From Patescibacteria group bacterium (GTDB lineage Bacteria > Patescibacteriota > Patescibacteriia > XYB2-FULL-38-15): DNA of 64,000 nt. Positions 1-64,000 of the stretch are shown piece after piece. The stretch covers positions 191,061-255,060 of the forward strand of contig JBGSRW010000008.1 of assembly GCA_041737355.1 (NCBI GenBank), in the 5' to 3' direction. Made by a program: the position numbers and the translations under genes. The notes beneath the pieces were generated by a model. The model did no database searches, was not told the origin of the DNA, and was given only the letters and a program-made list of their open reading frames with translations. Numbering within the stretch: position 1 is the first letter of the stretch; the number at the start of each line of letters is the position of its first letter.

Positions 1-67
1 TCCTTTTTTCTACTGTAATTTTTATTAATTTTTAACGTTATACGAACAAAGGCTAACAAATACCAAT

Positions 68-640
68 ATGGACCGCGAATTAGAAAGACAATTGATCAAA
101 AAGGCCCAGGAGAATATCGCCGCCTTCGAAGAGCTGTATAACCACTATCTACCGAGAATTTACGGATTTCTTCTGAACAGAACCGGCCAAAAAGAACTCG
201 CCGAGGACCTGACTTCGGAAGTTTTTGCCAAGGCCCTGGCCAATCTCCCCCGATACGACGACCGAGGTATAACTTTTGCCGCTTGGCTTTTCAAAATTGC
301 CCGAAACTCCTTGATTGACTTTTCAAGAAAGAAAAAGGAAATACTTGTTGACTCTACCGAAATTTACGAACCGGAAAACAGCCGCCACGAACAGAGCGCG
401 ATCGGCAGCCTCGAACAGGACGAAAAAAATGTTTTGATCAGAAAAACACTCGGCCATCTCCCGGAAAAATATCAGACCGTTCTGTCGCTCAAATTTTTTG
501 AAGAACTTTCCAACGATGAAATCGCCGAAATTGTCGGATGCGGCAAAAGCGCCGTAGCCGTCCGAGTCCATCGCGCCCTAAAAATGATGCAAAAATACCT
601 CCTCAACAATCCTGAATTCATGGAAATAAATCTCCAATAA
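68..640 (+). CDS. ECF-type RNA polymerase sigma-70 family factor
   Basis: 190 aa. Sigma-70 region 2 (ELYNHYLPRIYGFL, AAWLFKIARN) and region 4 HTH (LSNDEIAEIVGCGKSAVAVRVHRAL). ATG at 68 preceded by an A-rich leader. Confidence 0.8.
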   Translation: MDRELERQLIKKAQENIAAFEELYNHYLPRIYGFLLNRTGQKELAEDLTSEVFAKALANLPRYDDRGITFAAWLFKIARNSLIDFSRKKKEILVDSTEIYEPENSRHEQSAIGSLEQDEKNVLIRKTLGHLPEKYQTVLSLKFFEELSNDEIAEIVGCGKSAVAVRVHRALKMMQKYLLNNPEFMEINLQ

Positions 641-644
641 AAAT

Positions 645-2510
645 ATGTTTAATTTTTTTAGAAAAAAATCCGACGCCCTGGATAAAGCATGGGAAGACAA
701 AAAACCGGAAACTCTCGGCGCCCGGGAAAAATTGCTGTATTCCTTGGCGAACGGACTCCGAAAAACAAGAATTATGCCGCCGGAGAAAGCTACTATCCCT
801 TCCGACGCGCAAAACCGCATCAAGGAAAATTTTTATTTAAAATATTTTAATCTTATTGGCTCCCGCCAAACCGCCCAGAATCTTCTCGAAAAGGAAGACT
901 CAAGGCTGGCGGAACCAAAAGAAAAAGAAACTATGACCATTCAACCAAAAATGAAAATGGCCCTTCTTTACGCCGGAGTAGCTGTGATCGTCCTGGCTTT
1001 AGCTTTGGGTTACTATTTCACCCGCGGTCCGGCGGAGGATAACGGAAATTTGGCTTTAGCGGCGCACCTTTCAGTTGCCGACGGCTCCGTTGAAACGTGG
1101 GACGGCAGCGGATGGAAAGCTGTCGTCTCAGGGGAAACTTTGGGCAGCCAATCTCAACTTAGAACCGGCAAGGATGCCAAAGCGGTTTTGGAATTTGACG
1201 AAGGAAGCGCCCTGCGTCTCGACGAAAACACTCACGTTATTCTTGAAGAAATCAACAACCAAAAAATCACCGTTCTTCAGGTTGCCGGAGAAACTTATAG
1301 CCGAGTCAACAAAACATCAAACCTGACTTATAACGTAAAAACGGGAAATACCGAAACGGTCGCCGTGGGAACCGCCTTTGGAGTAGCCACCGAAGCTTCC
1401 AACTGGGTCAAAAAAGGCGAAAAAAAAGTAATAGTCAAGGTTGTTGAAAGTAAAGTTAAAGTAAAAATTATCAAAAACGAAGAAGCTCTTGAAAAAGAAG
1501 TCAGCGAAGGCGAGGAACTCATAGTCGATATGGCCAAACCAATCGAAGATTCCGCGAAAAAAATACCGCTTCCTAAAGAGGAAACGGTGCAAGACGGATT
1601 TTTCGCATGGAACCGCGACGAGGATAATAAGGAATCCTACCCCCTGGGAATTTTAAGTGACATGACTCCCCCGGAAATAAAAATCTCCGAGCCCCTCGAC
1701 GGAATCAAAACCGAACTCTACAAAGTCGCCGTTAAAGGTACAACTGAGTCCGACGCAAAAATATGGGTCGGCGGAATGGAAACAAAAAATGCCGAGGGAA
1801 ATTTTGAAAAAATTATAACTTTAAAAACCGGAGAAAATAAAATCACGGTTAAGACAAAAGACGACTCCGGCAATACCGCCGAGAAAACGATTACCGTAAT
1901 AAAAGAAGGACCGACGGTTCAGGTGTCGCCTCTCTATCTGAAGGGATGGACCGGAACGGACGGGATCCATTTATCTTGGACTCTCTCGGGAATAACGGCG
2001 CCAAAAGGATTCAAGCTTGTTAAGTCTCTGGACGCTTACCCGGCATACCCCGGCGATTCGGCGGTTTATCTCAATCCTGAAACTAGAAGTTATCTCTGGC
2101 AAATCAACGACGGCAAGACTTGGCATTTCAGGGTTTGCATTTACGAAGGCGGTTCTTGCGGTGCCTACAGCAACGACATTAGGGTAACATCAAAATCATC
2201 AAAAGAAACCGGTAACAGCGATGTTTATGGCACCCTTGCTCTTACCGGATGGGTTAAAACCGAAAGAATTATTTATCTTTCTTGGGCTCTCTCCGGCAAC
2301 GCCCCTTATGGGTACAAACTCGTAAAATCAACTATTGCCAATCCATCTTATCCCGGCAATGAAGCCATATATATTTCCTCAACCGACCTGAAAGGCGGCT
2401 ACGCTTGGGATGTCAAGAATCCCGGAACATACCATTTCCGCGTCTGCGCCTACAACGGCGGTGGCGGATGCGTCTTCTACAGCAACGACTACTCGATAAC
2501 AGTTCAATAA
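645..2510 (+). CDS. Putative membrane anti-sigma factor (FecR-like domain) with tandem duplicated extracytoplasmic Cys-containing domain
   Basis: 621 aa, starts 4 nt after the sigma gene. Single TM segment (LLYAGVAVIVLALALGYYF). FecR-like segment (GKDAKAVLEFDEGSALRLDENTHVIL). Two about 95-aa tandem repeats, each ending WHFRVC.Y.GG.CG.YSND. Confidence 0.55.
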   Translation: MFNFFRKKSDALDKAWEDKKPETLGAREKLLYSLANGLRKTRIMPPEKATIPSDAQNRIKENFYLKYFNLIGSRQTAQNLLEKEDSRLAEPKEKETMTIQPKMKMALLYAGVAVIVLALALGYYFTRGPAEDNGNLALAAHLSVADGSVETWDGSGWKAVVSGETLGSQSQLRTGKDAKAVLEFDEGSALRLDENTHVILEEINNQKITVLQVAGETYSRVNKTSNLTYNVKTGNTETVAVGTAFGVATEASNWVKKGEKKVIVKVVESKVKVKIIKNEEALEKEVSEGEELIVDMAKPIEDSAKKIPLPKEETVQDGFFAWNRDEDNKESYPLGILSDMTPPEIKISEPLDGIKTELYKVAVKGTTESDAKIWVGGMETKNAEGNFEKIITLKTGENKITVKTKDDSGNTAEKTITVIKEGPTVQVSPLYLKGWTGTDGIHLSWTLSGITAPKGFKLVKSLDAYPAYPGDSAVYLNPETRSYLWQINDGKTWHFRVCIYEGGSCGAYSNDIRVTSKSSKETGNSDVYGTLALTGWVKTERIIYLSWALSGNAPYGYKLVKSTIANPSYPGNEAIYISSTDLKGGYAWDVKNPGTYHFRVCAYNGGGGCVFYSNDYSITVQ

Positions 2511-2520
2511 GAGTATAAAA

Positions 2521-2552
2521 AACACGGCCCAGCCAAGGGCCGTGTTTTTTAT
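2521..2552. terminator. Bidirectional rho-independent terminator between convergent genes
   Basis: acacggccc-agccaa-gggccgtgt hairpin, flanked by an A-run upstream and a T-run downstream. Confidence 0.6.
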
Positions 2553-2563
2553 ACTTTCTATTT

Positions 2564-2830
2564 TTATTTTTTCCAAAACGCTTCAGCCTCTTTTTCCATT
2601 GCTTCAAGGCGGGTGTAATAATCGGAAAACTCCTTCAGATGTGCCAGAGCTATCTTCCCAGTTGTAAGAGGATCGTCGTTTGTCACGTTGGTATGCGGAT
2701 CGCGCGTGCCGTGCTCCAATTCCACGTCCATTCCCATTCTGAATTGTTCAACATCGAATTTGCTCCAATCGATTCCCAGCTCCTCGCCGATTTTTTTAGC
2801 TTCTTCAGCGGTAAAAGTTTCTTTTGGCAT
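2564..2830 (-). CDS. Small conserved hypothetical protein
   Basis: 88-aa ORF with RBS-like ttattaaatt upstream. Compact acidic protein (VELEHGTRDPHTNVTNDDP). No assignable function. Confidence 0.45.
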   Translation of the reverse strand: MPKETFTAEEAKKIGEELGIDWSKFDVEQFRMGMDVELEHGTRDPHTNVTNDDPLTTGKIALAHLKEFSDYYTRLEAMEKEAEAFWKK

Positions 2831-2846
2831 AAAATTTAATAAATTA

Positions 2847-4601
2847 TTATTTAACGCTTTTGATTGATATATCTTCAGCTATCACTTCTGGCTCTTTCGC
2901 GGCGGAAAAATCAAAAAGATCGGTTTGTTTTTTTTCGTAACCGTCCTTAGTCACGGTAAGATAAAATTTGCTCTTACCCACCATAAAATTATACCGTCCA
3001 CGGCCGTCGGCCACCTTTGAATCGAGAAGTTTATCATAGGGCATAGCGAAAATCCGGAGAACCGCTCCCGGGACCGGTTCGTTTTCTTTTTCCGCGCGGA
3101 CCAGCCCCCAATTTTTTGGAGCTTTTACCGTAGCGAAGCGGCGGAAAAAAAGATAGACGGCAATTCCTAAAAAAAGCAAAAGACCGACGAACCAAGACGG
3201 TTTTATTATATAAGAAATAAATCCGAGGGCAGGACCGGCTAAAGCTACATATCCTTGAATTCTATGCCAGCGGTCTTTTTTAACGATCGCGGAATTTTCC
3301 AAATCTTTCGCAGTCGGATCAAGCGGGATATTCGGAGTAATCACGGCTCCTTCGGCCCCGACTTCAATCGTTTCCCCATGATATAAATCTAAATATTGAC
3401 CTTCTTCTTTTTTGCCTTTCGTGAAAACGCTTGGAAAATTAAAATTATTCTTAGCAGCTTCCAGGCGGTATTTTCCGGCAGGAACCAAAAAGGAAAAACT
3501 CCCCGCCTTGTCGGTTACTTCGCTTGCTAAAATCCTTCCGCTTTCCGCTTCGCGCAATCTGACAATAGCCAAATCCTCGGGAAGGCGCGAGAGGGAATTG
3601 TAAACCGTTCCCCAGGCTTTCCTCTTCCGTCTCCTGAATAAAAGCAGCGGCTGGCTGATAAAAAACAAAAGGTACCGCAAAAAATCGACGGAAAGAGTGG
3701 CTTGGGCGGCGAACGCCGAATTGGCTACCGCAACGGCGGCGGCGGCCGGAGCGACGCCTTTTTCGGCTATAGCTTCAACAGTCGGATTATCCAAAAAAGA
3801 ATTTCCACCGGAAGCCGAGATTCTTATTGCTACCGTTTCCCATTTTCCGGAACCTCCGGCCGAGGCGACTTTGACAAGGCCGATTCCCCTGACCCACCAC
3901 TCGTCCATAACTACACTCGTCGATGAGGCGGGAAAATTTATTGAAGGGTCTGACGTGCCGGCAGACCCTCTCCCCGACGCCGTCGGGAATTTTATCCCCG
4001 GCATAGACATATCAATGGAACTTTCTACCCTTATCTTCAGGGCCACGTAAGTGCCGGCGGGAACAGTTATTTTTTCTTCCTTGACCACCTTGTTTGTGGA
4101 TTTAACGGTCATTTTAATTCCGCCGAAACCGCCGGGCATTTCCGCTCCTTCAAATTTAGATGACATGGTATATTTAGTGGTCCAGACCGAACCAACTTTG
4201 ACGTCTTTCGGCATTAAATCCCCTTCCACACCTTCCGTATCGCTTCTCATCTCCACTCCTCCCGTTCCCGAAGTCAAATTCATGTATGTATCGGTTGTTA
4301 TACGACCGTTCTCGCAAAATAGATTTTGCGTCATTGTCATGCCTTTTTTTGTGCCGAAAATATATTCTATTTTGGCCGAGCCGGTAGCCGTTTCAAGAAC
4401 TTTCATGGTGTATGAACTTTCCCCGCCGGCTCCGGAATTTCTATATTCAATTTCGTCCCCCGCCCGGAGCGGAAAATAAGGATTATCGCACATATCTCCA
4501 GCCGCCCTGATTTTTTGAAAGGGAAAAACGAAACCGCAACAGGTAATTAGAATCACCCCCGCCAGGAAATGAAGACTTGTCTTAAGGTTCTCTTTTTTCA
4601 T
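2847..4601 (-). CDS. Secreted/membrane-anchored protein with two carboxypeptidase-regulatory-like beta-sandwich segments
   Basis: 584 aa. N-terminal signal/TM (LHFLAGVILITCCGFVF), internal TM helices. Segments like LAIVRLREAESGRILASEVTDKAGSFSFLVPAGKYRLEA and AVLRIFAMPYDKLLDSKVADGRGRYNF resemble CarbopepD_reg folds. Confidence 0.45.
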   Translation of the reverse strand: MKKENLKTSLHFLAGVILITCCGFVFPFQKIRAAGDMCDNPYFPLRAGDEIEYRNSGAGGESSYTMKVLETATGSAKIEYIFGTKKGMTMTQNLFCENGRITTDTYMNLTSGTGGVEMRSDTEGVEGDLMPKDVKVGSVWTTKYTMSSKFEGAEMPGGFGGIKMTVKSTNKVVKEEKITVPAGTYVALKIRVESSIDMSMPGIKFPTASGRGSAGTSDPSINFPASSTSVVMDEWWVRGIGLVKVASAGGSGKWETVAIRISASGGNSFLDNPTVEAIAEKGVAPAAAAVAVANSAFAAQATLSVDFLRYLLFFISQPLLLFRRRKRKAWGTVYNSLSRLPEDLAIVRLREAESGRILASEVTDKAGSFSFLVPAGKYRLEAAKNNFNFPSVFTKGKKEEGQYLDLYHGETIEVGAEGAVITPNIPLDPTAKDLENSAIVKKDRWHRIQGYVALAGPALGFISYIIKPSWFVGLLLFLGIAVYLFFRRFATVKAPKNWGLVRAEKENEPVPGAVLRIFAMPYDKLLDSKVADGRGRYNFMVGKSKFYLTVTKDGYEKKQTDLFDFSAAKEPEVIAEDISIKSVK

Positions 4602-4605
4602 AAAA

Positions 4606-5256
4606 TTATTTTTTTTCTTTTTTAAAAACCAGGTAGCTGTAAATTACTGTAATGGCGGCAGCCGATAAAACGCTTGATATTAAAACGATGAAACTTGCCA
4701 CTCCGCCAAAAAATGCGGCTAAAAAACTGATAACCCCGGCAACAGTAAAAATCTTTCCGCCGAAATAGTGCGTCTTTTTCCAATTTTCGTCGGAGACAAG
4801 CGTCCATGGGGTTCGGATACCGATGAAAAAATTCCTTTTAAGTTGCGGCAAAATCCAGCCGATAAAGCAAAAGAGCAAGGAAAGCGGGATGGCGAATACC
4901 AAATTTATTCCGGGCGGTGCGGATCGCATCGAGGCGTAAACCAAAAAGGCGTGAATGTAAATAAAGAAAAAAATCAAAAAAATCTTGAAATATCCGTACG
5001 GTTTGGCAAATGATTCATAGTTTTTCCGGAGAGGATCAACCGCCGGCAAAAAAGACATCAGAAGATAGAAGAATAAAGCTATGCCGGGCGTCAGGAATAA
5101 ATTGATATATTTCGAACCCCACCCGTCAACTTCCCCTTTAATATTCCAATGAGTGGGAACCTTGTCCGGCAAAGACGGGATAAGGACAAAACTGGAAACA
5201 AGAACGAGAAGGAGGAGGGCCAGTATCAGCCAGTCAATTTTTTTCCAAAATTTCAT
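4606..5256 (-). CDS. SdpI/YhfL-like (DUF1648) integral membrane protein
   Basis: 216 aa, 5-6 TM helices. N-terminal motif PSLPDKVPTHWNIKGEVDGWGSK is typical of the SdpI immunity-protein family. Confidence 0.55.
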   Translation of the reverse strand: MKFWKKIDWLILALLLLVLVSSFVLIPSLPDKVPTHWNIKGEVDGWGSKYINLFLTPGIALFFYLLMSFLPAVDPLRKNYESFAKPYGYFKIFLIFFFIYIHAFLVYASMRSAPPGINLVFAIPLSLLFCFIGWILPQLKRNFFIGIRTPWTLVSDENWKKTHYFGGKIFTVAGVISFLAAFFGGVASFIVLISSVLSAAAITVIYSYLVFKKEKK

Positions 5257-5312
5257 AGTTTTATAACTTAAAATTGATTAAACTATTCAGCTATTATATC
5301 ACCAAATACGCC

Positions 5313-5341
5313 TTGACAAAAACGGCTCCGGGGAATAAGTT
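5313..5341 (+). promoter_or_regulatory. Candidate sigma-70-like promoter (TTGACA-N17-TAAGTT) at left edge of GC-rich cassette A
   Basis: TTGACA at 5313-5318, 17-nt spacer, TAAGTT at 5336-5341. GGAGGAGAGG RBS and ATG follow at 5370. Confidence 0.35.
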
Positions 5342-5369
5342 TAATCTTGGAAAGATAAGGAGGAGAGGC

Positions 5370-5795
5370 ATGGAAGAGAACGGACATGAAGGCGAAGGCC
5401 TTTTCAATTTTGCCTTCGAACAGTTTGAGTACCACCGGAAAAACAACCCGGAAATTACCAAGGCTATCGACGAATTTTGCTGCGGCGCCGGACGAAACGA
5501 ATCGGCGCGGGTGATGTTCCCGGTCTTCTACGCCTTGAGGAGTATCGGTGAGGACGGCGCGTCTGTTCCCCGCGTCTCGGCTGATTCGGCCCAAAAGGCC
5601 AAGGACGAACTTCGCGGAGCCGGAGAAGACGTTCTCGAGCTTCCGATATTCGATGAATTCCGCGGATCAGTCCGCCACTTCACCTTTTTCCTTGATGTTT
5701 CGGTAAGGGAAGAAGAACCGAACCGGAAGGCGAAGCTGCTCTTCGCCACCATCCTACGCATGATCCAAACCGAAAAAATGAGACGATCCGGCTAG
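5370..5795 (+). CDS. Hypothetical protein (GC-rich cassette A, gene 1)
   Basis: ATG at 5370 with strong RBS aaggaggagagg. The ORF-track start at 5274 lies in AT-rich sequence upstream of the promoter, so 5370 is preferred. About 141 aa, GC-rich codon usage unlike neighbours. Confidence 0.5.
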   Translation: MEENGHEGEGLFNFAFEQFEYHRKNNPEITKAIDEFCCGAGRNESARVMFPVFYALRSIGEDGASVPRVSADSAQKAKDELRGAGEDVLELPIFDEFRGSVRHFTFFLDVSVREEEPNRKAKLLFATILRMIQTEKMRRSG

Positions 5796-5817
5796 AAAAA
5801 CGGGAGGACCGCCGCTA

Positions 5818-5851
5818 CGAGAGGCGCCCTTTGGGGAAGGCCTCTTTTTTA
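5818..5851 (+). terminator. Rho-independent terminator
   Basis: gaggc-gccctttggggaag-gcctc followed by TTTTTT. Confidence 0.45.
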
Positions 5852-5859
5852 TTTGCCTA

Positions 5860-5888
5860 TTGACAAAACAAACAAAATGTCCTAAGGT
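5860..5888 (+). promoter_or_regulatory. Candidate promoter TTGACA-N17-TAAGGT
   Basis: TTGACA 5860-5865, 17-nt spacer, TAAGGT 5883-5888. RBS gaaaggaggg and ATG at 5917. Confidence 0.35.
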
Positions 5889-5916
5889 TTAGTGTCCATT
5901 CCGAAAGGAGGGCGAA

Positions 5917-6384
5917 ATGGCAAGTCCAAGCGCCGAAAGGCGCGAACACTGGCTCATGAACAGGTTCTACGAGAAGGTGACTGTCCTAAGGGACACGAAG
6001 TCTTGCGCAGCCAACTGGCTTGATGACTTCAGGGACAGTTTCGCGAAAATCTTCGGGGCCGACCCGACCAAGCTTTGGGATATCATGGCTTTCGACGCGG
6101 GTATTTACCTCATGCTTGAAACGGTCGGTAAGATGGAGGCCGAACGCCTCCTCCCGATGATCAGCAAATATGCCTATGAACAGGCCAAGCGTGAATGGGA
6201 CGGATCCGACGCGCGCGTCATGGTTCAGCGCGAAATGACCTTCGCTATGAACACTTCGCTGTGCGGAATCCTCGAATTCTTCAGCGCAACCCTGGATGGG
6301 CTGCCGCTCGAGAACGAAGGCGGCCGCGCCCACTGCTACAACGAGCTGGCGAAACTTTTCAGGATGATCCGGCTCTCGCGCTAG
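5917..6384 (+). CDS. Hypothetical protein (GC-rich cassette A, gene 2)
   Basis: 155-aa ORF with strong RBS. Followed by hairpin gcatcccctcgcgaggatgc plus a T-run at about 6413-6445. Confidence 0.5.
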   Translation: MASPSAERREHWLMNRFYEKVTVLRDTKSCAANWLDDFRDSFAKIFGADPTKLWDIMAFDAGIYLMLETVGKMEAERLLPMISKYAYEQAKREWDGSDARVMVQREMTFAMNTSLCGILEFFSATLDGLPLENEGGRAHCYNELAKLFRMIRLSR

Positions 6385-6456
6385 AGCCGCTACTAAAAGG
6401 AGGCAAAACAAAAAAAGCATCCCCTCGCGAGGATGCTTTCTTTTATTTTCTAAAAT

Positions 6457-6915
6457 TTACGCCGCTCTTTTGCCGGTTATCCTTTCCAGTGTCGCTTTGT
6501 GAGCCGCTTCCCTGGCTTTCTCTTTTTCTGTTAGGCCTTCCCTTTTCTTCAACATTTTCATCGCCGACTTATAAACCCCCTCGTTGAATTCTTCGGGCGA
6601 TACCCCTATTTTTGGACCAATTTTACCACTCTTTTCCCACTTAATATATTCCTCCAGTTCATTAACCCAAAACTTTCTTATGCTGTCCGCAGCCTGTTCG
6701 GCTCTTGCCGGATCCCCGCCTTCGCGGGCCAAAACCGATTTTACAAACTGCTCAGGAGTTATGGACCCCGTCTGCAGACCGCCAACATCCAAATTTTTTT
6801 CTTCCTCTTTTGAGCCGACGACTTCTAATTTTAGCTCATTATCCATATTTTTAGTTTTCTCCATTTTGTTATATTCCGCCATGACCTCTGACGGAACTTC
6901 GTCTTCGAAACCCAT
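6457..6915 (-). CDS. Hypothetical charged protein
   Basis: 152-aa ORF rich in E/K. No recognisable domain. Confidence 0.4.
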   Translation of the reverse strand: MGFEDEVPSEVMAEYNKMEKTKNMDNELKLEVVGSKEEEKNLDVGGLQTGSITPEQFVKSVLAREGGDPARAEQAADSIRKFWVNELEEYIKWEKSGKIGPKIGVSPEEFNEGVYKSAMKMLKKREGLTEKEKAREAAHKATLERITGKRAA

Positions 6916-6978
6916 ATTTTATAAGTTAATACTTAGAAACATTCTATAATAACACAAAATCAAGGTTTTGGCAAGACC

Positions 6979-8184
6979 CTAAGCAACTCTCCTTCCCGGC
7001 GCCTTCTTTTTAGCCGATTTTTTTAATTCTATAACTTTAGCCGGCTTCGCTTTTTCCGGCTCCGCGCTGATAATTTCGGTCGCCCCCTTTGTTTCGGCAA
7101 TCCATTTTTTCAACGCTTTTTCGTCTTGAGGAGAAATTTCTTTAGCCGCCGTTTGCGCCGCATAAGCCTCTCTCACTCTTTCCAATGATTTAGCCATACG
7201 GTTCAATTGCAATTTGCTCCCCTTCTCCCCCTTGGCGAAGAAAGCCTCTTCCATTATTCCCGCGAGTTCCGGCAAACGCGCCTTAAATCCGGAAGAAATT
7301 TTTGGTTCAAACTTTCCGGCTTTTACCGCTTTCTCTAATTCTTTTGATTTTATCGGTTCAATGTCGTCCCAGGAAGCCACAGCCCTAACCTCGCCCGTCT
7401 TTTTAATTTTTTTCAAAGACACCGGTTCAACTTTTGCTTTCTCCATTTCTTCTTCGCCCGGCTCAATTACTTCCTCGGAAATAACTTCAACCGGCTTGAC
7501 CTCACCAATCGACGGTGGGGCTTCCGCTTCTTCCACTTCCTCGTCCAAGACTTCAACCGCTTTAATTTTTTCAATTGAAGGCGGCTGTTTTGCTTCATGC
7601 TCTTTAGCTATAGCTTCAAATTCCTCAACCGGGGGAAGTTTTTCCCCTTTGCCCGATTCATGAGCGCGAATAATCTCTTCCGTGGATGGAAGATTCAAGC
7701 TTGCCGGTTCGGCAACAAAAACTTTTATCTCCTCGTCCAGGTCGGCTTTTGCCGCTTCCGCTTCCTGCTCAATTTTCGCCTCCTCCGCTTTTGCTTCGGC
7801 CACAACCGGGGCCGCCTCGGCGCTTCCCGCCCCGGCCCGCGTCGCGCTCTCTTCAATCTTGGCCGGAATTTCGGCGCCCTTGTTTTTGATATAAATTATT
7901 TCTTCCTTGGCAACGCTTTCCATCCCTTCCGCGGTTTCCTTGGCCGCTTCCTTTTCCGCCGCGGCCGCTTCCATTTTTTCTTCGTGTTCAAAATAATCGT
8001 TCAAGCGCTCCCAATATTTGCCTATCCCGAATTGGTTAAAAAATCTTGAAACGGCGCCCGGCTTCTTCGGCGGCTTTTCCAATTTCGCCGGTTTTTCCTC
8101 TTCGGCCCTAGTTTTTTCTTGCGGTTCGGCGGCCTCTCCAACCCCGATTTTTTTCTCGTCCATAGTATTAAAATTAATAAACAA
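6979..8184 (-). CDS. Ala/Glu/Lys-rich low-complexity protein
   Basis: 401 aa, extended AEK-rich coiled-coil-like composition (AAAEKEAAKETAEG, EEAKIEQEAEAAKADLDEE). The antisense ORFs at 7214-8049 are treated as shadows of it. Confidence 0.45.
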   Translation of the reverse strand: MFINFNTMDEKKIGVGEAAEPQEKTRAEEEKPAKLEKPPKKPGAVSRFFNQFGIGKYWERLNDYFEHEEKMEAAAAEKEAAKETAEGMESVAKEEIIYIKNKGAEIPAKIEESATRAGAGSAEAAPVVAEAKAEEAKIEQEAEAAKADLDEEIKVFVAEPASLNLPSTEEIIRAHESGKGEKLPPVEEFEAIAKEHEAKQPPSIEKIKAVEVLDEEVEEAEAPPSIGEVKPVEVISEEVIEPGEEEMEKAKVEPVSLKKIKKTGEVRAVASWDDIEPIKSKELEKAVKAGKFEPKISSGFKARLPELAGIMEEAFFAKGEKGSKLQLNRMAKSLERVREAYAAQTAAKEISPQDEKALKKWIAETKGATEIISAEPEKAKPAKVIELKKSAKKKAPGRRVA

Positions 8185-8195
8185 TTAAAAAAATA

Positions 8196-8378
8196 TTAAC
8201 TCAGATTGAGTTTTTTACGTATTTTTTCCATCTGCTGTTTTTCTATTTTCCTGATTGCCCCTTCAATAACCTCCTTTTGCCGCGCGGTAAGACCGGCCAT
8301 AATCTCGGAAAACTTTTTATATGCTTTTTCGGCCCGGATTAATTTTTCCTCCCGGGCGATACCTTCTTTTGAAACCAT
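8196..8378 (-). CDS. Small hypothetical protein
   Basis: 60-aa ORF. Weak evidence. Confidence 0.25.
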   Translation of the reverse strand: MVSKEGIAREEKLIRAEKAYKKFSEIMAGLTARQKEVIEGAIRKIEKQQMEKIRKKLNLS

Positions 8379-8464
8379 AAAGATGGCATTTATTTGCCTG
8401 TTTTTTAATTTTAACAGAAAAAAAACATGAAGTCAAAATAAAAACTCCTTACTCGCGTAAGGAG

Positions 8465-8824
8465 TCATTCTCTCGGCGGAAGACCGTTCTTAAGCATCTT
8501 CAATTTCATTCTGGCCCAACCGTGCCCTCCGCCCTGCTCGTCAATAAGCCAGAGATGGCAAAGTATCGGGACTCTTTCCCCTGAAGCCAAATCGCTTGCC
8601 AGCAAAAAAATAACAATTTTTCTCAAGAATTCCAGGTCTTGCTTGGCGGCAGCAAATTCAGCTACCGTTAACCTGACGCTCCTCTCGTGCCATTTCACAA
8701 TTTCGACATAGATGGATATGGCCGCGAGAAGAAGGTCGTCAGGAGCATCGTTGAACCTAGCCCGGATTTTTTGCCGAAGATCCGGGGTCTCTCCTTCTTT
8801 CATTTCCGTCCTCCTCTCGGTCAA
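8465..8824 (-). CDS. Hypothetical protein
   Basis: 119-aa ORF. Internal RBS gagaggagg before the second Met suggests the true start is at about 8803. Moderately GC-rich. Confidence 0.4.
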   Translation of the reverse strand: MTERRTEMKEGETPDLRQKIRARFNDAPDDLLLAAISIYVEIVKWHERSVRLTVAEFAAAKQDLEFLRKIVIFLLASDLASGERVPILCHLWLIDEQGGGHGWARMKLKMLKNGLPPRE

Positions 8825-8879
8825 ATTATTATAACAAAAAAGAGGTTGTCGTCAACCCCTTTTTCACTAAGTTAAAAAT

Positions 8880-9914
8880 TTATTGCAGGTATTTCACCTT
8901 ATTGGCCTTGTGTTCTTCAAAATTCCTGCTGTAAATTGTCTGGCCGTCCTTCGCATGCAAGAAATACCAATAATTATTTGCCTTGGGATAAATTGCCGCC
9001 TTAATCGCCAAAAGACCGGGATTACCAATCGGTCCCTCAGGCAAACCTCTGTATTTATAAGTATTGTATGGAGAATCTATTTTCAAATCGTCCAAACTGG
9101 GCTGAGTTTCGTATTTTCCCGTCGCATAATTTACCGTGGCATCAGATTGTAAGGCAATCCCCTCGTCTATTCTCCTCCAAAAAATATCCGAAACCATTGC
9201 CATGTCGTTACCTACGGCTTCTTTTTCCAAAATAGAAGCCATGGTAATTATTTCAAAAATTGTTTTTTTCTGTTTTATAATCTCTTCTTTCAATTCAGCC
9301 GATAATTTCTCACCAAAATTATTCAGCATTTTTTTTATTATGTGTTTAGCCAAATCATTTTCTTCACCAGCCTCGGACCGAAGCTCGGGCGGCAGTTTGG
9401 CATAAATTCTATAAGTATCCGGAAAAAGAAAACCTTCAAGCCCAGCCCCGCCCGGCCTATCTTTCAGAAAATCATAATCCGTCTCGCTCGCCTTAAAATT
9501 TTCTAATCCTTTAAGAAAAATTTCTTCACTTAAAATATTTTCCTTTTCCAGATATTTCCCTATCTCCCCGTTATTCCACCCTTCAAGTATTTTTATATCC
9601 CTCTCGTCGGGGCCGCTTGTTTTCGTCAAAACGTCCGCAATTTCCCAAAGGCGCATATTTTTGCGGAGATTATGCTCACCGGCCTGAAAATTGCTTTGAA
9701 TTTTTTTTAGCCAAACGTATGTTTCAAAAAATATTTTGTTCCTGACGAATCCTTCTTTTTCAAGATTTTGACTTATAGTATTAACTCCCTCGCCTTTTGC
9801 TATAACAAAAATTTTCTCGCCAGACTCCCCGCTCGGCGGAGTAAGTAAAAACCAAACGACGGCAGCGACGGCGACTATGATTGCTAAAGAAAAAATTTTT
9901 TTCATATTTATCAA
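8880..9914 (-). CDS. mltG: Endolytic murein transglycosylase MltG (YceG family)
   Basis: 344 aa. N-terminal TM, then the conserved block LQSDATVNYATGKYETQPSLDDLKIDSPYNTYKYRGLPEGPIGNPG. Hairpin terminator ggttgtcgtcaacc plus T-run downstream at about 8835-8865. Confidence 0.8.
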   Translation of the reverse strand: MINMKKIFSLAIIVAVAAVVWFLLTPPSGESGEKIFVIAKGEGVNTISQNLEKEGFVRNKIFFETYVWLKKIQSNFQAGEHNLRKNMRLWEIADVLTKTSGPDERDIKILEGWNNGEIGKYLEKENILSEEIFLKGLENFKASETDYDFLKDRPGGAGLEGFLFPDTYRIYAKLPPELRSEAGEENDLAKHIIKKMLNNFGEKLSAELKEEIIKQKKTIFEIITMASILEKEAVGNDMAMVSDIFWRRIDEGIALQSDATVNYATGKYETQPSLDDLKIDSPYNTYKYRGLPEGPIGNPGLLAIKAAIYPKANNYWYFLHAKDGQTIYSRNFEEHKANKVKYLQ

Positions 9915-10993
9915 ATAAATTTTTTTAATTTTCTTTTTTCCAATTCTTCAACTATGCTTTTTACGTCGGCCGATCTTTCTTTCGGGCAAACCAACAACGC
10001 ATCTTCGGTTAAAACTACGACCATGCCGTCCAGGCCGACTGTCGCGATTAATTTATCTTTCGGGCCGTAAATCAAAGAATTTTTCGTGTCCAACGCGACA
10101 GTTTGCCCCTCAACCACATTGCCGCGGCCGTCCTGCCCGATTATTCCGGCGAGAACGTGCCATTTTCCAAGATCGCTCCATCCAATCTTTTCCGGAACAA
10201 TAACGGCGATTTTAGGAGCTTTTTTTGTGATGGCAGTTTCAATAGTAATTTTCTCCAGATTAGAGTAATTTCTTACGTCTTGTCCAGCCACTATTCCTTC
10301 ACATATCGCATATGTTTTTGGCTGAAATTCTCTGAACAAATCAAGAATCGTCCCGAGTTTCCAGATATACATTCCCGTATGGCAAAAATATTTTTTTGAT
10401 TTAATTATTCTTTTACATCTGGAAACATCCGGCTTCTCAATCCATTCGGCAACCTGAAAAATTTTTCCTTCTCCGTTCCCGGCCATTTTTTTTCCTGCCC
10501 CTATGTAGCTGTACCCCATATCGGGGTAAACTGGTTTTACGGCTGGCGTAATAATATATCCAGAATTTTTTTTCAAAAATTTTTCAGCCGCACGGAGCAT
10601 GCCGTAGAAAGACTTTTTGTTTGAAATATAATCGTCTGACGGCAAACTGGCAACAATAATATCCTCACCGAATCTTTTTGCTAAAACGCAACTTTCCAAG
10701 CAAATTGCCGGACCAGTATTTTTGGCGGCCGGCTCGGAAATAATATTATTATTTTTTATTTCCTTAATTTCTTTTTTTAATTTTCCCGCCATACCACGGC
10801 TCACGGAAATAAAAAGATCGTCTTTCCCAGCCAAGAGCGGCTTTACGCGATCAACCGTATTACGAATTAAGGATTTTTCATTAGTGATCGCCTGAAATTG
10901 TTTTGGATTGTCCTTCCGGGAAATCGGCCAAAGTCTTGTTCCTGTCCCGCCGGCGCGAATAACGATTTTCATAATTAGAATATTTTTTTCCAA
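9911..10993 (-). CDS. Mannose-1-phosphate guanylyltransferase-like nucleotidyltransferase
   Basis: 360 aa. N-terminal IVIRAGGTGTRLWPISRKDNPKQF sugar-nucleotidyltransferase signature. Confidence 0.75.
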   Translation of the reverse strand: MEKNILIMKIVIRAGGTGTRLWPISRKDNPKQFQAITNEKSLIRNTVDRVKPLLAGKDDLFISVSRGMAGKLKKEIKEIKNNNIISEPAAKNTGPAICLESCVLAKRFGEDIIVASLPSDDYISNKKSFYGMLRAAEKFLKKNSGYIITPAVKPVYPDMGYSYIGAGKKMAGNGEGKIFQVAEWIEKPDVSRCKRIIKSKKYFCHTGMYIWKLGTILDLFREFQPKTYAICEGIVAGQDVRNYSNLEKITIETAITKKAPKIAVIVPEKIGWSDLGKWHVLAGIIGQDGRGNVVEGQTVALDTKNSLIYGPKDKLIATVGLDGMVVVLTEDALLVCPKERSADVKSIVEELEKRKLKKFI

Positions 10994-11487
10994 TTAATTT
11001 TTCCGACCGCGTAAACGGCAAGCCAAGCCAATAGCACTCCTCCGAAAATATCCAGGGGGTAATGAACGCCGACATAAATGCGGGAAAGACCGACCAAAGC
11101 CGCCGCCATAAAAAAATAGACGCCGGTTTTTTTATCGTACCCGTACATGGAAAAAGCAATTACAAAAGAAATAAGAGTGTGCATCGACGGGAAAGAGCCG
11201 TCGGTCAATTTACCGACGAGAAGATTTACATCGTGAGCCAGGAACGGCCGCGGCCTGGTTTCAAATAAATTTATAATAATTTTTATTAGATAACCGAGAA
11301 GAGCCGCCAACGCCATTTTAAAAACTGATAAAATATTTTTTATTCCCCTTCCCCGAAAAATCAATATGCCGACCGCCGCAAACCCTATGAAAAAAATCAG
11401 GTATTTTGCGCAAAAAATACCGAACAAATCTAAAATGCTTGACTTACCCGAAAAACCGTTGATGAGTCTAAAAAAATAAAAATCCAT
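10975..11487 (-). CDS. PAP2-family phosphatase (undecaprenyl-diphosphatase-like)
   Basis: 170 aa, membrane. PAP2 motifs PSMHT and GVHYPLDIFGG. Confidence 0.65.
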   Translation of the reverse strand: MDFYFFRLINGFSGKSSILDLFGIFCAKYLIFFIGFAAVGILIFRGRGIKNILSVFKMALAALLGYLIKIIINLFETRPRPFLAHDVNLLVGKLTDGSFPSMHTLISFVIAFSMYGYDKKTGVYFFMAAALVGLSRIYVGVHYPLDIFGGVLLAWLAVYAVGKINWKKIF

Positions 11488-11493
11488 AAAAAA

Positions 11494-12312
11494 TTATTTC
11501 TGGCAAACGGGGCAAAAACTTGTTCCCCGTCCGGCAAGTTTCTCTGTTTTTATTTTCCCCTTGCATGCCAAACAACTCTCCCCTTCCCGTCCGTAAACTT
11601 TAAGCAGGGGGACGTAACCGCCCTTTTCTCCGATTGCGTTGACGTAAGCATCAACCGAGGACCCGCCGCGCTCCAGGGCGGTTTCCAATATTTTTTTCAA
11701 ACAATGATAAATTTTTTCAATCTCTCCGCTTTTTAAGGTAGATACTTTTCTCGTCGGCAAAACCTTCGCGCAAAAACATGCTTCCTGGGCGTAAATATTT
11801 CCTACTCCAGCAACAAAAGTCTGATCCATGAGCAGAGGTTTTATTTTGGAATTCGGTTTTTGTTCTAACAAATCCTTAAAAACAGCTAGGGTAAATTTTT
11901 CGTCAAGGATCTCCGGCCCTAATTTTTCTTTAATAAATATTTTTTCAACCTCTTCGGTTTTTACAAGTTTCGCATAACCAAAAAGGCGGAAATCGTAGTG
12001 TTTTAGTTGATGACCGTCCGAAAAAGTATAAATAATGTGAGGCTTGCCGGTTCCTCCCTTGCCATTGTAAATCAACTGGCCGGACATCTTTAAGTGGACA
12101 ATAATACTCCAACCGTTTGAAAGATTGAAAATCAAAATTTTTGCCCGCCGGTCGATATCTTTTATTATGGCTCCGACTACCGTTTTTTCGAATTGAGCGA
12201 CTGGAACGTTAATCATCCTGGCCAACTTCACTTCGACCGATTCAATTTTTTTATTTTTTATCCTTGCGGCAAGCTGCCTCCTGATTGTCTCGACTTCCGG
12301 TAATTCCGGCAT
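11494..12312 (-). CDS. mutM: Formamidopyrimidine-DNA glycosylase
   Basis: Starts MPELPEVETIRRQL (catalytic Pro2/Glu3). C-terminal zinc finger CLACKGKI...CPVCQK. Confidence 0.85.
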   Translation of the reverse strand: MPELPEVETIRRQLAARIKNKKIESVEVKLARMINVPVAQFEKTVVGAIIKDIDRRAKILIFNLSNGWSIIVHLKMSGQLIYNGKGGTGKPHIIYTFSDGHQLKHYDFRLFGYAKLVKTEEVEKIFIKEKLGPEILDEKFTLAVFKDLLEQKPNSKIKPLLMDQTFVAGVGNIYAQEACFCAKVLPTRKVSTLKSGEIEKIYHCLKKILETALERGGSSVDAYVNAIGEKGGYVPLLKVYGREGESCLACKGKIKTEKLAGRGTSFCPVCQK

Positions 12313-12329
12313 AATTAAAAAATTTCCTT

Positions 12330-14972
12330 TTAAACCGCCTTCCGTTTTTCCCTCGAAAGGGAAAAATATTTAACAACCTCAATTAGCAGTATATTCAAAA
12401 TTCCAAAACAAATCAATATAAACCAGTCAACAAAGCGGAGGGGCGCTAATCTTAAAATATCGCGTAAAAATGGAATGTACAGCGCCGCCAATAAAACCGC
12501 GAAACTGAACACCATACTCATATTAAAAAACTTATTATTGAAAGGATTTTTTTCCCAAACCGCCGAGCGCAAACTCTTCAAACTCCATGCGGAAAAGAGC
12601 GGATATACGGCCAATCCGGCAAATGTCATGGTTCTGGCATAAACCAAATTTTCCGTTGAACTCCAAAAATAATAGAAGAGCGAGAAAAGAGCCAATACGG
12701 TAAAAACTCCTTTTGAAAAAATTATCGCCTTCATTTCCCGATCAAGAAGCGGGGCATTTCTTTTTACCGGTTTTTTTGACATCAATTCTTGTTCCTCCGG
12801 CTCGAGCGCCAGAGCCATTGCCGGAGTGCTGTGCTCTATAAAATTAATCCAAAGGATCTGGGCGGCTAAAACAGGCAAAGGCAACCCCGCCAAAAGACTT
12901 ATCCCAACCAAAACAACCTCGCAGAATCCATCGGAAAAAAAATAAACAAGAATTTTTCTTAAGTTTTCAAAAATCGTCCGTCCTTCCTTTACTGCCCGGA
13001 CGATACCGTTAAAATTATCGTCCAATAAAACAATATCGGCAACTTCCTTGGCAACATCCGTCCCCGTACCAAGCGCCACGCCGACATCAGCTTTCTTCAA
13101 AGCCGAGGCATCATTAACGCCGTCTCCCGTCATGGCTACAACCTCACCTCTTCTTTGCCAGGCGGTTATTATTCTTAGTTTATGTCTTGGTTCAACTCTG
13201 GCATAAATATCAATATTTTTTAAAATTTTATCCAGCTCGTTGTCGCTGATTTTATCGAGATCCTTGCCTTCCAAAATATTTTTTTCTTCGGCCGCCAGTC
13301 CTATTTCCCCGGCAACAGCCTGAGCCGTAAGCATATGGTCGCCCGTTACCAAAATTGGTCTTATCCCGGCGCCAAGGCAAATTTTTATTGCTTCTTTGGC
13401 TTCCGCCCTTACCGGATCCTTAAGGGCAACCAGCCCGACCAAAGTCATGCCATTTAGATTTTTCTCTCCGAATTCCTCGCTCGCACTGTTCAATTTATAA
13501 GCCGTTGCTAAAATTCTAAGCCCCCTTGATGCCAGTTCGTCTATTTTTTTCTTAAATTTTCTTATTCCTTCCGGAGTCAGTTTCTCGATATGGCCGTTGG
13601 CCTCAACTTCTTCGCACATTGAGATTATTTTCTCTGGAGCCCCTTTCAGATAAATAATTTTCTGCCCTGGCGAAAAATTTCTCCCCAAAATTTTTTTCTT
13701 AAATTCATGCAGGGTCGCCATGTATTTTTTTTCTTCGTCGAACGGAACCTCGTCTATTCGGAAAATACTCTTTTCCAGTTCGCTTTTATCCATGCCCGCC
13801 TGAACCGCCGCCAAAAATAAAGCCTGATCTATTGAATCCCCGGAAATAACCCAATCCTTCAGTTCGTTTTCCGGATTTTCTACGATGGCATTATTACAGA
13901 GAAGGCCTATTTCCAAAACTCTCATCCTGGCTTCCTCGCTTTGCGTTTCCGTAAAAATGTGATCTACGAGCATCTTGCCCAGAGTCAATGTCCCCGTTTT
14001 ATCCGAACAAATAACTGAAACGCTTCCCAGGGTTTCCGCGGCTACTAATTTTCTTACCAGCGCATTCGCTTTAAGAATTCTTTGCATCCCAACCGCCAGA
14101 ATCACTGTCATTACGATAGCCAAACCTTCGGGAACCGACGCTACGGCAACGGCCGCTACTATTAAAAACATGTCAACAGGCGATCTTCCCTGAGCCAATC
14201 CCACTAAAAATAAAAAAATCCCCGCTATAAAAAACCAAAAAGCAAGCCATTTGCTGAATTTAACCAATTTTTCCTGAAGCGGAGTTTTTTCCTCTTCTAT
14301 CTCCCTAAGCGTTAATGCTATTCTCCCGAGTTCGGTATCTTCCCCCGTGGAAACAACCATCCCTCTGCCGCGGCCGCGGATAATGCTTGTACCCATGTAA
14401 ACCATATTTTCCCGGTCAGCCAGCACTGTCCCTTTCCCCAAAATTTTTACCGATTTAGCGGAGGGCGAAGACTCTCCGGTTAATGCGGCTTCCTCGGCTT
14501 GCAGATTTTTTGCTTCAACAAGGCGGATATCGGCCGTTACCTTATCTCCGGCCTCAAGTAAAACGATATCTCCGGGAACCAAATCTTCGGAATTAACTTT
14601 GTGCTCTCGCCCGCCCCTTATAACAAGCGCCCTGTATTTCAATACCTTTTTCAAACGCTGGATTGCTTTCTCAGCTTTATTTTCTTCAAAAAAACCAACA
14701 ACGGTATTCAAAAAAACCGTCGCAGTAATCACTCCGGAATCGACAAACTCTTTAAGAAAAAAAGTGATCGCGGCGGCTATAAGCAAAATGTAAATCAGCG
14801 GACTCTTGAACTGGTTAAAAAAAATTTTAAATTTTGTCAGCCTTTTTTCTTCCGGTAATTCGTTCGGGCCGTATTTTGCCAACCTTTTTCCCGCTTCATC
14901 AAAACTCAAACCGCTTTCGGCGGTTTTAAGGCGGGCAAAAATTTCGCGGTTAGAAACGGCGTGCCAGTCCAT
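12330..14972 (-). CDS. P-type cation-transporting ATPase (type IIA, Ca2+/Mg2+-like)
   Basis: 880 aa. ICSDKTGTLT phosphorylation motif, TGDGVNDA hinge, 8-10 TM helices. Confidence 0.9.
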   Translation of the reverse strand: MDWHAVSNREIFARLKTAESGLSFDEAGKRLAKYGPNELPEEKRLTKFKIFFNQFKSPLIYILLIAAAITFFLKEFVDSGVITATVFLNTVVGFFEENKAEKAIQRLKKVLKYRALVIRGGREHKVNSEDLVPGDIVLLEAGDKVTADIRLVEAKNLQAEEAALTGESSPSAKSVKILGKGTVLADRENMVYMGTSIIRGRGRGMVVSTGEDTELGRIALTLREIEEEKTPLQEKLVKFSKWLAFWFFIAGIFLFLVGLAQGRSPVDMFLIVAAVAVASVPEGLAIVMTVILAVGMQRILKANALVRKLVAAETLGSVSVICSDKTGTLTLGKMLVDHIFTETQSEEARMRVLEIGLLCNNAIVENPENELKDWVISGDSIDQALFLAAVQAGMDKSELEKSIFRIDEVPFDEEKKYMATLHEFKKKILGRNFSPGQKIIYLKGAPEKIISMCEEVEANGHIEKLTPEGIRKFKKKIDELASRGLRILATAYKLNSASEEFGEKNLNGMTLVGLVALKDPVRAEAKEAIKICLGAGIRPILVTGDHMLTAQAVAGEIGLAAEEKNILEGKDLDKISDNELDKILKNIDIYARVEPRHKLRIITAWQRRGEVVAMTGDGVNDASALKKADVGVALGTGTDVAKEVADIVLLDDNFNGIVRAVKEGRTIFENLRKILVYFFSDGFCEVVLVGISLLAGLPLPVLAAQILWINFIEHSTPAMALALEPEEQELMSKKPVKRNAPLLDREMKAIIFSKGVFTVLALFSLFYYFWSSTENLVYARTMTFAGLAVYPLFSAWSLKSLRSAVWEKNPFNNKFFNMSMVFSFAVLLAALYIPFLRDILRLAPLRFVDWFILICFGILNILLIEVVKYFSLSREKRKAV

Positions 14973-14974
14973 AT

Positions 14975-16567
14975 TTAAATTAACTCCGTACCGGTCATCT
15001 CTCCCGGTTTCGGTACGCCTATAATTTTTAAAATCGTCGGAGCCACGTCGGCTAAAATTCCGACCGGGGAAACCAAACTCAAATCTCTCCCCGAGGTGCC
15101 TCCGGCCTGCCCTTCAAACCCCCGTCCGGCAATAACCAAAGGAACGGGATTTGTACTGTGCTCTTTGTCAATTTCACCCGTCTGCAAATTGGCTACTTCT
15201 TCGGCGTTACCATGATCGGCGGTCATCATAAGAACTCCCCCGAGAGGCAAAATTATATTTGCTATTTCTCCGACGCAAAAATCGACCGCTTCCGCCGCCT
15301 TGACCGTCGCTTCGATATTCCCGGTATGTCCGACCATATCCGCGTTGGCAAAATTAACGACAATAAAATCGTATTTTTGCGAGCTTATCGCTTTTACCAA
15401 TGAATTTTTGACTTCCGTCGCCGACATCTCGGGTTTCTGGTCGTAAGAAGCGACGCGCGGTGAGGGAATAATAATACGGTCTTCCCCGGGAAATTCCTCT
15501 TCCCTCATACCGTTGAAAAAGAATGTAACATGAGCATATTTTTCCGTTTCGGCGATATGCAGCTGTTTTAATCCCGCCTCGCTCAAAACTTTAGCCAAAC
15601 AAGTCCTGACTTCGTCCGGAGGAAAAACAACCTTGACCGGCAGGCCCTTTTCATATTCCGTCATTGTCGCAAAAAAAAGATTGTGGAATTTTTTTACTTC
15701 CGGAAATTTATCAAAATTATCGCTGACAAAAGCTTTTGTCATTTCCCTGGCGCGGTCGGCGCGATAGTTGAAAAAAACGACCGCATCGTTATCTTCTACG
15801 GTAGCGACCGGTTTTTTACGTTCAGAAATTACGACCGGAACAAATTCTTCGTCATAAACTTTTTTTTCGTAAGAATCCCTGACCGCTTTTTTAGGATCGG
15901 AAAAATAATTATCGCTTTTCCCCAAGACAATAGCCTGATATGCCTTTTCGACTCTGTCCCAACGGTTGTCCCTGTCCATGGCGTAAAAGCGTCCCGAAAG
16001 TGTCGCTATTTTTCCTACCCCGCATTCCTTTATTTTTTCCTCCAATTTTGAAATAAAATCTATGCCGCTGTTAAAAATCGTATCACGTCCGTCTAGAAAC
16101 GCATGGATAAAAACTTTTTTTATTTTTTGATCGGCGGCAAATTTTAAAAGCGCATAAAGATGTTCTATTGTTGTATGGACCTTTCCGCTGCTCACAAGCC
16201 CCATGAGATGCAAATTTGATTTGTTGTATTTCACATGTCTGGCCGCGTCAAGCAAAACCGGGTTATCAAAAAAAGAACCATCACCAATGGATTTGTTTAT
16301 TTTTGGAAGAGTTTGATAAAATATTCTGCCGGTCCCGAGATTAAGGTGGCCGACTTCCGAAGTTCCCATTTCTCCCCAGGAAAGACCTACTTCGCCGCCC
16401 GAAGCCCGGAGGGTCATTGTCGGATAATTGGCAAAAATTCTATCGATATTCGGCGTCTTGGCGAGCATGATGGCATTCCCCGGCCCCGGAGGGGCAACAC
16501 CCCATCCATCCAATATAGCCAACACCACTGGTTTCTGACTCATAGATAAATTTATATCAAAAATCAA
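14975..16567 (-). CDS. gpmI: 2,3-bisphosphoglycerate-independent phosphoglycerate mutase (copy 1)
   Basis: ILDGWGVAPPGPGNAI, TSEVGHLNLG (catalytic Ser), DGRDT. Likely true start at MSQKP (about 16540). Confidence 0.85.
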   Translation of the reverse strand: MIFDINLSMSQKPVVLAILDGWGVAPPGPGNAIMLAKTPNIDRIFANYPTMTLRASGGEVGLSWGEMGTSEVGHLNLGTGRIFYQTLPKINKSIGDGSFFDNPVLLDAARHVKYNKSNLHLMGLVSSGKVHTTIEHLYALLKFAADQKIKKVFIHAFLDGRDTIFNSGIDFISKLEEKIKECGVGKIATLSGRFYAMDRDNRWDRVEKAYQAIVLGKSDNYFSDPKKAVRDSYEKKVYDEEFVPVVISERKKPVATVEDNDAVVFFNYRADRAREMTKAFVSDNFDKFPEVKKFHNLFFATMTEYEKGLPVKVVFPPDEVRTCLAKVLSEAGLKQLHIAETEKYAHVTFFFNGMREEEFPGEDRIIIPSPRVASYDQKPEMSATEVKNSLVKAISSQKYDFIVVNFANADMVGHTGNIEATVKAAEAVDFCVGEIANIILPLGGVLMMTADHGNAEEVANLQTGEIDKEHSTNPVPLVIAGRGFEGQAGGTSGRDLSLVSPVGILADVAPTILKIIGVPKPGEMTGTELI

Positions 16568-16588
16568 AAAATTTTTTGATTTTTATTT

Positions 16589-18151
16589 TTATTCAAAAAG
16601 ACTTTTTCTCGTCATTTCTCTTGGCTGAACGATATCCATTATATCCAAAATAGTCGGGGCTACGTCGGCCAAAACTCCGTGGCGCAGCTTTCTTTTCTTT
16701 TTATTTTTAAAATTTGGCCCGGCTACAATAAGCGGCACGTGGTTAATTGAATGTTCAGTATTTATTTCTCCGGTCTTCGTATTGAGCATTTCTTCTACAT
16801 TGCCGTGGTCGGCCGTGATTATAGCCGTTCCATCCTTGCGAAAAACGCCCCTAATAATTTTCCCAACGCAAGCGTCAACCGCCCGAACCGCCTTGATGCC
16901 GGCGGCAAGGTTACCGGTATGCCCAATCATGTCCGGATTGCAAAAATTAACAGTGACAAAATCATAACGGCCGCTGTCAATACATCTTCTTACTTCGTAG
17001 GTAACGTTTTCCGCATTCATTTCCGGCTTTTCTTCGTAATGCGCCATGGGCGGAGACGGAACCCTTATTCTTTCTTCGCCATAGATAGGATCAGCGTTAC
17101 CTCCGTTAAAGAAATAAGTTATGTGGGCGTACTTTTCCGCTTCGGCAATATAAATTTGTCTCTTGTCGCGAAGCACCGCCGGCAGGGCGCTTAAAATATT
17201 GCGGGCTGGAAAAGCCGTCATAATGTGGGGCAAATCCGGACCAAAATCGGTCATGGCGGCAAAGACAATATTTTTGGCTATTTTTTTTCTTATGAACGAA
17301 CGGCTGTTTTTTTCCGTAAAATCTTTCTGGACAAAAGTTTTCGTAATTTCCCTGGCCCGGTCGGATCTCAAATTGAAAAAAATTATCACATCGTTATCCC
17401 CGATAGTCGCAATCGGCTTATGGTCGTTGGTGATAACTGTCGGAACAATAAATTCATCCGTTTCTCCGCGGTTATAGGCGGAGGCAATCGCGGCCTCGGC
17501 TGACTCGGCAATTACCCCCTGTCCCAAAACCATGGCATTGTATGCCGCCTCAATCCTTTCCCACTTCTTGATACGGTCCATGGCGTAAAAACGCCCCATT
17601 ATTGTCGCGATTTTTTCCGTACCGTGAAAATGGGCCTTTAGTTTCGGTAAAAGTTTGATAGCCGCGAATCTTGAAGAATCACGGCCGTCGGTGAAAAGAT
17701 GCAAAAATACCTTATCCGCCCCTTGCTGATTTATGAGATCGAGAACGGAATAAAGGTGGCTTGGAAAAGCGTGAGCCGACTCGCCGTTCGAAAGCAACCC
17801 CATAAGATGCACTTTTGATTTATTTTTTTGCGCGTGCTTAAGGGCTTCGATAAAAGCCGTATTTTTGAAAAAAGTACCATCTTTGATGCTTTCATTTATA
17901 TAAACCGAATCCTGCTTTACTATCCATCCGGCCGACAAATTCATATGCCCGGCTTCCGAGTTGCCTTCCTGATTCCCGGGCAAACCGGCCGCTCTCCCGT
18001 GAGCCGCGAGAAGCGCGCAGGGAAATTCATTCCAGAGTGCGGTCATCGTCGGAGTTTTCGCAAGAGTTACGGCGTTCCCCGGCCCGGGCGGCGCCACTCC
18101 CCAGCCGTCAAGTATTACAAGTACCGTAGGTTTTTTATGATTTTTGGGCAT
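16589..18151 (-). CDS. gpmI: 2,3-bisphosphoglycerate-independent phosphoglycerate mutase (copy 2, tandem paralog)
   Basis: ILDGWGVAPPGPGNAV, NSEAGHMNLS, DGRDS. About 40-50% identical to copy 1 by eye. Catalytic residues conserved. Confidence 0.85.
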   Translation of the reverse strand: MPKNHKKPTVLVILDGWGVAPPGPGNAVTLAKTPTMTALWNEFPCALLAAHGRAAGLPGNQEGNSEAGHMNLSAGWIVKQDSVYINESIKDGTFFKNTAFIEALKHAQKNKSKVHLMGLLSNGESAHAFPSHLYSVLDLINQQGADKVFLHLFTDGRDSSRFAAIKLLPKLKAHFHGTEKIATIMGRFYAMDRIKKWERIEAAYNAMVLGQGVIAESAEAAIASAYNRGETDEFIVPTVITNDHKPIATIGDNDVIIFFNLRSDRAREITKTFVQKDFTEKNSRSFIRKKIAKNIVFAAMTDFGPDLPHIMTAFPARNILSALPAVLRDKRQIYIAEAEKYAHITYFFNGGNADPIYGEERIRVPSPPMAHYEEKPEMNAENVTYEVRRCIDSGRYDFVTVNFCNPDMIGHTGNLAAGIKAVRAVDACVGKIIRGVFRKDGTAIITADHGNVEEMLNTKTGEINTEHSINHVPLIVAGPNFKNKKKRKLRHGVLADVAPTILDIMDIVQPREMTRKSLFE

Positions 18152-18221
18152 AAAAATTATTAAACTCGAAACTTGTAATCCGACCGAACGAATTACAAGG
18201 CGAGATTATCTTTTTTATTTT

Positions 18222-18995
18222 TTATTTAATCTCGTAACTCACCGTCACATTGACAATAACATCCATACTCCCTTGTTCAACCGATGGTGCCGGCATTTCT
18301 CCGCCTCCGCCCATACCGAGCCCGTCAACCGACTTATAGGCATAGCTTGGAGCTTCCGAATACTCGCTGAAAGAAACGATTTTCCCGAGCTTCACTCCGG
18401 CAACTTTTGCCAAAGCTTCCGCTTTTTCCTTGGCATTGTCAAGCGCCTTGATTCTCGCTTCCTGACGTAACGTCTCCGGATCATCAATGTTAAAGGAAAG
18501 GCCGCTTACCTGGTTTGCGCCATTCTCCCCGGCAGCCGCCAAAACATCGCCAATTTTCGCCAAATTTCTGATCTTTACGGAAACGCCCTGGCTAACCTGG
18601 TAACCGCGCAAAACCTGCTTGCCGTTCGGCCAATCGTACTGCGGATAAATATTGTAATAACTCGTCTGGATATCTTTTGATTCCACGCCTAGAGTTTTGA
18701 GATTCGCGATCAAGCGATTCATCTTATCCGTGTTCTCTTTCTGCGCGCTCTTCACGTCGGCTTTCTCGGTCAGGAGACCGACTTCGATTGAAGCAATGTC
18801 CGGAATACTAGTAATCTTCCCCTGCCCGGAAATCGCGATCGTGTCGCGCTCAGCCGTCGGTTTTCCGATGTACTGATAGCTTTTCATATTTTTTGCCACA
18901 ACTGTGCCGAGCACCGCCAAAATACCGAGCATCACAAAAACGATGACGACGGTAAAAAGTTTATTTGTTTTCCACGATGGCCAAAAATTGTCCAT
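18222..18995 (-). CDS. SIMPL-domain (DUF541) periplasmic protein
   Basis: 257 aa. N-terminal TM anchor. Pattern ISGQGKITSIPDIASIEVGL...ADVKSAQKEN typical of the SIMPL / 26-kDa periplasmic immunogenic protein family. Confidence 0.65.
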   Translation of the reverse strand: MDNFWPSWKTNKLFTVVIVFVMLGILAVLGTVVAKNMKSYQYIGKPTAERDTIAISGQGKITSIPDIASIEVGLLTEKADVKSAQKENTDKMNRLIANLKTLGVESKDIQTSYYNIYPQYDWPNGKQVLRGYQVSQGVSVKIRNLAKIGDVLAAAGENGANQVSGLSFNIDDPETLRQEARIKALDNAKEKAEALAKVAGVKLGKIVSFSEYSEAPSYAYKSVDGLGMGGGGEMPAPSVEQGSMDVIVNVTVSYEIK

Positions 18996-19080
18996 ACATT
19001 TTTGTTAACAGGCAACGGGCAACCTCTAACGCTTTACGTTACAGGCCGTAAGTTGCATGCCAAAAGTTATAAAAAATTAA

Positions 19081-20328
19081 TTATTTTATTAACGGTTTAA
19101 TTCCTGGTAATATTTTCCCTTCCAAAAATTCAAGCATGGCTCCCCCGCCCGTGGAAATATGATCGATATATCCGGCCATACCAGTTTTTTCTATCGCCTC
19201 TATTGTCTCTCCGCCGCCAACAACCCCGAAAACCTTGCCTTTTGACCGCGCCGCGACAAGTTGACCGAGGGCGATTGACCCATGGCTGTATTTAGGAATT
19301 TCAAAATATCCCATCGGACCGTTCCAGACGATGGTCTGGGCGCGTCTTATAATTTCCGCGTACTTCCTTACCGTTTCAGGGCCAACATCCAAAAGAGCGT
19401 AAGGTTTTTTGCAAAGCTCGGCCTTCTTGCCCGGGACTTTGACTACCCAGGCTTTTTTGCCTTTGAAATCTCCGGCGACAAAATCAACCGGCAAAATTAT
19501 TTTTTTGTTGGCCAGCAATTTTTTCGCAGTTTTAATTTCTTTCTCTTCAAAGACCGAACCGCCGATGCCGTATCCGGCCGCTTTGAAAAAATTATTAACC
19601 AGCGCGCCGCCAAGAAGGATATTGTTCACTTTTTTAAGAAGATTTTCTATGACTCCGATTTTTGTGGAAATTTTCGCTCCGCCGATCATCGCCATAAATG
19701 GCTTTTTTGGCTTAGTAAGCAGCCCGCTTAAAACATTGATTTCTTTTTCCATGAGAAATCCGGCGTAGCTCGGCAAGAATTTCGTCACACCGACGATTGA
19801 GGCGTGTGCCCGATGCGCCGCGGCGAAAGCGTCATTAACGTAAATATCGGCTAAGCCCGCAAGCCCCTTGGCGAATTTCAGATCGTTTTTTTCTTCACCC
19901 GGATCAAAACGTAAATTTTCAAGCAAGATCAATTCTCCATTTGCCATGGCGTCAATTTTTTCCAAAGCTTTTTTTCCTTCCCAGTTGGCCGGAGCAATCC
20001 CTTGCATTCTTAAAATCTTGGCAAGCGCCGCGCCGACCGGTCTCAAACTCAAATCCGCTTTTATTTTTCCGCCCGGGTCGCCCAAGTGGCTTATCAAAAT
20101 AATTTTTGCTCCTGCCGCGAGAAGATAGTTTATAGTCGGAACGGCCGCGACAATTCTCGTATCGTCTGCGACAGTAATTTTTCCGCCGGCTTTTCCAAGT
20201 GGCACATTAAAATCAACCCGGAGCAAAACCTTTTTGCCCTTCAGCTCCTTAATCTCCTTTATTGTTTTGAGTTTCATAAACTTAAAATTAATACGTATAA
20301 AAATATTTTTGGTAACATTATTTCTCAC
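19081..20328 (-). CDS. pgk: Phosphoglycerate kinase
   Basis: KKVLLRVDFNVPL N-terminal signature, GGGA hinge motifs. True start probably the internal MKLKTIKE at about 20277. Confidence 0.9.
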   Translation of the reverse strand: MRNNVTKNIFIRINFKFMKLKTIKEIKELKGKKVLLRVDFNVPLGKAGGKITVADDTRIVAAVPTINYLLAAGAKIILISHLGDPGGKIKADLSLRPVGAALAKILRMQGIAPANWEGKKALEKIDAMANGELILLENLRFDPGEEKNDLKFAKGLAGLADIYVNDAFAAAHRAHASIVGVTKFLPSYAGFLMEKEINVLSGLLTKPKKPFMAMIGGAKISTKIGVIENLLKKVNNILLGGALVNNFFKAAGYGIGGSVFEEKEIKTAKKLLANKKIILPVDFVAGDFKGKKAWVVKVPGKKAELCKKPYALLDVGPETVRKYAEIIRRAQTIVWNGPMGYFEIPKYSHGSIALGQLVAARSKGKVFGVVGGGETIEAIEKTGMAGYIDHISTGGGAMLEFLEGKILPGIKPLIK

Positions 20329-20575
20329 CTTCTATTTCTTCGAGTTCCCATGACGGCTTATCAATTTTTTCCACCATGATTTCGGCGTTTTTTGCCAAAC
20401 TATCTTTTGCCAAAAGATGGATGTTAAATTTTAAATTTTCCGGATCGATTTCCGAACCGTGTTCAATAACGCTTCCCAAACCGATTTTAATTTTTGTCAC
20501 TTCCTTGAGGCCGTTCTGCTTGGCATGCTCCAAAACCATTTTTAAAATTCTGTCGGCTTCGTGTAAATCGTGCAT
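20318..20575 (-). CDS. HypA-like hydrogenase maturation protein lacking the zinc-finger
   Basis: 85 aa. N-terminus MHDLHEADRILKMVLEHAK matches the HypA MHE..S nickel-binding N-terminus, but no CxxC...CxxC zinc site is present. Immediately downstream of hydA. Confidence 0.45.
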   Translation of the reverse strand: MHDLHEADRILKMVLEHAKQNGLKEVTKIKIGLGSVIEHGSEIDPENLKFNIHLLAKDSLAKNAEIMVEKIDKPSWELEEIEGEK

Positions 20576-20576
20576 A

Positions 20577-21860
20577 TTAATGTGTCGCGCAGGTCATGCA
20601 AGGATCGTAAGCGCGAACCATCATATTGATTTTCCACTTTCTGTCGCGCTCGTCTTTGACCCTCGCTTCGCTTAAATATTTTTTTAAATCGTTTTCCAAA
20701 TTGTCCAAAAATTGGGCGGTCGGCGTAATGATGTTGCAGGCGCGAATCACCCCGTATTTGTCGATTTTGTAATAATGATAAAGCGTTCCGCGCGGTGCCT
20801 CGGTGGCTGCCAGCCCTTCGCCATTTTTCATTGTATATTTCACGGATAAAATTCTTGATTTTTCCTTAAGATATTCTCCAAGCAGTTTTTTAACTTCCTC
20901 AACGCAGCTAACTAATTCCACCGCCTGGGCGTAAATATTGTGGAAAGTATTATAAGTCAAAACTTTTTCGCCCGCCGATTTTTCAAAAAACGGCAAAAAC
21001 TTTTTTGCTTCGCTGCCGAGATTTTTATGGCTCAAATTAAGCCGGGCAATCGCCCCGAGCATAAAACTTTTTCCCTCGTGGCTGGCGCGTTTTGTCGGGT
21101 CGTCTTCGGATTGTTTTTCTGAAAGTTCTTTATAAAATTCTTCCACTGAAGTTTTCGGCTGAACGCTTGAACCCATTTTCCCGTCGTAAAAAGCGTACTC
21201 GCGCGGCGAAACTAGTCCAGCAAATTCAACCTTGCGTTCGTATTTCGGATAATCAAGGGCGCGGAAAAATTTTGCCACGCTGATTGCCGCCGCCAAAACT
21301 TCATCCGCCTCGTCAATTAACTCCTGCAGCAATTTATCGTCGGGAATTTTCCGGAAACCGCCGATTTCCGTGGCTAGCAAATGCATATCGCGCCCGCCGA
21401 CCACGTCTTTTATTTTATTGCCAAAATCACGGATTAAAATAATCTGTTTGGCGAGATCTGGATATTTTTTAATCAAATCAATATCGCTCTCGTATTTAAA
21501 AAAGTCCGACAAGGACAAAAAGAAAAGATGGGCGGCGTGGCTCTGGATAGGCTCTGCTAAATCTAAAACTTTCCTTAGTCGCTCTGCCTGCGGTGTAATT
21601 TTCACGCCAAAGGCCTGCTCGATCGCCTTGATACTTGTAAGATTATGGGCGACTGAGCAGATTCCGCAGATGCGCGAAGTAACAATCGGCGCTTCGATAA
21701 AATGACGATCGAGAATTATTGACTCGATGAGCCGGGCTCCAATTTTTATTTTAATCTTGGCGCTTGTGATATCGCCCCGGAGCATATCGGCAAAAAAACT
21801 GGCGTGTCCCTCGATTTTCGCAAGATGTGAAATTTTTATTTTCATAATACTATTCCTCAA
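20577..21860 (-). CDS. hydA: [NiFe]-hydrogenase large (alpha) subunit, group 3-like
   Basis: N-terminal RICGICSVAH (RxCGxCxxxH) and C-terminal DPCMTCATH (DPCxxCxxH) Ni-Fe ligand motifs. 427 aa is typical of cytoplasmic group 3 enzymes. Confidence 0.9.
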   Translation of the reverse strand: MRNSIMKIKISHLAKIEGHASFFADMLRGDITSAKIKIKIGARLIESIILDRHFIEAPIVTSRICGICSVAHNLTSIKAIEQAFGVKITPQAERLRKVLDLAEPIQSHAAHLFFLSLSDFFKYESDIDLIKKYPDLAKQIILIRDFGNKIKDVVGGRDMHLLATEIGGFRKIPDDKLLQELIDEADEVLAAAISVAKFFRALDYPKYERKVEFAGLVSPREYAFYDGKMGSSVQPKTSVEEFYKELSEKQSEDDPTKRASHEGKSFMLGAIARLNLSHKNLGSEAKKFLPFFEKSAGEKVLTYNTFHNIYAQAVELVSCVEEVKKLLGEYLKEKSRILSVKYTMKNGEGLAATEAPRGTLYHYYKIDKYGVIRACNIITPTAQFLDNLENDLKKYLSEARVKDERDRKWKINMMVRAYDPCMTCATH

Positions 21861-22608
21861 GTTTCAAAAAATCGTCTTCTGCGCCGTATGTTTCCATCAC
21901 TTCGGCCAGATATTTTTTTCCGACTAATTTTTCCAAATTTTTTATATGCTTCTTAATCTGCGGTCCGGATCCAGGAAGCGGCCCGCGGCAGCCGTAGCAG
22001 AATCTTTTGCTCCTAAGACAAACCGCCTTACATCCGCCAAGCGTAATCGGCCCCAAACATGGTTCACCTTTTTGCAGGAGGCACTCATATCCTAGCGTCT
22101 GGCATTCAAAACAGATTGGGCGGACGGGAATTTTCGGTTTCCGGCCAAAAGCTAAATCAGAAACTATCCGGTAAAATTCGTCCTGGTCAATCGGGCAACC
22201 GGGAACGGCGTAATCAACTTCTACCACCTTCCAGAGCGGCACGACGGCCGGATTTTCAATCCGCTGGTATTTTGGGTAAACATATTTAACTTTTTCTTTT
22301 TTCCCATGTTCGGTATAATTTTTTATTTCCTGAACACCGCCCAAATGGGCACAGGAACCGATCGCTACTAAAATTTTCGATTTCTTCCGCAATTCTTTTA
22401 GATATTTAAAATCTTCATGGGTGAGCGGCGTGCCTTCAACCAACGCCACGTCGTATTTCGGTCTCTCCCGCTTTTCCTCGGCCCAGGCAAAATTTCCCAA
22501 ATCAAAAATCTGAAAAAGATCGAGCATTCTTTTCCCCAAATTCAGGATCTCAACCTGGCATCCCTCGCAGCAAGTCATGCTGGCAATCGCAAGCGTCGGT
22601 TTTTTCAT
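21850..22608 (-). CDS. hydD: [NiFe]-hydrogenase small (delta) subunit
   Basis: Starts MKKPTLAIASMTCCEGCQVE. Cys clusters for proximal/medial FeS clusters. Overlaps hydA by 11 nt. Confidence 0.85.
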   Translation of the reverse strand: MKKPTLAIASMTCCEGCQVEILNLGKRMLDLFQIFDLGNFAWAEEKRERPKYDVALVEGTPLTHEDFKYLKELRKKSKILVAIGSCAHLGGVQEIKNYTEHGKKEKVKYVYPKYQRIENPAVVPLWKVVEVDYAVPGCPIDQDEFYRIVSDLAFGRKPKIPVRPICFECQTLGYECLLQKGEPCLGPITLGGCKAVCLRSKRFCYGCRGPLPGSGPQIKKHIKNLEKLVGKKYLAEVMETYGAEDDFLKLEE

Positions 22609-22611
22609 AAA

Positions 22612-23115
22612 CTATTTTAATAATTCAACTATTTTTTCTCCAAAACTTCGCGCCGCGTCCGGTCCTGAAGCGGTAATAATTTTCCCGTCGGCCTCTACTG
22701 GCGCGCCGGTGTATTCCGCCCCGCCCGCCGCCAGAGTTTCTTCCTCGTCGGGCGTCGAAGTCGCTTTCACCCCCGAGAGAAGGCCGGCTTTGGCCAAAAT
22801 CGCCGGAGCAAGGCAAATTGCCGCGACAATTTTCCCGGCATCAAAAAACTCCCGCGCCAGATCATGAACCCTCTCGTCATCAAGATAAACTTCCGCGCCC
22901 CGTCCGCCAACCAAAACTATCGCCGAAAAATCATCAAGCTCCGCGTCGTCAACCGTCAGATCCGGCATTACTGTTCCGCCGAGCCGCCCTTTTGCCAAAG
23001 TCAATTCCTGGCTCGCGACCTCGACATCAATCCCTTTTTTTATAAAAACATCCCTCGGTTCAAAAAATTCCTCATCACGAAAATCTTTTTGCGCGACAAC
23101 CATTAAAATTTTCAT
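22612..23115 (-). CDS. DJ-1/PfpI family protein
   Basis: 167 aa. AICLAPAILAKAG nucleophile-elbow region typical of DJ-1/PfpI. Confidence 0.75.
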   Translation of the reverse strand: MKILMVVAQKDFRDEEFFEPRDVFIKKGIDVEVASQELTLAKGRLGGTVMPDLTVDDAELDDFSAIVLVGGRGAEVYLDDERVHDLAREFFDAGKIVAAICLAPAILAKAGLLSGVKATSTPDEEETLAAGGAEYTGAPVEADGKIITASGPDAARSFGEKIVELLK

Positions 23116-23121
23116 AAAAAT

Positions 23122-24006
23122 CTATTTTATAAAAATTGAAAACAAAAATCCCAGAACCGAGAAAAAAGCCAAGGGCGGCAGGGCCGGCATGGGCGTTTTT
23201 TGCGGCTGGGTCGTGAAAAGGACATGGAGCACCACCAAACCGACAAGCGATCCGGCAATCGTGAAAACCGCGCTCTCCAAACCGTAGGAAATCGCAGAAA
23301 CCGCCAAAATCAAGGGCAAAATCAAATCCCCTGTTCCCAAAAACATAAACTCGTTGCCCGGCGCGACCTTGGACAAATTAACCGCCCAGCCCCGCCACTT
23401 CATTGGAAAAATCAGAGCCATGATTACTCCCCTCACGACCAGCTCTTTGAACATCATGACCATTTGGGCCGTTTTATAAACCGCGATGTAATCGTAAATG
23501 GAAATCAAAAATAAAATAACAAGAATCGCCGAAATAGGCAGAGACAAGCCAAAGGCGGCCCCAATGCCGGCAACCCCTAAAATAACCGCCAGATTATGGA
23601 ACCAGACGCGAGGCAGGACAAACTGGAGAACGACAAAAATTATTGCCAAGCCAACCGAAAATATTGTCGGCAAAAAAATACTGAAAACCGTCTGGGATCC
23701 TAAAAAAATTATCAAAGCGAAAATTCCCCTGAAAAAAGAACCGCCTTTTATAAATCTCAGGGAAATGATCAGAAGAATCGTGGCAATAACAAAAGAAATC
23801 AAGAATTCCCAAAGAGAGGTGGCTATTTTTATTTCTGCGAATGCCTCATAGCTCATCAAGCGCATGGCGGCCCAAAGCCCGATGATCTGAACCAGGCCGA
23901 AAACAACCAATTCCTGAAATAAAAATTTGCCTTTGAAGACGGGCGAAACGGGCATGATTTTAATCTTAAATTCTGGTTGATTAAACTTAACTTTATTATA
24001 GCACAT
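23122..24006 (-). CDS. Presenilin / signal-peptide-peptidase-like GxGD intramembrane aspartyl protease
   Basis: 294 aa, about 8-9 TM helices. YD motif (ISIYDYIAV), GxGD motif (FLGTGDLILPL) and a C-terminal PAL motif (MPALPPLAFF), in the order characteristic of the A22 family. Confidence 0.55.
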   Translation of the reverse strand: MCYNKVKFNQPEFKIKIMPVSPVFKGKFLFQELVVFGLVQIIGLWAAMRLMSYEAFAEIKIATSLWEFLISFVIATILLIISLRFIKGGSFFRGIFALIIFLGSQTVFSIFLPTIFSVGLAIIFVVLQFVLPRVWFHNLAVILGVAGIGAAFGLSLPISAILVILFLISIYDYIAVYKTAQMVMMFKELVVRGVIMALIFPMKWRGWAVNLSKVAPGNEFMFLGTGDLILPLILAVSAISYGLESAVFTIAGSLVGLVVLHVLFTTQPQKTPMPALPPLAFFSVLGFLFSIFIK

Positions 24007-24042
24007 TTCGGGAACCTCTTAAAACTGGTATAATTTTATCGT

Positions 24043-24669
24043 ATGCTATTAGAAAACAGGGCTGAAGCAGGCCAAAAATTGGCTGAATTGCTGAAACAAT
24101 TCAAAGACGCCAAAGAAACAATAATCATCGCCTTGCCGCGCGGCGGGGTTGTAGTCGGCTTCGAAGTGGCAAAAGAACTAAATCTCCCGCTGGATATTGT
24201 CGTGCCGCGAAAAATCGGCGCGCCGGGCAATCCCGAATTTGCCATCGGCGCCATAACAGAGTCGGGCGAAATGATTTTGAATGAAGAAGTTTTTGGAATT
24301 TCGGAAAGTTATTTGAAAAGCGAGACGGAAAAGGAAAGGGCCGAGGCGGAACGGAGATTAAGACTCTACCGCGGCAGCCGTCTGCCGCTTGATTTAGAAA
24401 ACAAAACCGTTATCCTGATTGACGACGGCCTGGCCACCGGGCTTACCATGCGGGCGGCTATTTCGAGCGTCAAAAAAATGAAGGCGAAAAAAATTATTGT
24501 CGCCGTGCCAATTGCTCCGCCCGAGACAGTGGAATTGATAAAAAAAGAAACTGATGAAATATTTTATCTTGAGGCTCCCCTGCTCTTCGGCGCCGTCGGG
24601 GCGTTTTACAAAGAATTCGGCCAGACGACTGATGAAGAAGTGATTGATTTGTTGAAAAAATCTGAATAG
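24043..24669 (+). CDS. Type I phosphoribosyltransferase-domain protein
   Basis: 208 aa. PRPP-binding loop VILIDDGLATGLTM. Two PRTase-fold halves. Confidence 0.7.
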   Translation: MLLENRAEAGQKLAELLKQFKDAKETIIIALPRGGVVVGFEVAKELNLPLDIVVPRKIGAPGNPEFAIGAITESGEMILNEEVFGISESYLKSETEKERAEAERRLRLYRGSRLPLDLENKTVILIDDGLATGLTMRAAISSVKKMKAKKIIVAVPIAPPETVELIKKETDEIFYLEAPLLFGAVGAFYKEFGQTTDEEVIDLLKKSE

Positions 24670-24721
24670 TTTGGAAAGTAAAAACTCTCTGTCATCCTTC
24701 GCTTCGCTCCTCCAGAATGAC

Positions 24722-24752
24722 AAAAAAACTCCGCCGCTCCGCGGAGTTTTAA
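24722..24752. terminator. Bidirectional terminator hairpin
   Basis: aaaaaaactccgc-cgc-tccgcggagtttt. A-run on one side and T-run on the other, so it can serve both the + strand PRTase gene and the - strand paralog gene. Confidence 0.5.
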
Positions 24753-24878
24753 AGTTTATCCCCCAGACTTGTCCTTGCAGGTGTGGAGGTAAAAAAATCC
24801 CGCATGAAACTTGCGTAACACGCGGGAAAGCAGCAGTTTTGTCCAAGAGACCTAGAAGGGCCTAGGTTTCAAGAACCA

Positions 24879-25487
24879 CTACTTGTGGACGGCCAAGAAC
24901 CGGTAATGATCGCTCCATTCGATGCCGACCCAGAGTACGAAAAGGTGCCGCTCGTTGAGGCGCCAGTCGAGACAGGCGAAGAAGCGGCCGCCGTGCCGAT
25001 CCATGAAGTGCGAGCCGAGAGCCACGATCCCGAACTCCTTCTGGAGCTCGGGACGAGCGGCGCCGAGGGCCAAGAGCTCTTCGATCTTGGCCGGACGGAG
25101 GCCGCGACGGGCGAGTTCCGCGAGAATTTCGTCGGTCGAGGCCATCTTGTTCATGTGAACGAGGACGAGCTCGCGGAGGACCTTGCCCTCGCCCGAGATC
25201 GGGAAGAACCCGGGGGTGATGTCATCGTTCACGAAGTCGTAGCGGCCGGAGGCGATCATTGCCTCGAGGCTCTGACCATAGTCGACCTCGACCTTGAAGG
25301 TCGCGTCGGAAGGGAGGGCCGCCTTCACCATGGCGATTTCCGCCTGGCCCTTGACGAGAGGCAGCAACCGCGCGAGCAGGTCTCCTTCGGAGAGCCGCTT
25401 CACGTCGGCGTTGGTCCAGCCGTTCCGGCCGAAAGCCATTGCCAGCTCATGGGCCTGGCCAGTTGTCATCTTGAACTCGTCACTCAT
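24879..25487 (-). CDS. Hypothetical protein, paralog family member 1 (GC-rich cassette B)
   Basis: 202 aa. Shares the block GRYDFVNDDIT ... RGLRPAKIEELLALGA.RPE.QKEFGIVALGS ... RFLAV with the protein at 42762-43395. Confidence 0.5.
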   Translation of the reverse strand: MSDEFKMTTGQAHELAMAFGRNGWTNADVKRLSEGDLLARLLPLVKGQAEIAMVKAALPSDATFKVEVDYGQSLEAMIASGRYDFVNDDITPGFFPISGEGKVLRELVLVHMNKMASTDEILAELARRGLRPAKIEELLALGAARPELQKEFGIVALGSHFMDRHGGRFFACLDWRLNERHLFVLWVGIEWSDHYRFLAVHK

Positions 25488-25547
25488 GACTTGTTCTCTT
25501 TCTTTCTCGCAACCGATTCAATCCGAACCCCGTTGCTGTCTTTGGCC

Positions 25548-25564
25548 GAGAGAAATTCCCAGCC
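25548..25564 (-). promoter_or_regulatory. Conserved 17-nt leader motif (minus-strand GGCTGGGAATTTCTCTC), copy 1
   Basis: Identical 17-mer also present at 43522-43538, upstream of the paralogous gene. Lies in the 5' leader of 24879-25487. A candidate minus-strand TTGACA sits at 25597-25602. Confidence 0.4.
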
Positions 25565-25659
25565 AACGAATTATTAAATCATTCTTTGGATATTTTGTCA
25601 ACACCTTTTTAAATAAAAAAGAGCTAGCTTCAAAAGCCAGCTCAAGGAAAAGAAAAGAA

Positions 25660-26418
25660 TCAGTTGCGCTTGCCGTTCTCGGCTATCTTCCGGCAGGCGG
25701 TGAGAGTCGCTTCGGTCCAGTGTTCAAGCCGGCGCGCTTCATTGAGCGTGATGACTTCGACTACCCTGCCCCAGTGAAAAGCAACCAAGTCGCCAGCTCT
25801 GATACGCGGAATAATCTGCGGATCGCGCCGGACAAGACGCTTTTTTTCTTTTTCTTCCAGCTCTGCCAGGAATCTGTTACCCTCGTGCTTCAGAGATCTT
25901 GCCGAAACGGTAAGCTCCGGCCCCTTGCCAACCGAGACGACTTTTCCCCAGCCGATGCGACAAAGCTCCCAGCCGACCGATTCGCGATCCACCTGACCAG
26001 AAATTCCGCCGATTGCGAGAACATGAAAACTGTGGTGCGGCCGGTGCTGATAGTGGACGTGGTCCGTGGTTTCTTTCGCTGCCGCCTCGGTCATCCGGCC
26101 CTCGCCGACAAAACCGAATATCAGCTCCCTCAGATCTTCCGGCCGGACACGGCCGAGGAGTTCGTTGCCAATCCAGTAGGCGTCAACCACGCGGTCGTCA
26201 AGCCAGTCTTCGATTCCGTTTGCCGCGGCAATGAGCTTCAGGTAGGCCGTGGCCGCGGTAAACTGCCCCAAGAGCCGCCTTGCATGATTGTCGTCGACCT
26301 TGCTCTTGGTCGTGAGATACTGGTATAGCTTGCCCTTCTCACTGCCCCGCGGCCCGCAAAGGCCGAGTTCGTTCGGGTAAAGCGCGTAACGCGCCGCCCG
26401 CTCGTATTTCTTTCCCAT
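25660..26418 (-). CDS. Hypothetical His-rich protein translationally coupled to hypC (GC-rich)
   Basis: 252 aa. ATG is 1 nt after the hypC stop, and the hypC 3' end (gggggagaggaggaaaaaa) provides its RBS. Contains a His cluster HVHYQHRPHHSFH. GC-rich, unlike hypC. Confidence 0.5.
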   Translation of the reverse strand: MGKKYERAARYALYPNELGLCGPRGSEKGKLYQYLTTKSKVDDNHARRLLGQFTAATAYLKLIAAANGIEDWLDDRVVDAYWIGNELLGRVRPEDLRELIFGFVGEGRMTEAAAKETTDHVHYQHRPHHSFHVLAIGGISGQVDRESVGWELCRIGWGKVVSVGKGPELTVSARSLKHEGNRFLAELEEKEKKRLVRRDPQIIPRIRAGDLVAFHWGRVVEVITLNEARRLEHWTEATLTACRKIAENGKRN

Positions 26419-26652
26419 CTATTTTTTCCTCCTCTCCCCCTGATTTTGGAATTCGTCCAGGACGGCAAGGCAATTTTTCGCCTCCTCTTCGGAAATTTTT
26501 TTCATTCCAATGCTGCCTTGCACCAATATCCAATCACCTTTTGCCGCTTCCGGCAAGAGTGAAGTGTCAATATCAAAAACTTTGCCGCCATTTTTAACGG
26601 CGGCTTTATTTTTCTTGATTTTTTCAATTTTACAAGGAATACCGAAGCACAT
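26419..26652 (-). CDS. hypC: Hydrogenase maturation chaperone HypC/HupF
   Basis: 77 aa starting MCFGIPCKIEKI (the essential N-terminal Cys2 motif MC[LF][GA]IP). Confidence 0.8.
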   Translation of the reverse strand: MCFGIPCKIEKIKKNKAAVKNGGKVFDIDTSLLPEAAKGDWILVQGSIGMKKISEEEAKNCLAVLDEFQNQGERRKK

Positions 26653-26678
26653 GATGTAAAATTTCTAATTCCTGATAT

Positions 26679-27593
26679 CTAATGGCTTGTTGTTATATCT
26701 ATTTCCATCTTTTTAAATTTTGAAAATAAACCCAGAACCGCGGCTACTCCCAAAAACATCAGCAAGCTTCCGCTAAAAATCTGCCAGTCGAAAATTCCTT
26801 TTTGCGCCATTTCTAATAAACTTGTAATCGGCGCGCCGAGCGACAAGATGCAGACAGCCGACGAAACCGGAATATATTTCAGGCCTGCATACCAGGTCAA
26901 AACATAACCTAAAAGAAAAATTGCCGTTATCCAAATCCAGCTTAATTCCGCTGCACCCATGCTTCCGAGCAGCTTCATCTGCCCGGTCGCCGCCCAAAAA
27001 ATCAAAATAAATAAAAATCCGAAAAACATTCTCCCCCAGGCAACAATTTTCGGTGAAATATTTTCCAGGGCTTTTTTTGAAATGATTTGTTCGGCGGACC
27101 AAAATAGTGTGGCAGCCAAGACCAGTAATTCACCGTAGCCGAATTGAAATCCATCAAAAATTTTTAAAAGCAGGGCGCTGCCGATCAAAATAAAAAACGC
27201 CCCGGTCATCAGCTTTTTGCTTACTTTCTCCTTCAAAAATATCGCCTCCAAAACTATCACGTAAATAAAAAGTGTTTTGTGGATAAAAGATGTACTCGCC
27301 CCGCTTGTTAGGGATAAACCTTTGAAAAAAAACAGAAAAGGAATGCTTCCGCCGAACAGACCAATCAAGATTAAAGTCAACCATTCTTTAACCTTAAATT
27401 TCGCCAACAATTTCCACTCCCTGAATAAAAAAATCAAGCAAAGCAAAACAACTGCCACGAGCAAATTTTTCAAACCGGCAAAAATATACGGACTAATAAC
27501 CTTAACCCCGAATTGATTAATAAAAATAGAAACACCGGAAATAACTGCTGTTCCCAGAACCAATAAATATCCTTTTTTGGTATTCATAATCAC
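26679..27593 (-). CDS. EamA/DMT-family transporter
   Basis: 304 aa, 10 TM helices in two 5-TM halves. Confidence 0.7.
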   Translation of the reverse strand: MIMNTKKGYLLVLGTAVISGVSIFINQFGVKVISPYIFAGLKNLLVAVVLLCLIFLFREWKLLAKFKVKEWLTLILIGLFGGSIPFLFFFKGLSLTSGASTSFIHKTLFIYVIVLEAIFLKEKVSKKLMTGAFFILIGSALLLKIFDGFQFGYGELLVLAATLFWSAEQIISKKALENISPKIVAWGRMFFGFLFILIFWAATGQMKLLGSMGAAELSWIWITAIFLLGYVLTWYAGLKYIPVSSAVCILSLGAPITSLLEMAQKGIFDWQIFSGSLLMFLGVAAVLGLFSKFKKMEIDITTSH

Positions 27594-27606
27594 TTGTTAT
27601 TTTTTT

Positions 27607-28425
27607 TTAAATCGCTCCGCGGATATCTTTTATTTGGTCCCAGGAAAAAACCGGACCGTCCTGGCAGACAAAGAAACTTCCGACCGCGCAATGGTTGCAA
27701 ACCCCGACCCCGCAGTGCATCCGCCGTTCGAGTGACATAAAAATATCTTCGTCTTTGAACCCTGCTTTATTTAATTTTTCCAGAACAAATTTATACATAA
27801 CCGGCGGGCCGCAGAGAAACGCGACTGGGTTTTCGGCAAGCGGCGCCTTGTCAAATAAAACCGTAACCAAACCCTGAATTATTGGACAAGATAATTTAAA
27901 TTTATCCGTCGGCTTATCAAGACACAAATGAAAATCAACATCATTTTTCATCCATGAATCGTATTCTTTCCGGAAAAGCAGGTCGTCTTCGGTTTTTGCC
28001 CCGTAAAAAATCTGGACTTTTTTATATTGTTTCCTGTTTTTTACGATTTCAAAAATCGCCGTCCGGACCGTTTCAAGGCCAAGTCCGCCAACAACGATTA
28101 AGAGATTCCTCTTCTTCGCCAGTTCCGCGGGAAACGGCCGGCCGTACGGCCCGCGGACGCCGACTCTGTCCCCCGCCTTGAGGGAATGCATTGCCGCGGT
28201 TACCGTTCCGACATTTCTCGCGCAAACCTGAAATTTATTTTTTTCTGACGCGTCGGAGCAAAGGCAAAAGGGCGCCTCGCCAAATCCCGGCAAAGATATT
28301 TCCACGAACTGACCCGACTGGTATTTGAAATTTTTTGGCGCTTCAAGGGTAAACAATTTTGAATTTGAACCCTCGTCCTCGATTTTCAAAATCCTTACCG
28401 TTTGCGGCGCGTATTGATTTTTCAT
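27607..28425 (-). CDS. hydG: Hydrogenase gamma subunit (FAD/NAD(P)H-binding, [2Fe-2S]; PyrK-like)
   Basis: 272 aa. Ferredoxin-reductase-like FAD/NAD domains. C-terminal CGVGVCNHCAVG [2Fe-2S] motif. Confidence 0.8.
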   Translation of the reverse strand: MKNQYAPQTVRILKIEDEGSNSKLFTLEAPKNFKYQSGQFVEISLPGFGEAPFCLCSDASEKNKFQVCARNVGTVTAAMHSLKAGDRVGVRGPYGRPFPAELAKKRNLLIVVGGLGLETVRTAIFEIVKNRKQYKKVQIFYGAKTEDDLLFRKEYDSWMKNDVDFHLCLDKPTDKFKLSCPIIQGLVTVLFDKAPLAENPVAFLCGPPVMYKFVLEKLNKAGFKDEDIFMSLERRMHCGVGVCNHCAVGSFFVCQDGPVFSWDQIKDIRGAI

Positions 28426-29387
28426 AATTTTGCCAGAACTTTAAAAATATTTATTCCCACCGGACAAACCTTGGCGCAGCGGCCGCAGCCGACGCAGCCC
28501 ATAATTTGCAATTGGTCGGGAATTCGGACGAATTTATGGTAATACCAGAAATGGATCCGGTCGGCGGTAGTTTTTAAAAACTTTTGCCCGCCCCCCACTT
28601 CGGAAAAATCATTGTAAAAACAGGCTCCCCAGCTCCGCTTTCTGACTCCGCCATCGTCTGTCAGATTTGGCTGATCTTTAACATCAAAACAAAAACAGGT
28701 CGGACAAACCATGGTACATTTTCCGCACTCAATACAACGCGCCCCGAGATCGTCTTCCCAAATTTCTTTTTTATAAATCTTTTTCAGGGCGTCGCGGTAT
28801 TTTATCATTTGCGGATCCTTTCCTTCTTCTCTTATCGGCCCGGAAAATTGGATATGCTCGTAATCCTTGTAACCGAATTCATCAAGAATCTTTTGCCCAT
28901 CCTCCGAACCGGTATAAACAAAATAATTTTTCCCTTGGACTTCAAGGAAAATATCAAACTGCAGATGTTCTAAAATATCTTCCTCGTATTTAATATGAAA
29001 AAGATTATGCTCGGCCTCGGCAGGAATCAAACTCTGCCCGACAATCAAAGTATTTTTCATCCGCTCCTGATACCAGAGATCTTTTTCGAAAATATGGTTG
29101 AACAAAACTATTGCTTTGAGATCAATCGGATTTATCCCAAAAATTACCTGCTTCCTCGCTTTCTTCACTTCGATCATCCTGTCTTTTTTGTATTCAAAAA
29201 TAACTTCTTCCGGCGGCAGCAAAAACCGTTTGAAAGAATGAAGCGGCGGTTCTTTAACGAGCTTCACTTTTGAGGCGTCTTCAACTTTGGCGTAAGCCAC
29301 TTCGTCTTTTTGTTTTTCCGGTGCGAAAACATCATATCTCCGCTTCATCAAAAAACTAATAAATTTTTGCAGTTGTCCGTGGGTCAT
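28422..29387 (-). CDS. hydB: Hydrogenase beta subunit (4Fe-4S ferredoxin-type)
   Basis: 321 aa. CIECGKCTMVCPTCFCFD and CVGCGRCAKVCPVG iron-sulfur motifs. Overlaps hydG by 4 nt. Confidence 0.8.
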   Translation of the reverse strand: MTHGQLQKFISFLMKRRYDVFAPEKQKDEVAYAKVEDASKVKLVKEPPLHSFKRFLLPPEEVIFEYKKDRMIEVKKARKQVIFGINPIDLKAIVLFNHIFEKDLWYQERMKNTLIVGQSLIPAEAEHNLFHIKYEEDILEHLQFDIFLEVQGKNYFVYTGSEDGQKILDEFGYKDYEHIQFSGPIREEGKDPQMIKYRDALKKIYKKEIWEDDLGARCIECGKCTMVCPTCFCFDVKDQPNLTDDGGVRKRSWGACFYNDFSEVGGGQKFLKTTADRIHFWYYHKFVRIPDQLQIMGCVGCGRCAKVCPVGINIFKVLAKL

Positions 29388-29459
29388 ATTAAGAGATTAT
29401 AACATAAAAAATAAAACAAAAACAGGCAGCCTTCCGCCGTCTGTTTTTATAGTTTATTC

Positions 29460-30473
29460 TTATTTTATTTTTTTGCCGACCATCTCCGTGAACTCAACCA
29501 GTCTCGTACTGTATCCCCACTCGTTATCGTACCAGGCGATTACTTTTATCAAATTTCCCCCGACTGCCATGGTGAGCTCTGCGTCAACTACCGAGGAGAG
29601 AGGCGATTTTCTGTAATCGACCGAAACGAGCGGTTCGTCGCTTACGCCCAAAATACCTTTCAATTCTTTTCCCGCCGCGGCGCGCAAAGTATTGTTAACC
29701 TGGTCAACCGTCGCGTCTTTTCCGATAACCAAAGAAAAATCTAGAAGTGAAACTGCCGGTGTCGGAACGCGGATTGATAAACCGTTCAATTTTCCCTTCA
29801 GGTCGGGAATAACTTTTTCCACGGCTTTGGTCGCCCCGGTTGTCGTCGGAATCATGGAGAGCGCGGCGGCGCGGGCCCGGCGCAAATCCTTATGCGGAAG
29901 ATCGAGTAGGCGCTGGTCGTTCGTATAGCTATGGCAGGTTGTCATCGTACCTTTCAGTATTTTAAATTTATCGTTCAGGACTTTGGCGATCGGGGCCATG
30001 GCGTTTGTCGTGCAGGAAGCCATGGAAATAACGAAATCCTTTCTCGGATCGTATTTTTCTTCGTTGCAGCCAATAACATAAGTCGGGATGTCTTCGCCCT
30101 TGCACGGCGCGGAAATAATAACTTTTTTGGCGCCGGCTTTGATGTGGGCCGAAGCGCCCTCAAAATCCGTGAAAACGCCGGTTGATTCTACTACTATATC
30201 AACTCCCAGTTTTTTCCAGGGAAGAACCGACGGATCTTTTTCCGCGAAAATTTTTATTTTTTTACCGTCAACTTCTATAAAATCCTTGCCGGCGGAAACT
30301 TTTCCCGAGTGAACCCCGTAAACCGAATCGTATTTGTACAAATGAGCCAGAGTCGCCGGATCGGTCAGATCGTTTACCGCTACGATTTCCAGCGCCGGAT
30401 AATCTTTGGCGATGGCAAAAAATTGGCGGCCGATCCGCCCGAAACCGTTAACCGCGACCTTGATTTTTGGCAT
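29460..30473 (-). CDS. gap: Glyceraldehyde-3-phosphate dehydrogenase, type I
   Basis: KVAVNGFGRIGRQF NAD-binding motif, SCTTNA catalytic Cys region. Start taken as MPKIKVAV (30473) with ggggaggaaat RBS. The track ORF extends to 30545. Confidence 0.9.
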   Translation of the reverse strand: MPKIKVAVNGFGRIGRQFFAIAKDYPALEIVAVNDLTDPATLAHLYKYDSVYGVHSGKVSAGKDFIEVDGKKIKIFAEKDPSVLPWKKLGVDIVVESTGVFTDFEGASAHIKAGAKKVIISAPCKGEDIPTYVIGCNEEKYDPRKDFVISMASCTTNAMAPIAKVLNDKFKILKGTMTTCHSYTNDQRLLDLPHKDLRRARAAALSMIPTTTGATKAVEKVIPDLKGKLNGLSIRVPTPAVSLLDFSLVIGKDATVDQVNNTLRAAAGKELKGILGVSDEPLVSVDYRKSPLSSVVDAELTMAVGGNLIKVIAWYDNEWGYSTRLVEFTEMVGKKIK

Positions 30474-30507
30474 ATTTCCTCCCCTTAAGTTAAATTTTAA
30501 AAAAAAA

Positions 30508-31299
30508 TTATTTTTTAATAGGGACCTCAATAACTGTCCCTTCATCTAATTTTACAACAACCGACTGTTTTAGGGTATGCCAGCCTATAACTTTTCCCCG
30601 GCCATGCTCGGTCCGGACAACCGTTCCGATGGGGGGTAATTTTTTTACCGCCTCCTCGTAATTTTTCTGTTCATAAGCCAGGCAGCACATCAGCCGGCCG
30701 CAAGCGCCGGTCAGCCGGTCGCTCCCGCGATGGGCAATCTGCTGAAGGTCGGCGAGATCGGAAGTAATGCTCCCCAAATCTTTTTTAAATTTCTGACAGC
30801 AAAGATTTCTTCCGCAAGACCCGATGTCTCCGGAAATTTTCGCCTCGTCGCGTATCCCGAGCTGCTGAAGGCGGATTGATTTTTGAAAAGTTTTGGTTAA
30901 ATCCTTAACCAGTTCCCTGAAATCAACCCGGCCGTCGGCGACAAAAGCGAAAGTAACACGTCCTCCGTCAAAAGAAAAATGGGCGTCGATCAGTTTGATC
31001 GGAAGATTATATTTTTTTATAATTTTTTTGCAAACCGAAATCGCTTCCTTTTTTTGGCTGTCCTTTTCCTTCAGTTTTACCAAGTCGGCGGTGTTCGCCT
31101 TTCTGAAGATCGGCTTTATCTCCAATTTGGCCTCGGCGAGTTCTTTCTCGTTCATTTCTTTCATTCCGACAACCCTTCCCATTTCTACCCCGAGATCGGT
31201 TTTAACGATAACAAAATCATCAACACCGACGACCGACTCCCCGGAATTAAAATCATAGATTCTCCCCCATGGCGTAAATTGGATTTCCGCGATCTTCAT
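30508..31299 (-). CDS. PSP1 C-terminal domain protein (RicT/YaaT-like)
   Basis: 263 aa. Cys-rich segment CGRNLCCQKF ... CGRLMCCLAYE typical of the PSP1 domain. Confidence 0.7.
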   Translation of the reverse strand: MKIAEIQFTPWGRIYDFNSGESVVGVDDFVIVKTDLGVEMGRVVGMKEMNEKELAEAKLEIKPIFRKANTADLVKLKEKDSQKKEAISVCKKIIKKYNLPIKLIDAHFSFDGGRVTFAFVADGRVDFRELVKDLTKTFQKSIRLQQLGIRDEAKISGDIGSCGRNLCCQKFKKDLGSITSDLADLQQIAHRGSDRLTGACGRLMCCLAYEQKNYEEAVKKLPPIGTVVRTEHGRGKVIGWHTLKQSVVVKLDEGTVIEVPIKK

Positions 31300-31306
31300 A
31301 ATGAAA

Positions 31307-31909
31307 TTAGCAAACCGCCGGGCTTTCTATCTGAAACCTGACCATTTTTTTTATTTCTATTTTCTCTCCGATCTTGGCAATTTTTTGGTTGATCATTTCT
31401 TCGATCGTAACATCCTCGTCCTTGACAAACGGCTGTTTCAGGAGACAAACCTCGGAATAATATTTGTCGAGTTTTCCGCTCAATATTTTTTCCAAAACGG
31501 CCGGCGGTTTGTCTTTGACCTCTTCCAGATACATCTCCTTTTCTTTCGCGACGATATCGGCGGGAATGTCTTCCGGTCTAATATAGAGCGGGCTTGTCGC
31601 CGCTACCTGCATGGCCAAGTCGTGTGCCAAACCTTGGAATTCCTCGTTCCGCGCAACAAAATCCGTCTCACAGCTTAATTCTATCATTGCTCCGACCTTC
31701 CCATTGGCGTGGATATAGGCATGGATCAATCCTTCCTTCGTTGTTCTCTCGGCCGACTTTTTAGCCGCTTTTATTTCACCTTTTTTTCTTAAAACTTCGA
31801 TTGCTTTTTCGAGATCTCCCCCTGCTTCATCCAGGGCATTTTTGCATTCAACGATGCCCGCGCCGGTTCGTTCACGCAATTGTGAAACGAGTTTTGGATC
31901 AGCGATCAT
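31307..31909 (-). CDS. tsf: Elongation factor Ts
   Basis: LRERTGAGIVECKNAL UBA-like N-terminus, IELSCETDFVARNEEF core. Short (200 aa) form. Confidence 0.85.
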   Translation of the reverse strand: MIADPKLVSQLRERTGAGIVECKNALDEAGGDLEKAIEVLRKKGEIKAAKKSAERTTKEGLIHAYIHANGKVGAMIELSCETDFVARNEEFQGLAHDLAMQVAATSPLYIRPEDIPADIVAKEKEMYLEEVKDKPPAVLEKILSGKLDKYYSEVCLLKQPFVKDEDVTIEEMINQKIAKIGEKIEIKKMVRFQIESPAVC

Positions 31910-31936
31910 AGTATTTTATTTTAGATAATTATTTAA

Positions 31937-32707
31937 TTACTTTCCCGCTTCTTTCTTTTCTTCCGGTTTCACGGCCGGCGCCGGATTTTGGGCGACGGGA
32001 GCCGCGTTTCTTTTTGTATCAAACTCGGCTTTTCCTTCTTTTACCGCGCCTGCCGCCAGACCGACCATCATTTCAATCGCTTTCACCGCGTCATCGTTAG
32101 AAGGAACGGGATAATCAACCTCTTCGGGATTGATATTCGTATCGCAAAGCGCGACGACCGGAATTTTTTTCTTCTTGGCTTCGGCTACGGCGGTTTTTTC
32201 CGCTTTCACGTCAATCACGAAAATCGCTTCCGGAAGTTTTTTTAATGTTTCCACGCCGCCGACCAACTCTTCCAGCTTGATGATTTCTTTTTGGAAACTT
32301 AACTGCTCTTTTTTGGTATACTTTCCAAGAGCGCCGGAGGCCTGTTTGGTTTTGAGATCGATCAGCCTGTCGATCACGCTTTTAATTGTTTTGAAGTTTG
32401 TAAAAGTTCCGCCGAGCCAGCGGGTTGTAACGTACGGCACGCCGGCGTCTTTGGCGTGACGCTTTACAATTTCCTTGGCCTGGTCTTTTGAACCGACAAA
32501 AAGAACAACTCCGCCCGAGGCTGTTGTCTTTTTAATAAACTCCAAGGCTTCTATAAGTTTTTTCGCCGTTTCCTCCAAATTGATGATGTGGATGTCGCTC
32601 CGCTCTCCGAAAATGAATGGCTTCATCTTCGGATGCCACTTCGAGGCCTTGTGCCCAAAATGAACACCGGCCTGGAGCATTTCCAGCATTGACGGAATTT
32701 CTTGCAT
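31937..32707 (-). CDS. rpsB: 30S ribosomal protein S2
   Basis: GVHFGHKASKWHPKMKPFIFGERSDIHIINL signature. Confidence 0.9.
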   Translation of the reverse strand: MQEIPSMLEMLQAGVHFGHKASKWHPKMKPFIFGERSDIHIINLEETAKKLIEALEFIKKTTASGGVVLFVGSKDQAKEIVKRHAKDAGVPYVTTRWLGGTFTNFKTIKSVIDRLIDLKTKQASGALGKYTKKEQLSFQKEIIKLEELVGGVETLKKLPEAIFVIDVKAEKTAVAEAKKKKIPVVALCDTNINPEEVDYPVPSNDDAVKAIEMMVGLAAGAVKEGKAEFDTKRNAAPVAQNPAPAVKPEEKKEAGK

Positions 32708-32937
32708 AATAGTTCCTTTTTTACCTCTGTTTCGCCAAAACTTGCGGGTCCGGCGAGCGCCGGATCAGGAGCAAGTTTTAAAGGCAAAACATGTGGGATA
32801 ACTAATTAATTAACGACTTTAAGCTATTTTTACACAAAACCGAAAAACGCGCAAGCTCACGCCTCCTCCTTGCCAAAGTTATACCCTTATGTTAAATTAA
32901 GACTAACATAAATAAACTGTCTATTAATTATCATTTT

Positions 32938-33195
32938 ATGAAAAAAGAAATCCATCCGGAATACCACCCCAAGGCGAAGGTAACCTGCGCCTGCGGAAAC
33001 TCTTTTGCCGTAGGCTCAACCATGAAAGAAATAAAGGTTGAGTTGTGCTCTGCCTGCCATCCTTTTTATACCGGCAAACAGAAGCTGGTTGATACCGCCC
33101 GCCGCGTTGAAAAGTTCAAAGAAAAAATGGACAAAAAGGCTGCTATTTCCGCGACAAAAAAAGTAAAGAAGCCGAGAGCAAAAAAAACCAAGTAA
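32938..33195 (+). CDS. rpmE: 50S ribosomal protein L31
   Basis: [23 protein letters not shown]...[12 protein letters not shown] zinc-ribbon L31 signature. Confidence 0.85.
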
Positions 33196-33261
33196 CTATT
33201 CAAAATTTCATAAAACATGGTAACGTTTATTGTTATCATGTTTTTATGTTAAAATATTGAT

Positions 33262-34302
33262 ATGATCCCCGAAATTGAAAAAACCGAAAAAAGATTTGCC
33301 GAACTCGAAACGGAACTTGCCCGCCCCGAGGTTGTTTCTAATCCGGAAAAATTAAAAATCGTTTCCCGGGAATACAGCGATTTAAAAGACATTATCTCAA
33401 AAATCAATAAATTACACTGTCTGGAAAAAGCCGAATCAGAAACGGAAATCATGGCCAAACAGGAATCGGATGAAATGGTTGCCATTGCCAGGGAAGAATT
33501 GGAAAAAATAAGAAAAGAAAAGTCGGCACTCGAAGCAAAAATAAAAGAAGAACTCACGCCGAAAGATCCTTTGGACAAAAGAAATATTATCGTGGAAATC
33601 CGGGCCGGGGCCGGCGGAGACGAAGCGGCTCTTTTTGCCGCCCAGCTTTTCCGAATGTATTCGCGTTTTGCCGAACGCCACGGATGGCAGACAAGATTGA
33701 TTTCTTCAAACCGCACCGACTTGGGAGGCTTTAAAGAAATCATTTTTTCCGTTATCGGAAAAAATGCCTGGGGAAATTTAAAATTTGAAAGCGGCGTGCA
33801 CCGCGTCCAACGCGTACCGGACACGGAAAAAAGCGGCCGGGTCCATACTTCAACCGCCTCCGTCGCCGTCTTGCCTGAAGCCGAAGAAATTGACATTAAA
33901 ATTGAACCGAAAGATTTGAGAATCGATACTTTTCTTTCCGGTGGCCACGGCGGGCAAAGCGTCCAGACAACCTATTCGGCCGTCAGAATTACCCATCTTC
34001 CCTCCGGTCTTGTTGTCGCCTGCCAGGACGAACGCTCGCAGCAGCAAAACCGGGAAAAAGCCATGCAGGTTTTGCGCTCACGTCTTTTTGTGATGGAACA
34101 GGAAAAACGCCAAGCAGCTGAAGTCGCCGCCCGTCGTTCTCAAATTGGTTCGGCAATGCGAGCGGAAAAAATCAGAACTTACAATTTTCCCCAGGACCGC
34201 GTCTCCGACCACCGCGTTAAGGAAAGCTGGCATAATATAAATAATGTTATGGACGGCGAACTGGACGGGATTATCGAAACGCTGAAAAAAGAATTGCAAT
34301 AA
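33262..34302 (+). CDS. prfA: Peptide chain release factor 1
   Basis: GGQ motif ([12 protein letters not shown]), RF1-type tripeptide region [25 protein letters not shown]. Confidence 0.85.
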
Positions 34303-34395
34303 CAAATAAAATTAAAAAAGATTCTGTTTGACAGGGTCTTTTTTATTTTATACCCTAATGTGATGCCCAAAAGGGAGGAAAAAGGAGGAGGGTGA

Positions 34396-35364
34396 ATGGA
34401 ACAGGTTATCATATCGGGAAACGCCAACCGGCTACTGGCCGAAAAAGTGTGCGGAATTCTACACGCCAAGCTCGGCGAAGCCTGGGCAGGACGCTTTGCC
34501 GACGGAGAAGTTGATGTCGGCGTGCCCAACGTCCGCGGCAAGCATGTGGTCATCCTACAGCCGACTCCCCCGCCGGCGGAAAACTGGTTCGAAATATTCT
34601 TTATGGCCGACGCGGCCATCAGCGGTTCGGCTGAAGAAGTCACGGTCTTCATGCCCTATATGGGCTACGCCCGGCAGGATCGCAAGGACAAGCCGCACCG
34701 CCCGATTTCCGCCAGAGCCATGATTAGAATGCTTGCGGCAATGGGAGTCGACAGATTGATGACCATGGATCTCCACGCCGCCCAGATCCAGGGCTTCACT
34801 CTGCTTCCCTTTGATAATCTCTATCTCTCCTCCACTCTGCTCGAATTCCATCGGGATCTCCCCTGGAAAACCGGCGCGGTGATTGTCTCGCCCGATGCCG
34901 GCGGCGTCGGGCGGGTTAGGGCAATTGCCAAGATTCTTGGCTGCGAGATTGCCTTCATCGACAAACGCCGCGACGGACCGAACCAGTCCGAAGTGATGCA
35001 TGTCGTCGGCGAAGTCAAAGGCAAGATCGCCGTGATGTTGGACGACATGATCGACACAGCCGGCTCTCTCGTCAAGGGCGCCGAAGCGGTCATGGCCGAA
35101 GGCGCGACCGAGGTCCATGCCGTCGGTTCGCACGGCGTCCTCTCCCGGAACCAGAACCCCGAGAAGGATTCGATTGAACGGCTGAAGAAGTCGCCGCTCA
35201 AAACCCTCGTCATTTCCGATTCGCTTCTGATCCCGGAGGAAAAGCGATTCGACCGCATGCACATCGTTTCTTGCGCACCGCTCGCCGCCGAAATGATCCG
35301 GCGCGTTCACAACCGAGAACCGGTTAGCCCGCTCTTTGAGGAGGCCTTTCGCTGGGTAAAATAA
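34396..35364 (+). CDS. prs: Ribose-phosphate pyrophosphokinase (PRPP synthetase), GC-rich
   Basis: YARQDRK, DLHAAQIQGF, VSPDAGGVGRVRA, DDMIDTAGS motifs. Strong RBS aaaggaggagggtga. About 60% GC versus about 42% in adjacent prfA. Confidence 0.85.
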   Translation: MEQVIISGNANRLLAEKVCGILHAKLGEAWAGRFADGEVDVGVPNVRGKHVVILQPTPPPAENWFEIFFMADAAISGSAEEVTVFMPYMGYARQDRKDKPHRPISARAMIRMLAAMGVDRLMTMDLHAAQIQGFTLLPFDNLYLSSTLLEFHRDLPWKTGAVIVSPDAGGVGRVRAIAKILGCEIAFIDKRRDGPNQSEVMHVVGEVKGKIAVMLDDMIDTAGSLVKGAEAVMAEGATEVHAVGSHGVLSRNQNPEKDSIERLKKSPLKTLVISDSLLIPEEKRFDRMHIVSCAPLAAEMIRRVHNREPVSPLFEEAFRWVK

Positions 35365-35570
35365 CCCGGCAAAAATCAAATAGTCCGCCCGAATTTCCCC
35401 TAAAATTCGGGCTTTATTTATTATTAAGACTTGACAAACCCGCTTTTCTGTAATACCCTGAAAATATCATAAATGGTGGCCATCCCGCCAAAGAGGCGGG
35501 AAGGAAGGTGGCCCTAGACATCTGCCGATAGACGGCGGATTAAAAATAGGGAAGGTTGGAGGAGAGAGAA

Positions 35571-35831
35571 ATGTTTTTGGAGAGCCTCGGCATGGATCCG
35601 GAAACCGGTACGATCGGCGCTTCTTCGCTCGGTGCGATCCACGTCAAGAACCGGATTGACCCGGAAAAACCGCTCCGTCGCTGCCAGGAACCCGGTTGCG
35701 GTACGATTCTCCGCAGCGGCAACCCGGACAACTACTGCTCGCTGCACACCTGCTCCGAAAGGCGCGGCAAGAAGTACACCGACTCCGTCGCCCTCCGGCG
35801 CCGGAAGCGGATGCATCTCGTCCGCGTCTGA
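35571..35831 (+). CDS. Small Cys-containing (zinc-ribbon-like) hypothetical protein
   Basis: ATG at 35571 with RBS ggaggagagagaa. CQEPGCGTILRSGNPDNYCSLHTC Cys pattern. Basic C-terminus. Confidence 0.4.
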   Translation: MFLESLGMDPETGTIGASSLGAIHVKNRIDPEKPLRRCQEPGCGTILRSGNPDNYCSLHTCSERRGKKYTDSVALRRRKRMHLVRV

Positions 35832-35926
35832 CCCGCCAAAAACGTGAGAGCCGCGAGTTCGCTCGCCGGCCCTCCGTTCCCAATTCGCGACCAAGGGCTC
35901 CGTCTCCCCCCGGCCCGGCCGCGAAA

Positions 35927-35985
35927 CCCGCACAGTGTCTTGGACAAGAGTCCCACTCCTTCCAGACACTGTGCGGGTATTTTTT
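35927..35985 (+). terminator. Rho-independent terminator
   Basis: cccgcacagtgtct ... agacactgtgcggg long stem followed by TATTTTTT. Confidence 0.5.
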
Positions 35986-35988
35986 ATC

Positions 35989-36017
35989 TTGACAAATTAA
36001 ATTTTTTAAATTAAGGT
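35989..36017 (+). promoter_or_regulatory. Candidate promoter TTGACA-N17-TAAGGT
   Basis: TTGACA 35989-35994, 17-nt spacer, TAAGGT 36012-36017. Same architecture as 5860-5888. Confidence 0.35.
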
Positions 36018-36083
36018 GCGGATAGAAAGGACTTGCCAAAACAACCCCGCGAATCGCGGGCAAAAGGCAAGCGGGAGGAAGAC

Positions 36084-36584
36084 ATGGCAGACGACAAGAG
36101 GGAGAAGGCAAAGGTACTTCTGGCGGACCGCCTGCGAACCCTGCAGGCCGCCGAATTTCTGGACTTCGAGGACATCGTGCGCCACCTGCAAGGTGGCGAC
36201 AGCCTCGCCCGCACCATCGTGAATCTCGCCAAGGTTGTCGGCTTCGACAGCGTCTACGGCGATCTCTACGCCAGGGCGGTCTTCAAGGACAACGGGAAAG
36301 GAATCGTCCAGACCTGGAAGAAGGCTCTCCTGAACGAGGTCTCTCTGGTCGAGGAGCTGCTTCGCAACATCCCCAACGACGAAATCCCCCTCCTCTTCAA
36401 GTTCTGGCTCACGGAGACGCGTGAACGCGCCACCTGGGAACAGCTCGTCAACGCCACCCCTTACGCCATCCTCCGGGCCTGCGCCTCCGAGGGCGACAAG
36501 CGTGCCGACGAAGCTGCCGCTGATGCGGAAGTCGTCGACGAGGAGGTCATGGAGATCGGAGAACCCTCCGACGACGGGAAGTGA
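36084..36584 (+). CDS. Hypothetical acidic protein (GC-rich cassette C)
   Basis: ATG at 36084 with RBS gcgggaggaag. The track ORF begins at a TTG at 36033. About 166 aa, acidic C-terminal tail. Hairpin plus T-run follows at about 36606-36650. Confidence 0.45.
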   Translation: MADDKREKAKVLLADRLRTLQAAEFLDFEDIVRHLQGGDSLARTIVNLAKVVGFDSVYGDLYARAVFKDNGKGIVQTWKKALLNEVSLVEELLRNIPNDEIPLLFKFWLTETRERATWEQLVNATPYAILRACASEGDKRADEAAADAEVVDEEVMEIGEPSDDGK

Positions 36585-36671
36585 TCCGTCACGGCTATAC
36601 GAGCCGCCTCCGCCATCCGCGCAATGAGCCATTGCTCAAAGTGCGGATTTTTTTATGTTATAATTCCATTG

Positions 36672-37523
36672 ATGACCAACCTCGAAGCCATTAATTGGGC
36701 AACTGGAAAATTAAAGAAAAATAAAATTACCTCTCCAGCTCTCGACGCCGAGATTCTTTTAGCTTTGGCTATAAAGAAACCAAAAGAATTTTTCTTTTCC
36801 CATCCGGAAAGAAAATTAACCGCTAGCCAGTTGGCTAAATTTAAAAAAATAATCGCGCGCCGCGCCAAACATGAACCGACCGCCTATATTATCGGCCAAA
36901 AATGTTTCTACGGCTTAGATTTTTTTGTCGATAAAAATGTCTTAATCCCCCGCCCGGAAACCGAAATGCTGGTTGAAAACATAATAAATCAAAAACTATC
37001 CGCCATTATTGACGTCGGCACGGGCAGCGGCGCCATTGCTATTTCACTCGCCAAAAATATTCCCGGCGCCAAAGTTTTTGCCACGGAAATTTCTCCGAGC
37101 GCGATAAAATTGGCCAAAAAAAATATTAAACACCACAAAGTGGCCGTCGAACTTTTGCGTGGTAATCTACTCGCGCCAATTTTTAAAAAAATCATTAATT
37201 TAAAATCTTTAGTCGTTGCCGCTAACCTCCCCTATTTAACTACCATTCAATGGCGCCGCACCCCGCCGGAAATAAAAAAATACGAGCCGCGGACGGCGCT
37301 TGACGGCGGCAAAGATGGACTTAAATATTATCGCAAACTTTTAGAACAAATCAAAAATTTAAAAAACGAGAATCACGAACTGCAAATCACAATCCTCTTT
37401 GAAATTGATCCCTCGCAAACCAAATCAATTGCTAAATTAATCCGCGCCATCTTTCTGGCGGCAAAAATTGAAATAAAAAAAGACCTCGCCGGACGAGATC
37501 GCTTGGTTATTTTTAAAATATAG
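36672..37523 (+). CDS. prmC: Release-factor glutamine N5-methyltransferase PrmC (HemK)
   Basis: IIDVGTGSGAIAISLA SAM-binding motif and NPPY-type motif (ANLPYL). Start taken at MTNLEAINWA, downstream of a TATAAT at about 36655. The track ORF start at 36624 spans the terminator. Confidence 0.8.
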   Translation: MTNLEAINWATGKLKKNKITSPALDAEILLALAIKKPKEFFFSHPERKLTASQLAKFKKIIARRAKHEPTAYIIGQKCFYGLDFFVDKNVLIPRPETEMLVENIINQKLSAIIDVGTGSGAIAISLAKNIPGAKVFATEISPSAIKLAKKNIKHHKVAVELLRGNLLAPIFKKIINLKSLVVAANLPYLTTIQWRRTPPEIKKYEPRTALDGGKDGLKYYRKLLEQIKNLKNENHELQITILFEIDPSQTKSIAKLIRAIFLAAKIEIKKDLAGRDRLVIFKI

Positions 37524-37527
37524 AAAA

Positions 37528-38628
37528 CTAAAATTCTATTTCCGCAACGACCGGTACAACTTCAACCCAGCTTACTCCCGGGTTGAATTTTATTTCTACC
37601 CCGGCTGAATCGTAAAATTTTGTCCGGCCGCCTTTTTCTTCCTTGCGCCATGTTCCGTCAACCCTGATTCCGTCCTGAAAAACAATTGCCTCGCCGTCTC
37701 CGACCGTATCAATTCTTTCCCGCCCGATCGCGTCTATAACCGTCATTTTGGCGAACTGGACGGCAATGTTTTTCGCCTTTACTTCCTGGCCGTCCCTGTC
37801 CTGCTGGATAACGCCGGCCTGGTATCTCAAATAGTCGTTGGCTTCGCGGTCGTATTGCCAGCCAACCTCGTACGTCTTTGTTGAAAAATAAATTTTTACA
37901 CGCCGCATATCGCTCGGCCGACCGTCAAGTTCGGTTTCAGCCTTAAATTGCCAGGCATCAAAATCTTTTTTAATCTCCCCGCTCTTATCGCCAAAAGCTT
38001 TGGCGAGCCGGTCAACCGAAGTATAAAGATTATGCGGAGCATATCTTGTTTTTGATCTCCAAAAATAGCCGCCGTTCGAAAATTCGTTTAAATCCAAAAT
38101 GTCATACTTTGAAATAGACGCAAGGGCTTCCGGACTCCCGCCCGAGTGAGCGTAGACCGCGCCGTATTCTCCAGCCCAGTCCAAAAAATATGGCCTGGCG
38201 CTGCGGACCGGACCGATTTCTGAGGCCTCGGCAGCCGCCGAATACAGGGCGAGAATTCTCGTTATGCCGCCTTCGGCCAAAGTTTCATAAACAATATTCG
38301 CCCGGGAAATTCCGGAAAGAGGCCTCGCGTCAACCATGTTTTCAATCTGAACTGCAAAAATCGGAGGATTGACTTCTTCTTCCGTATCGACTCCGACTCC
38401 GTCCAAAAGACGGTAAAAATTGAAAATCGGTTCTTGTTCCCGAATCTCGGCTTGTTTTTCATTTTCCGCCGGCTCGCGGGAAAACAAATCGAGAAACGAA
38501 GTTTTGGTCAGAAGAAAATATCCGCCGACCATGACTACGCAAATCAAAATCAAAAACAAAGAAACAACCAGCCAAACCCGGGGTTGTTTCTTAATAAAAT
38601 CAACAATTTTCTGTATTGGTGCGTACAT
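37528..38628 (-). CDS. DUF3048-domain protein (YerB-like) with N-terminal TM
   Basis: IFAVQIENMVDARPLSGISRANIVYETLAEGGITRILALY block. Start taken at MYAPIQKIV. The track ORF extends to 38760 through a K/R-rich stretch overlapping the L25 3' end. Confidence 0.55.
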   Translation of the reverse strand: MYAPIQKIVDFIKKQPRVWLVVSLFLILICVVMVGGYFLLTKTSFLDLFSREPAENEKQAEIREQEPIFNFYRLLDGVGVDTEEEVNPPIFAVQIENMVDARPLSGISRANIVYETLAEGGITRILALYSAAAEASEIGPVRSARPYFLDWAGEYGAVYAHSGGSPEALASISKYDILDLNEFSNGGYFWRSKTRYAPHNLYTSVDRLAKAFGDKSGEIKKDFDAWQFKAETELDGRPSDMRRVKIYFSTKTYEVGWQYDREANDYLRYQAGVIQQDRDGQEVKAKNIAVQFAKMTVIDAIGRERIDTVGDGEAIVFQDGIRVDGTWRKEEKGGRTKFYDSAGVEIKFNPGVSWVEVVPVVAEIEF

Positions 38629-38647
38629 TCTATTATCAATTTTCCGA

Positions 38648-39349
38648 CTATTTTTTCTCTTCTTTTTTCTCTTCTTTCTTTTCTCCCGGGGCCGCGGCTT
38701 CTTCCTCCCCTTCTTTCTTTTCTTTTTCAACAACACCGACCGCATCAACCTTCTCTTCAATCGGGGTCTCGAGTTCCGCTTTCAATTGTTCCTCGGTGAG
38801 CGGAGCTTCCGCGCTTGCTACCGTCGCGTTCATATCGGAAAGAACCTTAATACCGGCGGGAATTTTCAAATCTTTAAGATGAATTCTATTTTCAAAAGTC
38901 TTGAGAACTGAAAGATCAACTTCAATCTCGTGAACCAAATCGCCCGGCAAACATTCAATTTCTATTTTGTCGACGCCTTTAATCAAAGTACCGCCAAGCT
39001 CCTTAATGGCCGGCGCCTCACCGATAAATTTGAGCAAAACTTCGGCCTTAATTTTTTCGGTCATCTTAATCTGGCGGAAATCTACATGCGACAAGTTGCC
39101 GGTCAAGGGATCGGCCTGGACCTCCTGAATCAAAACCTTTACCGGAGCGGCGCTGTCAACTTTCAAATCGATCAAAGTGCTTTCGCCGGCCTCCTTGTAA
39201 AGCTTGACAAAAGGCATGGCCTGCACGCTTAAATTCTGCGGTTTGACGTCTTTTCCGTAAACCACGGCGGGAATAAGGCCGCCCTTGCGGAGATCCTTCA
39301 CCTTTTTACCGATAATTTTTCTTGTTTGAGCTTCCAGATTTAAGGTCAT
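38648..39349 (-). CDS. rplY: 50S ribosomal protein L25 / general stress protein Ctc
   Basis: LRKGGLIPAVVYGK N-terminus, two-domain Ctc form with a K/E-rich C-terminal tail. Confidence 0.8.
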   Translation of the reverse strand: MTLNLEAQTRKIIGKKVKDLRKGGLIPAVVYGKDVKPQNLSVQAMPFVKLYKEAGESTLIDLKVDSAAPVKVLIQEVQADPLTGNLSHVDFRQIKMTEKIKAEVLLKFIGEAPAIKELGGTLIKGVDKIEIECLPGDLVHEIEVDLSVLKTFENRIHLKDLKIPAGIKVLSDMNATVASAEAPLTEEQLKAELETPIEEKVDAVGVVEKEKKEGEEEAAAPGEKKEEKKEEKK

Positions 39350-39435
39350 AAAAAATAAAAAAAATAAAGCTTAAAAACTTATGTGATTAGATTTTACCAA
39401 TAAACCGCCCCGGAAGTCAAGGCGCCGCCCCGATT

Positions 39436-40530
39436 TCAGGATCTTATGGCCACGCTTTCAAGAATACCTATCATCGCGAGATTAATAACCAGAGCGCTGC
39501 CGCCGTAGCTTAAAAAGGGCAAAGAAATCCCCGTGACCGGCGCGACTCCCACGGTCATTCCGATATTCACAAAAATTTGGATTAGAAAAACAATCGCCGT
39601 CCCGACCACGAGAAAAAGAGCGAAATTATCGCGGGTTTTTTTCGCCAGATGGACTATCCGCCAGAAAATAACGCCCCATAAACCCAATATCAGGCATGAC
39701 CCCAAAAACCCGAGCTCTTCGGCCAAAACGGCGAAAATAAAATCCGTCTGGCTTTCCGGGATAAACCTCAACTGGCTTTGCGGGCCAAAACCGATTCCTC
39801 TGCCGAAAAATTCTCCGGACCCGACGGCAATCTGTGCCTGGCTGATATTATATCCCCGGCCGAGCGGATCCCGCGACGGATCGAAAAAACTCAAAATTCT
39901 GTCCTTCTGGTAATCCTGAAAAACAAAAAACCATGACCCGGCAAGAAGCACCGCGATAACAAGAACTATAAGCGCGACATGGGACCGTTTCATTCCTATC
40001 AAAAAAAGCATGGCAAGCCAAAGGGCAAAAAGGACGAGCGCCGACCCGAAATCCGGCTGCAACAGAACCAGGACAACCAACACCGCGGAAAAAAATCCGC
40101 TGATGACAATGTGCCTGAAACGAAAAATTTCGTAAGCCCCGCGGACAAAATATCTGCTCAAAAATACTATCAGGGCGATTTTGGCGAATTCGACCGGCTG
40201 GAAATTAAACCATGAAAAACCGAACCATCCCTTGGTCCCGCGGATTACGTTTCCAAAAATCAAAACGCCAACCAAAAGCAAGGCGGCCAGACCGTAAATA
40301 AACCAGCTGTAAAACCGGAGCCATTTGTAATCCAAAACGCTCGAAGCAAAAAAAGCGATAAGGCCTATCCCGATAAAAATAAGCTGTTTTTTAAAATTCA
40401 AAAAATCCGGCACGCTCTTGTTCAGCGAGATGCTGTAAAGAGCGACCGAACTCAAAACCAAAAGAAGGAAAACGGCCCCGGCCATTACCCAGTCAAAGCG
40501 TTTTAAAAAATAAAAATATCTTGAAAACAT
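39436..40530 (-). CDS. FtsW/RodA/SpoVE-family peptidoglycan glycosyltransferase
   Basis: 364 aa, about 10 TM helices. GSGEFFGRGIGFGPQSQLRFIPESQTDFIFAVLAEELGFLG signature. Confidence 0.8.
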   Translation of the reverse strand: MFSRYFYFLKRFDWVMAGAVFLLLVLSSVALYSISLNKSVPDFLNFKKQLIFIGIGLIAFFASSVLDYKWLRFYSWFIYGLAALLLVGVLIFGNVIRGTKGWFGFSWFNFQPVEFAKIALIVFLSRYFVRGAYEIFRFRHIVISGFFSAVLVVLVLLQPDFGSALVLFALWLAMLFLIGMKRSHVALIVLVIAVLLAGSWFFVFQDYQKDRILSFFDPSRDPLGRGYNISQAQIAVGSGEFFGRGIGFGPQSQLRFIPESQTDFIFAVLAEELGFLGSCLILGLWGVIFWRIVHLAKKTRDNFALFLVVGTAIVFLIQIFVNIGMTVGVAPVTGISLPFLSYGGSALVINLAMIGILESVAIRS

Positions 40531-40602
40531 TGGATTTAAAAGCGAATTAGGAACCGAGCGGCCCGCTAATTCGCAAAATTTAATTACCCGACAATGGCCG
40601 GA

Positions 40603-41472
40603 TTAATTGACCGGCATATAAACTTTTTCGTCAAAAATATTGACTTCGGGAGTAATTTTTACGCTTGTTACGGACGGCAACGGCTCAAACCAGCTTACTT
40701 CAACCGGACGGGTTTGTCCAGAAGAAAATTCCTCAAGCGTTACATAGGTTACGCCCGCGAGCGAACTCCCCCGGTAAAGCAAAATATAGAACCCCACATC
40801 CCAAAAACCGAAGGCCGTGGCGTTCTTGGCGTTGAAAGAGGCCCGGCTTACGGTAATCGAATCGCGGACAACAGCCGGAGAAAATTTTACGTCTTCAAAA
40901 ACAAAATTAAGCCGTTCACTCTGCCAAGCGGCATAATCGGGAATTTTATGAGCGTCCACTCTTTGCCAGCGCAAATTATTTATTTCAATTTCGGCCCGGC
41001 GCGGCTTGGCCTTTGAATCGACCGCCAAATTCAGCAAAAACTTCTCTTCGTTCGGCAAAAGAAATCCGCTCTTCGTATCGAGCGCCTGGCCGTCAAGCAC
41101 GAAATTATAATCAAATTCAACGCGCCAGTTCAGATTGGTATTGGAAATTTTCGCGACCAAATCGTACTTTTCTTTTCCGCCGGAAATTATCGAGGTCTGG
41201 CCAAGACTCAAACTTGCCGGCTGGAGCTTATTTATTGCCGAGCCTCCCGATTGGGTAAGCGCCCGGAGCTCCGCTTCGAATTTCGGACCTTCTATGAAAT
41301 AATAATTTACCAGACCGTAAAGCCCATACCCTAAAAGGCCGGCGCTGATCGCGATCAAAAATCCTATTAGAATTTTCTTAAGTAATACCTTATGGGAGAC
41401 GTACCAGCTGGCGGCCTTAAGCTGCTCGTCGGAAAGATTACTAAAATTTGAGGAAGAATCCTGTGGAGCCAT
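40603..41472 (-). CDS. Hypothetical membrane-anchored protein
   Basis: 289 aa. Single N-terminal TM (LLKKILIGFLIAISAGLLGYGLYGL). Extracytoplasmic body. Confidence 0.4.
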   Translation of the reverse strand: MAPQDSSSNFSNLSDEQLKAASWYVSHKVLLKKILIGFLIAISAGLLGYGLYGLVNYYFIEGPKFEAELRALTQSGGSAINKLQPASLSLGQTSIISGGKEKYDLVAKISNTNLNWRVEFDYNFVLDGQALDTKSGFLLPNEEKFLLNLAVDSKAKPRRAEIEINNLRWQRVDAHKIPDYAAWQSERLNFVFEDVKFSPAVVRDSITVSRASFNAKNATAFGFWDVGFYILLYRGSSLAGVTYVTLEEFSSGQTRPVEVSWFEPLPSVTSVKITPEVNIFDEKVYMPVN

Positions 41473-41540
41473 AAAATTTTATAAAATTATTTTTAAACCG
41501 ACGTCTTGACAAAAAAGTTTATTTGTATTAACTTAGCCTG

Positions 41541-41738
41541 TTGGAGGTGAAAATCATGGCGCATGAAGAAAAGCCCGAGACGGGCAAAGTAGTCGTAATT
41601 CCGACGATTCCCCTGCTGCCTTCCGGCGTCTACGATATGGGAACAATCACCCGCCTTATTTCCGAAGCCGAACTCGCCAACAATCCGCCCGCGTCCGAGG
41701 AATCCAGCTCCGCCGTGCCGAAGCCAGAGGAGGACTAA
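41541..41738 (+). CDS. Small hypothetical protein
   Basis: 65-aa ORF with ggaggtgaaaatc RBS. Followed by hairpin acccgc...gcgggt plus T-run. Confidence 0.3.
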   Translation: MEVKIMAHEEKPETGKVVVIPTIPLLPSGVYDMGTITRLISEAELANNPPASEESSSAVPKPEED

Positions 41739-42625
41739 TTCGAACCCGCCTGAAAATCTCGAGCGGGTTTTTTTCTTTTTCCGGCCTGAGAAATAAAATT
41801 TAAAACTTCCATATGTTTTCTGACAATTTCTCCAATTCTCCCGCCCATCTCGTCTTCATGGTCTCCCAAAAATCTTGAAACATCGTCAAAATTCTTCAGC
41901 TTTCTGCCCTCCCCTAATAATCTGGCGCGGACTAAAACATAATTAATAAATTCCAGCAACTGTTCTTCCGCCGAGGCGAGAAAATCATATTTTTCGCCTG
42001 CGTCGCGCGCCCAATCGGATTTTTCCGCCATCAGTTTTTGCAAAGCAACCGTTTTTTCCGGCCCCAAGGCCAAAACTACGCGCGGCATCTCCGCCTTTCC
42101 CGCCTTGCCGTCCGGATCCTCAAGGTATTTTATTTCAACCATTTTCGCCTGGCTCAATTTTTCAAAAACTTTTCCGGCTTTTCTGTGTAAAACCGAAGGG
42201 TCCGCCGAAGTTGTCGCGTCAACTGCCAAATAAACGAACTTGTCAGTATCTTCGTCCAAGAAAGCCACCACGAAATCGGTGCCATTCGTAATATCGTCGT
42301 ACTCCGCGGTTTTTCGCACCGATTCAACGTTTTCGCCAAACCAGCCGCTAACTTTTATTCCTTCCATCAAAACATACTCCAAATCAACCGCCTCGCTGCT
42401 TTTTTCATGGATATAATCCGGTGATTTTTTTATCCGCCTGATTTTCTCCTCATCCTCACGAACTTCCTCGCGCGGATAAACTTTTCCGATGAAATCTTCC
42501 GGGCGAAAAGCCGAATCTCTATGGGGCCTCGCGATTTTACGGTTAAACTCTTCGTTGTTTCCAAGACCAAAAATCTTTCGCGCCTCGAGTCCGGCGAGCA
42601 TATTTCTCTCCACACTCATAATCAA
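41735..42625 (-). CDS. Hypothetical protein
   Basis: 296-aa ORF. No recognisable motifs. Confidence 0.4.
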   Translation of the reverse strand: MIMSVERNMLAGLEARKIFGLGNNEEFNRKIARPHRDSAFRPEDFIGKVYPREEVREDEEKIRRIKKSPDYIHEKSSEAVDLEYVLMEGIKVSGWFGENVESVRKTAEYDDITNGTDFVVAFLDEDTDKFVYLAVDATTSADPSVLHRKAGKVFEKLSQAKMVEIKYLEDPDGKAGKAEMPRVVLALGPEKTVALQKLMAEKSDWARDAGEKYDFLASAEEQLLEFINYVLVRARLLGEGRKLKNFDDVSRFLGDHEDEMGGRIGEIVRKHMEVLNFISQAGKRKKPARDFQAGSN

Positions 42626-42761
42626 ATATCCTTAATAATTTACGCTTTTATTATAGCAAAAAATTGAAAATAAAAAAACGGCCCCGCTTCATTTCCTTTG
42701 CCTTTTGAGCATTAGATTTGAAACGGGGCCAAGAGACCGAAAGACCAAGAGGCCGCGGAGT

Positions 42762-43395
42762 TTAGTCAGAGGGCCAAACTTCGCAGAGCCTAAGGGTCTT
42801 TTTGGGAACAGCCAGAAATCGCTCTTCCTGATCCCATCCCCCGAAGCCCGAGTGCAGGACCAAAAACCGCTTTCCCTCACCGTTCCCGCAGAGGCCCGCG
42901 AATTTGCTGCTAATGTCCGGTTTTCCTCGGCACGAACCGAGGGCCACGATCGGAAACTTCTTCTGCTCCTCCGGGAACCTCGCCCCGAGAGCAAGAAGCT
43001 CCTCAATCCTGGCGGGCCGAAGACCGCGATGCTCCATCTCCGCGAGAACCTCGTCGGTTCTCACCATCTTATCCGGCCCCGGGTAGACAAGGATGAGCTT
43101 GCGCTCGGCCTTGCCCTCGCCTGTGATGTCAAATTGGGAGAAGAGGTCTTCGCACGTGGGCTTCTCCTCGTTACAAACTGGACAGATTTCGTCGGTGATC
43201 TCCTTGTCCACCAAGTCGTAGTGGCCAGCGGCGATCATCTCAGGAAGATCGATGAAGTAATTCACTACCACCTTGAAGCTCCGGTCGGCGAACTGACCCG
43301 GATTCCGCAAGAAGACCTGAAAGGCCTCACGCGTCACCCGGCCGGACTCGATCTGGTGGTGGAGTTCGGAAATCTGCTCGATCGTCGGCTTTGCC
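42762..43395 (-). CDS. Hypothetical protein, paralog family member 2 (GC-rich cassette D)
   Basis: Start taken at MAKPTIEQ with RBS gcaaggagaaaagaaa. GHYDLVDKEIT ... RGLRPARIEELLALGARFPEEQKKFPIVALGS ... RFLAV, paralogous to 24879-25487. Confidence 0.5.
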
Positions 43396-43521
43396 ATTTT
43401 CTTTTCTCCTTGCATCTTTCGGTATTCGCCAGGGCATCCCCACATTATTGTTGGGACAGCCTTTTGATAAACCGACGAGACGCTTGCTCCGCACTCCTGG
43501 CAAAGAGTGAAGAACCTAGCT

Positions 43522-43538
43522 GAGAGAAATTCCCAGCC
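43522..43538 (-). promoter_or_regulatory. Conserved 17-nt leader motif (minus-strand GGCTGGGAATTTCTCTC), copy 2
   Basis: Identical to 25548-25564. A candidate minus-strand promoter TTGACA (43637-43642) -N17- TATTAT (43614-43619) lies upstream. Confidence 0.4.
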
Positions 43539-43658
43539 TTGTTTTGAAGGTCATAAAACCGTCAAAATAAGGCTAGAAATTCAACTTTAAAAGAACCATT
43601 TTACTAACGTTTTATAATAACAAATTTTCAATGTTTTGTCAATAGTAATTCTCGATAA

Positions 43659-45794
<2,136 letters not shown>

Positions 45795-45801
45795 AAAAAC
45801 A

Positions 45802-45853
45802 CCCCTCGCCGTATTTACCGGACGAGGGGGTTGCGCTATTTTTGCCCTATGCT
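45802..45853 (+). terminator. Candidate terminator after gyrB
   Basis: cccctcgccgtatttaccggacgagggg hairpin, T-run a few nt downstream. A tatact -10-like element follows. Confidence 0.35.
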
Positions 45854-45929
45854 ATACTATCTGTAAATAGCCCCAAGGGCTGTTTTAAAAACTCAAAAAA
45901 ACCTTTAATTACCTTTAAATACAGCTAAA

Positions 45930-46130
45930 ATGACTGTTTCCCTTACCAACAACAAACTGACAAATTATCTGCGTGAATCCTACCAGGAATTAAAAAAAGT
46001 CGTCTGGCCGACAAAGCAGGAAACCACTAACCATACTCTTCTTGTTATCGGCATCAGCCTTGGCGTCGCCGCATTTTTGGGCGCGCTCGATTTTCTCTTT
46101 ACTTGGCTTTTCACAAGCTTTGTGAAATAA
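45930..46130 (+). CDS. secE: Preprotein translocase subunit SecE
   Basis: 66 aa. LKKVVWPTKQETTNHTLLVIGISLGVAAFLGALD single-TM SecE pattern. Sits upstream of nusG, the canonical order. Confidence 0.75.
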   Translation: MTVSLTNNKLTNYLRESYQELKKVVWPTKQETTNHTLLVIGISLGVAAFLGALDFLFTWLFTSFVK

Positions 46131-46176
46131 ATCCGAAACCTTTCCGCCAAAGGCGGAAATTATATATTTTTAAACT

Positions 46177-46722
46177 ATGCCTAAACAAATAGCCCAAAGA
46201 GGAAGACTCTGGTACGCGATCCATACCTATTCCGGCTACGAGGAAAACGTCGCCCACAATTTGAAACAGAGAATCGAATCAATGGGCATGCAGGACAAAA
46301 TTTTCAGCGTCTTAATCCCGACTGAAAAGAAAATAAAAATTAAAAACGGAAAACGCCGGACGGTAATCGAGAAAATCTTCCCCGGCTATGTTCTCGTGGA
46401 AATGTTTGTCACCGACGATTCATGGTATGTCGTGCGGAACACTCCGAACGTTACCGGCTTCATCGGCACGGGAACGATTCCCACTCCCCTTTCCGAGGGA
46501 GAAATAAAACAGCTCCAGAAAAGAATGGGAGAAGAAGAACCCCAATATAAAATTGACGTCACGGTCGGCGCGCCGGTCAAAATCAACGACGGACCGTTCA
46601 AGGGTTTCGAAGGAAAAATTTCGGCTATTGATGAGGCCCGCGGCAAGGTTAAAGTACTGGTAAGCATGTTCGGCCGGGAAACCCCGGTAGAATTGGACTT
46701 TTTGCAAGTTAAAAAAATATAA
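46177..46722 (+). CDS. nusG: Transcription termination/antitermination factor NusG
   Basis: WYAIHTYSGYEENV NGN domain, C-terminal KOW (GAPVKINDGPFKGFEGKI). Confidence 0.85.
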   Translation: MPKQIAQRGRLWYAIHTYSGYEENVAHNLKQRIESMGMQDKIFSVLIPTEKKIKIKNGKRRTVIEKIFPGYVLVEMFVTDDSWYVVRNTPNVTGFIGTGTIPTPLSEGEIKQLQKRMGEEEPQYKIDVTVGAPVKINDGPFKGFEGKISAIDEARGKVKVLVSMFGRETPVELDFLQVKKI

Positions 46723-46788
46723 AATAAAATTACATTGTTATATTGCTAAATGCTTCTAGTTTAGCTCTTAACCATGTAGCGTAAAAGT

Positions 46789-47217
46789 ATGGCAAAAAAA
46801 ATTAAGACAGTAATAAAATTACAAATTCCGGCCGGTAAGGCCAACCCGGCGCCGCCGATCGGTCCGGCGCTCGGCCAGCACGGTTTGAATATCGCCGAAT
46901 TCTGTTCCAAGTTCAACGCGGCCACTTCGAAAATGGCCGGCGACATTATCCCGGCGGAAATCACCGTTTACGAAGACCGCACCTACACCTTTGTTTTAAA
47001 AACCCCTCCGGCGGCCGAACTTTTAAAAAAAGCCGCGGGGATTGAAAAAGGTTCAGGAAAACCCTTGCAGGAAAAAGTTGGCAAAGTCACCCGGGCGCAA
47101 ATCCGGGAAATTGCCGAGAAAAAAATGCCGGACCTGAACGCGAACGATATTGAAGCGGCTATGAGGATTATCGAAGGCACAGCGCGGCAAATGGGTGTGG
47201 AGGTAGTTGAAAAATAA
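46789..47217 (+). CDS. rplK: 50S ribosomal protein L11
   Basis: [26 protein letters not shown] signature. Confidence 0.9.
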
Positions 47218-47229
47218 TTTTATATTCAC

Positions 47230-47670
47230 ATGGCATTCAAACTAAATTCGGTCCGGACAGTTTATTTCTACCTGATCGCCCTGATTGCCCTTATGATGAT
47301 TGTCTGGGGAACCGTTGATCTTGCGAACCTCGGCCTTACAACCTGGGTTTTTAAAAAAGCCGATAAAGCCGACGATTGGGCTCCGCCGGTTCCTTACATG
47401 GTAACCGAAGTAAAGCTTGGGGAAACTGCCGCCCGCTGCGCGGAAAAGTGCGATTTAACTGCCGACGAAAAGCTGCAGATTCAAAATTGGCTAGTTGACT
47501 ACAAAAACTGGCAGGATCAGCAAGGAGTTTTGAAGGTCGCGAGAAAACAAAAAAACGCCGTCCGGGATATTTCCATGCTCGTTGTCGCCATTCCCCTGTT
47601 CTTGTGGCATTGGAAAATGATCAGCAAGGAAATAAAAGAAGCGAAGGAAAATACTAATAAAGAAGTTTAA
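47230..47670 (+). CDS. Hypothetical small membrane protein inserted between rplK and rplA
   Basis: 146 aa. N-terminal TM (VYFYLIALIALMMIVWG) and C-terminal TM (MLVVAIPLFLW). Starts 13 nt after rplK. Confidence 0.45.
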   Translation: MAFKLNSVRTVYFYLIALIALMMIVWGTVDLANLGLTTWVFKKADKADDWAPPVPYMVTEVKLGETAARCAEKCDLTADEKLQIQNWLVDYKNWQDQQGVLKVARKQKNAVRDISMLVVAIPLFLWHWKMISKEIKEAKENTNKEV

Positions 47671-47725
47671 ATTTTAATTTCGTGGGAGACCAAATTAAAT
47701 AAGGTCGTCATTACCACAAAAACTT

Positions 47726-48403
47726 ATGCGCGGAAAACGCTATCAGGAGGCGAAAAAATCCATCGACCCTAAAAAGAGTTACTCTCTCGACGAGGCTTTG
47801 GACATGATTAAAAACGGACCTAAAGAAAAATTCGATGCCGGAGTTGAAATCCATATCAAGCTCGGCATTGATCCTAAAAAGGGCGATCAATTGGTGCGCG
47901 GCATGCTCGTTTTGCCCCATGGCATCGGCAAGACGAAAAAAATTGCCGCTTTTGTCGAACCGGCTCTGGAAAAAGAGGCAAAAGAGGCCGGCGCGGAAAT
48001 CGTCGGCGGAGAAGAATTGATTAAGGAAATCAAATCCTCGGAAAAGGCCAATTTTGAAATTGCAGTGGCAACTCCGACCATGATGCCTAAACTCGCCCAG
48101 ATCGCGAAAATCCTAGGTCCCAAAGGCTTGATGCCGAACCCGAAAACCGAAACGGTCAACCCGAATATCAAAAAAATTATCGGGGAATTAAAGAAAGGAA
48201 AAATCAACTTCAAAAACGACGACGGCGGAAACATCCATCAATTGCTTGGAAAAGTTTCCTACGATAAGGAAAAACTTCTGGCGAACCTGACCGCTTTCAT
48301 CGAAGCCGTCCGCAAGGCCAAACCGGCCGCGGCCAAGGGCGTTTACATCCAAACCGCCGTTATCTGCTCGACCATGGGTCCGGCGATTAAAATAAACTTC
48401 TAA
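47726..48403 (+). CDS. rplA: 50S ribosomal protein L1
   Basis: KRYQEAKKSIDPKKSYSLDEAL ... GPKGLMPNPKTETV signature. Confidence 0.85.
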   Translation: MRGKRYQEAKKSIDPKKSYSLDEALDMIKNGPKEKFDAGVEIHIKLGIDPKKGDQLVRGMLVLPHGIGKTKKIAAFVEPALEKEAKEAGAEIVGGEELIKEIKSSEKANFEIAVATPTMMPKLAQIAKILGPKGLMPNPKTETVNPNIKKIIGELKKGKINFKNDDGGNIHQLLGKVSYDKEKLLANLTAFIEAVRKAKPAAAKGVYIQTAVICSTMGPAIKINF

Positions 48404-48416
48404 TCTCAAAATAAAT

Positions 48417-48950
48417 ATGGAAGAAAAATGTTATCGTCCGAATTGGGACGATTACTTTATGGCGATTACCAGAATTGTCGCTACCCGCGGCACTTGCGAC
48501 AGATTGCGGGCCGGCGCGGTTCTTGTAAAGAAGAATCGGATAATCTCCACGGGCTACAACGGTTCGCCTCCGGGGCTTCCTCACTGCGATGACGTTGGTC
48601 ATTTGATGGAAGAAGGGCATTGCATCAGAACAATCCACGCGGAACATAATGTTATTTTGCAGGCGGCTGTTATCAGCGGAGCAAACACAGAAGGCTCAAC
48701 CATGTATACGAAATTCAACCCCTGTATGCATTGCGCGAAATATGTCGTGGCTGCCGGAATAAAAAGAGTTGTTATCGGCAAACTATATCGTGGAGAAAAA
48801 GCCGTGGAATATTTGAAAGAGGCCGGAGTGCAAGTTGACATTTACCAGGAAAATCCCGAGTGGAATAAATCCGTCCGGGAACTTTTTAACCAGGAAATTG
48901 AACAAACATTAGCTAAAGAAGGCGATGTTCAATTGCAGGTCGCAAAATAA
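48417..48950 (+). CDS. dCMP deaminase (ComEB/cytidine-deoxycytidylate deaminase family)
   Basis: HAEHNVI zinc-binding motif and PCMHCAKYVVAAG (PCxxC). Confidence 0.8.
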   Translation: MEEKCYRPNWDDYFMAITRIVATRGTCDRLRAGAVLVKKNRIISTGYNGSPPGLPHCDDVGHLMEEGHCIRTIHAEHNVILQAAVISGANTEGSTMYTKFNPCMHCAKYVVAAGIKRVVIGKLYRGEKAVEYLKEAGVQVDIYQENPEWNKSVRELFNQEIEQTLAKEGDVQLQVAK

Positions 48951-48955
48951 ATACT

Positions 48956-49531
48956 ATGGCCGATCCGCAAAATAAAATAATCGTCGGTCTTGCCGGGAAA
49001 ATTGCCTCTGGGAAAGAAACTGTCGGAAAATATTTGGTGGAGAAAATGGACGGAAAAAAAATAAAATTTTCCGATCCCCTGCGCCAGATCCTTGATATCC
49101 TCGACCTTCCCGACAGCCGACAAAACATGCAGACGCTTTCCACCGTTGTCAGACAAAATTTCGGGGGAAACGTTCTGGCTCAGGCGATGATGAAATTGGT
49201 TGCACGCTTGGAAAATAAACTTGTAGTAATCGACGGCGTCCGGCGCGTAACCGACATTGAAAACTTCCGGCAATTAAAAAACTTTTTTCTTGTCTATATT
49301 GACGCCTCCTCAAAAAAAAGATTTGAAAGGTGCGTGCAGAGAAAGGAAAACCCCGGAGACGGCGAGATGACCCGCGGAGAATTCGACCGGAAAGACAATG
49401 CCGAAGCCGAAGAGCAGATTGAATCGTTAAAAAAAGAAGCGGATTTTGTGGTGAAAAACGACGGGACCATGGAAGAGCTATACCTGGAGATAGAAAATCT
49501 TTTGGAAAAAATCCATGCAACTCAAAATTAA
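48956..49531 (+). CDS. P-loop nucleotide/nucleoside kinase-like protein
   Basis: 191 aa. Walker A GLAGKIASGKET near the N-terminus. Embedded in the thymidylate gene cluster. Confidence 0.5.
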   Translation: MADPQNKIIVGLAGKIASGKETVGKYLVEKMDGKKIKFSDPLRQILDILDLPDSRQNMQTLSTVVRQNFGGNVLAQAMMKLVARLENKLVVIDGVRRVTDIENFRQLKNFFLVYIDASSKKRFERCVQRKENPGDGEMTRGEFDRKDNAEAEEQIESLKKEADFVVKNDGTMEELYLEIENLLEKIHATQN

Positions 49532-49949
49532 ACGCATTGATAAATCATTGCCACTGCCCGAATACAAAACCAACGGGGCGGTGGCTTTTGATTTAACGGC
49601 GAGAATCGATATTGAAATAGAACCGCACGCCATTGCCCTTATTCCATTGAACGTCATTATTGAAATTCCAAAAGGCTATACAATAATTCTGGCGCCGCGG
49701 AGCAGCTTGCCTATTAAAAAGGGCCTGCTTATTCCGAACGGCCTGGGAATTTTTGACCAGGATTATTGCGGACCGGAAGACGAATGGCGCCTCGAAGTTT
49801 TGAACTTTACCGATAAAAAAGTTAAAATTGAAAAAGGAGAAAGGATCGGTCAGGGTTTGATTTTACCGATAGAAAAAGCCGAATGGCTTGAAGTGGAAAA
49901 AATTGATAAGCCGAACCGCGGCGGCTTTGGCAGCACGGGTCAGAAATAA
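49515..49949 (+). CDS. dut: dUTP diphosphatase (dCTP deaminase/dUTPase superfamily)
   Basis: 144 aa. Jelly-roll dUTPase motifs (GAVAFDL, RSSL, GLGIFDQDY, GERIGQG). Confidence 0.8.
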   Translation: MQLKIKRIDKSLPLPEYKTNGAVAFDLTARIDIEIEPHAIALIPLNVIIEIPKGYTIILAPRSSLPIKKGLLIPNGLGIFDQDYCGPEDEWRLEVLNFTDKKVKIEKGERIGQGLILPIEKAEWLEVEKIDKPNRGGFGSTGQK

Positions 49950-49982
49950 ATTTATAATTTTCAATTTCTAATTCCAAAAAAT

Positions 49983-51371
49983 ATGGAAGAAAAATACAAA
50001 CGAAAGATTTATACCCTGGAAGGATTGTCCCCGGAAGTCCGGGCCGTTACTTTTGCCAAATGCAGCCGCTCGCCGGAATCATTCGCCGACATCGCCAAGG
50101 AACTGACCGAACAAAAATCCAGCGAGTTTCACGAGAAATGGGTTGTCGGCTACGGCCATTCTTCGGTCGCCGAGCACGCCATTTTATCATTGGCACTGGA
50201 AAACGTTTCGATTCTGGCCACCAAAGTAATCGAAGACAACCGTCTGGCCTCCTACACGGAAAAATCGACACGCTACCAGGTTTTTGATCGCGAAAAGTAT
50301 TACAAACCGAAAAAAATAATGGATTCTTCGTTCGGCAAACTCTACGAAGAAACGGCGAATTTTCTTTTTGATACCTACACCGATCTTACCGCCAAGGTAA
50401 TGAATTACGTAAAAAACAAAATTCCAAAAACCGAAGAGATGACGGATAAAATGTATGAAACTGTCTGCAAGGCAAAGGCCTGCGATATTGTCCGCTATAT
50501 TTTACCGACCGCCACTCTTACCAATCTCGGTATGACAATAAACGCCCGGAACCTCGAACACGCTATCGCGAAATTGCTGTCGCATCCGCTCGAAGAAATG
50601 CAGGATATCGGGCGGGAACTGAAAGAAGCGGCGGAAAAAGCGACCCCGACCCTTATCAAATACGCCAACGCGAATAATTATCTTCGCGAAACAAATCTTT
50701 CTCTCGAAAAAACGACCAAGAAAATTTTGGGCGGAGAAAATGTCGCCCCCGAAGAAAACCAAGCCAAACTTGTCGCCTACGACGAAGACGCACTTGACCG
50801 CGTCGTCGCTCCCCTGCTCTACAAATATTCAAACTCTTCATACGGGGATATCAAGGAAAAAGTTAAAAATTTGCCGCGAGAAGAAAAAGAAAAAATCCTT
50901 GAGGAATCACTGGAAGGAATGAGCCAATTCGACCGGCCGCTCCGCGAACTTGAACACACCTATTACACTTTCGATATTTTGATCGACTACGGCGCCTTCC
51001 GCGACGTCCAGCGGCATAGAATCTGCACCCAAACCAACCAGGAAATCACCCCGGCTTACGGTTACTCGACCCACGAAGACATTGTCGCCGCCGGATTTCA
51101 AAAAGAATACGAAGAGTGTATGAAGCGGGCTGCCGAAATTTACCAAAAAATTGCCGCGGAATTTCCCAAGGAAGCCCAATATATCCTGCCGCTCGCCTTC
51201 CGTAAACGGGTCCTTATCACCTGGAACCTCCGCGAACTTTTCCATTTTATTCCGCTCCGGAGCAGCAAGAAAGGCCATATTTCCTACCGCCGGATCGCCG
51301 GACAAATCTGGGACGAAATAAATCGCGTCCATCCGTATTTTGCTAAATATATTAAAGTCGATAAATCTTAA
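49983..51371 (+). CDS. thyX: Flavin-dependent thymidylate synthase ThyX, tandem-duplicated (pseudo-dimeric) form
   Basis: 462 aa. C-terminal half carries the RHRxxxxxxxS ThyX motif (RHRICTQTNQ...S). N-terminal half is ThyX-like (HSSVAEHAILSLALENVS...STRYQ) but lacks RHR. Confidence 0.7.
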   Translation: MEEKYKRKIYTLEGLSPEVRAVTFAKCSRSPESFADIAKELTEQKSSEFHEKWVVGYGHSSVAEHAILSLALENVSILATKVIEDNRLASYTEKSTRYQVFDREKYYKPKKIMDSSFGKLYEETANFLFDTYTDLTAKVMNYVKNKIPKTEEMTDKMYETVCKAKACDIVRYILPTATLTNLGMTINARNLEHAIAKLLSHPLEEMQDIGRELKEAAEKATPTLIKYANANNYLRETNLSLEKTTKKILGGENVAPEENQAKLVAYDEDALDRVVAPLLYKYSNSSYGDIKEKVKNLPREEKEKILEESLEGMSQFDRPLRELEHTYYTFDILIDYGAFRDVQRHRICTQTNQEITPAYGYSTHEDIVAAGFQKEYEECMKRAAEIYQKIAAEFPKEAQYILPLAFRKRVLITWNLRELFHFIPLRSSKKGHISYRRIAGQIWDEINRVHPYFAKYIKVDKS

Positions 51372-51375
51372 GAAT

Positions 51376-52113
51376 ATGGAAGAAAAAAATAAAAAAGGAA
51401 TTTTGGTCATGGCCGACGGAATCGACGGATCCGGCAAGGGCACAATCGTAAAAGCTCTGGCCGATTGGGCGGCAACGAAACAAATGAAAGTTCTGGACTT
51501 GAAAGATTACTGGAAAACGAAACACAATTTTCCCGAACCCGAGGAAATCAAGGAATACGACGTAATCATCTCCGCCGAACCGACTTTTTCCATGGTCGGC
51601 CAGGCAATCCGGGAAGAAATTGTCCGCGACAACAACCGCCATTATTCCGCCTGGACAACGGCCGAAGCGTTTTCTCTGGACCGGGAAATTCTTTACCGCC
51701 GGGTAATTATCCCCGCCTTGGAGCAGGGAAAAATTATTTTTCAGGAAAGGGGCGTTACGACTTCGATGATTTACCAGCCCGTGCAAAAAGAGCCCCTGGA
51801 ACTCGAAAAAATACTTGAACTTTCCGGAAACCGGCTGGCCCTGGAATACCGCCCGGATCTTTTGATCATCACTTTGGTCGATCCGAAAGAAGCCGTCCGG
51901 CGCCTTGCCGAACGCGACAAAAAAGACAACGTTATTTTTGAAAAACTTCCATTTTTGGAAAAAATTGCCGAAAGGTTTGCCGCGCCATGGTTCCGGGAGG
52001 TTATGGAAAAACAAGGCAGCAAATTCTTTTATTTAAAGACAAATAAGACCGTTTGTGATACAATAGAGGAGTCAGTAAAACTTTGGGAAGATTTTATAAA
52101 AGAAGTTAAATAA
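51376..52113 (+). CDS. Thymidylate kinase-like (dNMP kinase) protein
   Basis: Start at MEEKNKK (51376; the track ORF from 51340 overlaps thyX). P-loop GIDGSGKGT resembles the dTMP kinase GxDGxGK[ST]T. Confidence 0.55.
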   Translation: MEEKNKKGILVMADGIDGSGKGTIVKALADWAATKQMKVLDLKDYWKTKHNFPEPEEIKEYDVIISAEPTFSMVGQAIREEIVRDNNRHYSAWTTAEAFSLDREILYRRVIIPALEQGKIIFQERGVTTSMIYQPVQKEPLELEKILELSGNRLALEYRPDLLIITLVDPKEAVRRLAERDKKDNVIFEKLPFLEKIAERFAAPWFREVMEKQGSKFFYLKTNKTVCDTIEESVKLWEDFIKEVK

Positions 52114-52147
52114 TAAAAAAATTGCGGTAAAATGGATATTCCAAAAT

Positions 52148-52972
52148 TTGTCCGTTTTCCGTAAATCAAAAAATATGCTTATAGGAATCAAGTCCATCGC
52201 CCGGGAAAGCTGGAATCTTTACCGCAATAATTTCAAGCTTTTTGCCAAAATCGTTCTCTGGCTTCTTATCCCGGCGACTATTTATTCCCTGATTCCCTAT
52301 CTCGGCCTTACTCCTTTCATCCTAACCCCGATTAATTCCCTGCTCTATTTCGCATCGGCCCTTCTTGGGCTTTTCATTTCGATAGCCCTGACTCTCGTTG
52401 CCCTCGGCTTATTCAAAAAAGAAGAAATCAACTTAAAAAATATTTACAGCCTGAGCTACTCAAAAATTATCTCCTGTCTCTGGGTTTCCGTGCTTTCTTT
52501 TCTCGTTGCCGTTGCCGCCATGTTCGTAAGCGCCCTGCCCGCCCTTATCGCTTTTTTCGCCAGGTCTTGGCTGCCGGCGCAAAACATCGTCTTGGCAATT
52601 TTTTTCGTAATTTCCGGAATTCTCCTTGTTGTTTCAAGCGTTATTCTGGCCGTGTGGCTTTCCTTCAGTTTTTATGTCGTTGTTTTCGACAATATAAAAG
52701 GAAGAGCCGCCCTTTGGTACAGCAAGGCAATCGTAACCGGATACTTTTGGCCGGTTCTCTGGAGACTTTTCGTTGTCATGGTTCTCCCGGTTAATTTAAT
52801 GGGATGGCTTCTAGGAAAATTGCCGCCGAATTTCGAATCCCTGTCCCCTCTCTGGCTCATTTCGGTTCTGGCCTCAAACGCAATTTACGCTTTTACCGTT
52901 CCCCTTTTCTCCATCGCCGGAGTGCTTCTCTACAACAGTTTGCGAAAAGAAAAATCAACAGCCAAAAAATAA
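52148..52972 (+). CDS. Hypothetical polytopic membrane protein
   Basis: 274 aa, about 6 TM helices. No catalytic motifs seen. Confidence 0.4.
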   Translation: MSVFRKSKNMLIGIKSIARESWNLYRNNFKLFAKIVLWLLIPATIYSLIPYLGLTPFILTPINSLLYFASALLGLFISIALTLVALGLFKKEEINLKNIYSLSYSKIISCLWVSVLSFLVAVAAMFVSALPALIAFFARSWLPAQNIVLAIFFVISGILLVVSSVILAVWLSFSFYVVVFDNIKGRAALWYSKAIVTGYFWPVLWRLFVVMVLPVNLMGWLLGKLPPNFESLSPLWLISVLASNAIYAFTVPLFSIAGVLLYNSLRKEKSTAKK

Positions 52973-53006
52973 ACGGACAACCAATTTAGTTTTTTAGACT
53001 AATCTT

Positions 53007-54551
53007 ATGCATCTTGTTCCGGTCATCGGCCTGGAAATCCATATCCAGCTCAAAACAAAATCAAAAATGTTCTGCGGCTGCGACAATACCGGGGAAAACC
53101 AGCCGCCGAATACGACTGTCTGCCCGGTATGCATGGGCCATCCCGGTACTTTGCCGGTTATAAACGGGCAGGCGGTGGAATGGGCGGGCCTCGCGGCTCT
53201 GGCTTTAAATTGCAAAATCCAGGATTACTCAAAATTCGACCGGAAACAATATTTTTATCCCGATCTCCCGAAAGGATATCAAATTTCCCAATACGACAAG
53301 CCTGTCTGTCAGGACGGCCATCTTGAAATAGATATCCCAACGAAAGACGAAACGAAACAACCGGCTTCCGCGAAAATAAGGATAAAAAGAATTCATCTCG
53401 AAGAAGACGCGGCAAAATTAACCCATTCTGATGACGGAAAAAACAGCCTCGTCGATTACAACCGTTCCGGAACACCCCTTTTGGAAATTGTTACCGAGCC
53501 TGATTTGCATTCGCCGCTTGAAGCAAAAATTTTCGTCCAGGAAATACAACAAATCGCCCGCTATCTCGGGATATCCGAAGCGGATATGGAAAAAGGGCAT
53601 TTGCGCTGCGACGCCAACATTTCTCTGAAAGAAGTCTTGGATAATCCGGCTAAAGAAAAGGGGTTCCCTAAACTTAATCCCAAAACTGAAATAAAAAATT
53701 TGAACTCTTTCCGCGCCGTTGAGAGGGCTCTTGAATACGAAATAAAAAGACAAATCGAACTTTGGGGAAAGGGAAAACCGCCGGAAATAGAAACAACCCG
53801 CGGCTGGAACGACGTAAAACAAATTACCGAGGAGCAACGGACAAAAGAAGCGGAAAACGATTACCGTTATTTCCCGGAACCGGATCTTCCGCCGCTTGAT
53901 CTCTCCAGACTGCGCGATAAAGTTATTCCGTCCCTTCCCGAACTTCCCCGCGCCAAAAGAATAAGATTTATAACCCAATACGAGTTTACTCCGGAAGAAG
54001 CGAAAATTTTAACCGAAGACAAAAAATGGGCCAATTATACTGAAAATGTTATTTCCGAATTACAATCATGGCTTATTTCGCTTCAAGAGGTGGAGGGCAC
54101 GGAAAAAGAAATATGGGAAAAACACAAACATAAAATAACCCGCCTCCTTGCCGGATGGCTTGTAACTAAACTCGGTGGCCTGATGGCCGATAATAAAATA
54201 GATATCCGCCGCCTGAAAATAACTCCGGAAAATTTCGCGGAATTTATTACCCTGATTTACCAGAACAAAATTTCCGGGCCAACAGCAATGAAAATTTTGG
54301 AAGAGATGCTTCTTACCGGCGGTGACCCGTCCCAGATCATGGAAAGTAAAAACCTCGGCCAGATCAGCGATACTGACGAAATGGAAAAAATAATAGACGG
54401 AATTATCGCGGAAAATCCAGACGAAGTAAAAAGTTACAAAGCTGGCAAAACCAACCTGATACAATTCTTCATAGGCCAAACCATGAAAAAAACCCAGGGA
54501 AAGGCCAACCCAAAAATTGCTGAAGAAATCATTAAAAAGAAACTCGGATAA
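53007..54551 (+). CDS. gatB: Asp/Glu-tRNA(Asn/Gln) amidotransferase subunit B
   Basis: VIGLEIHIQL, CGCDN...CPVCMGHPGTLPV, C-terminal YqeY-like domain. Confidence 0.9.
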   Translation: MHLVPVIGLEIHIQLKTKSKMFCGCDNTGENQPPNTTVCPVCMGHPGTLPVINGQAVEWAGLAALALNCKIQDYSKFDRKQYFYPDLPKGYQISQYDKPVCQDGHLEIDIPTKDETKQPASAKIRIKRIHLEEDAAKLTHSDDGKNSLVDYNRSGTPLLEIVTEPDLHSPLEAKIFVQEIQQIARYLGISEADMEKGHLRCDANISLKEVLDNPAKEKGFPKLNPKTEIKNLNSFRAVERALEYEIKRQIELWGKGKPPEIETTRGWNDVKQITEEQRTKEAENDYRYFPEPDLPPLDLSRLRDKVIPSLPELPRAKRIRFITQYEFTPEEAKILTEDKKWANYTENVISELQSWLISLQEVEGTEKEIWEKHKHKITRLLAGWLVTKLGGLMADNKIDIRRLKITPENFAEFITLIYQNKISGPTAMKILEEMLLTGGDPSQIMESKNLGQISDTDEMEKIIDGIIAENPDEVKSYKAGKTNLIQFFIGQTMKKTQGKANPKIAEEIIKKKLG

Positions 54552-54656
54552 AAAAATCAAAAACTGCTCTTTTCGGGGGCAGTTTTTGGTCTTGCTATCC
54601 CCTTCCGTGATTTCCACGGAGGGTCCGAGCCCATGGCAAAAGAAAGGAGGAACGCC

Positions 54657-54887
54657 ATGACTCGACATACTGAAACACAGGAAGAGAGCGGTCTGAGGTG
54701 CATTCACAAGAAGATCTGGGGCCAATGTGCCTGCTGCCGGGGAAAATTCGGTATGCTGGCGATCGAGTTTGACATCATACTCGGTCGGAACCAGCCGCCG
54801 GAAGTCGTCGGCAACTTGGTGGCAGAGGCCATCCGAAAGATGCGCCGAGGAAAGGAGGAAATGGAAAGACGTGGGTTCAGTCCCTAG
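54657..54887 (+). CDS. Small Cys-rich hypothetical protein (GC-rich cassette E)
   Basis: ATG at 54657 with RBS aaaggaggaacgcc. About 76 aa with a WGQCACCRGKFG Cys cluster. GC-rich. Confidence 0.35.
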   Translation: MTRHTETQEESGLRCIHKKIWGQCACCRGKFGMLAIEFDIILGRNQPPEVVGNLVAEAIRKMRRGKEEMERRGFSP

Positions 54888-54913
54888 TGACGTAGAACGC
54901 GCAAGATCGAAAA

Positions 54914-54954
54914 GGGCGTGAATGCTAACTGCATCACGCCCACTTTTTTATTTT
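54914..54954. terminator. Hairpin terminator (overlaps miaA 3' end; possibly bidirectional)
   Basis: gggcgtga-atgctaactgca-tcacgccc followed by ACTTTTTTATTTT. Confidence 0.45.
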
Positions 54955-55872
54955 ACCTTCCGCTTCCTTATAATTTCTTATCCATTTTATTCTTTTATCA
55001 CGTCTGAACCAAGTCATTTGCCGCCGGGCGTAAGCGTGTGTTCTAAACTTTATCCTCTGTGCCGCCTCACTTATGCCGTACACCCCATTCAAATAATCCT
55101 CCGCCTCCTTATAGCCAATTCCACTCATTGATGGAAGGTCTGGTTTGTATTTTTTTAATAATTTTTTAGTTTCTCCGACTAAATCATCTTTTATCATTTG
55201 CTCCACGCGCTGATCGATATTTTCATAAAGTTTTTCCCGTGGTAAAGTTATTCCGATTTGTAAAACATTGAACAGCGGCTCGCCCTTTTCCCGCAACTTT
55301 GAAAACGGCCGGCCGGTGGCAAGGCATACTTCAAGCGCCCGGATAATCCGCCGAGGATTATTTTTATCAACTACATCAACCGCGCCCGGATCAAGTTTCA
55401 ACAATTTTTTATACCATTTTGCGAGCGCTCCCGGCTTTTTAATTTCTTTTTCAAATTGCACCCTTAGTTTTTTATTCGGCGGCACAGCCGGAATTTCCAA
55501 ATTGTCCACCACGGATTGAATATATAAACCTGTTCCCCCAACTAAAAACGGCACCTTGCCGCGCTTTAAAATATTCTTAATCGCCGCTACGGCTTTCTTT
55601 TTATAATAAGCCAAAGTGAATTCTTTATCTGGGCTAACGATGTCCAATAAATGGTGCACTACACCGCCGGCTGTTATCTGCGTTAATCCGCGTTTATATC
55701 TGCGTTTATCTGCTTCTATTTTTCCGGTGCCAATATCCATTCCCTTGTAGATCTGCCTGCTGTCCGCGTTAACCACCTCACCGCTAAATTTTTTTGCTAA
55801 TTTCAAAGACAGACCCGTCTTTCCCGACGCCGTCGGACCTAAAATTATAATCAGTTTTGGCAGCGTTGACAT
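54934..55872 (-). CDS. miaA: tRNA dimethylallyltransferase
   Basis: IILGPTASGKTGLSLKLAKKF P-loop, DSRQIYKGMDIGTGK. Confidence 0.85.
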   Translation of the reverse strand: MSTLPKLIIILGPTASGKTGLSLKLAKKFSGEVVNADSRQIYKGMDIGTGKIEADKRRYKRGLTQITAGGVVHHLLDIVSPDKEFTLAYYKKKAVAAIKNILKRGKVPFLVGGTGLYIQSVVDNLEIPAVPPNKKLRVQFEKEIKKPGALAKWYKKLLKLDPGAVDVVDKNNPRRIIRALEVCLATGRPFSKLREKGEPLFNVLQIGITLPREKLYENIDQRVEQMIKDDLVGETKKLLKKYKPDLPSMSGIGYKEAEDYLNGVYGISEAAQRIKFRTHAYARRQMTWFRRDKRIKWIRNYKEAEGKIKKWA

Positions 55873-55876
55873 TTTT

Positions 55877-57154
55877 TTATCCTTCTAGAATCCACTCAAA
55901 GGATTTTTTTATTTTGACATTAAAAATCTTGCCGACCATATTTTTCTTGCCAGGGAACCGAGCCATTTTCATTTCCCGGGAATTGCCAATGCATTTTCCG
56001 TCTTTATACTTATCCACGAGCACCGACACGGTTTTTCCGACATATTGCTGATTTTTCTCTAAAACAATTTTTTCCATTAAATCCTGAAGCACCCGCCAGC
56101 GCCGCTTTTTTTCAATTCGCGGAACATCGTCTTTCATTTTCGCCGCCGCTGTCCCCTGCCGCGGCGAATATACTGCGAGATATGCAATATCAAAATTGGC
56201 TTTTTTATAAAGTTCCACCGTGTTTTGAAAAGCTTTTTTTGTCTCGCCGGGAAACCCGACAATAATATCCGTGCCGAGCGCCATCCCCGGCTTTTTTTTA
56301 TTTATTTTGGCGACAAGCTTTAGGTAATCGGCAGCGGTATAACTGCGATTCATCCGTTTTAAAACTTTGTCATCCCCTGCCTGAAGCGGCAGATGGAGAT
56401 AATTCACCATCTTTGGCAAAGTCAGAGCGTCAATTACCTCATCTTTCATGTCGCGCGGATGAGGCGCGGTAAAATGAATCCGCTTGATTCCCGTAATCCG
56501 GTTTGCTTCCCAAAGCAAGGCGGCAAAAGGATGTTTATATGGATTTTTTTTGGAAAAATTTTTTATATCGGCCGGCCGGTAGGCATTAACATTCTGCCCC
56601 AAAAAAGTTATTTCCAAACAGCCGTTTTTTGCTAAATTTTTCACTTCGGCGAGGATCTCGGAAACGTCGCGGCTCGTTTCCCTTCCCCGGACATAAGGCA
56701 CGGCGCAGTACGAACAAAAATTATTGCAGCCGGTCATAATCGGAATAAAAGCGGAATACTGCGTTGAATATCTCGGCTCGATTTTAAAATAATGAGTATT
56801 CCAATCGCGGCATTCGGCCTGAAAGGCTTTGATATTGGTAATCTGTTTGATATCCAAAACCGCGTCAAATTTTCCCAAAAACTTTTTCTTGTCCGCAGGC
56901 AAAAGGCAGCCGGTCAGAATCGTGAAAAGCCCGGGCTTTGTCCGTTTCATTTTGGCAAAAATCCGGGCCTGGCCGTAGATCCTGTCAACCGCCGCCTGGC
57001 GCACGGAACAGGCCACCACAACGATTAAATCGGCCTCAGAGGCCTCACTGACCGACCCATAGCCCATTTTCTCCAAAACCGTCGCCACCCGCTCAGAGTC
57101 GCTTTTATTCATTTGGCAGCCGTAGGTGATAATGTGGTATTTTTTCTTAGCCAT
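55877..57154 (-). CDS. miaB: tRNA-i6A37 methylthiotransferase (radical SAM)
   Basis: YHIITYGCQMNKSDSE UPF0004 N-terminal domain, CNNFCSYCAVPYVRG radical-SAM CxxxCxxC, C-terminal TRAM. Confidence 0.85.
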   Translation of the reverse strand: MAKKKYHIITYGCQMNKSDSERVATVLEKMGYGSVSEASEADLIVVVACSVRQAAVDRIYGQARIFAKMKRTKPGLFTILTGCLLPADKKKFLGKFDAVLDIKQITNIKAFQAECRDWNTHYFKIEPRYSTQYSAFIPIMTGCNNFCSYCAVPYVRGRETSRDVSEILAEVKNLAKNGCLEITFLGQNVNAYRPADIKNFSKKNPYKHPFAALLWEANRITGIKRIHFTAPHPRDMKDEVIDALTLPKMVNYLHLPLQAGDDKVLKRMNRSYTAADYLKLVAKINKKKPGMALGTDIIVGFPGETKKAFQNTVELYKKANFDIAYLAVYSPRQGTAAAKMKDDVPRIEKKRRWRVLQDLMEKIVLEKNQQYVGKTVSVLVDKYKDGKCIGNSREMKMARFPGKKNMVGKIFNVKIKKSFEWILEG

Positions 57155-57192
57155 GAAAATATTTTAACAAAAAAATGTTTTTTCTTCAACCC

Positions 57193-57220
57193 TTGACAAA
57201 TTAGCATTATCATGTAAAAT
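57193..57220 (+). promoter_or_regulatory. Candidate promoter TTGACA-N16-TAAAAT
   Basis: TTGACA 57193-57198, TAAAAT 57215-57220. RBS gaaaggagtg and ATG at 57247. Confidence 0.4.
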
Positions 57221-57246
57221 AGAGAGTTCCCGAAAGGAGTGTTCCG

Positions 57247-57627
57247 ATGGGCGAAGTTCACGGGCTCTTCCAGGACGCCCGTTACAACCGGGCGATGTTC
57301 GAGAGAATCGCTGCCGTGAGCCTTACCGAAATCAACGGCAGAATGGCTCTGCGGCTCGACCTTTCAACTGGCGATCTGCATCTTGACTGGCTGAACAGCG
57401 TACCAACTTACCGCTTCGTCATTGACAATGGCGCGCGGATTCTCGAAGGAAAGCACTGGCATATCTTCCGGCACGAACCGGAACCGCCTTACTTCGTTGA
57501 AGTTAGACTGCAAAATCTCTCTACGAGGGCCAAGGAGGAAACCCTCGGAGACTGGACCACGCTGCAAGTCGTGATCCAAGCTGATGGAAACGTCGAAAAG
57601 CATTTCGAGGTCAAGAAGGCCTCGTAG
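57247..57627 (+). CDS. Hypothetical protein (GC-rich cassette F)
   Basis: 126-aa ORF. GC-rich. No recognisable motif. Confidence 0.45.
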   Translation: MGEVHGLFQDARYNRAMFERIAAVSLTEINGRMALRLDLSTGDLHLDWLNSVPTYRFVIDNGARILEGKHWHIFRHEPEPPYFVEVRLQNLSTRAKEETLGDWTTLQVVIQADGNVEKHFEVKKAS

Positions 57628-57632
57628 ACTCC

Positions 57633-57674
57633 GGGACCAACTGCGCAAGACCGCTTTTGGTCCCGTTTTATTTT
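57633..57674 (+). terminator. Rho-independent terminator
   Basis: gggaccaa-ctgcgcaagaccgct-ttggtccc followed by GTTTTATTTT. Confidence 0.55.
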
Positions 57675-57751
57675 ATCCTTGACTTTTCGGCTTAAATATG
57701 GTATATTTATATGTTATAATTTAATAAACTTTATTATAAAAAATAATTATT

Positions 57752-58996
57752 ATGCGCGCTGAAATGAGTCCAGATTTACAAAAACAAATTACGCCCGAAG
57801 CCAAAGAAGCCGTTGCGCAAATCGACGGAGCAACCGAATCTTCGGAAAGCCATCCCGACCATAATGAAGATCGGGCCTTTTTCAATCAAGAAAAAAAGAC
57901 GATTGGCGTTCTGGACGGCGCCGGCGGCGGCATGGCCGGTGAAAAAGCCAGCGATTTAGCCGCTAAAATTGTTTCGCGGGAATTAAAAAAAATACCCGAT
58001 GGCGCCAGCGCAATCGATTGCCGTAAGGCCATCTCCTCGATTCTTGAGAGCGCCCACCAGTCCGTACTGAATCTTGGTAATAATGAGTTTTTCCAATATT
58101 TGGACCGCGATGCCTGGAAGCAGGACACCGGCAACCTCTTGTGGGATGACCCCGCTCAAATAGACGCGGAAATAGCAAAAACCGGATGGAAACCAAAAAT
58201 TTCAGCAGCCGATAAATTCAAGGGGAAACCGCAGGATGAAATTTTTAAAGCGCAAGAAGCGGCGGGATTTACTACGCCCACTGCAACAACTGCTTCAATA
58301 GCAAAATTATTTGAACGTCCCGGCGGCAAAACCGAGATGGTTTACGGGCATATCGGCGACAGCCGTATTTACGTCCTAAAAAAAGACGGGAAAATAAAAC
58401 AAATTACCCAGGATCAGGGCGGATTCGAGGAGGCCATAAAACATAAAATTATAACAAAAGACGAGGCTGAAGTTCTCGATCAATCTTCCGACCAAAAAAT
58501 TCTGGAAAAAAAATTCGGCAAAGACAGGGCCGAAGTTTTGCAGGCCTATTTTCCGCAACTCAGACGGTCGGTTACTCAAGAACTTGGCTTAACAAAGGAA
58601 ATCACCCCCCAAATCGGTACGGTTGATCTGGAGCCGGGCGACCGGGTTCTTTTCACTTCCGACGGAATCCACGACAACCTGACCAACCAGGAAATAGAAC
58701 AACTCCTGAAAAGCGGCAGCTCGACCGAAGCGGCGCAAAAAATTGTCGATTCGGCAAAAAAACGGGTAGCGGAAGGGACGATGCGATCGAAAAGAGACGA
58801 CAAAACGGCTATTGTCATGGATGTTCCTGAGGCAATAGAGGAAATTTCTGCCGAGGATATAACCGAAGAACCGGAAGAGATTGTTGAATTAGGAGAGGAA
58901 GACGTTGAGGCCGTCCCGATTGAAGTTATGGAAGCCGAGGACAAAAGAAAAAGCGAGAAAAAAATAAAAGAAATAAGAAAAGCAATTGGACTATAA
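57752..58996 (+). CDS. PP2C-family Ser/Thr protein phosphatase with large insertion and acidic C-terminal tail
   Basis: GVLDGAGGGMAGEKAS (PP2C motif 2-like), GHIGDSRIYVL, FTSDGIHDNL. About 120-aa insertion between motifs. E-rich tail. Confidence 0.65.
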   Translation: MRAEMSPDLQKQITPEAKEAVAQIDGATESSESHPDHNEDRAFFNQEKKTIGVLDGAGGGMAGEKASDLAAKIVSRELKKIPDGASAIDCRKAISSILESAHQSVLNLGNNEFFQYLDRDAWKQDTGNLLWDDPAQIDAEIAKTGWKPKISAADKFKGKPQDEIFKAQEAAGFTTPTATTASIAKLFERPGGKTEMVYGHIGDSRIYVLKKDGKIKQITQDQGGFEEAIKHKIITKDEAEVLDQSSDQKILEKKFGKDRAEVLQAYFPQLRRSVTQELGLTKEITPQIGTVDLEPGDRVLFTSDGIHDNLTNQEIEQLLKSGSSTEAAQKIVDSAKKRVAEGTMRSKRDDKTAIVMDVPEAIEEISAEDITEEPEEIVELGEEDVEAVPIEVMEAEDKRKSEKKIKEIRKAIGL

Positions 58997-59041
58997 AGAT
59001 AACTAAAAATCCCGCCTTCTGGCGGGATTTTTTTATTTTAC

Positions 59042-60835
59042 CTATTTTCTTTTTTCAATTTCCTTTTTTAATTTTTCAATAAATTTCTTCAAGGTCATGG
59101 ACACCGTTTTCTGTTTACCGCGGATTCTGACGTTCAAGTTTTTCCCGCCCATTTCCTTGTCCCCTATTACAAGTATGTAAGGAGTTTTGTTCTTCTCCGC
59201 TTTTCTTATTTTATATCCGACGGTTTCGTTGAAATCGTCGACATGAACCCGCAAGCCTTCTTCCTTTAAAATTTTAGCCAGCTTGAAGGACGGCTTAACG
59301 TGCCGCTTACCGACGGGTATAACATCGACCTGGACCGGGGCGAGCCAAGCTGGAAACGCTCCGGCGTAATGTTCAATCAAAAATCCGATTAATCTTTCGT
59401 GGGTTGAAAGAGGCGCCCGGTGAATGCAAATCGGGGTTTTATCTTTATTGTCAGCATCTTTGTATTTTAGTCCGAATCTTTCCGGCACAGCGAAGTCGAC
59501 CTGGTTAGTTGCCAAGGTAAATTCCCGGCCGATGGCACTCCAGATTTGCACATCAATTTTAGGGCCATAAAAAGCGGCTTCGTCGGCAACTTCTACAAAT
59601 GGAATTTTTCCCTTTTTCATCGCCCCGCGGACCATATTTTCCGTCTTTTCCCACAACTCGGGATTGTTAATATATTTCTTTCCCAATCCTTCTTTGCTAT
59701 GGAGAGAAAGACGCATGACATATTTCTTGATGCCAAAAATCTTAAAATACTTTACGTATAATTTTATAACTCCCATAAACTCATCTGCAAACTGCTCTTC
59801 GGTGCAATAAATATGGGCGTCGTTCATTGAAAGCATCCTGACGCGCATCAAGCCAAAAAGTTCTCCGCTCTTCTCGTATCGGTAGCAGGTTCCATATTCC
59901 GCGAGGCGTAAGGGGAGATCGCGGTAGCTCTTCGGATCGGCCGCATAAATCTGATGATGATGCGGGCAATTCATTGCTTTAAGGTAATAAGTTGATTTTT
60001 GTCCACCCTCTTCGGTCATCACCATCGGGGGAAACATGCTTTCTTTATAATAAGGAAGGTGCCCAGAAGTAAGATACATCTCTTCTTTCGCCAAGTGTGG
60101 CGTCCGGACTTGCACATAGCCGGCCTCGGTCTCAGCTTCATGGGCCAATTTTTCAAGCTGCTCAATGATTACCGCGCCATTCGGCAACCAAAGCGGCAAT
60201 CCAGGACCGACCAGATCGCTAAAAGCAAAAATTTTCAGATCCTTTCCGATTTTCCGATGGTCTCTTTTTTCCGCTTCCTCGCGCATTTTTAAATATTCAT
60301 CCAGCTCTGATTGCTTCAGGAAAGCTACACCATAAACGCGCTGAAGCATCGGGCGTTTCTCGTCGCCGCGCCAATAGGCTCCCGCAACGGAAGTCAATTT
60401 AAAAATACCCAGTTCCTTCGTCGAGGAAACGTGAGGCCCCCGACAAAGATCTGTAAATTTTCCCGTTTTATAAATCGTGACAACCTCTCCCATTTTTTCC
60501 ATATCCCCGCCCTCTCCTTTTGTCCCCTCTCTCAATAATTCAAGTTTATAATCCTGCTTGTATTGCTCAAACATTTTTATTGCTTCGTCCTTCGAAATTT
60601 CCATTTTTTCAAATGGCAGATTCTTTTCCGCGATCGCCTTCATCTTGGCCTCAATTTTTGGCAAATCGGTTGCGATTAACGGTTTATCAAGTTCAAAATC
60701 GTAATAAAAACCGTTTTCAACGGCCGGCCCCACTCCGAATTTAGCCCGGGGAAACATTTCCAAAATAGCCGCCGCTAAAAGATGCGCCGTTCCGTGCCTA
60801 ATAATTTCTAATTTTTCTTTATCCATATAAAACAA
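59042..60835 (-). CDS. thrS: Threonyl-tRNA synthetase
   Basis: HRDLPLRLAEYGTCYRYEKSGELFGLMRVR class II motif 2 region, C-terminal anticodon-binding domain. Lacks the long N-terminal TGS/editing extension (597 aa). Confidence 0.9.
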   Translation of the reverse strand: MFYMDKEKLEIIRHGTAHLLAAAILEMFPRAKFGVGPAVENGFYYDFELDKPLIATDLPKIEAKMKAIAEKNLPFEKMEISKDEAIKMFEQYKQDYKLELLREGTKGEGGDMEKMGEVVTIYKTGKFTDLCRGPHVSSTKELGIFKLTSVAGAYWRGDEKRPMLQRVYGVAFLKQSELDEYLKMREEAEKRDHRKIGKDLKIFAFSDLVGPGLPLWLPNGAVIIEQLEKLAHEAETEAGYVQVRTPHLAKEEMYLTSGHLPYYKESMFPPMVMTEEGGQKSTYYLKAMNCPHHHQIYAADPKSYRDLPLRLAEYGTCYRYEKSGELFGLMRVRMLSMNDAHIYCTEEQFADEFMGVIKLYVKYFKIFGIKKYVMRLSLHSKEGLGKKYINNPELWEKTENMVRGAMKKGKIPFVEVADEAAFYGPKIDVQIWSAIGREFTLATNQVDFAVPERFGLKYKDADNKDKTPICIHRAPLSTHERLIGFLIEHYAGAFPAWLAPVQVDVIPVGKRHVKPSFKLAKILKEEGLRVHVDDFNETVGYKIRKAEKNKTPYILVIGDKEMGGKNLNVRIRGKQKTVSMTLKKFIEKLKKEIEKRK

Positions 60836-60919
60836 ATCGCGGGCGGAGGGAATAAAATTTTCAAAATCATTTTTTCAATAAGAAAATTTTATATCCTCCG
60901 CCCCCTTAAAATTTACTAT

Positions 60920-62101
60920 TTATTTTTTAATTATTACCGTAACGTTATTTTTCAGTTGCGGAACTTTTTTAACCCAGAACGGAGAAAATTTTATAGTTAT
61001 TCTTTCTATTTCCGGATAAGTGGAAAGGTACTGGATAATCTGTTCCCTGTCGAGGCCAATAAATTTTTCCGTATCGAAAATCGAATTATTGGTTTTGAGG
61101 GACATCTCTCCTTCGAGGTGAACCATAATATTCGCTTCATTGGTAGCCAGATCGTATTTTTCAACTACGAAAGTAAGGGCGTTGTAATCGACATCCGCCA
61201 ATTCCTTACCGGTCGGAACTTTCGCCTGTATTTGACTCGCGGCCAGACCTTCCAGATCCCGCCTGTAAAAAGCTATTCCTACCACTTTTAATTTCATGAT
61301 GACGGTAAAAGTATCCCCTTCCTCCCCCGCTCCGAGACTGCTGCGCTTTTCATTTATCTCCTTAATCATAACTTTGCCAAAAACTTCGCCTGCAGCTTTC
61401 ATTTCTTTTTTCAGACCGTCTATAACTTGGGCTGAAAGAGCTTGAGTCAAATCGTTATACGCGTTATCCAGATCGGCTTCGGTAACAAACTTAACTTCCT
61501 TGCTCCCTCCGCTCATCGAAACCGAACTTTGGGCATAAATTTTATCCTGGAGACCGGACCATAGGCCGGGGATTGTGAAACTTGTCGGCCCGAGTTTCAT
61601 TGCTTCCTCGCTGGGTTGGTCGGCATAGACCTCTCCTTCAACCCTTCCTCCTGCCGGCACGGTAACCGATTTTTTCAAACGGTAAAGAATCCCTTCTTTG
61701 GAAAGAAAACGGGTTGTGGCAACCAACGGCTGATCCTTGCTGTAATTATTTATGATTGTAATTTTTCCCCCAACCTGGCTCTCAATCGTCTTTTTCCCGC
61801 TCGCCGGATATTCCTTGCTCCCGGAAACGGTTGTCTCGACTAACTGGCCGTCGATTGAAACAGAGCCGGGGGTTCTTACCGCCGGGATGCCGGCCTCGCC
61901 CCCCGTCTTTTTGAGATCAGCAATAAAATCGACGCTAACCGGTTCTTTCGCCAGGGAAATTGTTATTTCCGCCTTGCTTAAAACAAAATAAACCGCCAGT
62001 ACGACCAAAACTCCCGTCAGGGCTATAAATCCAAAAGCTATTTTTCTGTAAAATTTCACCGGCGCCTCCGATTTTGGCGGAGTCTTCGTTTTAGTTACCA
62101 T
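60920..62101 (-). CDS. Hypothetical membrane-anchored extracytoplasmic protein
   Basis: 393 aa. N-terminal TM (IAFGFIALTGVLVVLAVYFVL). No recognisable domain. Confidence 0.4.
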   Translation of the reverse strand: MVTKTKTPPKSEAPVKFYRKIAFGFIALTGVLVVLAVYFVLSKAEITISLAKEPVSVDFIADLKKTGGEAGIPAVRTPGSVSIDGQLVETTVSGSKEYPASGKKTIESQVGGKITIINNYSKDQPLVATTRFLSKEGILYRLKKSVTVPAGGRVEGEVYADQPSEEAMKLGPTSFTIPGLWSGLQDKIYAQSSVSMSGGSKEVKFVTEADLDNAYNDLTQALSAQVIDGLKKEMKAAGEVFGKVMIKEINEKRSSLGAGEEGDTFTVIMKLKVVGIAFYRRDLEGLAASQIQAKVPTGKELADVDYNALTFVVEKYDLATNEANIMVHLEGEMSLKTNNSIFDTEKFIGLDREQIIQYLSTYPEIERITIKFSPFWVKKVPQLKNNVTVIIKK

Positions 62102-62133
62102 ACTTCCTCCTTAAAATTATTATCTTATGATGA

Positions 62134-63615
62134 TTAAATGTCGTTGATATTCTCGTCCCTTTTCTTAAGCCATTTCCTCGTTCCCCAAATAATAGTCAAA
62201 CCGACCAACGCGCCGATAGGAAAAGAGAAAAACGGATTTTGCGCGCTTAAAAAACTGACGCGGACGGTCGTTGCGTATTTTTTAGTATAGCCATTTTCGT
62301 TTTTCGCCTCCATGGTTACGATGTAGCTGCCCGATCTGCCGTAAGAATGCTTTACCTGGTTGCCGCTGACTTTCGTACCGTCACCCAAAGTCCACGTATA
62401 GTTCAATTGGCTGACCGCCGAACCGCCGTTAACTTTAAAAATAAAAGTATTCCAGCTTATCTTGGCCGACTCAACAAAAATATTTTTAAAAGCATCATCC
62501 CCCGACAGATCTCCGTTTCCGGGTTCCTCTTCAAAAATTCCTTCGCTCCCCCCGGATGTCCCGGTGTCAGCCCCGTCTGATGCAACAACATCTTGGCCGT
62601 TTACCGCATCGCAAACATCGCCCTTCCCGTTTTTATCATTATCGGCCTGGTCTGAATTGGCTACCAGGGGGCAATTATCCTTTCCGTCAAGAACGCCATC
62701 GTTATCGGTATCCGCGTCGAGAGGATCAGTACCGATATCGCCCTCGTTGGTATCCGAAGAAGAATCATTGTCGTCATCCGTATCGCAGGCGTCGCCCTTG
62801 CCGTCCCGGTCGGTATCGGTCTGGGAAGCGTTCGCTATTGAACGACAATTGTCACGGCTGTCGGGAACTCCGTCTCCGTCGCTGTCAGATGAAGGAGGCG
62901 GGCTGCTGTTGTCAACCGTATCGCAGGCGTCGCCCTTGCCGTCCCGGTCGGTATCGGTCTGGCTTGGATTAGAAATTAGAGGACAGTTATCCTGACCATC
63001 CTTTATGCCATCATCATCGGTATCGGGATCAACCGGATTGGTTCCTATTGTGCCTTCATCGGTATCCGGCAACCCGTCGTTATCATCGTCGGAATCGCAG
63101 ACATTACCGACACCGTCGCCATCCGTGTCGGCCTGATCCGGGTTGGACGCGTTGGGACAATTATCATTTTTATCGATTATCCCGTCACCGTCACCGTCTT
63201 TTTCCGGATAAAAAAACCCTGTCAGCGCCGAATCATTTGCCGAATTATCGTCCCTCGGCTGCTGACCGAGAATATCAACTCTAATATTGAAACTCCCCTC
63301 GGGGACAACCCAGTCAACAAAAACTTCGTCGCTCAAACCGCCCGCCCTGACAGAAATAATCTGAGATGTTCCGATCAAAGTCGGACCGGCAAAAAATTGC
63401 GCTGAGCCAAGAACGTCTTTTGTTCCATAGTTTCTGATGGCCGCGTAAAGTCTTACAGGCTGACCGACGATCAGGGGTGATCCGGCGAAAAAAATATCAC
63501 CGGAACTTATTCCCAAATCATAAGTCAGCGTTTGGGCGCCGGCAGCTTGTCCACAAACCGCCAAAACTAAAATCAAGGTACCGGAAAAAATGACTTTTGT
63601 TGAGAATTTTCCCAT
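62134..63615 (-). CDS. Cell-surface protein with thrombospondin type-3 (Ca-binding) repeats and a PKD-like domain, C-terminal TM anchor
   Basis: Signal peptide, six or more DxDxDGxxDxxDNCPxxxNxxQxDxD repeats, PKD-like segment (WTLGDGTKVSGNQVKHSYGRSGSYIVT), C-terminal TM. Confidence 0.6.
   Translation of the reverse strand: MGKFSTKVIFSGTLILVLAVCGQAAGAQTLTYDLGISSGDIFFAGSPLIVGQPVRLYAAIRNYGTKDVLGSAQFFAGPTLIGTSQIISVRAGGLSDEVFVDWVVPEGSFNIRVDILGQQPRDDNSANDSALTGFFYPEKDGDGDGIIDKNDNCPNASNPDQADTDGDGVGNVCDSDDDNDGLPDTDEGTIGTNPVDPDTDDDGIKDGQDNCPLISNPSQTDTDRDGKGDACDTVDNSSPPPSSDSDGDGVPDSRDNCRSIANASQTDTDRDGKGDACDTDDDNDSSSDTNEGDIGTDPLDADTDNDGVLDGKDNCPLVANSDQADNDKNGKGDVCDAVNGQDVVASDGADTGTSGGSEGIFEEEPGNGDLSGDDAFKNIFVESAKISWNTFIFKVNGGSAVSQLNYTWTLGDGTKVSGNQVKHSYGRSGSYIVTMEAKNENGYTKKYATTVRVSFLSAQNPFFSFPIGALVGLTIIWGTRKWLKKRDENINDI
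62779..62963. repeat. Exact about 47-bp direct repeat (two copies) within TSP3-repeat gene
   Basis: ccgtatcgcaggcgtcgcccttgccgtcccggtcggtatcggtctgg occurs at about 62779-62825 and about 62917-62963. Confidence 0.6.
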
Positions 63616-63735
63616 ATTTTTGAGGAATTTTAATAAATTCCTCTCTTATTTTATTAAAACATTACACTTAAATTATAAAAGAAAACGGATTTTTTAGCAA
63701 ATCCGCTTTGTCCACAAAAATTATTTATATACAAA

Positions 63736-64000
63736 TTATTGCATTTCAACATTTCCTTCGCCGACAATCTGCTCGAGATCCTTTTTGCAGCTTTCATCGG
63801 CAACGACCGAGTAATTGGTTTCTATCTTTTTACGGCCGTTGACGCTCAAAACCGAAAGCAGAACCCTCCTGTCCCCCTTATGCTGAAAAAAAATTTCCTT
63901 TAAGCGCTGGACCTTGTCCGGGGCCAAAGAATTAAGGCGTACGCATACTGCGTTGCAGACTGGAACCCCCGCTCCGCCTGCTACATCCCCCGTTCTTCCC
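63736..64000 (-). CDS. Partial ORF (3' end; continues beyond window), function unclear
   Basis: ORF open to the window edge. Faint resemblance of ...HKGDRRVLLSVLSVNGRKK... to the IF-3 C-terminal domain. Not reliable. Confidence 0.25.
   Translation of the reverse strand, partial: GRTGDVAGGAGVPVCNAVCVRLNSLAPDKVQRLKEIFFQHKGDRRVLLSVLSVNGRKKIETNYSVVADESCKKDLEQIVGEGNVEMQ

What the first reader, a model, noticed from the sequence alone, without database searches (positions are those of the whole stretch)
5313..57674. Family of at least six self-contained, sharply GC-rich gene cassettes scattered through a low-GC genome
Six segments are abruptly GC-rich (about 58-62% by eye) against about 40-48% flanks: about 5313-6445 (A), 24700-26418 (B), 34330-36650 (C), 42690-43640 (D), 54590-54954 (E) and 57193-57674 (F). 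Each carries its own consensus -35 TTGACA promoter with 16-17 nt spacing (three copies share the unusual -10 TAAG[G/T]T), a strong GGAGG-type RBS, one to three ORFs of unknown function and a hairpin/T-run terminator. Boundaries coincide with gene ends of conserved host genes. No integrase, transposase or flanking repeats were seen, so they do not look like classical mobile elements. The recurring architecture suggests repeated acquisition of small autonomous expression units from a high-GC donor, or a cassette-type system not previously described.
Basis: partly seen in the sequence, partly recalled or inferred. Interest (0 to 1): 0.85.

Follow-up and report, generated by a model that had tools for sequence, protein, structure and literature searches.

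The report
GC-rich accessory gene islets in Falkowbacteria
Seven small GC-rich stretches in this low-GC candidate-phyla-radiation genome are real, separately transcribed accessory genes, two of them targets of a mutagenic retroelement; sister species carry most at the same sites, so they are old foreign-looking acquisitions and not a new mobile cassette system.

Summary
All 11 ORFs in the flagged segments, plus a seventh islet at 41506-41775, have GC3 of 0.60-0.84. That is above every one of 56 host ORFs (maximum 0.575). All 8 exact TTGACA-N16-18-TANNNT sites in the window (0.89 expected) lie directly upstream of these ORFs.

The host is a Candidatus Falkowbacteria (Patescibacteria).
- Islets A, B2, C, E and F sit at the same junctions, and are equally GC-rich, in sister species.
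- G is a clean insertion in one sub-lineage.
- B1 and D1 are variably present.
- No integrase, attC-like site or target duplication was found.

Islets from about ten genomes share one compositional signature. It is far from the host's and closest to that of a 60%-GC Patescibacterium. B1 and D1 belong to a Patescibacteria-only family with a C-type-lectin fold. In a homologous contig this family is the variable protein of a complete diversity-generating retroelement (DGR), with VR/TR adenine mismatches and a reverse transcriptase. The window itself has no TR or RT.

Best reading: promoter-to-terminator, moron-like units captured from GC-rich Patescibacteria, then inherited, swapped through conserved flanks, and slowly ameliorating. 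Why they stay GC-rich is not settled.

The parts
5313..5852 (+). Islet A, unit 1: promoter TTGACA-N17-TAAGTT (5313-5341), RBS AAGGAGGAG, ORF A1 5370-5795 (141 aa, orphan), hairpin plus T-run about 5821-5851
   Evidence: The orthologue in L173 is at the same junction: 44% identical, GC3 0.68, promoter conserved. The hairpin was seen by eye only.
5860..6449 (+). Islet A, unit 2: promoter TTGACA-N17-TAAGGT (5860-5888), ORF A2 5917-6384 (155 aa), terminator 6414-6439 plus T-run
   Evidence: GC3 0.74. Only 5 homologues among 5.8 billion proteins. The L173 orthologue is 75% identical with GC3 0.75.
24725..25607 (-). Islet B, unit 1: -35 TTGACA at 25601-25596, 5' leader with conserved hairpin motif GGCTGGGAATTTCTCTCGGCC (25564-25544), ORF B1 24879-25487 (202 aa, C-type-lectin-fold protein of a DGR variable-protein family; VR-like 3' end 24881-25017), terminator 24750-24725
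   Evidence: GC3 0.84. Absent at this junction in L005.
25621..26418 (-). Islet B, unit 2: DUF6390 gene 25660-26418 (252 aa). Its ATG abuts the hypC stop codon (26419-26421), and it has no promoter of its own. Terminator 25643-25621.
   Evidence: Pfam PF19927, E 1.2e-45. Sequence junction. The L005 orthologue is 65% identical with GC3 0.65, next to a low-GC hypC. Terminator.
34328..35412 (+). Islet C, unit 1: promoter TTGACA-N17-TACCCT (34328-34356), prs (ribose-phosphate diphosphokinase) 34396-35364, terminator 35387-35412
   Evidence: NCBIfam PRK01259, 330.6 bits against a cutoff of 297.. GC3 0.71. Orthologues between prfA and prmC in L004, L088, L089 and L090 have GC3 0.67-0.72; in L007 GC3 is 0.41.
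35431..35985 (+). Islet C, unit 2: promoter TTGACA-N17-TACCCT (35431-35459), leader of about 110 nt, ORF C2 35571-35831 (86 aa, Cys-rich, weak HNH-like match), hairpin plus T-run about 35927-35985
   Evidence: PHROG 144, E 3.5e-5. Homologues at the same locus in L004, L005 and L090 are 42-62% identical with GC3 0.74-0.80. The hairpin was seen by eye only.
35989..36650 (+). Islet C, unit 3: promoter TTGACA-N17-TAAGGT (35989-36017), ORF C3 36084-36584 (166 aa, acidic tail, clade-restricted orphan), hairpin plus T-run about 36606-36650, which overlaps the nominal prmC ATG
   Evidence: Seven-species alignment A4. 13 representative clusters at E<=0.001 among 1.84 billion. dN 0.56-0.68 with GC3 0.73-0.84 in all species. 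The hairpin was seen by eye only.
41506..41775 (+). It is inserted antisense between two co-oriented host genes.
   Evidence: Present in L090. Absent in L003, L005, L006 and L089, where the two flanking genes are only about 25-45 bp apart. The hairpin was seen by eye only.
42680..43642 (-). Islet D: promoter TTGACA-N17-TATTAT (43642-43614), leader of about 215 nt containing GGCTGGGAATTTCTCTC (43538-43522), ORF D1 42762-43397 (211 aa, paralogue of B1), terminator hairpin about 42735-42680
   Evidence: BLASTP of B1 against D1: 45% identity, E 3e-33.. The junction holds no ORF in L003 (269 bp with a short leader-like remnant) and holds different GC-rich ORFs in L005 and L006. L006 shares the leader and terminator DNA. 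The terminator was seen by eye only.
54590..54954 (+). Islet E: ORF E1 54657-54887 (76 aa; alternative start 54633), RBS AAGGAGGA, hairpin plus T-run about 54918-54950, no consensus promoter
   Evidence: The orthologue in L093 lies between miaA and gatB, is 73% identical, and has a local GC of 0.59 in a 42% genome. The hairpin was seen by eye only.
57193..57674 (+). Islet F: promoter TTGACA-N16-TAAAAT (57193-57220), ORF F1 57247-57627 (126 aa), terminator 57649-57662 plus T-run
   Evidence: GC3 0.66. The L093 orthologue at the same junction is 36% identical, with local GC 0.52-0.56.

Best explanation
The segments are the accessory, lineage-specific gene complement of a Candidatus Falkowbacteria (Patescibacteria/CPR) chromosome. 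There are seven small transcription units or short unit clusters wedged between conserved core operons.

They share a GC-rich 'dialect': GC3 0.6-0.84, preferred codons AAG, CTC and GTC, and their own dinucleotide signature. The corresponding islets of about ten related genomes have the same dialect, and it most resembles that of GC-rich Patescibacteria.

Most likely history (inferred):
1. The genes were captured at different times by horizontal transfer within Patescibacteria from GC-rich lineages, as promoter-to-terminator units comparable to phage morons. The likely route is natural transformation with illegitimate or homology-facilitated recombination, not a dedicated recombinase.
2. A, B2, C, E and F were already in the common ancestor of the clade. 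G entered one sub-lineage. B1 and D1 come and go.
3. The units are then inherited vertically, occasionally swapped between species by homologous recombination through the conserved flanking genes, and ameliorate only slowly.

Function is heterogeneous. prs makes PRPP. DUF6390 is translationally coupled to hypC next to a [NiFe]-hydrogenase cluster. B1 and D1 are C-type-lectin-fold ligand-binding proteins of a family that DGRs diversify by adenine-directed mutagenic retrohoming. The rest are fast-evolving orphans.

Shown: the composition, the architecture, the synteny, the presence/absence pattern, the DGR membership of the family, and the recombinant L089 islet. Inferred: the donor type, the insertion route and the slow amelioration.
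For: Composition and architecture:
- Complete GC3 separation between islet and host ORFs.
- All 8 perfect promoter matches lie at islets. In eleven sampled related loci of the same clade (L003-L006, L088-L090, L092, L093, L173 plus the window), about 33 of 39 such sites are followed by DNA of at least 53% GC.
- Islet-to-host delta* is 0.17-0.21 against a null maximum of 0.078.
- Islets of this window against islets of nine relatives give delta* 0.054.

Donor type: the 60%-GC Patescibacterium L012 is the nearest locus on three measures.
- delta* 0.099.
- RSCU correlation r=0.93.
- Third-position composition: islets A .144, T .146, G .294, C .415; L012 .124.153.293.430.

Gene families are Patescibacteria-restricted. 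All named homologues of B1/D1 are Patescibacteria, A2 has 5 homologues, and C3 has 13 representative clusters.

Gain, loss and replacement:
- G is present in the window and L090 but absent at tight gene junctions in four species.
- B1 is absent in L005. The D junction holds no ORF in L003 and holds other GC-rich ORFs in L005 and L006.
- The rpsB-L31 junction has GC-rich inserts in four relatives but none here.

Exchange via flanks: core genes place L089 in a different clade from the window, yet its prs (85%), C3, prmC and the 3' end of prfA are most like the window's clade.

HGT among Patescibacteria is documented (PMC12455944).

DGR link:
- L091 carries a B1 homologue, a VR/TR pair (14 of 34 adenines mismatched against 1 of 100 other bases, p=5e-9) and an RVT_1 reverse transcriptase.
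- The B1 3' end differs from that TR mainly at adenines (21/34 against 17/100, p=3e-6).
Against: No donor genome or element carrying these genes natively was found. No IMG/VR hit for the B1 family, and no homologues in the 21-kb L012 locus.

GC-richness has persisted although fourfold sites have diverged by 0.6-0.9 substitutions per site between species. prs GC3 is 0.67-0.72 in five species, the same as in a 57%-GC Uhrbacteria prs (0.72). Simple amelioration from a realistic donor fits only with generous assumptions.

Inside DGR cassettes (L091, L082) only the target gene and TR are GC-rich, while RT, Avd and integrase have host composition. This points to a gene-specific cause for that family.

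DUF6390 is translationally coupled to a host-composition hypC, which is an unusually precise fit for a foreign gene.

prs orthologue distances roughly track the core genes, including the non-GC-rich L007 copy.
Confidence: 0.55

Rival explanations
1. Composition is maintained in situ. The islets are long-resident genes whose GC-rich composition is actively held by a force specific to the gene or transcription unit. Candidates are selection on mRNA or DNA composition of strongly promoted units, biased repair, or, for DGR targets, selection against sense-strand adenines. Foreign origin is then not needed to explain the GC content.
For: The same GC3 is seen in five to eight species despite near-saturated synonymous divergence. 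prs GC3 equals that of a Uhrbacteria prs, so there is no visible decay. The composition switch falls sharply at gene boundaries, even at the hypC stop / DUF6390 start junction. Inside DGR cassettes the target and TR are GC-rich but the RT and Avd are AT-rich. The B1 family shows adenine avoidance at third positions that strengthens toward the VR: A/(A+T) 0.38, 0.28, 0.18 across the gene, against 0.41-0.50 in GC-rich genomes. Consensus promoters associate with GC-rich genes across the clade. prs fourfold-site divergence is lower than in core genes for the same species pairs.
Against: No known mechanism gives 20-35 points of GC3 to chosen genes. Ribosomal-protein, EF-G and EF-Ts genes are not GC-rich, and islet codon choices (AAG, CTC, GTC) are not those of the host's highly expressed genes (r only 0.49). 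GC1, GC2 and the Arg/Lys ratio shift too. The syntenic prs of L007 is not GC-rich. Parsimony flux in prs is 53 GC->AT against 17 AT->GC, though about 2:1 is expected from parsimony bias alone. No motif avoidance was found. A and T are equally depleted in the non-DGR islets.
Confidence: 0.25
2. Translational selection. The islet genes are very highly expressed, and their codon usage is the optimised extreme of the host's own preference.
For: The promoters have perfect -35 boxes and the RBSs are strong. The host's highly expressed genes also shift toward C-ending codons such as ATC, AAC, TTC, ACC and GGC.
Against: Islets exceed ribosomal-protein and EF genes by 0.1-0.3 in GC3. Lys, Leu and Val preferences are opposite to or different from those of the host's highly expressed genes. 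Amino-acid composition and dinucleotide signature also differ.
Confidence: 0.07
3. A new site-specific mobile cassette system. The units would be moved by a dedicated but unrecognised machinery.
For: The promoter-ORF-terminator design recurs. At the D junction, the window and L006 have different ORFs between shared leader and terminator DNA. G is a precise antisense insertion.
Against: No conserved end sequences, inverted or direct repeats, or target duplications. No recombinase in the window. The gene contents are unrelated. Most units are stable at one locus across species. The shared D-junction flanks are explained by orthology plus modular N-terminal exchange in the B1 family.
Confidence: 0.05
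4. Assembly or binning chimera: GC-rich fragments from another organism were spliced into the contig.
For: The source is a metagenome-assembled genome.
Against: An independent Logan assembly gives an identical 20.7-kb stretch. The same islets lie in the same places in more than ten independently assembled genomes from different studies.
Confidence: 0.01

Closest known systems
Phage 'morons' (independent promoter-gene-terminator units inserted between genes, often of deviant composition)
   Same: The anatomy matches: own sigma-70-type promoter, one ORF and an intrinsic terminator, sitting exactly between neighbouring genes. Base composition differs from the surroundings, and no recombinase or repeats are present. 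G is even inserted antisense within an operon.
   Different: The units lie in a bacterial chromosome among housekeeping genes, not in a prophage. Most are conserved across species. No PHROG hits except one weak HNH-like match.
DGR variable (target) proteins with a C-type-lectin fold, as in Bordetella phage Mtd, Treponema TvpA and the CPR DGRs
   Same: B1 and D1 have a C-terminal CLec/FGE-type fold. A homologue sits in a canonical target-VR/TR-RT cassette with adenine-specific mismatches. The B1 3' end carries the same adenine-site substitution pattern, followed by a hairpin.
   Different: No TR and no RT in the 64-kb window. B1 and D1 may be remote targets of a DGR elsewhere in the genome, or retired targets. 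The whole gene is GC-rich, not only the VR, while the RT of related cassettes is AT-rich.
Horizontally acquired genomic islets or ORFan genes recognised by atypical composition (Lawrence-Ochman amelioration framework)
   Same: Atypical GC, codon usage and dinucleotide signature. Patchy presence for some units. Narrow taxonomic range. Fast evolution.
   Different: The direction is the reverse of the usual pattern, from my own knowledge that acquired genes are typically AT-richer than their host. The anomaly is shared by orthologues in many species, and little amelioration is visible.
Integron gene cassettes
   Same: Small, mostly single-gene units of unknown function, in variable arrays at fixed sites.
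   Different: These cassettes have their own promoters. There are no attC-like repeats and no intI, and the units are scattered, not arrayed.

Membership tests
DGR variable protein (B1, D1) | C-terminal C-type-lectin/FGE-type fold that displays the variable residues | tested here: met
DGR variable protein (B1, D1) | VR at the 3' end with a cognate TR that differs from it at adenines | tested here: not met
   No TR-like repeat of the B1 or D1 3' end anywhere in the window. The feature is met in homologue L091: VR 7236-7372, TR 7715-7851, 14/34 A against 1/100 non-A mismatches. B1 against the L091 TR gives 21/34 against 17/100 (p=3e-6); D1 is weaker (p=0.03).
DGR variable protein (B1, D1) | DGR-type reverse transcriptase in the same genome | tested here: inconclusive
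   tblastn with the L091 RT finds nothing in the window. The window is 64 kb of a 268.9-kb contig, and the rest could not be read.
Phage moron | Autonomous promoter-ORF-terminator unit between two genes, with deviant composition | tested here: met
   for A1, A2, C1-C3, D, F and G, with the hairpins of A1, C2, C3, D and G read by eye. Not met for B2 (operonic with hypC) or E (no consensus promoter).
Phage moron | Located in a phage or prophage genome | tested here: not met
   The neighbours are prfA, prmC, rpsB, tsf, fusA, gatB, miaA/B, ThrRS and hydrogenase genes. No phage genes and no IMG/VR relatives.
Integron cassette or integrase-borne genomic island | attC or att repeats, integrase, tRNA target | tested here: not met
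   No tRNA. No repeat family at the boundaries. No integrase among the ORFs scanned or annotated on matching contigs.
Recently acquired foreign DNA | Atypical composition and absence from the same site in close relatives | tested here: inconclusive
   Composition is atypical: met. Absence in relatives is met for G, B1 and D1. It is not met for A, B2, C, E and F, which are syntenic and GC-rich in relatives.
Ribose-phosphate diphosphokinase (prs, C1) | Full-length match above the curated cutoff | tested here: met
   NCBIfam NF002320, 330.6 bits (cutoff 297). Pfam Pribosyltran_N, Pribosyltran and Pribosyl_synth all match.
DUF6390 (B2) | Pfam PF19927 match above the gathering score | tested here: met
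   156.4 bits against 25, covering residues 8-244 of 252.

The most novel reading that the evidence does not exclude
Within one small chromosome, a defined set of transcription units is held at its own compositional equilibrium (GC3 about 0.7-0.85 against about 0.45-0.5 for the core) over timescales on which synonymous sites are randomised. The force would be specific to the gene or transcription unit, for example biased repair or conversion tied to these strongly promoted units, or retroelement-linked selection against sense-strand adenines that spreads beyond the VR. Under this reading the 'foreign' signature is made locally and not imported.
Probability: 0.2. Interest if true: 0.8.

Novelty: new variant of a known kind. 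Interest (0 to 1): 0.5.

Why it matters
Acquired or accessory genes are normally AT-richer than their hosts. Here a whole clade of ultra-small Patescibacteria shows the reverse. The accessory genes form a sharply bounded class with one shared GC-rich signature, each unit usually having its own consensus promoter.

If the signature is imported, it marks a directional gene flow from GC-rich to AT-rich Patescibacteria. It also gives a simple compositional handle for finding the flexible genome, including orphan DGR targets, in CPR metagenome bins.

If it is maintained locally, it would be an unexplained case of compartmentalised base composition in a bacterial chromosome. The result also links a Patescibacteria-only protein family to DGR diversification, and points to a conserved 5' leader in front of those genes.

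Tried and rejected
- Structural RNAs as the cause of GC-rich patches: no Rfam family at gathering threshold and no tRNA.
- Phage origin: no IMG/VR relative of the B1 family. PHROGs gave only a weak HNH-like hit for C2, and PADLOC gave nothing.
- Whole-gene adenine mutagenesis by an RT as the cause of GC-richness: rejected for the non-DGR islets, where sense-strand A and T are equally depleted (A3 .144, T3 .146). It holds only as a graded extra effect in the B1 family.
- Avoidance of endoribonuclease or restriction motifs: no tri- or tetranucleotide is depleted beyond stop-codon-related ones.
- Target-site duplications or shared end motifs: filled and empty sites at the D and G junctions show none. 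The L003 D site holds a short leader-like remnant, so it is not a pristine empty site.
- Strain-level SNP spectrum: the only second copy (L001) is 100% identical to the window.
- Polarised substitution counts in prs: 53 GC->AT against 17 AT->GC. My estimate is that about 2:1 is expected from parsimony bias at this composition, so the result does not decide between decay and stationarity.
- Amelioration arithmetic from fourfold sites: prs is compatible with an old import only if the donor GC4 was about 0.9. The C3 numbers are too noisy (25-60 sites).
- Ancestral position of prs: in Uhrbacteria, prs is not between prfA and prmC.
- The first attempt to scan viral contigs with the broad alignment failed for lack of conserved stretches.

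Full report
**1. The observation**

A sliding GC profile and a run-finder confirm GC-rich stretches at all six stated places.

At gene level the signal is cleaner. The 11 ORFs inside the segments have GC3 0.60-0.84. The 56 host ORFs have mean 0.49, sd 0.04 and maximum 0.575, so the two distributions do not overlap. GC1, GC2 and the Arg/(Arg+Lys) ratio shift as well.

The base-composition-normalised dinucleotide signature of the islets differs from the host's by delta* 0.17-0.21. Random host gene subsets of the same size differ from the rest by 0.036 +/- 0.011, maximum 0.078.

The regulatory claim also holds. TTGACA-N16-18-TANNNT occurs 8 times against 0.89 expected, and no shuffle reaches 8. 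Every hit lies just upstream of a GC-rich ORF. It has a promoter, a GGAGGTG RBS, a 60-aa ORF and a terminator.

Terminator-like hairpins were scored for A2, B1, B2, C1 and F. The others were seen by eye in the sequence.

There are three exceptions to 'self-contained'. The DUF6390 gene starts on the base after the hypC stop codon and has no promoter. B1 has a poor -10. E has no consensus promoter.

No tRNA, Rfam family or flanking repeats were found. No integrase appears among the ORFs scanned or annotated on matching contigs.

**2. Whose genome, and is the assembly real**

prfA and its neighbours identify a Candidatus Falkowbacteria (Patescibacteria/CPR). Several species representatives have 88-89% identical prfA and conserved gene order. 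An independent Logan assembly contains an identical 20.7-kb stretch. The same islets recur in more than ten independently assembled genomes (below). A chimera is therefore excluded.

**3. What the genes are**

- C1 is a full-length ribose-phosphate diphosphokinase.
- B2 is DUF6390. It is coupled to hypC beside the subunits of a [NiFe] hydrogenase and hypA.
- B1 and D1 are paralogues, 45% identical with E 3e-33.
- A1, A2, C2, C3, E1, F1 and G1 have no Pfam or NCBIfam assignment. C2 has a weak HNH-like PHROG hit. Nothing matches PADLOC.
- A2 has only five homologues among 5.8 billion proteins.
- C3 has 13 representative clusters among 1.84 billion, but aligns across seven species. These orphans are therefore real, clade-restricted genes.

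**4. B1 and D1 are DGR-family variable proteins**

On contig L091 a 68%-identical homologue is followed by a 137-bp repeat of its own 3' end and an RVT_1 reverse transcriptase. The repeat pair differs at 14 of 34 template adenines but at only 1 of 100 other positions, p=5e-9. This is the DGR signature described in PMC5758913.

The B1 3' end (24881-25017) aligns to that TR and differs mainly at its adenines (21/34 against 17/100, p=3e-6). D1 shows this more weakly.

The window itself contains neither a TR nor an RT. B1 and D1 are therefore remote or retired targets, and this cannot be settled from 64 kb of a 268.9-kb contig.

**5. Comparison with relatives**

The junction between prfA and prmC is GC-rich in every close relative examined, but its content varies.
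- prs is present in L004, L088, L089 and L090 (76-85% identical, GC3 0.67-0.72). It is absent in L003, L005 and L006.
- C2 and C3 homologues are 30-62% identical, with GC3 0.73-0.86.
- In the more distant L007 (38% GC genome) prs is at the same place but has GC3 of only 0.41.

Other islets:
- DUF6390 in L005 is GC-rich next to a low-GC hypC, and B1 is absent there.
- The A islet with both ORFs and both promoters is present and GC-rich in L173.
- E1 (73% identical) and F1 (36%) are at their junctions in L093.
- G is present in the sister species L090. It is absent from four species, in which the two flanking genes are 25-45 bp apart. G is thus a clean, antisense insertion of about 260 bp.
- The D junction holds no ORF in L003 (269 bp with a short leader-like remnant). 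It holds unrelated GC-rich ORFs in L005 and L006, and a B1-family gene in L092.
- The rpsB-L31 junction, empty here, carries GC-rich genes in four relatives.

So some units are ancestral to the clade, and others are gained, lost or replaced.

Trees of four core genes place L089 in a different sub-clade from the window. Its prs, C3, prmC and the 3' end of prfA group with the window's sub-clade. The islet was therefore exchanged together with its flanks by homologous recombination.

**6. One shared signature**

Islets of the window and islets of nine other genomes differ by delta* of only 0.054, but differ from the host by 0.17-0.20. On three measures the nearest locus I hold is L012, a 60%-GC Patescibacterium whose prfA is 64% identical:
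- dinucleotides, delta* 0.099;
- RSCU, r=0.93, though other GC-rich taxa reach 0.90-0.92;
- third-position composition, islets A .144, T .146, G .294, C .415 against L012 .124.153.293.430.

Codon choices such as AAG, CTC and GTC are not those of the host's own highly expressed genes; the correlation of shifts is only 0.49.

Across eleven sampled loci of the clade (L003-L006, L088-L090, L092, L093, L173 plus the window), about 33 of 39 exact TTGACA-type sites are followed by DNA of at least 53% GC.

**7. Import or local maintenance?**

For import:
- The signature looks foreign, and the gene families are restricted to Patescibacteria.
- Units are gained and lost.
- Gene transfer among Patescibacteria is documented (PMC12455944).

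Against a simple import story:
- Fourfold sites of prs differ by 0.6-0.9 substitutions per site between species, and NG86 dS is 1.0-1.3. Yet GC3 is the same in five species and equals that of a Uhrbacteria prs (0.72).
- Within DGR cassettes only the target and TR are GC-rich, while RT, Avd and integrase match the host.
- The composition switches exactly at the hypC/DUF6390 stop-start junction.

Tests that did not decide:
- Polarised singleton counts in prs give 53 GC->AT against 17 AT->GC. I estimate about 2:1 from parsimony bias alone.
- Amelioration arithmetic allows an old import only with a donor GC4 near 0.9.

Three possible causes were rejected: motif avoidance, translational selection and whole-gene adenine mutagenesis. 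The B1 family does show an extra third-position adenine avoidance, which increases toward the VR: A/(A+T) 0.38, 0.28, 0.18.

I therefore give import from GC-rich Patescibacteria, followed by inheritance, flank-mediated exchange and slow amelioration, a probability of 0.55. Local maintenance gets 0.25.

**8. Comparison with known systems**

The anatomy is that of phage morons, but in a cellular chromosome among housekeeping genes. Integron cassettes and integrase-borne islands fail their defining features. B1 and D1 fit the DGR variable-protein family by fold and by homology to a bona fide target, but lack an in-window TR and RT.

What stands out:
- the reversed direction of the compositional anomaly (GC-rich accessory genes in an AT-richer genome);
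- its uniformity across a clade;
- its persistence.

**9. Verdict**

This is not a new cassette system. It is a compositionally coherent accessory gene class, a new variant of known islets or morons, that includes orphan DGR targets. The persistence of its GC content is unexplained.

Noticed in passing
window 25544-25564 (-) and 43522-43538 (-); also L084 7928, L091 6704, L092 122, L006 18645: A conserved 5'-leader element, GGCTGGGAAT-N5-7-C(C/T)C(G/A)GCC, lies upstream of B1-family genes in six genomes. It can form a 7-bp hairpin. The 5' arm is invariant, and the 3' arm shows only one-sided changes (G-U to G-C, U-G to U-A). It could be a cis-regulatory RNA or a protein-binding site that travels with the DGR-target family.
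   Followed up: partly
window 26419-26652 (-) hypC and 25660-26418 (-) DUF6390; hydrogenase genes at about 19000-29400: DUF6390 is translationally coupled to hypC (TAG immediately followed by ATG). The pair sits beside Fer4, FAD/NAD-binding, small-subunit (Oxidored_q6) and large-subunit (NiFeSe_Hases) genes and hypA. The pairing is conserved in L005. DUF6390 may be a hydrogenase-maturation accessory.
   Followed up: no
B1-family genes: window 24879-25487, 42762-43397; L082, L084, L086, L091, L092: Sense-strand adenine is strongly avoided at third codon positions across the whole DGR-target gene, and the avoidance strengthens toward the VR. A/(A+T) is 0.38 in the first part, 0.28 in the middle and 0.18 in the last 141 nt. 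The value is 0.41-0.50 in GC-rich genomes and 0.50 in the other islets.
   Followed up: partly
L089 341-3590 compared with window 34300-37523: L089 belongs to a different sub-clade by ftsW, DUF3048, L25 and hyp289. Its prs, C3, prmC and the 3' end of prfA are nearest to the window's sub-clade. This is a recombinant islet with its flanks.
   Followed up: partly
window 35460-35570: A leader of about 110 nt lies between the C2 promoter and its start codon, with two GC-rich hairpins (ggccatcccgcc...ggcgggaaggaaggtggcc and ctgccgatagacggcgg). No Rfam family matched at the gathering threshold.
   Followed up: no
window 36624-36672: The longest prmC ORF starts inside the C3 terminator hairpin. Homologues align only from residue 17, so the real prmC start is probably near 36672.
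   Followed up: no
window 8465-8824 (-): A 119-aa host-side ORF is mildly GC-rich (GC3 0.55, R/(R+K) 0.58) and fast-evolving. It is 44% identical to its L173 orthologue, which has GC3 0.64. It may be an older, partly ameliorated member of the same class.
   Followed up: no
L006 6560-8760; L002 3839-4171, L004 4329-4592, L005 9307-9576: The rpsB-L31 junction, empty in the window, carries GC-rich inserts in relatives. L006 has a 447-aa Cys-rich ORF that looks radical-SAM-like by eye (CxxxCxxC near the N-terminus; not run against any family library) together with a second Cys-rich protein. Three other species carry a conserved 87-110-aa protein containing the sequence CHKRRCSMA.
   Followed up: no
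window 62134-63615 (-), repeats 62595-62991: A host protein has five thrombospondin type-3 repeats and a PKD domain. Its internal DNA repeats account for one of the GC-rich patches that is not an islet.
   Followed up: no
window 41735-41780: The last roughly 10 codons of the host ORF 41735-42625 (-) run through the terminator hairpin of islet G, and relatives do not align there. The insertion appears to have altered the C-terminus of the neighbouring gene.
   Followed up: no

Follow-up and report, generated by a model that had tools for sequence, protein, structure and literature searches.

Cassette A of the window (the 64-kb stretch of Patescibacteria DNA that was analysed in full) is made up of two adjacent single-gene units, A1 and A2, each with its own promoter, Shine–Dalgarno (SD) sequence and terminator. 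Most probably they are independent units read by a sigma-70-type polymerase, belong to a genome-wide accessory class and behave as moron-like modules.

Architecture of the two units

The initial annotation described A1 and A2 as separate mini transcription units with identical promoter architecture, and every position and element of both could be confirmed:

5293–5301, - strand: extended -10 (TGaTATAAT) of the divergent SdpI-like gene 4606–5256, read from the sequence
5313–5341, + strand: A1 promoter, -35 TTGACA(AAA) at 5313–5318, 17-nt spacer, -10 TAAGTT at 5336–5341
5357–5363, + strand: A1 SD AAGGAGG, with the ATG 6 nt further on
5370–5795, + strand: A1 ORF, 141 aa, GC3 0.63, predicted all-alpha, without known family
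5819–5853, + strand: A1 intrinsic terminator, GAGAGGC...GCCTC followed by a T-run (centroid structure)
5860–5888, + strand: A2 promoter, -35 TTGACA(AAA) at 5860–5865, 17-nt spacer, -10 TAAGGT at 5883–5888
5905–5911, + strand: A2 SD AAGGAGG, with the ATG 5 nt further on
5917–6384, + strand: A2 ORF, 155 aa, GC3 0.74, predicted eight-helix bundle, without known family
6410–6446, both strands: bidirectional intrinsic terminator with A-run, hairpin and T-run, z = -2.1

The distance from the end of the -10 to the ATG is 28 nt in both units, and the SD sequences form duplexes of -10.8 (A1) and -11.4 kcal/mol (A2) with the anti-SD. The GGAGG of A1 is kept in all orthologues, and the A2 SD is conserved as well. 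The gap between the end of the A1 terminator and the -35 of A2 is 7 nt. The A1 hairpin is about as stable as shuffled sequence (z = -0.06), and its stem and T-run are kept at four orthologous loci (L002, L008, L009 and L010). The terminator at 6410–6446 is common to A2 and a convergent 152-aa gene (6457–6915, - strand) and is kept in L008. At the other end of the cassette, the extended -10 of the SdpI-like gene lies 11 nt upstream of the A1 -35, and the -10 region of that gene, ATTATATCAC, is near-invariant across six orthologous loci.

The promoter motif marks a class of GC3-rich genes

The strict pattern TTGACA-N16-18-TAAGKT occurs three times on the two strands of the 64 kb, where 0.01 occurrences are expected, and none of 100 shuffled sequences reaches three. 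Two matches are the promoters of A1 (TTGACA-N17-TAAGTT, 5313–5341) and A2 (TTGACA-N17-TAAGGT, 5860–5888); the third, TTGACA-N17-TAAGGT at 35989–36017, is the one in cassette C for which the same -10 and 17-nt spacing had been pointed out. With the -10 relaxed to TAnnnT the window holds eight matches against 0.89 expected, all within the non-coding 7% of the sequence and each directed at a GC3-rich ORF. Intergenic sequence extends at least 45 nt upstream of 37 gene starts; within this set the relaxed motif precedes 8 of 9 GC3-rich ORFs and 0 of 28 others (Fisher p = 2e-7). The proposed tie between this architecture and GC-rich genes is thus borne out: rather than being equally frequent in coding and intergenic sequence, no instance of the motif lies in coding sequence or precedes an ordinary gene.

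A generic promoter scanner listed neither the A1 nor the A2 promoter, because their -10s match TATAAT at only three of six positions and its threshold is four per hexamer. This weak -10 match, the scanner's oversight and the definition of the pattern post hoc, after inspection of the sequence, are what a chance likeness between a loose pattern and two AT-rich intergenic regions would lead one to expect. Against it stand the three matches where 0.01 are expected, hexamers that are invariant over 6–7 diverged loci and the association with GC3, and the probability of mere chance is negligible.

Other cassettes in the window share the architecture:

24879–25601, - strand: cassette B2, TTGACAAA-N17-TTTAAT (25601–25573), leader with GGCTGGGAATTTCTCTC
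24879–25487, - strand: B2 ORF, 202 aa, GC3 0.84
34328–35364, + strand: cassette C1, TTGACA-N17-TACCCT, strong SD, GC-rich prs at 34396–35364 with GC3 0.71
35431–35831, + strand: cassette C2, TTGACAAA-N17-TACCCT, conserved structured leader of ~110 nt
35571–35831, + strand: C2 ORF, 86 aa, Cys-rich, GC3 0.79
35989–36584, + strand: cassette C3, TTGACAAA-N17-TAAGGT at 35989–36017, 66-nt leader, SD GGGAGGAAG
36084–36584, + strand: C3 ORF, 166-aa orphan, GC3 0.81
41506–41738, + strand: cassette E, TTGACAAA-N17-TAACTT, SD GGAGGTGA
41556–41738, + strand: E ORF, 60 aa, GC3 0.67
42762–43642, - strand: cassette D, TTGACAAA-N17-TATTAT (43642–43614), leader with the same 17-mer as B2
42762–43397, - strand: D ORF, 211 aa, B2 paralogue, GC3 about 0.72
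57193–57627, + strand: cassette F, TTGACAAA-N16-TAAAAT, SD AAAGGAG
57247–57627, + strand: F ORF, 126 aa, GC3 0.66

B2 and D are dispersed paralogues with a common leader motif, and they are the only paralogous pair that BLASTP finds among the cassettes. No RNA gene turned up in the window, either with Rfam or in a tRNA scan.

Two gene classes with different expression signals

GC3 is high in about 10 of the window's 70 genes, at 0.63–0.84 against about 0.47 in the rest; for A1 and A2 the values of 0.63 and 0.74 compare with 0.48–0.49 in the flanking genes. Most of the GC3-rich genes combine TTGACAAA-N17-TAnnnT with a strong SD and a terminator of their own. Core genes have essentially no SD, an AT-only -10, a frequent TG extension and often no leader. 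Their -35 boxes are imperfect or absent, the former reading TTGACT, TTGCCA or TTGACG, and are combined with TATAAT or TAAAAT plus a TG extension, in the extended form TGnTATAAT. The presence of SD sequences in cassette genes and their absence from core genes is a stronger signal than the promoter motif. Median energies of the anti-SD duplex in the window are -10.6 kcal/mol for the 10 GC3-rich genes and +0.3 for the 60 others (p = 2e-5); genes called by the pipeline at six related loci replicated the split (-11.25 in 14 genes vs +0.3 in 54, p = 2e-8). The proteins differ too: amino-acid composition is shifted, with Arg/(Arg+Lys) at 0.58 in cassette proteins vs 0.32 in the core. The C fraction at NNY codons is 0.75 in cassettes, 0.40 in core genes and 0.51 in r-protein genes, the last showing only a slight shift in the cassette direction. 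The genes of this small genome fall into two classes, and the GC-rich add-on genes stand clearly apart from all others in their expression signals. In a set of 61 loci (L011–L071) drawn from other phyla and from further Patescibacteria, a TTGACA promoter with SD is unlinked to raised GC3, and literature searches turned up no account of the pattern for CPR bacteria.

A more far-reaching reading, which we regard as unlikely but worth stating, is that the two classes constitute parallel gene-expression codes, with the accessory set read selectively and its GC3 actively maintained rather than left over from transfer. One code would be the SD-less, often leaderless core with an AT-only and often TG-extended -10; the other would combine a perfect -35, strong SD pairing and C- or G-ending codons. 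The latter could be favoured in particular states of transcription or translation, for example by a ribosome subpopulation with exposed anti-SD, and its high GC3 might be kept by selection, or else by biased gene conversion where slots are prone to recombination.

The promoters resemble those of the housekeeping sigma factor

Both A1 and A2 show the features of sigma-70 promoters: a perfect TTGACA, a 17-bp spacer in every orthologue, and T1, A2 and T6 of the -10. These three are the only -10 positions fixed across orthologues, and positions 3–5 vary.

The initial annotation raised a dedicated sigma factor as one possibility. On this view a factor other than the housekeeping one would read TTGACAAA-N17-TAAGGT-like promoters and co-regulate the GC-rich cassettes. 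Several observations are in its favour. The cassette -10s differ as a class from those of core genes: positions 3–5 include a G or C in 6 of 9 cassette promoters, compared with about 1 of 17 for core genes (p = 0.002), and D alone among the nine has a TG extension. The 8-mer TTGACAAA is specific to the cassette class, and TAAGGT recurs and is conserved, at 6 of the 7 loci compared for A2, at 3 of 4 for C3 (L074 and L076 among them) and at another cassette in L002. In addition, a syntenic ECF sigma/anti-sigma pair lies 4.7 kb away:

68–640: ECF sigma gene, the only sigma gene seen in the window

This gene, however, has a conserved ECF-type promoter of its own (TGTAAT-N16-CGTTAT), and the cassette promoters are devoid of ECF-type elements (-35 of AAC type, -10 of CGT type). 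The -10 of a single promoter also drifts: that of A1 reads TAAGTT, TAAAGT or the canonical-like TAAAAT among orthologues, and those of A2 and C3 read TAAGGT, TAAGAT or TAAAGT among loci (TAAAGT for C3 in L075). Other cassettes use TACCCT, TAACTT, TATTAT or TAAAAT. The suggestion that TAAGGT is a special shared element is therefore not supported. Finally, the TTGAC-type -35 with 17-nt spacing is found at core promoters as well, together with TATAAT or TAAAAT, so the same type of sigma factor would read both classes. On the evidence of these 64 kb we therefore consider a dedicated factor, such as a second member of the sigma-70 family, quite unlikely and favour the housekeeping holoenzyme.

Conservation, modularity and origin

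At 6–7 orthologous loci TTGACAAAA, the 17-nt spacing, TAAnnT, GGAGG and the ATG are invariant and the spacers differ; for A1, TTGACAAAA and TAA..T are unchanged across six loci with a divergent spacer, seven loci could be compared for A2, and C3 behaves in the same way. These phylogenetic footprints show that selection acts on the hexamers, on their 17-nt spacing and on the SD. The orthologous A1 and A2 proteins have diverged to 32–37% identity (range 32–59%). Because the assemblies behind these loci were made independently (Logan, ENA, JGI and GenBank), the units are not assembly chimeras.

The presence of individual units differs between relatives. One locus (L006) lacks A1, precisely between its two TTGACAAAA boxes; in three others (L009, L010 and L073) an A2-type promoter is followed by a different, unrelated GC-rich ORF of 120 aa; and the prfA|prmC slot contains prs in the window and in L074 but not in L075. 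The units are gained, lost or swapped as modules. A portable, widely dispersed A2 promoter was rejected: a metagenome scan with the 32-nt promoter pattern returned only two contigs, both from the same clade.

Such modularity is also what one would see if the cassettes were recent, un-ameliorated transfers from a GC-richer, SD-using donor, their signals being relics without a special role. GC, GC3 and amino-acid composition deviate from the core as this explanation predicts. Housekeeping promoters of high-GC bacteria look like TTGACA-N17-TAnnnT with a G or C in the -10, which likewise favours a foreign source. However, A1 and A2 occupy the same slot at 32–59% protein identity and keep a steady GC3 of 0.64–0.75 in every lineage, where neighbouring genes have 0.4–0.55. 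This stability counts against recent transfer because synonymous sites must be saturated at such divergence. The promoter and SD signals are under purifying selection, and the cassette proteins have no homologue outside the clade among 5.8 billion proteins or in phage and plasmid collections. Taken together, these observations make recent transfer very unlikely, and we favour lineage-restricted accessory modules.

A phage or plasmid origin was rejected, as there were no matches in IMG/VR (searched with family patterns), among GenBank phages or among PLSDB plasmids; the neighbours of the cassettes are chromosomal genes (SdpI-like, prfA|prmC, gyrB and others). An integron gene cassette seems a poor fit as well, as each unit has its own promoter and there is no integrase among the neighbours.

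The A1 and A2 proteins

AlphaFold2 models of A1 and A2 have pLDDT values of 86 and 90, and both are all-alpha. The confidence of the models indicates that these are real proteins. Neither gives a significant profile or fold match in Pfam, NCBIfam, PHROGs, PADLOC or the PDB. Our best guess is that they could be soluble helical-bundle accessory proteins with a binding or regulatory role. The two units probably go back to an old tandem duplication of one unit, but this reading is tentative; BLASTP between the two proteins is not significant, and a profile comparison with hhalign is no more than suggestive, at a probability of 6%.

Proposed working and significance

We propose that the housekeeping (group 1, sigma-70/SigA-type) holoenzyme would read each unit from a -35-dependent promoter, in which a perfect TTGACA(AAA) and an optimal 17-bp spacer are combined with a -10 (TAAGTT or TAAGGT) that retains from the consensus only the essential T1, A2 and T6. 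Transcription would start ~7 nt past the -10, near 5348 and 5895, giving a leader of ~22 nt with AAGGAGG placed 5–6 nt before the AUG. Each transcript would stop at its own intrinsic terminator, that of A1 insulating A2 and that of A2 acting in both directions. The likeness of the A1 and A2 promoters would then reflect the class architecture of self-sufficient, GC3-rich, fast-evolving and lineage-restricted accessory genes, a class with at least 9–10 members in the window, set between core chromosomal genes.

We know of almost no experimental work on the promoters or translation initiation of Patescibacteria. The footprint-validated promoter, SD and terminator elements are possible building blocks for CPR genetics, a field that is only now emerging. 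Within a single genome there is clean covariation between composition, type of promoter, use of an SD and mobility of the genes, and if the two-class organization extends genome-wide it would offer a simple sequence rule for finding the fast-evolving accessory genes of episymbionts, which are candidates for roles in host interaction or conflict. It also raises the question of whether SD-led mRNAs are translated differently from those of the SD-less core. The high GC3 in syntenic orthologues at 32–37% identity offers a natural setting in which to weigh amelioration against selection or biased gene conversion.

Comparison with known systems

The closest parallel is the phage moron, a concept from HK97 and HK022 (PMC3594210). 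As in morons, a single gene lies between its own sigma-70-type promoter and an intrinsic terminator (both predicted for the cassettes), its GC content differs from that of the flanking genes, and it separates two genes that are neighbours in related genomes, among which it may be present, absent or swapped. Unlike morons, the cassettes reside in core chromosomal neighbourhoods of a CPR bacterium rather than in a prophage and have no viral homologues; they keep their composition over deep divergence, and their mode of translation initiation is unlike that of the resident genes. We use the term as an analogy and not to imply membership, because the units lie outside phages and searches of phage and plasmid collections gave no relative.

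The promoters share TTGACA, the 17-bp spacer and T1/A2/T6 with canonical sigma-70/SigA promoters, but differ in G/C-rich -10 positions 3–5 (TAAGGT, TACCCT) and in the almost complete absence of the TG extension. In translation the nearest counterpart is found in Bacteroidia, whose genomes are SD-less with few strongly SD-led genes and where rpsU is translated by ribosomes lacking bS21 (PMC9976891, PMC7797042). Here too an SD-less core with A-rich upstream regions coexists with a small minority of genes with a very strong SD, although this minority comprises ~15% of genes and consists of GC3-rich, promoter-distinct orphan accessory genes and not rpsU. Flavobacterium ribosomes lacking bS21 have an exposed anti-SD and could provide a model for the putative ribosome subpopulation suggested above. 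Lastly, the cassettes resemble the "atypical", horizontally acquired gene class of GeneMarkS-2 (PMC6028130) in being a minority with a codon composition distinct from that of native genes, but in the cassettes this composition co-varies with promoter type, SD and terminators and is stable among orthologues.

Organization of the A1 and A2 units

The initial annotation described A1 and A2, the two ORFs of cassette A, as twin mini transcription units, and the sequence agrees exactly with that description: each has its own promoter, ribosome-binding site and terminator, with 28 nt between –10 box and ATG in both.

Features of units A1 and A2 and the adjoining divergent promoter
5293–5301, minus: TGaTATAAT of the divergent SdpI-like gene, adjoining the A1 –35 box
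5313–5318, plus: A1 –35 box TTGACA, from sequence reading
5336–5341, plus: A1 –10 box TAAGTT, 17 nt after the –35 box
5357–5363, plus: A1 Shine-Dalgarno (SD) sequence AAGGAGG
5370–5795, plus: A1 ORF, ATG to stop
5819–5853, plus: predicted A1 terminator, hairpin GAGAGGC...GCCTC and T-run
5860–5865, plus: A2 –35 box TTGACA, starting seven bases past the A1 terminator
5883–5888, plus: A2 –10 box TAAGGT, 17 nt after the –35 box
5905–5911, plus: A2 SD sequence AAGGAGG
5917–6384, plus: A2 ORF, ATG to stop
6410–6446, both directions: predicted A2 terminator, hairpin between A-run and T-run

By its sequence, the last hairpin can end transcription of A2 as well as that of the convergent gene for a 152-aa protein.

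A1 and A2 have only 5–6 homologues among 5.8 billion proteins, and a profile search with A2, run against 1.84 billion representatives, yields 6 clusters. Every homologue with known context lies in the same order, SdpI-like gene, A1, A2, 152-aa gene. As these contigs were assembled independently (Logan, ENA, JGI and GenBank), the units are not assembly artefacts; one relative is a complete chromosome of 886 kb. In upstream alignments TTGACAAAA, –10 positions T1, A2 and T6, GGAGG and ATG are invariant across loci whose protein identity falls to 32–37%, and the spacer varies in sequence with its length fixed at exactly 17 nt. The terminator stems are kept in relatives, and the promoter of C3, an orphan ORF of cassette C, shows the same conservation behaviour in three further genomes. 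Judged from these alignments, we consider the A1 and A2 promoters to be real.

Sequence conservation and AlphaFold models (pLDDT 86 and 90, pTM 0.83 and 0.85 for A1 and A2, respectively) likewise indicate that A1 and A2 are real proteins, modelled as soluble all-alpha bundles. No informative sequence or fold match was found in Pfam, NCBIfam, PHROGs, PADLOC, PDB or BFVD, and no relatives in viral, phage and plasmid collections. An A2 homologue with 88% identity, RPI70296.1, lies on a 1.5-kb contig labelled Desulfobacteraceae, and the 886-kb chromosome OZ246416.1 (locus L010) carries the label "uncultured Gammaproteobacteria"; in both cases the sequence is probably from Patescibacteria and was mis-binned or mislabelled.

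Two classes of genes

A genome-wide motif search had been proposed with the initial annotation. Run on the 64-kb window, it reveals enrichment: TTGACA-N16-18-TAAGKT matches 3 times against 0.01 expected, the third site being the one claimed for cassette C (35989–36017), and the relaxed TTGACA-N16-18-TAnnnT matches 8 times against 0.89 expected. Although 93% of the window is coding, none of the 8 relaxed sites lies in coding sequence; all are intergenic, each facing a downstream ORF.

These promoters coincide with composition. About ten ORFs have a GC3 of 0.63–0.84 against a background near 0.47: A1, A2, B1 (DUF6390), B2, prs, C2, C3, a 60-aa ORF at 41556, D (42762–43397) and F (57247–57627). 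The relaxed motif precedes 8 of 9 GC3-rich unit starts (the ninth, B2, has TTGACAAA-N17-TTTAAT) and none of 28 other unit starts (Fisher p = 2e-7). The ten GC3-rich genes have a median predicted anti-SD duplex energy of –10.6 kcal/mol, as against +0.3 in the remaining 60, among them the ribosomal protein genes (p = 2e-5). Since our own start-codon choices might conceal SD sequences, the comparison was repeated on public-pipeline gene calls for six related loci, giving –11.25 kcal/mol (14 genes) against +0.3 (54 genes; p = 2e-8). In 61 unrelated control loci, TTGACA promoters with an SD sequence after them have no tie to raised GC3.

Core genes, for example the ribosomal protein genes at 46177–49949, have essentially no SD sequence and are A/T-rich upstream. 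Many core mRNAs would have to be leaderless, because TGnTATAAT or TAAAAT lies very near the ATG, as in prfA (33262), prmC (36675) and the minus-strand genes 28422–29387 and 55877–57154. On the minus strand, hypC (26419–26652, GC3 0.46) is directly followed by the DUF6390 gene (25660–26418, GC3 0.68), whose strong SD sits within the hypC 3' end; composition thus jumps within one apparent operon (25660–26652). A third small orphan family (112–121 aa) has the same unit design as A1 and A2 with a strong SD, and its GC3 is 0.64–0.67 in relatives but only 0.53 in the window.

Members of the 112–121-aa orphan family
Window 8465–8880, minus: TTGACG-N16-TATAAT, GC3 0.53
L002 (related locus) 10502–10907, minus: TTGACA-N17-TAAGGT
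L007 (related locus) 3955–4367, minus: TTGACA-N17-TAAGAT

Modular occurrence of units across loci

The units behave as modules. Related locus L006 lacks A1, and its SdpI promoter region abuts an A2-type promoter directly, so that the difference falls between the two TTGACAAAA boxes. L009, L010 and L073 retain A1, and a near-copy of the window A2 promoter (TTGACAAAATAAACAAAATnnTCTAAGGTTTAgTGTCC) precedes an unrelated GC-rich ORF (regions 4967–5405, 4913–5355 and 1673–2111, respectively, all minus) that starts with TTG, encodes 120 aa and has a terminator unlike that of A2. The leader of this ORF is longer and includes a second SD as well as the hairpin TGTCC...GGACA.

The prfA/prmC slot holds prs, C2 and C3 in the window, prs, the C2 leader and C3 in L074, and C2 and C3 in L075; L076 has C2 and C3 on a contig that stops short of the upstream part of the slot. 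As prs is missing from the L075 slot, this central-metabolism gene (ribose-phosphate pyrophosphokinase, 34396–35364 in the window) acts as a GC-rich self-promoted accessory module. B2 (24879–25487) and D (42762–43397), with 45% identity (E = 3e-33), are dispersed paralogues whose proteins match no known family; their 5' leaders share an identical 17-mer, GGCTGGGAATTTCTCTC (25548–25564 and 43522–43538, both minus). The C2 leader (window 35460–35570; L074 4325–4460; L075 4239–4365; L076 503–640) conserves GGGUGGCC, a variable hairpin, GGAAGGUGGCCCU and a second hairpin, in that order. This leader shows a few compensatory changes, has no Rfam match, and may be a novel cis-regulatory RNA ahead of the 86-aa Cys-rich C2 ORF, itself a weak HNH-like match.

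Sigma factor usage

The initial annotation also suggested a shared regulatory origin or a dedicated sigma factor. The shared architecture stands; a dedicated factor is disfavoured, as the –10 box drifts among loci, core genes use similar boxes and the ECF sigma gene has a different promoter. The A1 –10 box reads TAAGTT in L007 as in the window, TAAAGT in L008, L009 and L010, and TAAAAT in L002; that of A2 is TAAGGT or TAAGAT, and that of C3 TAAGGT or TAAAGT. The remaining window cassettes have TACCCT (twice), TAACTT, TATTAT, TAAAAT and TTTAAT. Only TAnnnT, the sigma-70 core, is constant. Core promoters of the window combine TTGACT, TTGCCA or TTGACG with TATAAT or TAAAAT and are mostly TG-extended. 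The ECF sigma gene (68–640), followed by a FecR-like anti-sigma gene (645–2510), has its own conserved ECF-type promoter, TGTAAT-N16-CGTTAT, at 13–45; L001, L002 and L006 carry an additional TTGACT-N17-TAAKTA promoter farther upstream.

The economical reading of these sequences would be a single primary sigma factor with two promoter styles. For the 64 kb covered, it is conceivable that a second sigma-70-family factor reads the cassette promoters: their –10 boxes are richer in G/C than those of the core (p = 0.002), and the TG extension occurs in only 1 of 9 (D).

Composition and divergence

GC3 is 0.64–0.75 in all A1 and A2 orthologues against 0.40–0.55 in neighbour genes. Identity to L008 is 32% for A1 and 37% for A2, compared to 69% for the SdpI-like protein and 55% for the 152-aa protein; by these values, cassette proteins diverge faster than those of their neighbours. 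At 32–37% protein identity synonymous sites must be saturated, and GC3 is high there too, so recent transfer alone is an improbable source. The high GC3 could be due to codon selection, to repeated re-import or to biased gene conversion at recombination-prone slots. The codon shift points in part towards highly expressed genes and goes far past them, and amino-acid content is shifted too.

Composition of cassettes, core genes and ribosomal protein genes
C fraction at NNY codons: 0.75, 0.40, 0.51
G fraction at NNR codons: 0.60, 0.28, 0.32
Arg/(Arg+Lys): 0.58, 0.32, 0.18

Comparison with known systems

A1 and A2 are most likely autonomous single-gene units with sigma-70-type promoters, SD-dependent and terminator-bounded. 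The CPR genome that carries them is otherwise without SD sequences, and they are most likely members of a moron-like class of accessory genes. We found no paper on CPR bacteria describing such a two-class organization. In Bacteroidia, only ribosomes devoid of bS21 respond to SD sequences (PMC7797042, PMC9976891), and the contrast there between SD-less and SD-led genes resembles, at the sequence level only, that between core and cassette genes here. In a phage moron, one gene of deviant GC content sits between conserved neighbours and brings its own promoter and terminator (PMC3594210). The cassette units share every one of these features except location in a phage, a likeness we offer as an analogy rather than a claim of membership.

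Follow-up and report, generated by a model that had tools for sequence, protein, structure and literature searches.

Gene content of the locus

The window, the whole 64-kb stretch of DNA analysed here, comes from a Patescibacteria (CPR) MAG. It carries a group 3b [NiFe] hydrogenase in two halves, both on the minus strand, with 4,998 bp separating the stop of hydG from the start of hydD. The original prediction of a split of about 5 kb between hydB-hydG and hydD-hydA is thus confirmed, together with the genes listed between them, and all of its gene calls were reproduced with the ORF list and Pfam searches. The locus also lies, as had been proposed, between glycolytic genes, with gap upstream and pgk, a SIMPL gene and two gpmI genes downstream. 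The genes are as follows.

29460-30473, minus: gap (GAPDH), the upstream end of the hydrogenase locus; Pfam Gp_dh_N and Gp_dh_C; 337 aa in the public record
28422-29387, minus: hydB, beta subunit (Fe-S, AsrA-like); Pfam Fer4_22, E 2.8e-31
27607-28425, minus: hydG, gamma subunit (FAD/NAD(P)-binding, 2Fe-2S); Pfam FAD_binding_6, NAD_binding_1 and DHODB_Fe-S_bind
26679-27587 (ORF to 27593), minus: EamA/DMT-family transporter; Pfam EamA, E 2.9e-34
26419-26652, minus: hypC chaperone; Pfam HupF_HypC, E 1.9e-16; NCBIfam TIGR00074 score 59.5, above the cutoff of 48
25660-26418, minus: DUF6390, a 150-aa helical domain with a C-terminal HypC-fold domain; GC 0.585
24879-25487, minus: orf202; GC 0.63, GC3 0.84
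24043-24669, plus: type I phosphoribosyltransferase (PRTase); Pfam Pribosyltran, E 1e-21
23122-23955 (ORF to 24006), minus: homologue of presenilin/SPP-type intramembrane aspartyl proteases (SPP); Pfam SPP, E 1.7e-17
22612-23115, minus: DJ-1/PfpI family protein; Pfam DJ-1_PfpI, E 2.9e-41
21850-22608, minus: hydD, small (delta) subunit; Pfam Oxidored_q6
20577-21845 (ORF to 21860), minus: hydA, large (alpha) catalytic subunit, group 3b; Pfam NiFeSe_Hases
20318-20575, minus: mini-HypA, 85 aa; Pfam HypA positions 1-68 of 112
19081-20277, minus: pgk; Pfam PGK; 40 nt after hypA

None of the eight hydrogenase and hyp ORFs is truncated, and catalytic motifs are retained; hydB and hydG overlap by 4 nt. 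HydA contains RICGICSVAH and DPCMTCATH at its C-terminal end. The start of hydA is most likely ATG 21845 (422 aa), because this agrees with the public call and with all homologues. That of SPP is most likely ATG 23955, giving a predicted 277 aa, because the orthologue in L092 (58% identical) is equally long and the -10 of the best promoter falls inside the longer ORF. SPP scores 71.5 against the NCBIfam presenilin PSH model, under the cutoff of 125. The mini-HypA comprises the N-terminal nickel-binding domain, lacks the zinc domain and scores under the NCBIfam cutoffs; its 85-aa length is kept in relatives. No minus-strand terminator was found by prediction in the hypA-pgk interval, and pgk is probably co-transcribed with hypA.

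Sulfhydrogenase I (hydBGDA) of Pyrococcus furiosus and Thermococcus kodakarensis includes the best-scoring solved relatives of the window proteins. It shares with the locus four homologous subunits (alpha, delta, beta, gamma) and the L1 and L2 cysteine motifs of alpha. For HydA the top matches are 5yxy, 9e1j and 9nez, all alpha subunits of group 3b, and HydB matches the P. furiosus beta subunit 9nez_B over its whole length (E 8e-29). Unlike the archaeal genes, those of the window fall into two units, separated by 5 kb of maturation and unrelated genes, are set between gap and pgk, and lack a nearby endopeptidase gene. In addition, HydA ends at the DPCxxCxxH histidine without a C-terminal extension, and HypA is of the mini form.

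Predicted promoters, terminators and the orf202 cassette

Promoters and terminators were predicted as consensus matches, their support being position and sequence conservation across relatives; the promoter scan of the whole region returned 32 sites against 22 +/- 4.7 expected by chance. The comparison included seven close relatives (L082, L084 and L088-L092) with HydA 72-83% and HydD 82-86% identical to those of the window.

29425-29438, minus: terminator-like hairpin with T-run after gap, from terminator prediction; an equivalent follows gap in L082
29396-29404, minus: P1, predicted extended -10 TGtTATAAT, 8 nt before the hydB ATG, near-leaderless
25621-25643, minus: predicted intrinsic terminator of the first unit, 10-bp stem and T6
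24747-25613, minus: orf202 cassette, about 860 bp, with promoter-like TTGACA (25601-25596), 17 nt, TTTAAT, then orf202
24725-24750, unstranded: predicted bidirectional terminator AAAACTCCGCGGAGCGGCGGAGTTTT, common to orf202 and PRTase
23995-24022, minus: P2, predicted second-unit promoter, TTAAGA, 16 nt, TGcTATAAT

A P1-type TG(T/C)TATAAT lies upstream of hydB in L082, L084, L088 and L089 and thus, with the window, in five of six upstream regions. Five relatives retain DUF6390, and in at least four of them (L082, L088, L090, L091) it is followed by a hairpin equivalent to the first-unit terminator. The CTCCGC...GCGGAG hairpin also occurs in L088-L091, and its first arm in L082. The window and its seven close relatives all carry a homologous P2 element, AATTATAyC..TTTTyA..AAAGTGsTATAAT, ahead of SPP, DJ-1 or hydD. 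Over positions 22608-27607, a predicted terminator closes the first half and a conserved extended -10 opens the second; L082 has the same layout.

The GC-rich stretch (about 24750-26500), in which GC jumps abruptly from 0.39 to 0.60 right at the gene borders, had been regarded as one inserted cassette. It resolves into two unrelated genes, DUF6390 and orf202, separated by a strong terminator. DUF6390 is an ancestral, hydrogenase-linked gene and not part of one GC-rich insertion, orf202 being a separate gene beyond the terminator. The GC3 of DUF6390 is 0.59-0.72 in most clade members versus 0.41 in L089.

The orf202 cassette is flanked by the 7-bp TTTAAAA (25613-25607 and 24753-24747). Public annotation places orf202 on the opposite strand; the minus strand is preferred here because codon-position GC (GC3 0.84 > GC1 > GC2) and homologues favour it. 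No Pfam, NCBIfam or PHROGs match was obtained. Homologues with an organism name are all from Patescibacteria, and a paralogue lies at 42762-43445 of the window. None of the seven close relatives showed the gene in the hydG-hydD interval, and the two hairpins flanking the cassette site are at most about 20 nt apart in relatives. The cassette looks like the only recent piece of the hydG-hydD interval, inserted between two terminators.

Synteny and the maturation module

hydBGDA is contiguous in about 55 non-CPR loci, in keeping with the view that it normally forms one operon. All seven close relatives are split, with an orthologous PRTase (68-73% protein identity) in the same place and orientation between the halves. 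DJ-1 orthologues precede hydD in L088 (81%) and L092 (67%). More distant Patescibacteria, with HydA only 39-46% identical, also have hypC, EamA and DUF6390 between hydG and hydD. The order is hydB-hydG-hypC-(EamA)-DUF6390-hydD-hydA-hypA in L008, L012, L013 and L015, and the same in L018, where hypC was not scored; L016 carries the part from DUF6390 to hypA. EamA occupies this slot in L002, L008, L015, L018, L082 and L089. hydB is preceded by gap, either immediately or across DUF2238, in L013, L018, L082, L084, L088, L089 and L091, and pgk-SIMPL-gpmI-gpmI follows downstream in the distant loci L012, L013 and L018. The suggestion that insertions produced the split stands insofar as the interval arose in this way; these insertions are mostly ancient and conserved. 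Related operons hold further small inserted genes, namely DUF559 (L088), 23S_rRNA_IVP (L084, L092) and high-GC genes between hydD and hydA (L088, L091, L092).

Most genes in the interval are hydrogenase helper genes, and the maturation module is the interesting part of the locus, the split itself being ordinary. DUF6390 begins where hypC stops, with no spacer; in other phyla the pair likewise abuts or overlaps. At E <= 1e-10 the DUF6390 family comprises some 1,070 representative clusters; DUF6390 has six invariant Cys/His residues. It shows significant homology to the HypC profile (hhalign 96%), and a Cys and a His align with C2 and H51 of HypC. No convincing solved relative of the 150-aa helical domain was found. 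DUF6390 is an undescribed HypC-like protein, and its helical domain is new. It shares profile homology and the C2/H51-aligned residues with the HypC/HybG/HupF chaperones. It differs in having its extra domain at the N-terminus, whereas the extension of HupF is C-terminal, and in being known also as fusions to HTH domains or EamA. HypC requires an N-terminal Cys. The Cys of DUF6390 is internal (residue 153), behind the helical domain, which counts against a HypC-like role. Fusion to five HTH-domain types suggests that DUF6390 may be a sensor domain rather than a chaperone.

The window HypC keeps Cys2 and has Gln in place of the His51-equivalent. In the alignment this His is present in all 11 canonical-group HypCs (10 non-CPR and one from the CPR hypCDE locus L004) and absent from all nine from hydBG/DUF6390-type CPR loci and DPANN.

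EamA is a likely partner of DUF6390, judging from gene context; an EamA-DUF6390 fusion protein was found (P0340), and in a Bacillota MAG EamA-DUF6390 comes after hypABFCDE. In Chloroflexi-type contigs the hypC-DUF6390 pair adjoins a 3d-type hox cluster and a 3b cluster and is followed by an SBP_bac_5 gene, accompanied in L095 by ABC permeases. One Chloroflexi copy of DUF6390 adjoins kdp genes, with no hyp gene within the 8 kb seen. DUF6390 would probably bind a metal or metal-ligand species and act with EamA and HypC in assembly of the NiFe site.

Organisation and history of the locus

The gene content and synteny, together with homology in fold and sequence and the conserved promoter and terminator sequences, point, with a probability of about 0.75, to an intact Patescibacteria 'hyd1'-type group 3b [NiFe] hydrogenase in two co-oriented transcription units, not a broken operon. 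Transcription of the first unit would start at P1, just after the gap terminator, and cover hydB, hydG and the maturation module (EamA, hypC, DUF6390) up to the strong terminator. The second would run from the clade-conserved P2 through SPP, DJ-1, hydD, hydA and mini-hypA and probably read into pgk, SIMPL and gpmI. Between them would lie the opposite-strand PRTase, ancestral to the clade, and the orf202 cassette with its own promoter. The original reading, an operon broken by insertions whose halves may be uncoupled, is only partly supported: the split is ancestral and hydDA has a dedicated, if predicted, promoter.

A locus in decay, whose functional hydBGDA operon was broken by recent insertions including the GC-rich cassette so that the halves may not be co-expressed, is quite improbable. 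The contiguous operons of about 55 non-CPR genomes would agree with it, as would the other small inserted genes of related operons (DUF559, 23S_rRNA_IVP, high-GC genes) and orf202, with its GC3, its absence from this position in close relatives and the flanking terminators nearly abutting there. However, the PRTase split persists in 7/7 relatives down to 72% HydA identity, and interruption by hypC/EamA/DUF6390 is common down to 39%. The ORFs are intact, a conserved predicted promoter precedes the second half, and orf202 interrupts no gene or promoter. An assembly artefact, with a chimeric join to a higher-GC organism at 24.75-26.5 kb, would explain the sharp GC steps. It is highly improbable, as the proteins occur on both a 47-kb Logan contig and the 268.9-kb NCBI contig, a GC-rich DUF6390 recurs at this position in separate samples (L082, L088, L090, L091), the junctions coincide with terminators and promoters whose composition resembles that of the host, and DUF6390 abuts hypC as it does, or overlaps it, in other phyla.

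It is also unlikely that the halves encode separate enzymes, HydBG being an AsrAB-like NAD(P)H-dependent sulfur/polysulfide reductase and HydDA a two-subunit hydrogenase with another partner. HydB and HydG are described as homologous to AsrA and AsrB in the hyd1 account of Jaffe et al. (2020, BMC Biol, PMC7304191), and each half has its own predicted promoter. Seven CPR loci (L003-L006, L010, L011, L014) carry hydD-hydA-hypA-gap without hydBG within 9 kb, L004 having NuoF-like and Fe-hydrogenase-like genes upstream instead. Yet wherever upstream sequence is available, the loci of the window's clade and the CPR loci with DUF6390 all carry hydBG upstream of hydD, co-oriented and 0.1-5.6 kb away, HydB matches the sulfhydrogenase I beta subunit throughout, and the locus holds no electron partner for a HydDA dimer. 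From linkage, HydBG and HydDA would still form one complex.

In the intact two-unit reading, an ancestor would have had contiguous hydBGDA. In a CPR ancestor, hypC/EamA/DUF6390 would have come to stand between hydG and hydD, with hypA following hydA and with gap and pgk enclosing the cluster. Within the clade of the window, the PRTase would have arrived along with terminators and an additional promoter, dividing the genes into two units; SPP and DJ-1, which lie behind that promoter, would have been lost in some lineages, and orf202 would have entered in the window's lineage. The hydrogenase most likely would re-oxidise GAPDH-derived NAD(P)H through H2 production or polysulfide reduction.

The window HydA groups among Patescibacteria sequences. 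The CPR 'hyd1' clusters of Jaffe et al. (2020) include a hypC-like family, and in some cases the small subunit gene is not directly preceded by the beta and gamma genes. The window likewise co-locates small, beta, gamma and hypC-like genes, with beta and gamma away from the small subunit. The hyd1 section of that paper does not mention DUF6390, EamA, the PRTase split, promoters or terminators, gap/pgk embedding or a HydE/HydG replacement module.

Such a module fills the EamA-hypC-DUF6390 slot in L084 and L092. Neither HydF nor an [FeFe] hydrogenase was encountered in these two loci, and the [FeFe]-hydrogenase maturases HydE and HydG were not found within the 64-kb window. In the slot, a HydE-equivalog domain, joined to a HypC domain in one protein, is accompanied by a complete HydG equivalog. 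Both score above the NCBIfam cutoffs, and the operon around them is a [NiFe] one.

Genes of the locus and class of the hydrogenase

The hydrogenase genes lie on the minus strand between gap (upstream) and pgk and gpmI (downstream), as stated in the original prediction. The ORF list and Pfam scans reproduced this order and every gene named there, including the split: 4,998 bp lie between the stop of hydG and the start of hydD.

Genes of the locus in window coordinates (Pfam: identified by Pfam scan)
Upstream of hydB, minus strand: rpsB, tsf, PSP1 and gap, in that order
28422-29387, minus: hydB, beta subunit, Fe-S, AsrA-like (Pfam)
27607-28425, minus: hydG, gamma subunit, FAD/NAD(P) and 2Fe-2S, AsrB-like (Pfam)
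26679-27593, minus: EamA transporter (Pfam)
26419-26652, minus: hypC (Pfam)
25660-26418, minus: DUF6390
24879-25487, minus: orf202
24043-24669, plus: PRTase (Pfam)
ORF 23122-24006, minus: SPP/presenilin-like protease (Pfam)
22612-23115, minus: DJ-1/PfpI (Pfam)
21850-22608, minus: hydD, delta (small) subunit (Pfam)
ORF 20577-21860, minus: hydA, alpha (large) subunit (Pfam)
20318-20575, minus: hypA (Pfam)
Downstream of hypA, minus strand: pgk, SIMPL, gpmI and gpmI, in that order

The hydA start was corrected to 21845, giving 422 aa; the SPP gene probably starts at 23955 (277 aa). The two tandem gpmI (iPGM) paralogues after pgk and SIMPL (window ~15000-18151) are ~45% identical, and the pair is kept in all examined relatives whose locus reaches that far.

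The translation of hydA contains both nickel-iron binding motifs, the N-terminal RICGICSVAH (RxCGxCxxxH) and the terminal DPCMTCATH (DPCxxCxxH), which are invariant in an alignment of 12 relatives. The best PDB matches of HydA are the alpha subunits of the T. kodakarensis cytosolic NiFe-hydrogenase and P. furiosus sulfhydrogenase 1 (E 9e-55 to 6e-53). These 3b matches outrank Mvh (3c), Frh (3a) and the NAD-reducing enzyme (3d), the class being read from match ranking and not from a tree. HydB matches sulfhydrogenase I beta (9nez_B), and by Pfam content all four 3b subunits (alpha, delta, beta, gamma) are encoded.

Public assemblies include the contig, whose relatives are Patescibacteria. All organism-named HydA matches also belong to this group, and genes for the small, beta and gamma subunits and a hypC-like gene adjoin the CPR large subunit, as in hyd1, the CPR group 3b class of Jaffe et al. 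2020 (PMC7304191). By gene content and named matches, not by tree placement, the locus is a member of this known class with a lineage-specific two-unit layout. Passages of the same paper describe hyd1 beta and gamma genes as sometimes displaced from the position directly upstream of the small subunit, and a hypC-like family near CPR hyd1 clusters (PMC7304191).

Age of the split and its predicted transcription signals

The group 3b hydBGDA type is typically encoded by one contiguous operon, although contiguity does not strictly define it. With each species represented by one genome, a scan provided 80 loci, which were then searched by tblastn with the window proteins. About 55 non-CPR loci (HydA 31-35% identical) show hydB-hydG-hydD-hydA unbroken, in agreement with the original prediction. 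Compared with this arrangement, the window has six genes, two predicted terminators and a gene on the other strand within the gap between hydG and hydD.

The distant Patescibacteria loci L008, L012, L013 and L015 (HydA 39-46% identical) have the one-strand order hydB-hydG-hypC-(EamA)-DUF6390-hydD-hydA-hypA. L018 keeps this order with no scored hypC, and L016 holds its DUF6390-hydD-hydA-hypA part. Upstream of the hydrogenase genes, tsf-PSP1-gap is found in L018 and PSP1-gap in L013; pgk-SIMPL-gpmI-gpmI follows downstream in L012, L013 and L018. Since distant Patescibacteria share this layout, the maturation genes inside the operon and its lower-glycolysis embedding are ancestral to a broad CPR clade. 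The conserved linkage of gap, hydrogenase and pgk speaks for a direct coupling between glycolytic NAD(P)H and the making of H2 in these reduced-genome symbionts.

In all seven close relatives (L082, L084 and L088-L092; HydA 72-83% identical), an opposite-strand PRTase orthologue (68-73% identical) is located between the hydrogenase halves, accompanied in three of them (L084, L088, L092) by a PRPP synthase gene beside it. Before hydD, L092 carries SPP (58%) and DJ-1 (67%), and L088 carries DJ-1 (81%). Only orf202 is confined, among the loci examined, to the window at its position.

Predicted transcription signals
29438-29425, minus: hairpin and T-run after gap
29404-29396, minus: promoter P1, extended -10 TGtTATAAT, 8 nt before the hydB ATG
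25643-25621, minus: terminator with a 10-bp stem, after DUF6390
Before orf202, minus: TTGACA-17-TTTAAT
24750-24725: bidirectional hairpin common to orf202 and PRTase
24022-23995, minus: promoter P2, TTAAGA-16-TGcTATAAT, before SPP

The whole-region promoter scan gave 32 sites against 22 +/- 4.7 expected by chance, a modest excess; the argument therefore rests on conservation and not on the scan. A P2 homologue (AATTATAyC...TTTTyA...AAAGTGsTATAAT) was present in the equivalent intergenic regions of the window and all seven close relatives, always preceding the opening gene of the second half, whether SPP, DJ-1 or hydD. P1, as TG(T/C)TATAAT, precedes hydB in the window and four relatives (5/6 upstream regions examined). 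Five relatives retain DUF6390, and in four of them (L082, L088, L090, L091) the gene is followed by a hairpin and T-run, as in the window; only a shared CTCCGC hairpin was seen there in L089. The whole signal layout of L082 is as in the window. The signal scan of the window found no terminator in the hypA-pgk interval. Between the genes of 16-33 kb, Rfam models detected neither a riboswitch nor any other RNA at E <= 0.1. Our statements on transcription, complex formation and DUF6390 function are inferences.

The original prediction left it unclear whether the two halves are still co-expressed after a split that may reflect insertions, a view to be given up if related genomes showed the arrangement as ancestral and hydDA had a promoter of its own. 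The synteny comparison and the promoter and terminator prediction that it proposed argue against a recent, uncoupling split on both counts: the split is inherited, being present in close and distant relatives, with PRTase between the halves in every close relative, and the second half has its own clade-conserved predicted promoter. The proposed origin from insertions holds in part. The gap was indeed made by insertions. They are, however, old and conserved, and most are related in function; the majority of genes in the gap are hydrogenase-related. The split itself matters little, being an inherited, promoter-equipped layout of a hydrogenase type that was known from CPR before.

Small genes also occur within the relatives' hydrogenase operons: a DUF559 gene between hydB and hydG (L088:2235-2654) and 23S_rRNA_IVP genes before hydD (L084:8458-8829, L092:7696-8055). 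The hydrogenase operons thus accept insertions at several intergenic positions.

Inserted genes and GC anomalies

What had been described as a single GC-rich cassette consists of two genes, DUF6390 and orf202, with a predicted terminator between them. In the relatives, the terminator after DUF6390 lies within ~20 nt of the PRTase terminator. Exactly between these two, the window has received ~860 bp (GC 0.63, GC3 0.84) holding the orf202 promoter and gene, bounded at both ends by the 7-bp TTTAAAA. A repeat search of 22.5-27.7 kb revealed no long repeats, direct or inverted, around the inserted genes; TTTAAAA at the cassette junctions is the only repeat and is weak in AT-rich DNA.

No Pfam, NCBIfam or PHROGs family matched orf202, and a scan of viral contigs by exact peptide patterns, which has low sensitivity, returned nothing. 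A high-GC donor outside CPR was rejected, as all organism-named homologues are from Patescibacteria. The publicly called plus-strand ORF of 230 aa at this place was also rejected: its GC1 (0.78) and GC3 (0.65) are atypical, and the homologues match the minus-strand protein. The family is modular. The N-terminal 63 aa are 62% identical to a high-GC gene between hydD and hydA of L092, and the C-terminal 140 aa are 45% identical to a paralogue at window 42762-43445. Small genes of high GC3 (~0.85) occupy the hydD-hydA interval in L088:7916-8671, L091:9139-9672 and L092:9189-9764, in genomes with GC 0.39-0.46. The public gene call for the L091 insert is on the opposite strand, as for orf202 in the window.

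DUF6390 has GC 0.585 and GC3 0.68 in the window (window GC 0.46). It is also GC-rich in L082, L088, L090 and L091 (GC3 0.59-0.72) and not GC-rich in the distant CPR loci. This pattern may point to allele replacement or a GC-raising process at this gene. The L089 copy (L089:6748-7464; GC 0.43, GC3 0.41) is only 52% identical to that of the window despite 83% identity of HydA, which suggests allele replacement at this single gene. The GC island in DJ-1 (22651-23000) was rejected as foreign; its GC3 is an ordinary 0.49 and the excess lies in first codon positions.

Further window ORFs with GC3 of 0.66-0.79 are 5917-6384(+), 34396-35364(+), 35556-35831(+), 36033-36584(+), 42762-43445(-) and 57247-57627(+). 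The one at 34396-35364 encodes PRPP synthase; the L084 PRPP synthase, the only one checked, is not GC-rich. No Pfam family was assigned to 5917-6384, 35556-35831, 36033-36584 or 57247-57627.

DUF6390 and maturation of the hydrogenase

The structure model of DUF6390 (24 sequences, pLDDT 90.5) shows an OB-fold beta barrel followed by a C-terminal helix, as in HypC/HybG/HupF. Profile alignment with the HypC family by hhalign (96% probability, E 4.6e-9) pairs CRIGWG with MCLAIPG and GDLVAFHWG with GDYVIVHVG. C21, H128, H129, H132, C153 and H215 are invariant in the 24 sequences, and H215 of GDLVAFHWG corresponds to the HypC His (E. coli H51, GDxVLVHxG motif). Unlike HypC, whose essential Cys is at the mature N-terminus (Cys2), DUF6390 has the aligned Cys at residue 153, behind a 150-residue domain; because this Cys is internal, DUF6390 was not filed as HypC. 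For the helical 150-aa N-terminal domain, no convincing solved relative was found.

A profile search of 1.84 billion representatives gave 1,071 clusters of the family (E <= 1e-10). In the Bacillota locus L087, hycI and an ORF are followed by hypA-hypB-hypF-hypC-hypD-hypE-EamA-DUF6390. The Chloroflexi-type contig L093 has hox(E)FUYH-type genes, one unassigned ORF and then hypA-hypC-DUF6390-SBP_bac_5. On L095, of the same type, hypC-DUF6390 precedes SBP_bac_5 and ABC permeases and adjoins a hydBGDA-hycI-hypA cluster that runs in the other direction and is broken up by a cNMP-binding gene. One Chloroflexi copy beside kdp genes at a contig end is uninformative. DUF6390 is a widespread uncharacterised family with a HypC-fold domain; in no fewer than three phyla it is paired with hypC, and it is also linked to transporters. 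It may represent a module for binding a ligand or metal, with ties to both HypC and the transporter; nickel and an iron-ligand group are the obvious candidate ligands, equally placed. The domain is also found fused behind PadR, XRE, GntR and ArsR-type HTH domains (among P0337, P0365, P0391, P0448 and P0442) and behind an EamA transporter (P0340). Such fusions suggest a possible ligand- or metal-sensing role.

HypC of the window keeps Cys2 and has Gln at the position of the canonical His. In an alignment of 20 HypCs, the His is present in ten non-CPR proteins and in that of L004, a CPR locus with hypC-hypD-hypE; it is absent from nine HypCs of hydBG/DUF6390-type CPR loci and two DPANN loci. A role in holding the iron group is ascribed to both C2 and H51 of E. 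coli HypC (PMC12134894). HypA has 85 aa and matches only positions 1-68 of the HypA profile, with NCBIfam scores below cutoffs; compared with full-length HypA, the zinc-binding CxxC...CxxC domain is absent, and the 85-aa length is kept in relatives. Because HydA lacks a C-terminal extension, it should need no maturation endopeptidase. A tblastn search with HypB, HypD and HypF from Bacillota (E < 1e-4) gave no match in the 64-kb window, nor in those CPR loci that carry DUF6390.

In two close relatives, L084:3393-6124 and L092:1-2631 (HydA 80% and 72% identical), the EamA-hypC-DUF6390 slot is occupied by a HypC~HydE fusion and HydG. The L084 fusion (451 aa) scores 52.7 bits for the HypC domain TIGR00074 (cutoff 48) and 295 for the HydE equivalog TIGR03956 (cutoff 254.6). 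In L092 the fusion is truncated at the end of the locus, and Pfam matches (HypC, Radical_SAM and a faint BATS) are the sole basis for its assignment. HydG of both loci matches the full equivalog TIGR03955 (591-599 bits, cutoff 312). HydE and HydG are [FeFe]-hydrogenase maturases, yet here they lie inside a [NiFe] group 3b operon; neither HydF nor an [FeFe] hydrogenase was seen in the two loci. In another CPR clade (L003-L005), a His-containing hypC is next to hypD, and L004 adds hypE and the C-terminal half of HypF. The three accessory sets never occur together within the loci examined, a co-absence that is suggestive only, because it concerns loci of ~20 kb and not whole genomes.

These patterns permit a tentative reading, to which we assign a probability of about 0.2: this Patescibacteria lineage would build the Fe(CN)2CO/Ni site without canonical HypD/E/F, with two interchangeable mid-operon modules supplying it, and DUF6390 would be more than an accessory, serving as a new maturation factor that handles metal or ligand. 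One module would comprise EamA, His-less HypC and DUF6390, as in the window. The other would comprise the HypC~HydE fusion and HydG of L084 and L092 and would take over from [FeFe] maturation a route that derives CO/CN from tyrosine. DUF6390 is a candidate for a missing factor in [NiFe]-hydrogenase maturation or nickel handling. The HypC-fused HydE and HydG in the same slot bear on the long-open source of the CO ligand in anaerobically made [NiFe] sites, a question directly testable by heterologous expression.

The DUF6390/EamA/HypC module and its HydE/HydG counterpart constitute the undescribed content of these loci. Literature searches found no paper on DUF6390 and none on HydE/HydG maturases within a [NiFe] operon; searches on HydE/HydG/HypC in CPR and on CPR hydrogenase maturation returned nothing relevant. 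L004:2439-13142, from a Moraniibacteriota MAG, lacks hydBG and DUF6390 and has NuoF-like and Fe-hydrogenase-large-subunit-like genes instead of hydBG, followed by hypC (with His), hypD, VanZ, hypE, the HypF C-terminal half (opposite strand), hydD, hydA, desulfoferrodoxin, hypA and gap.
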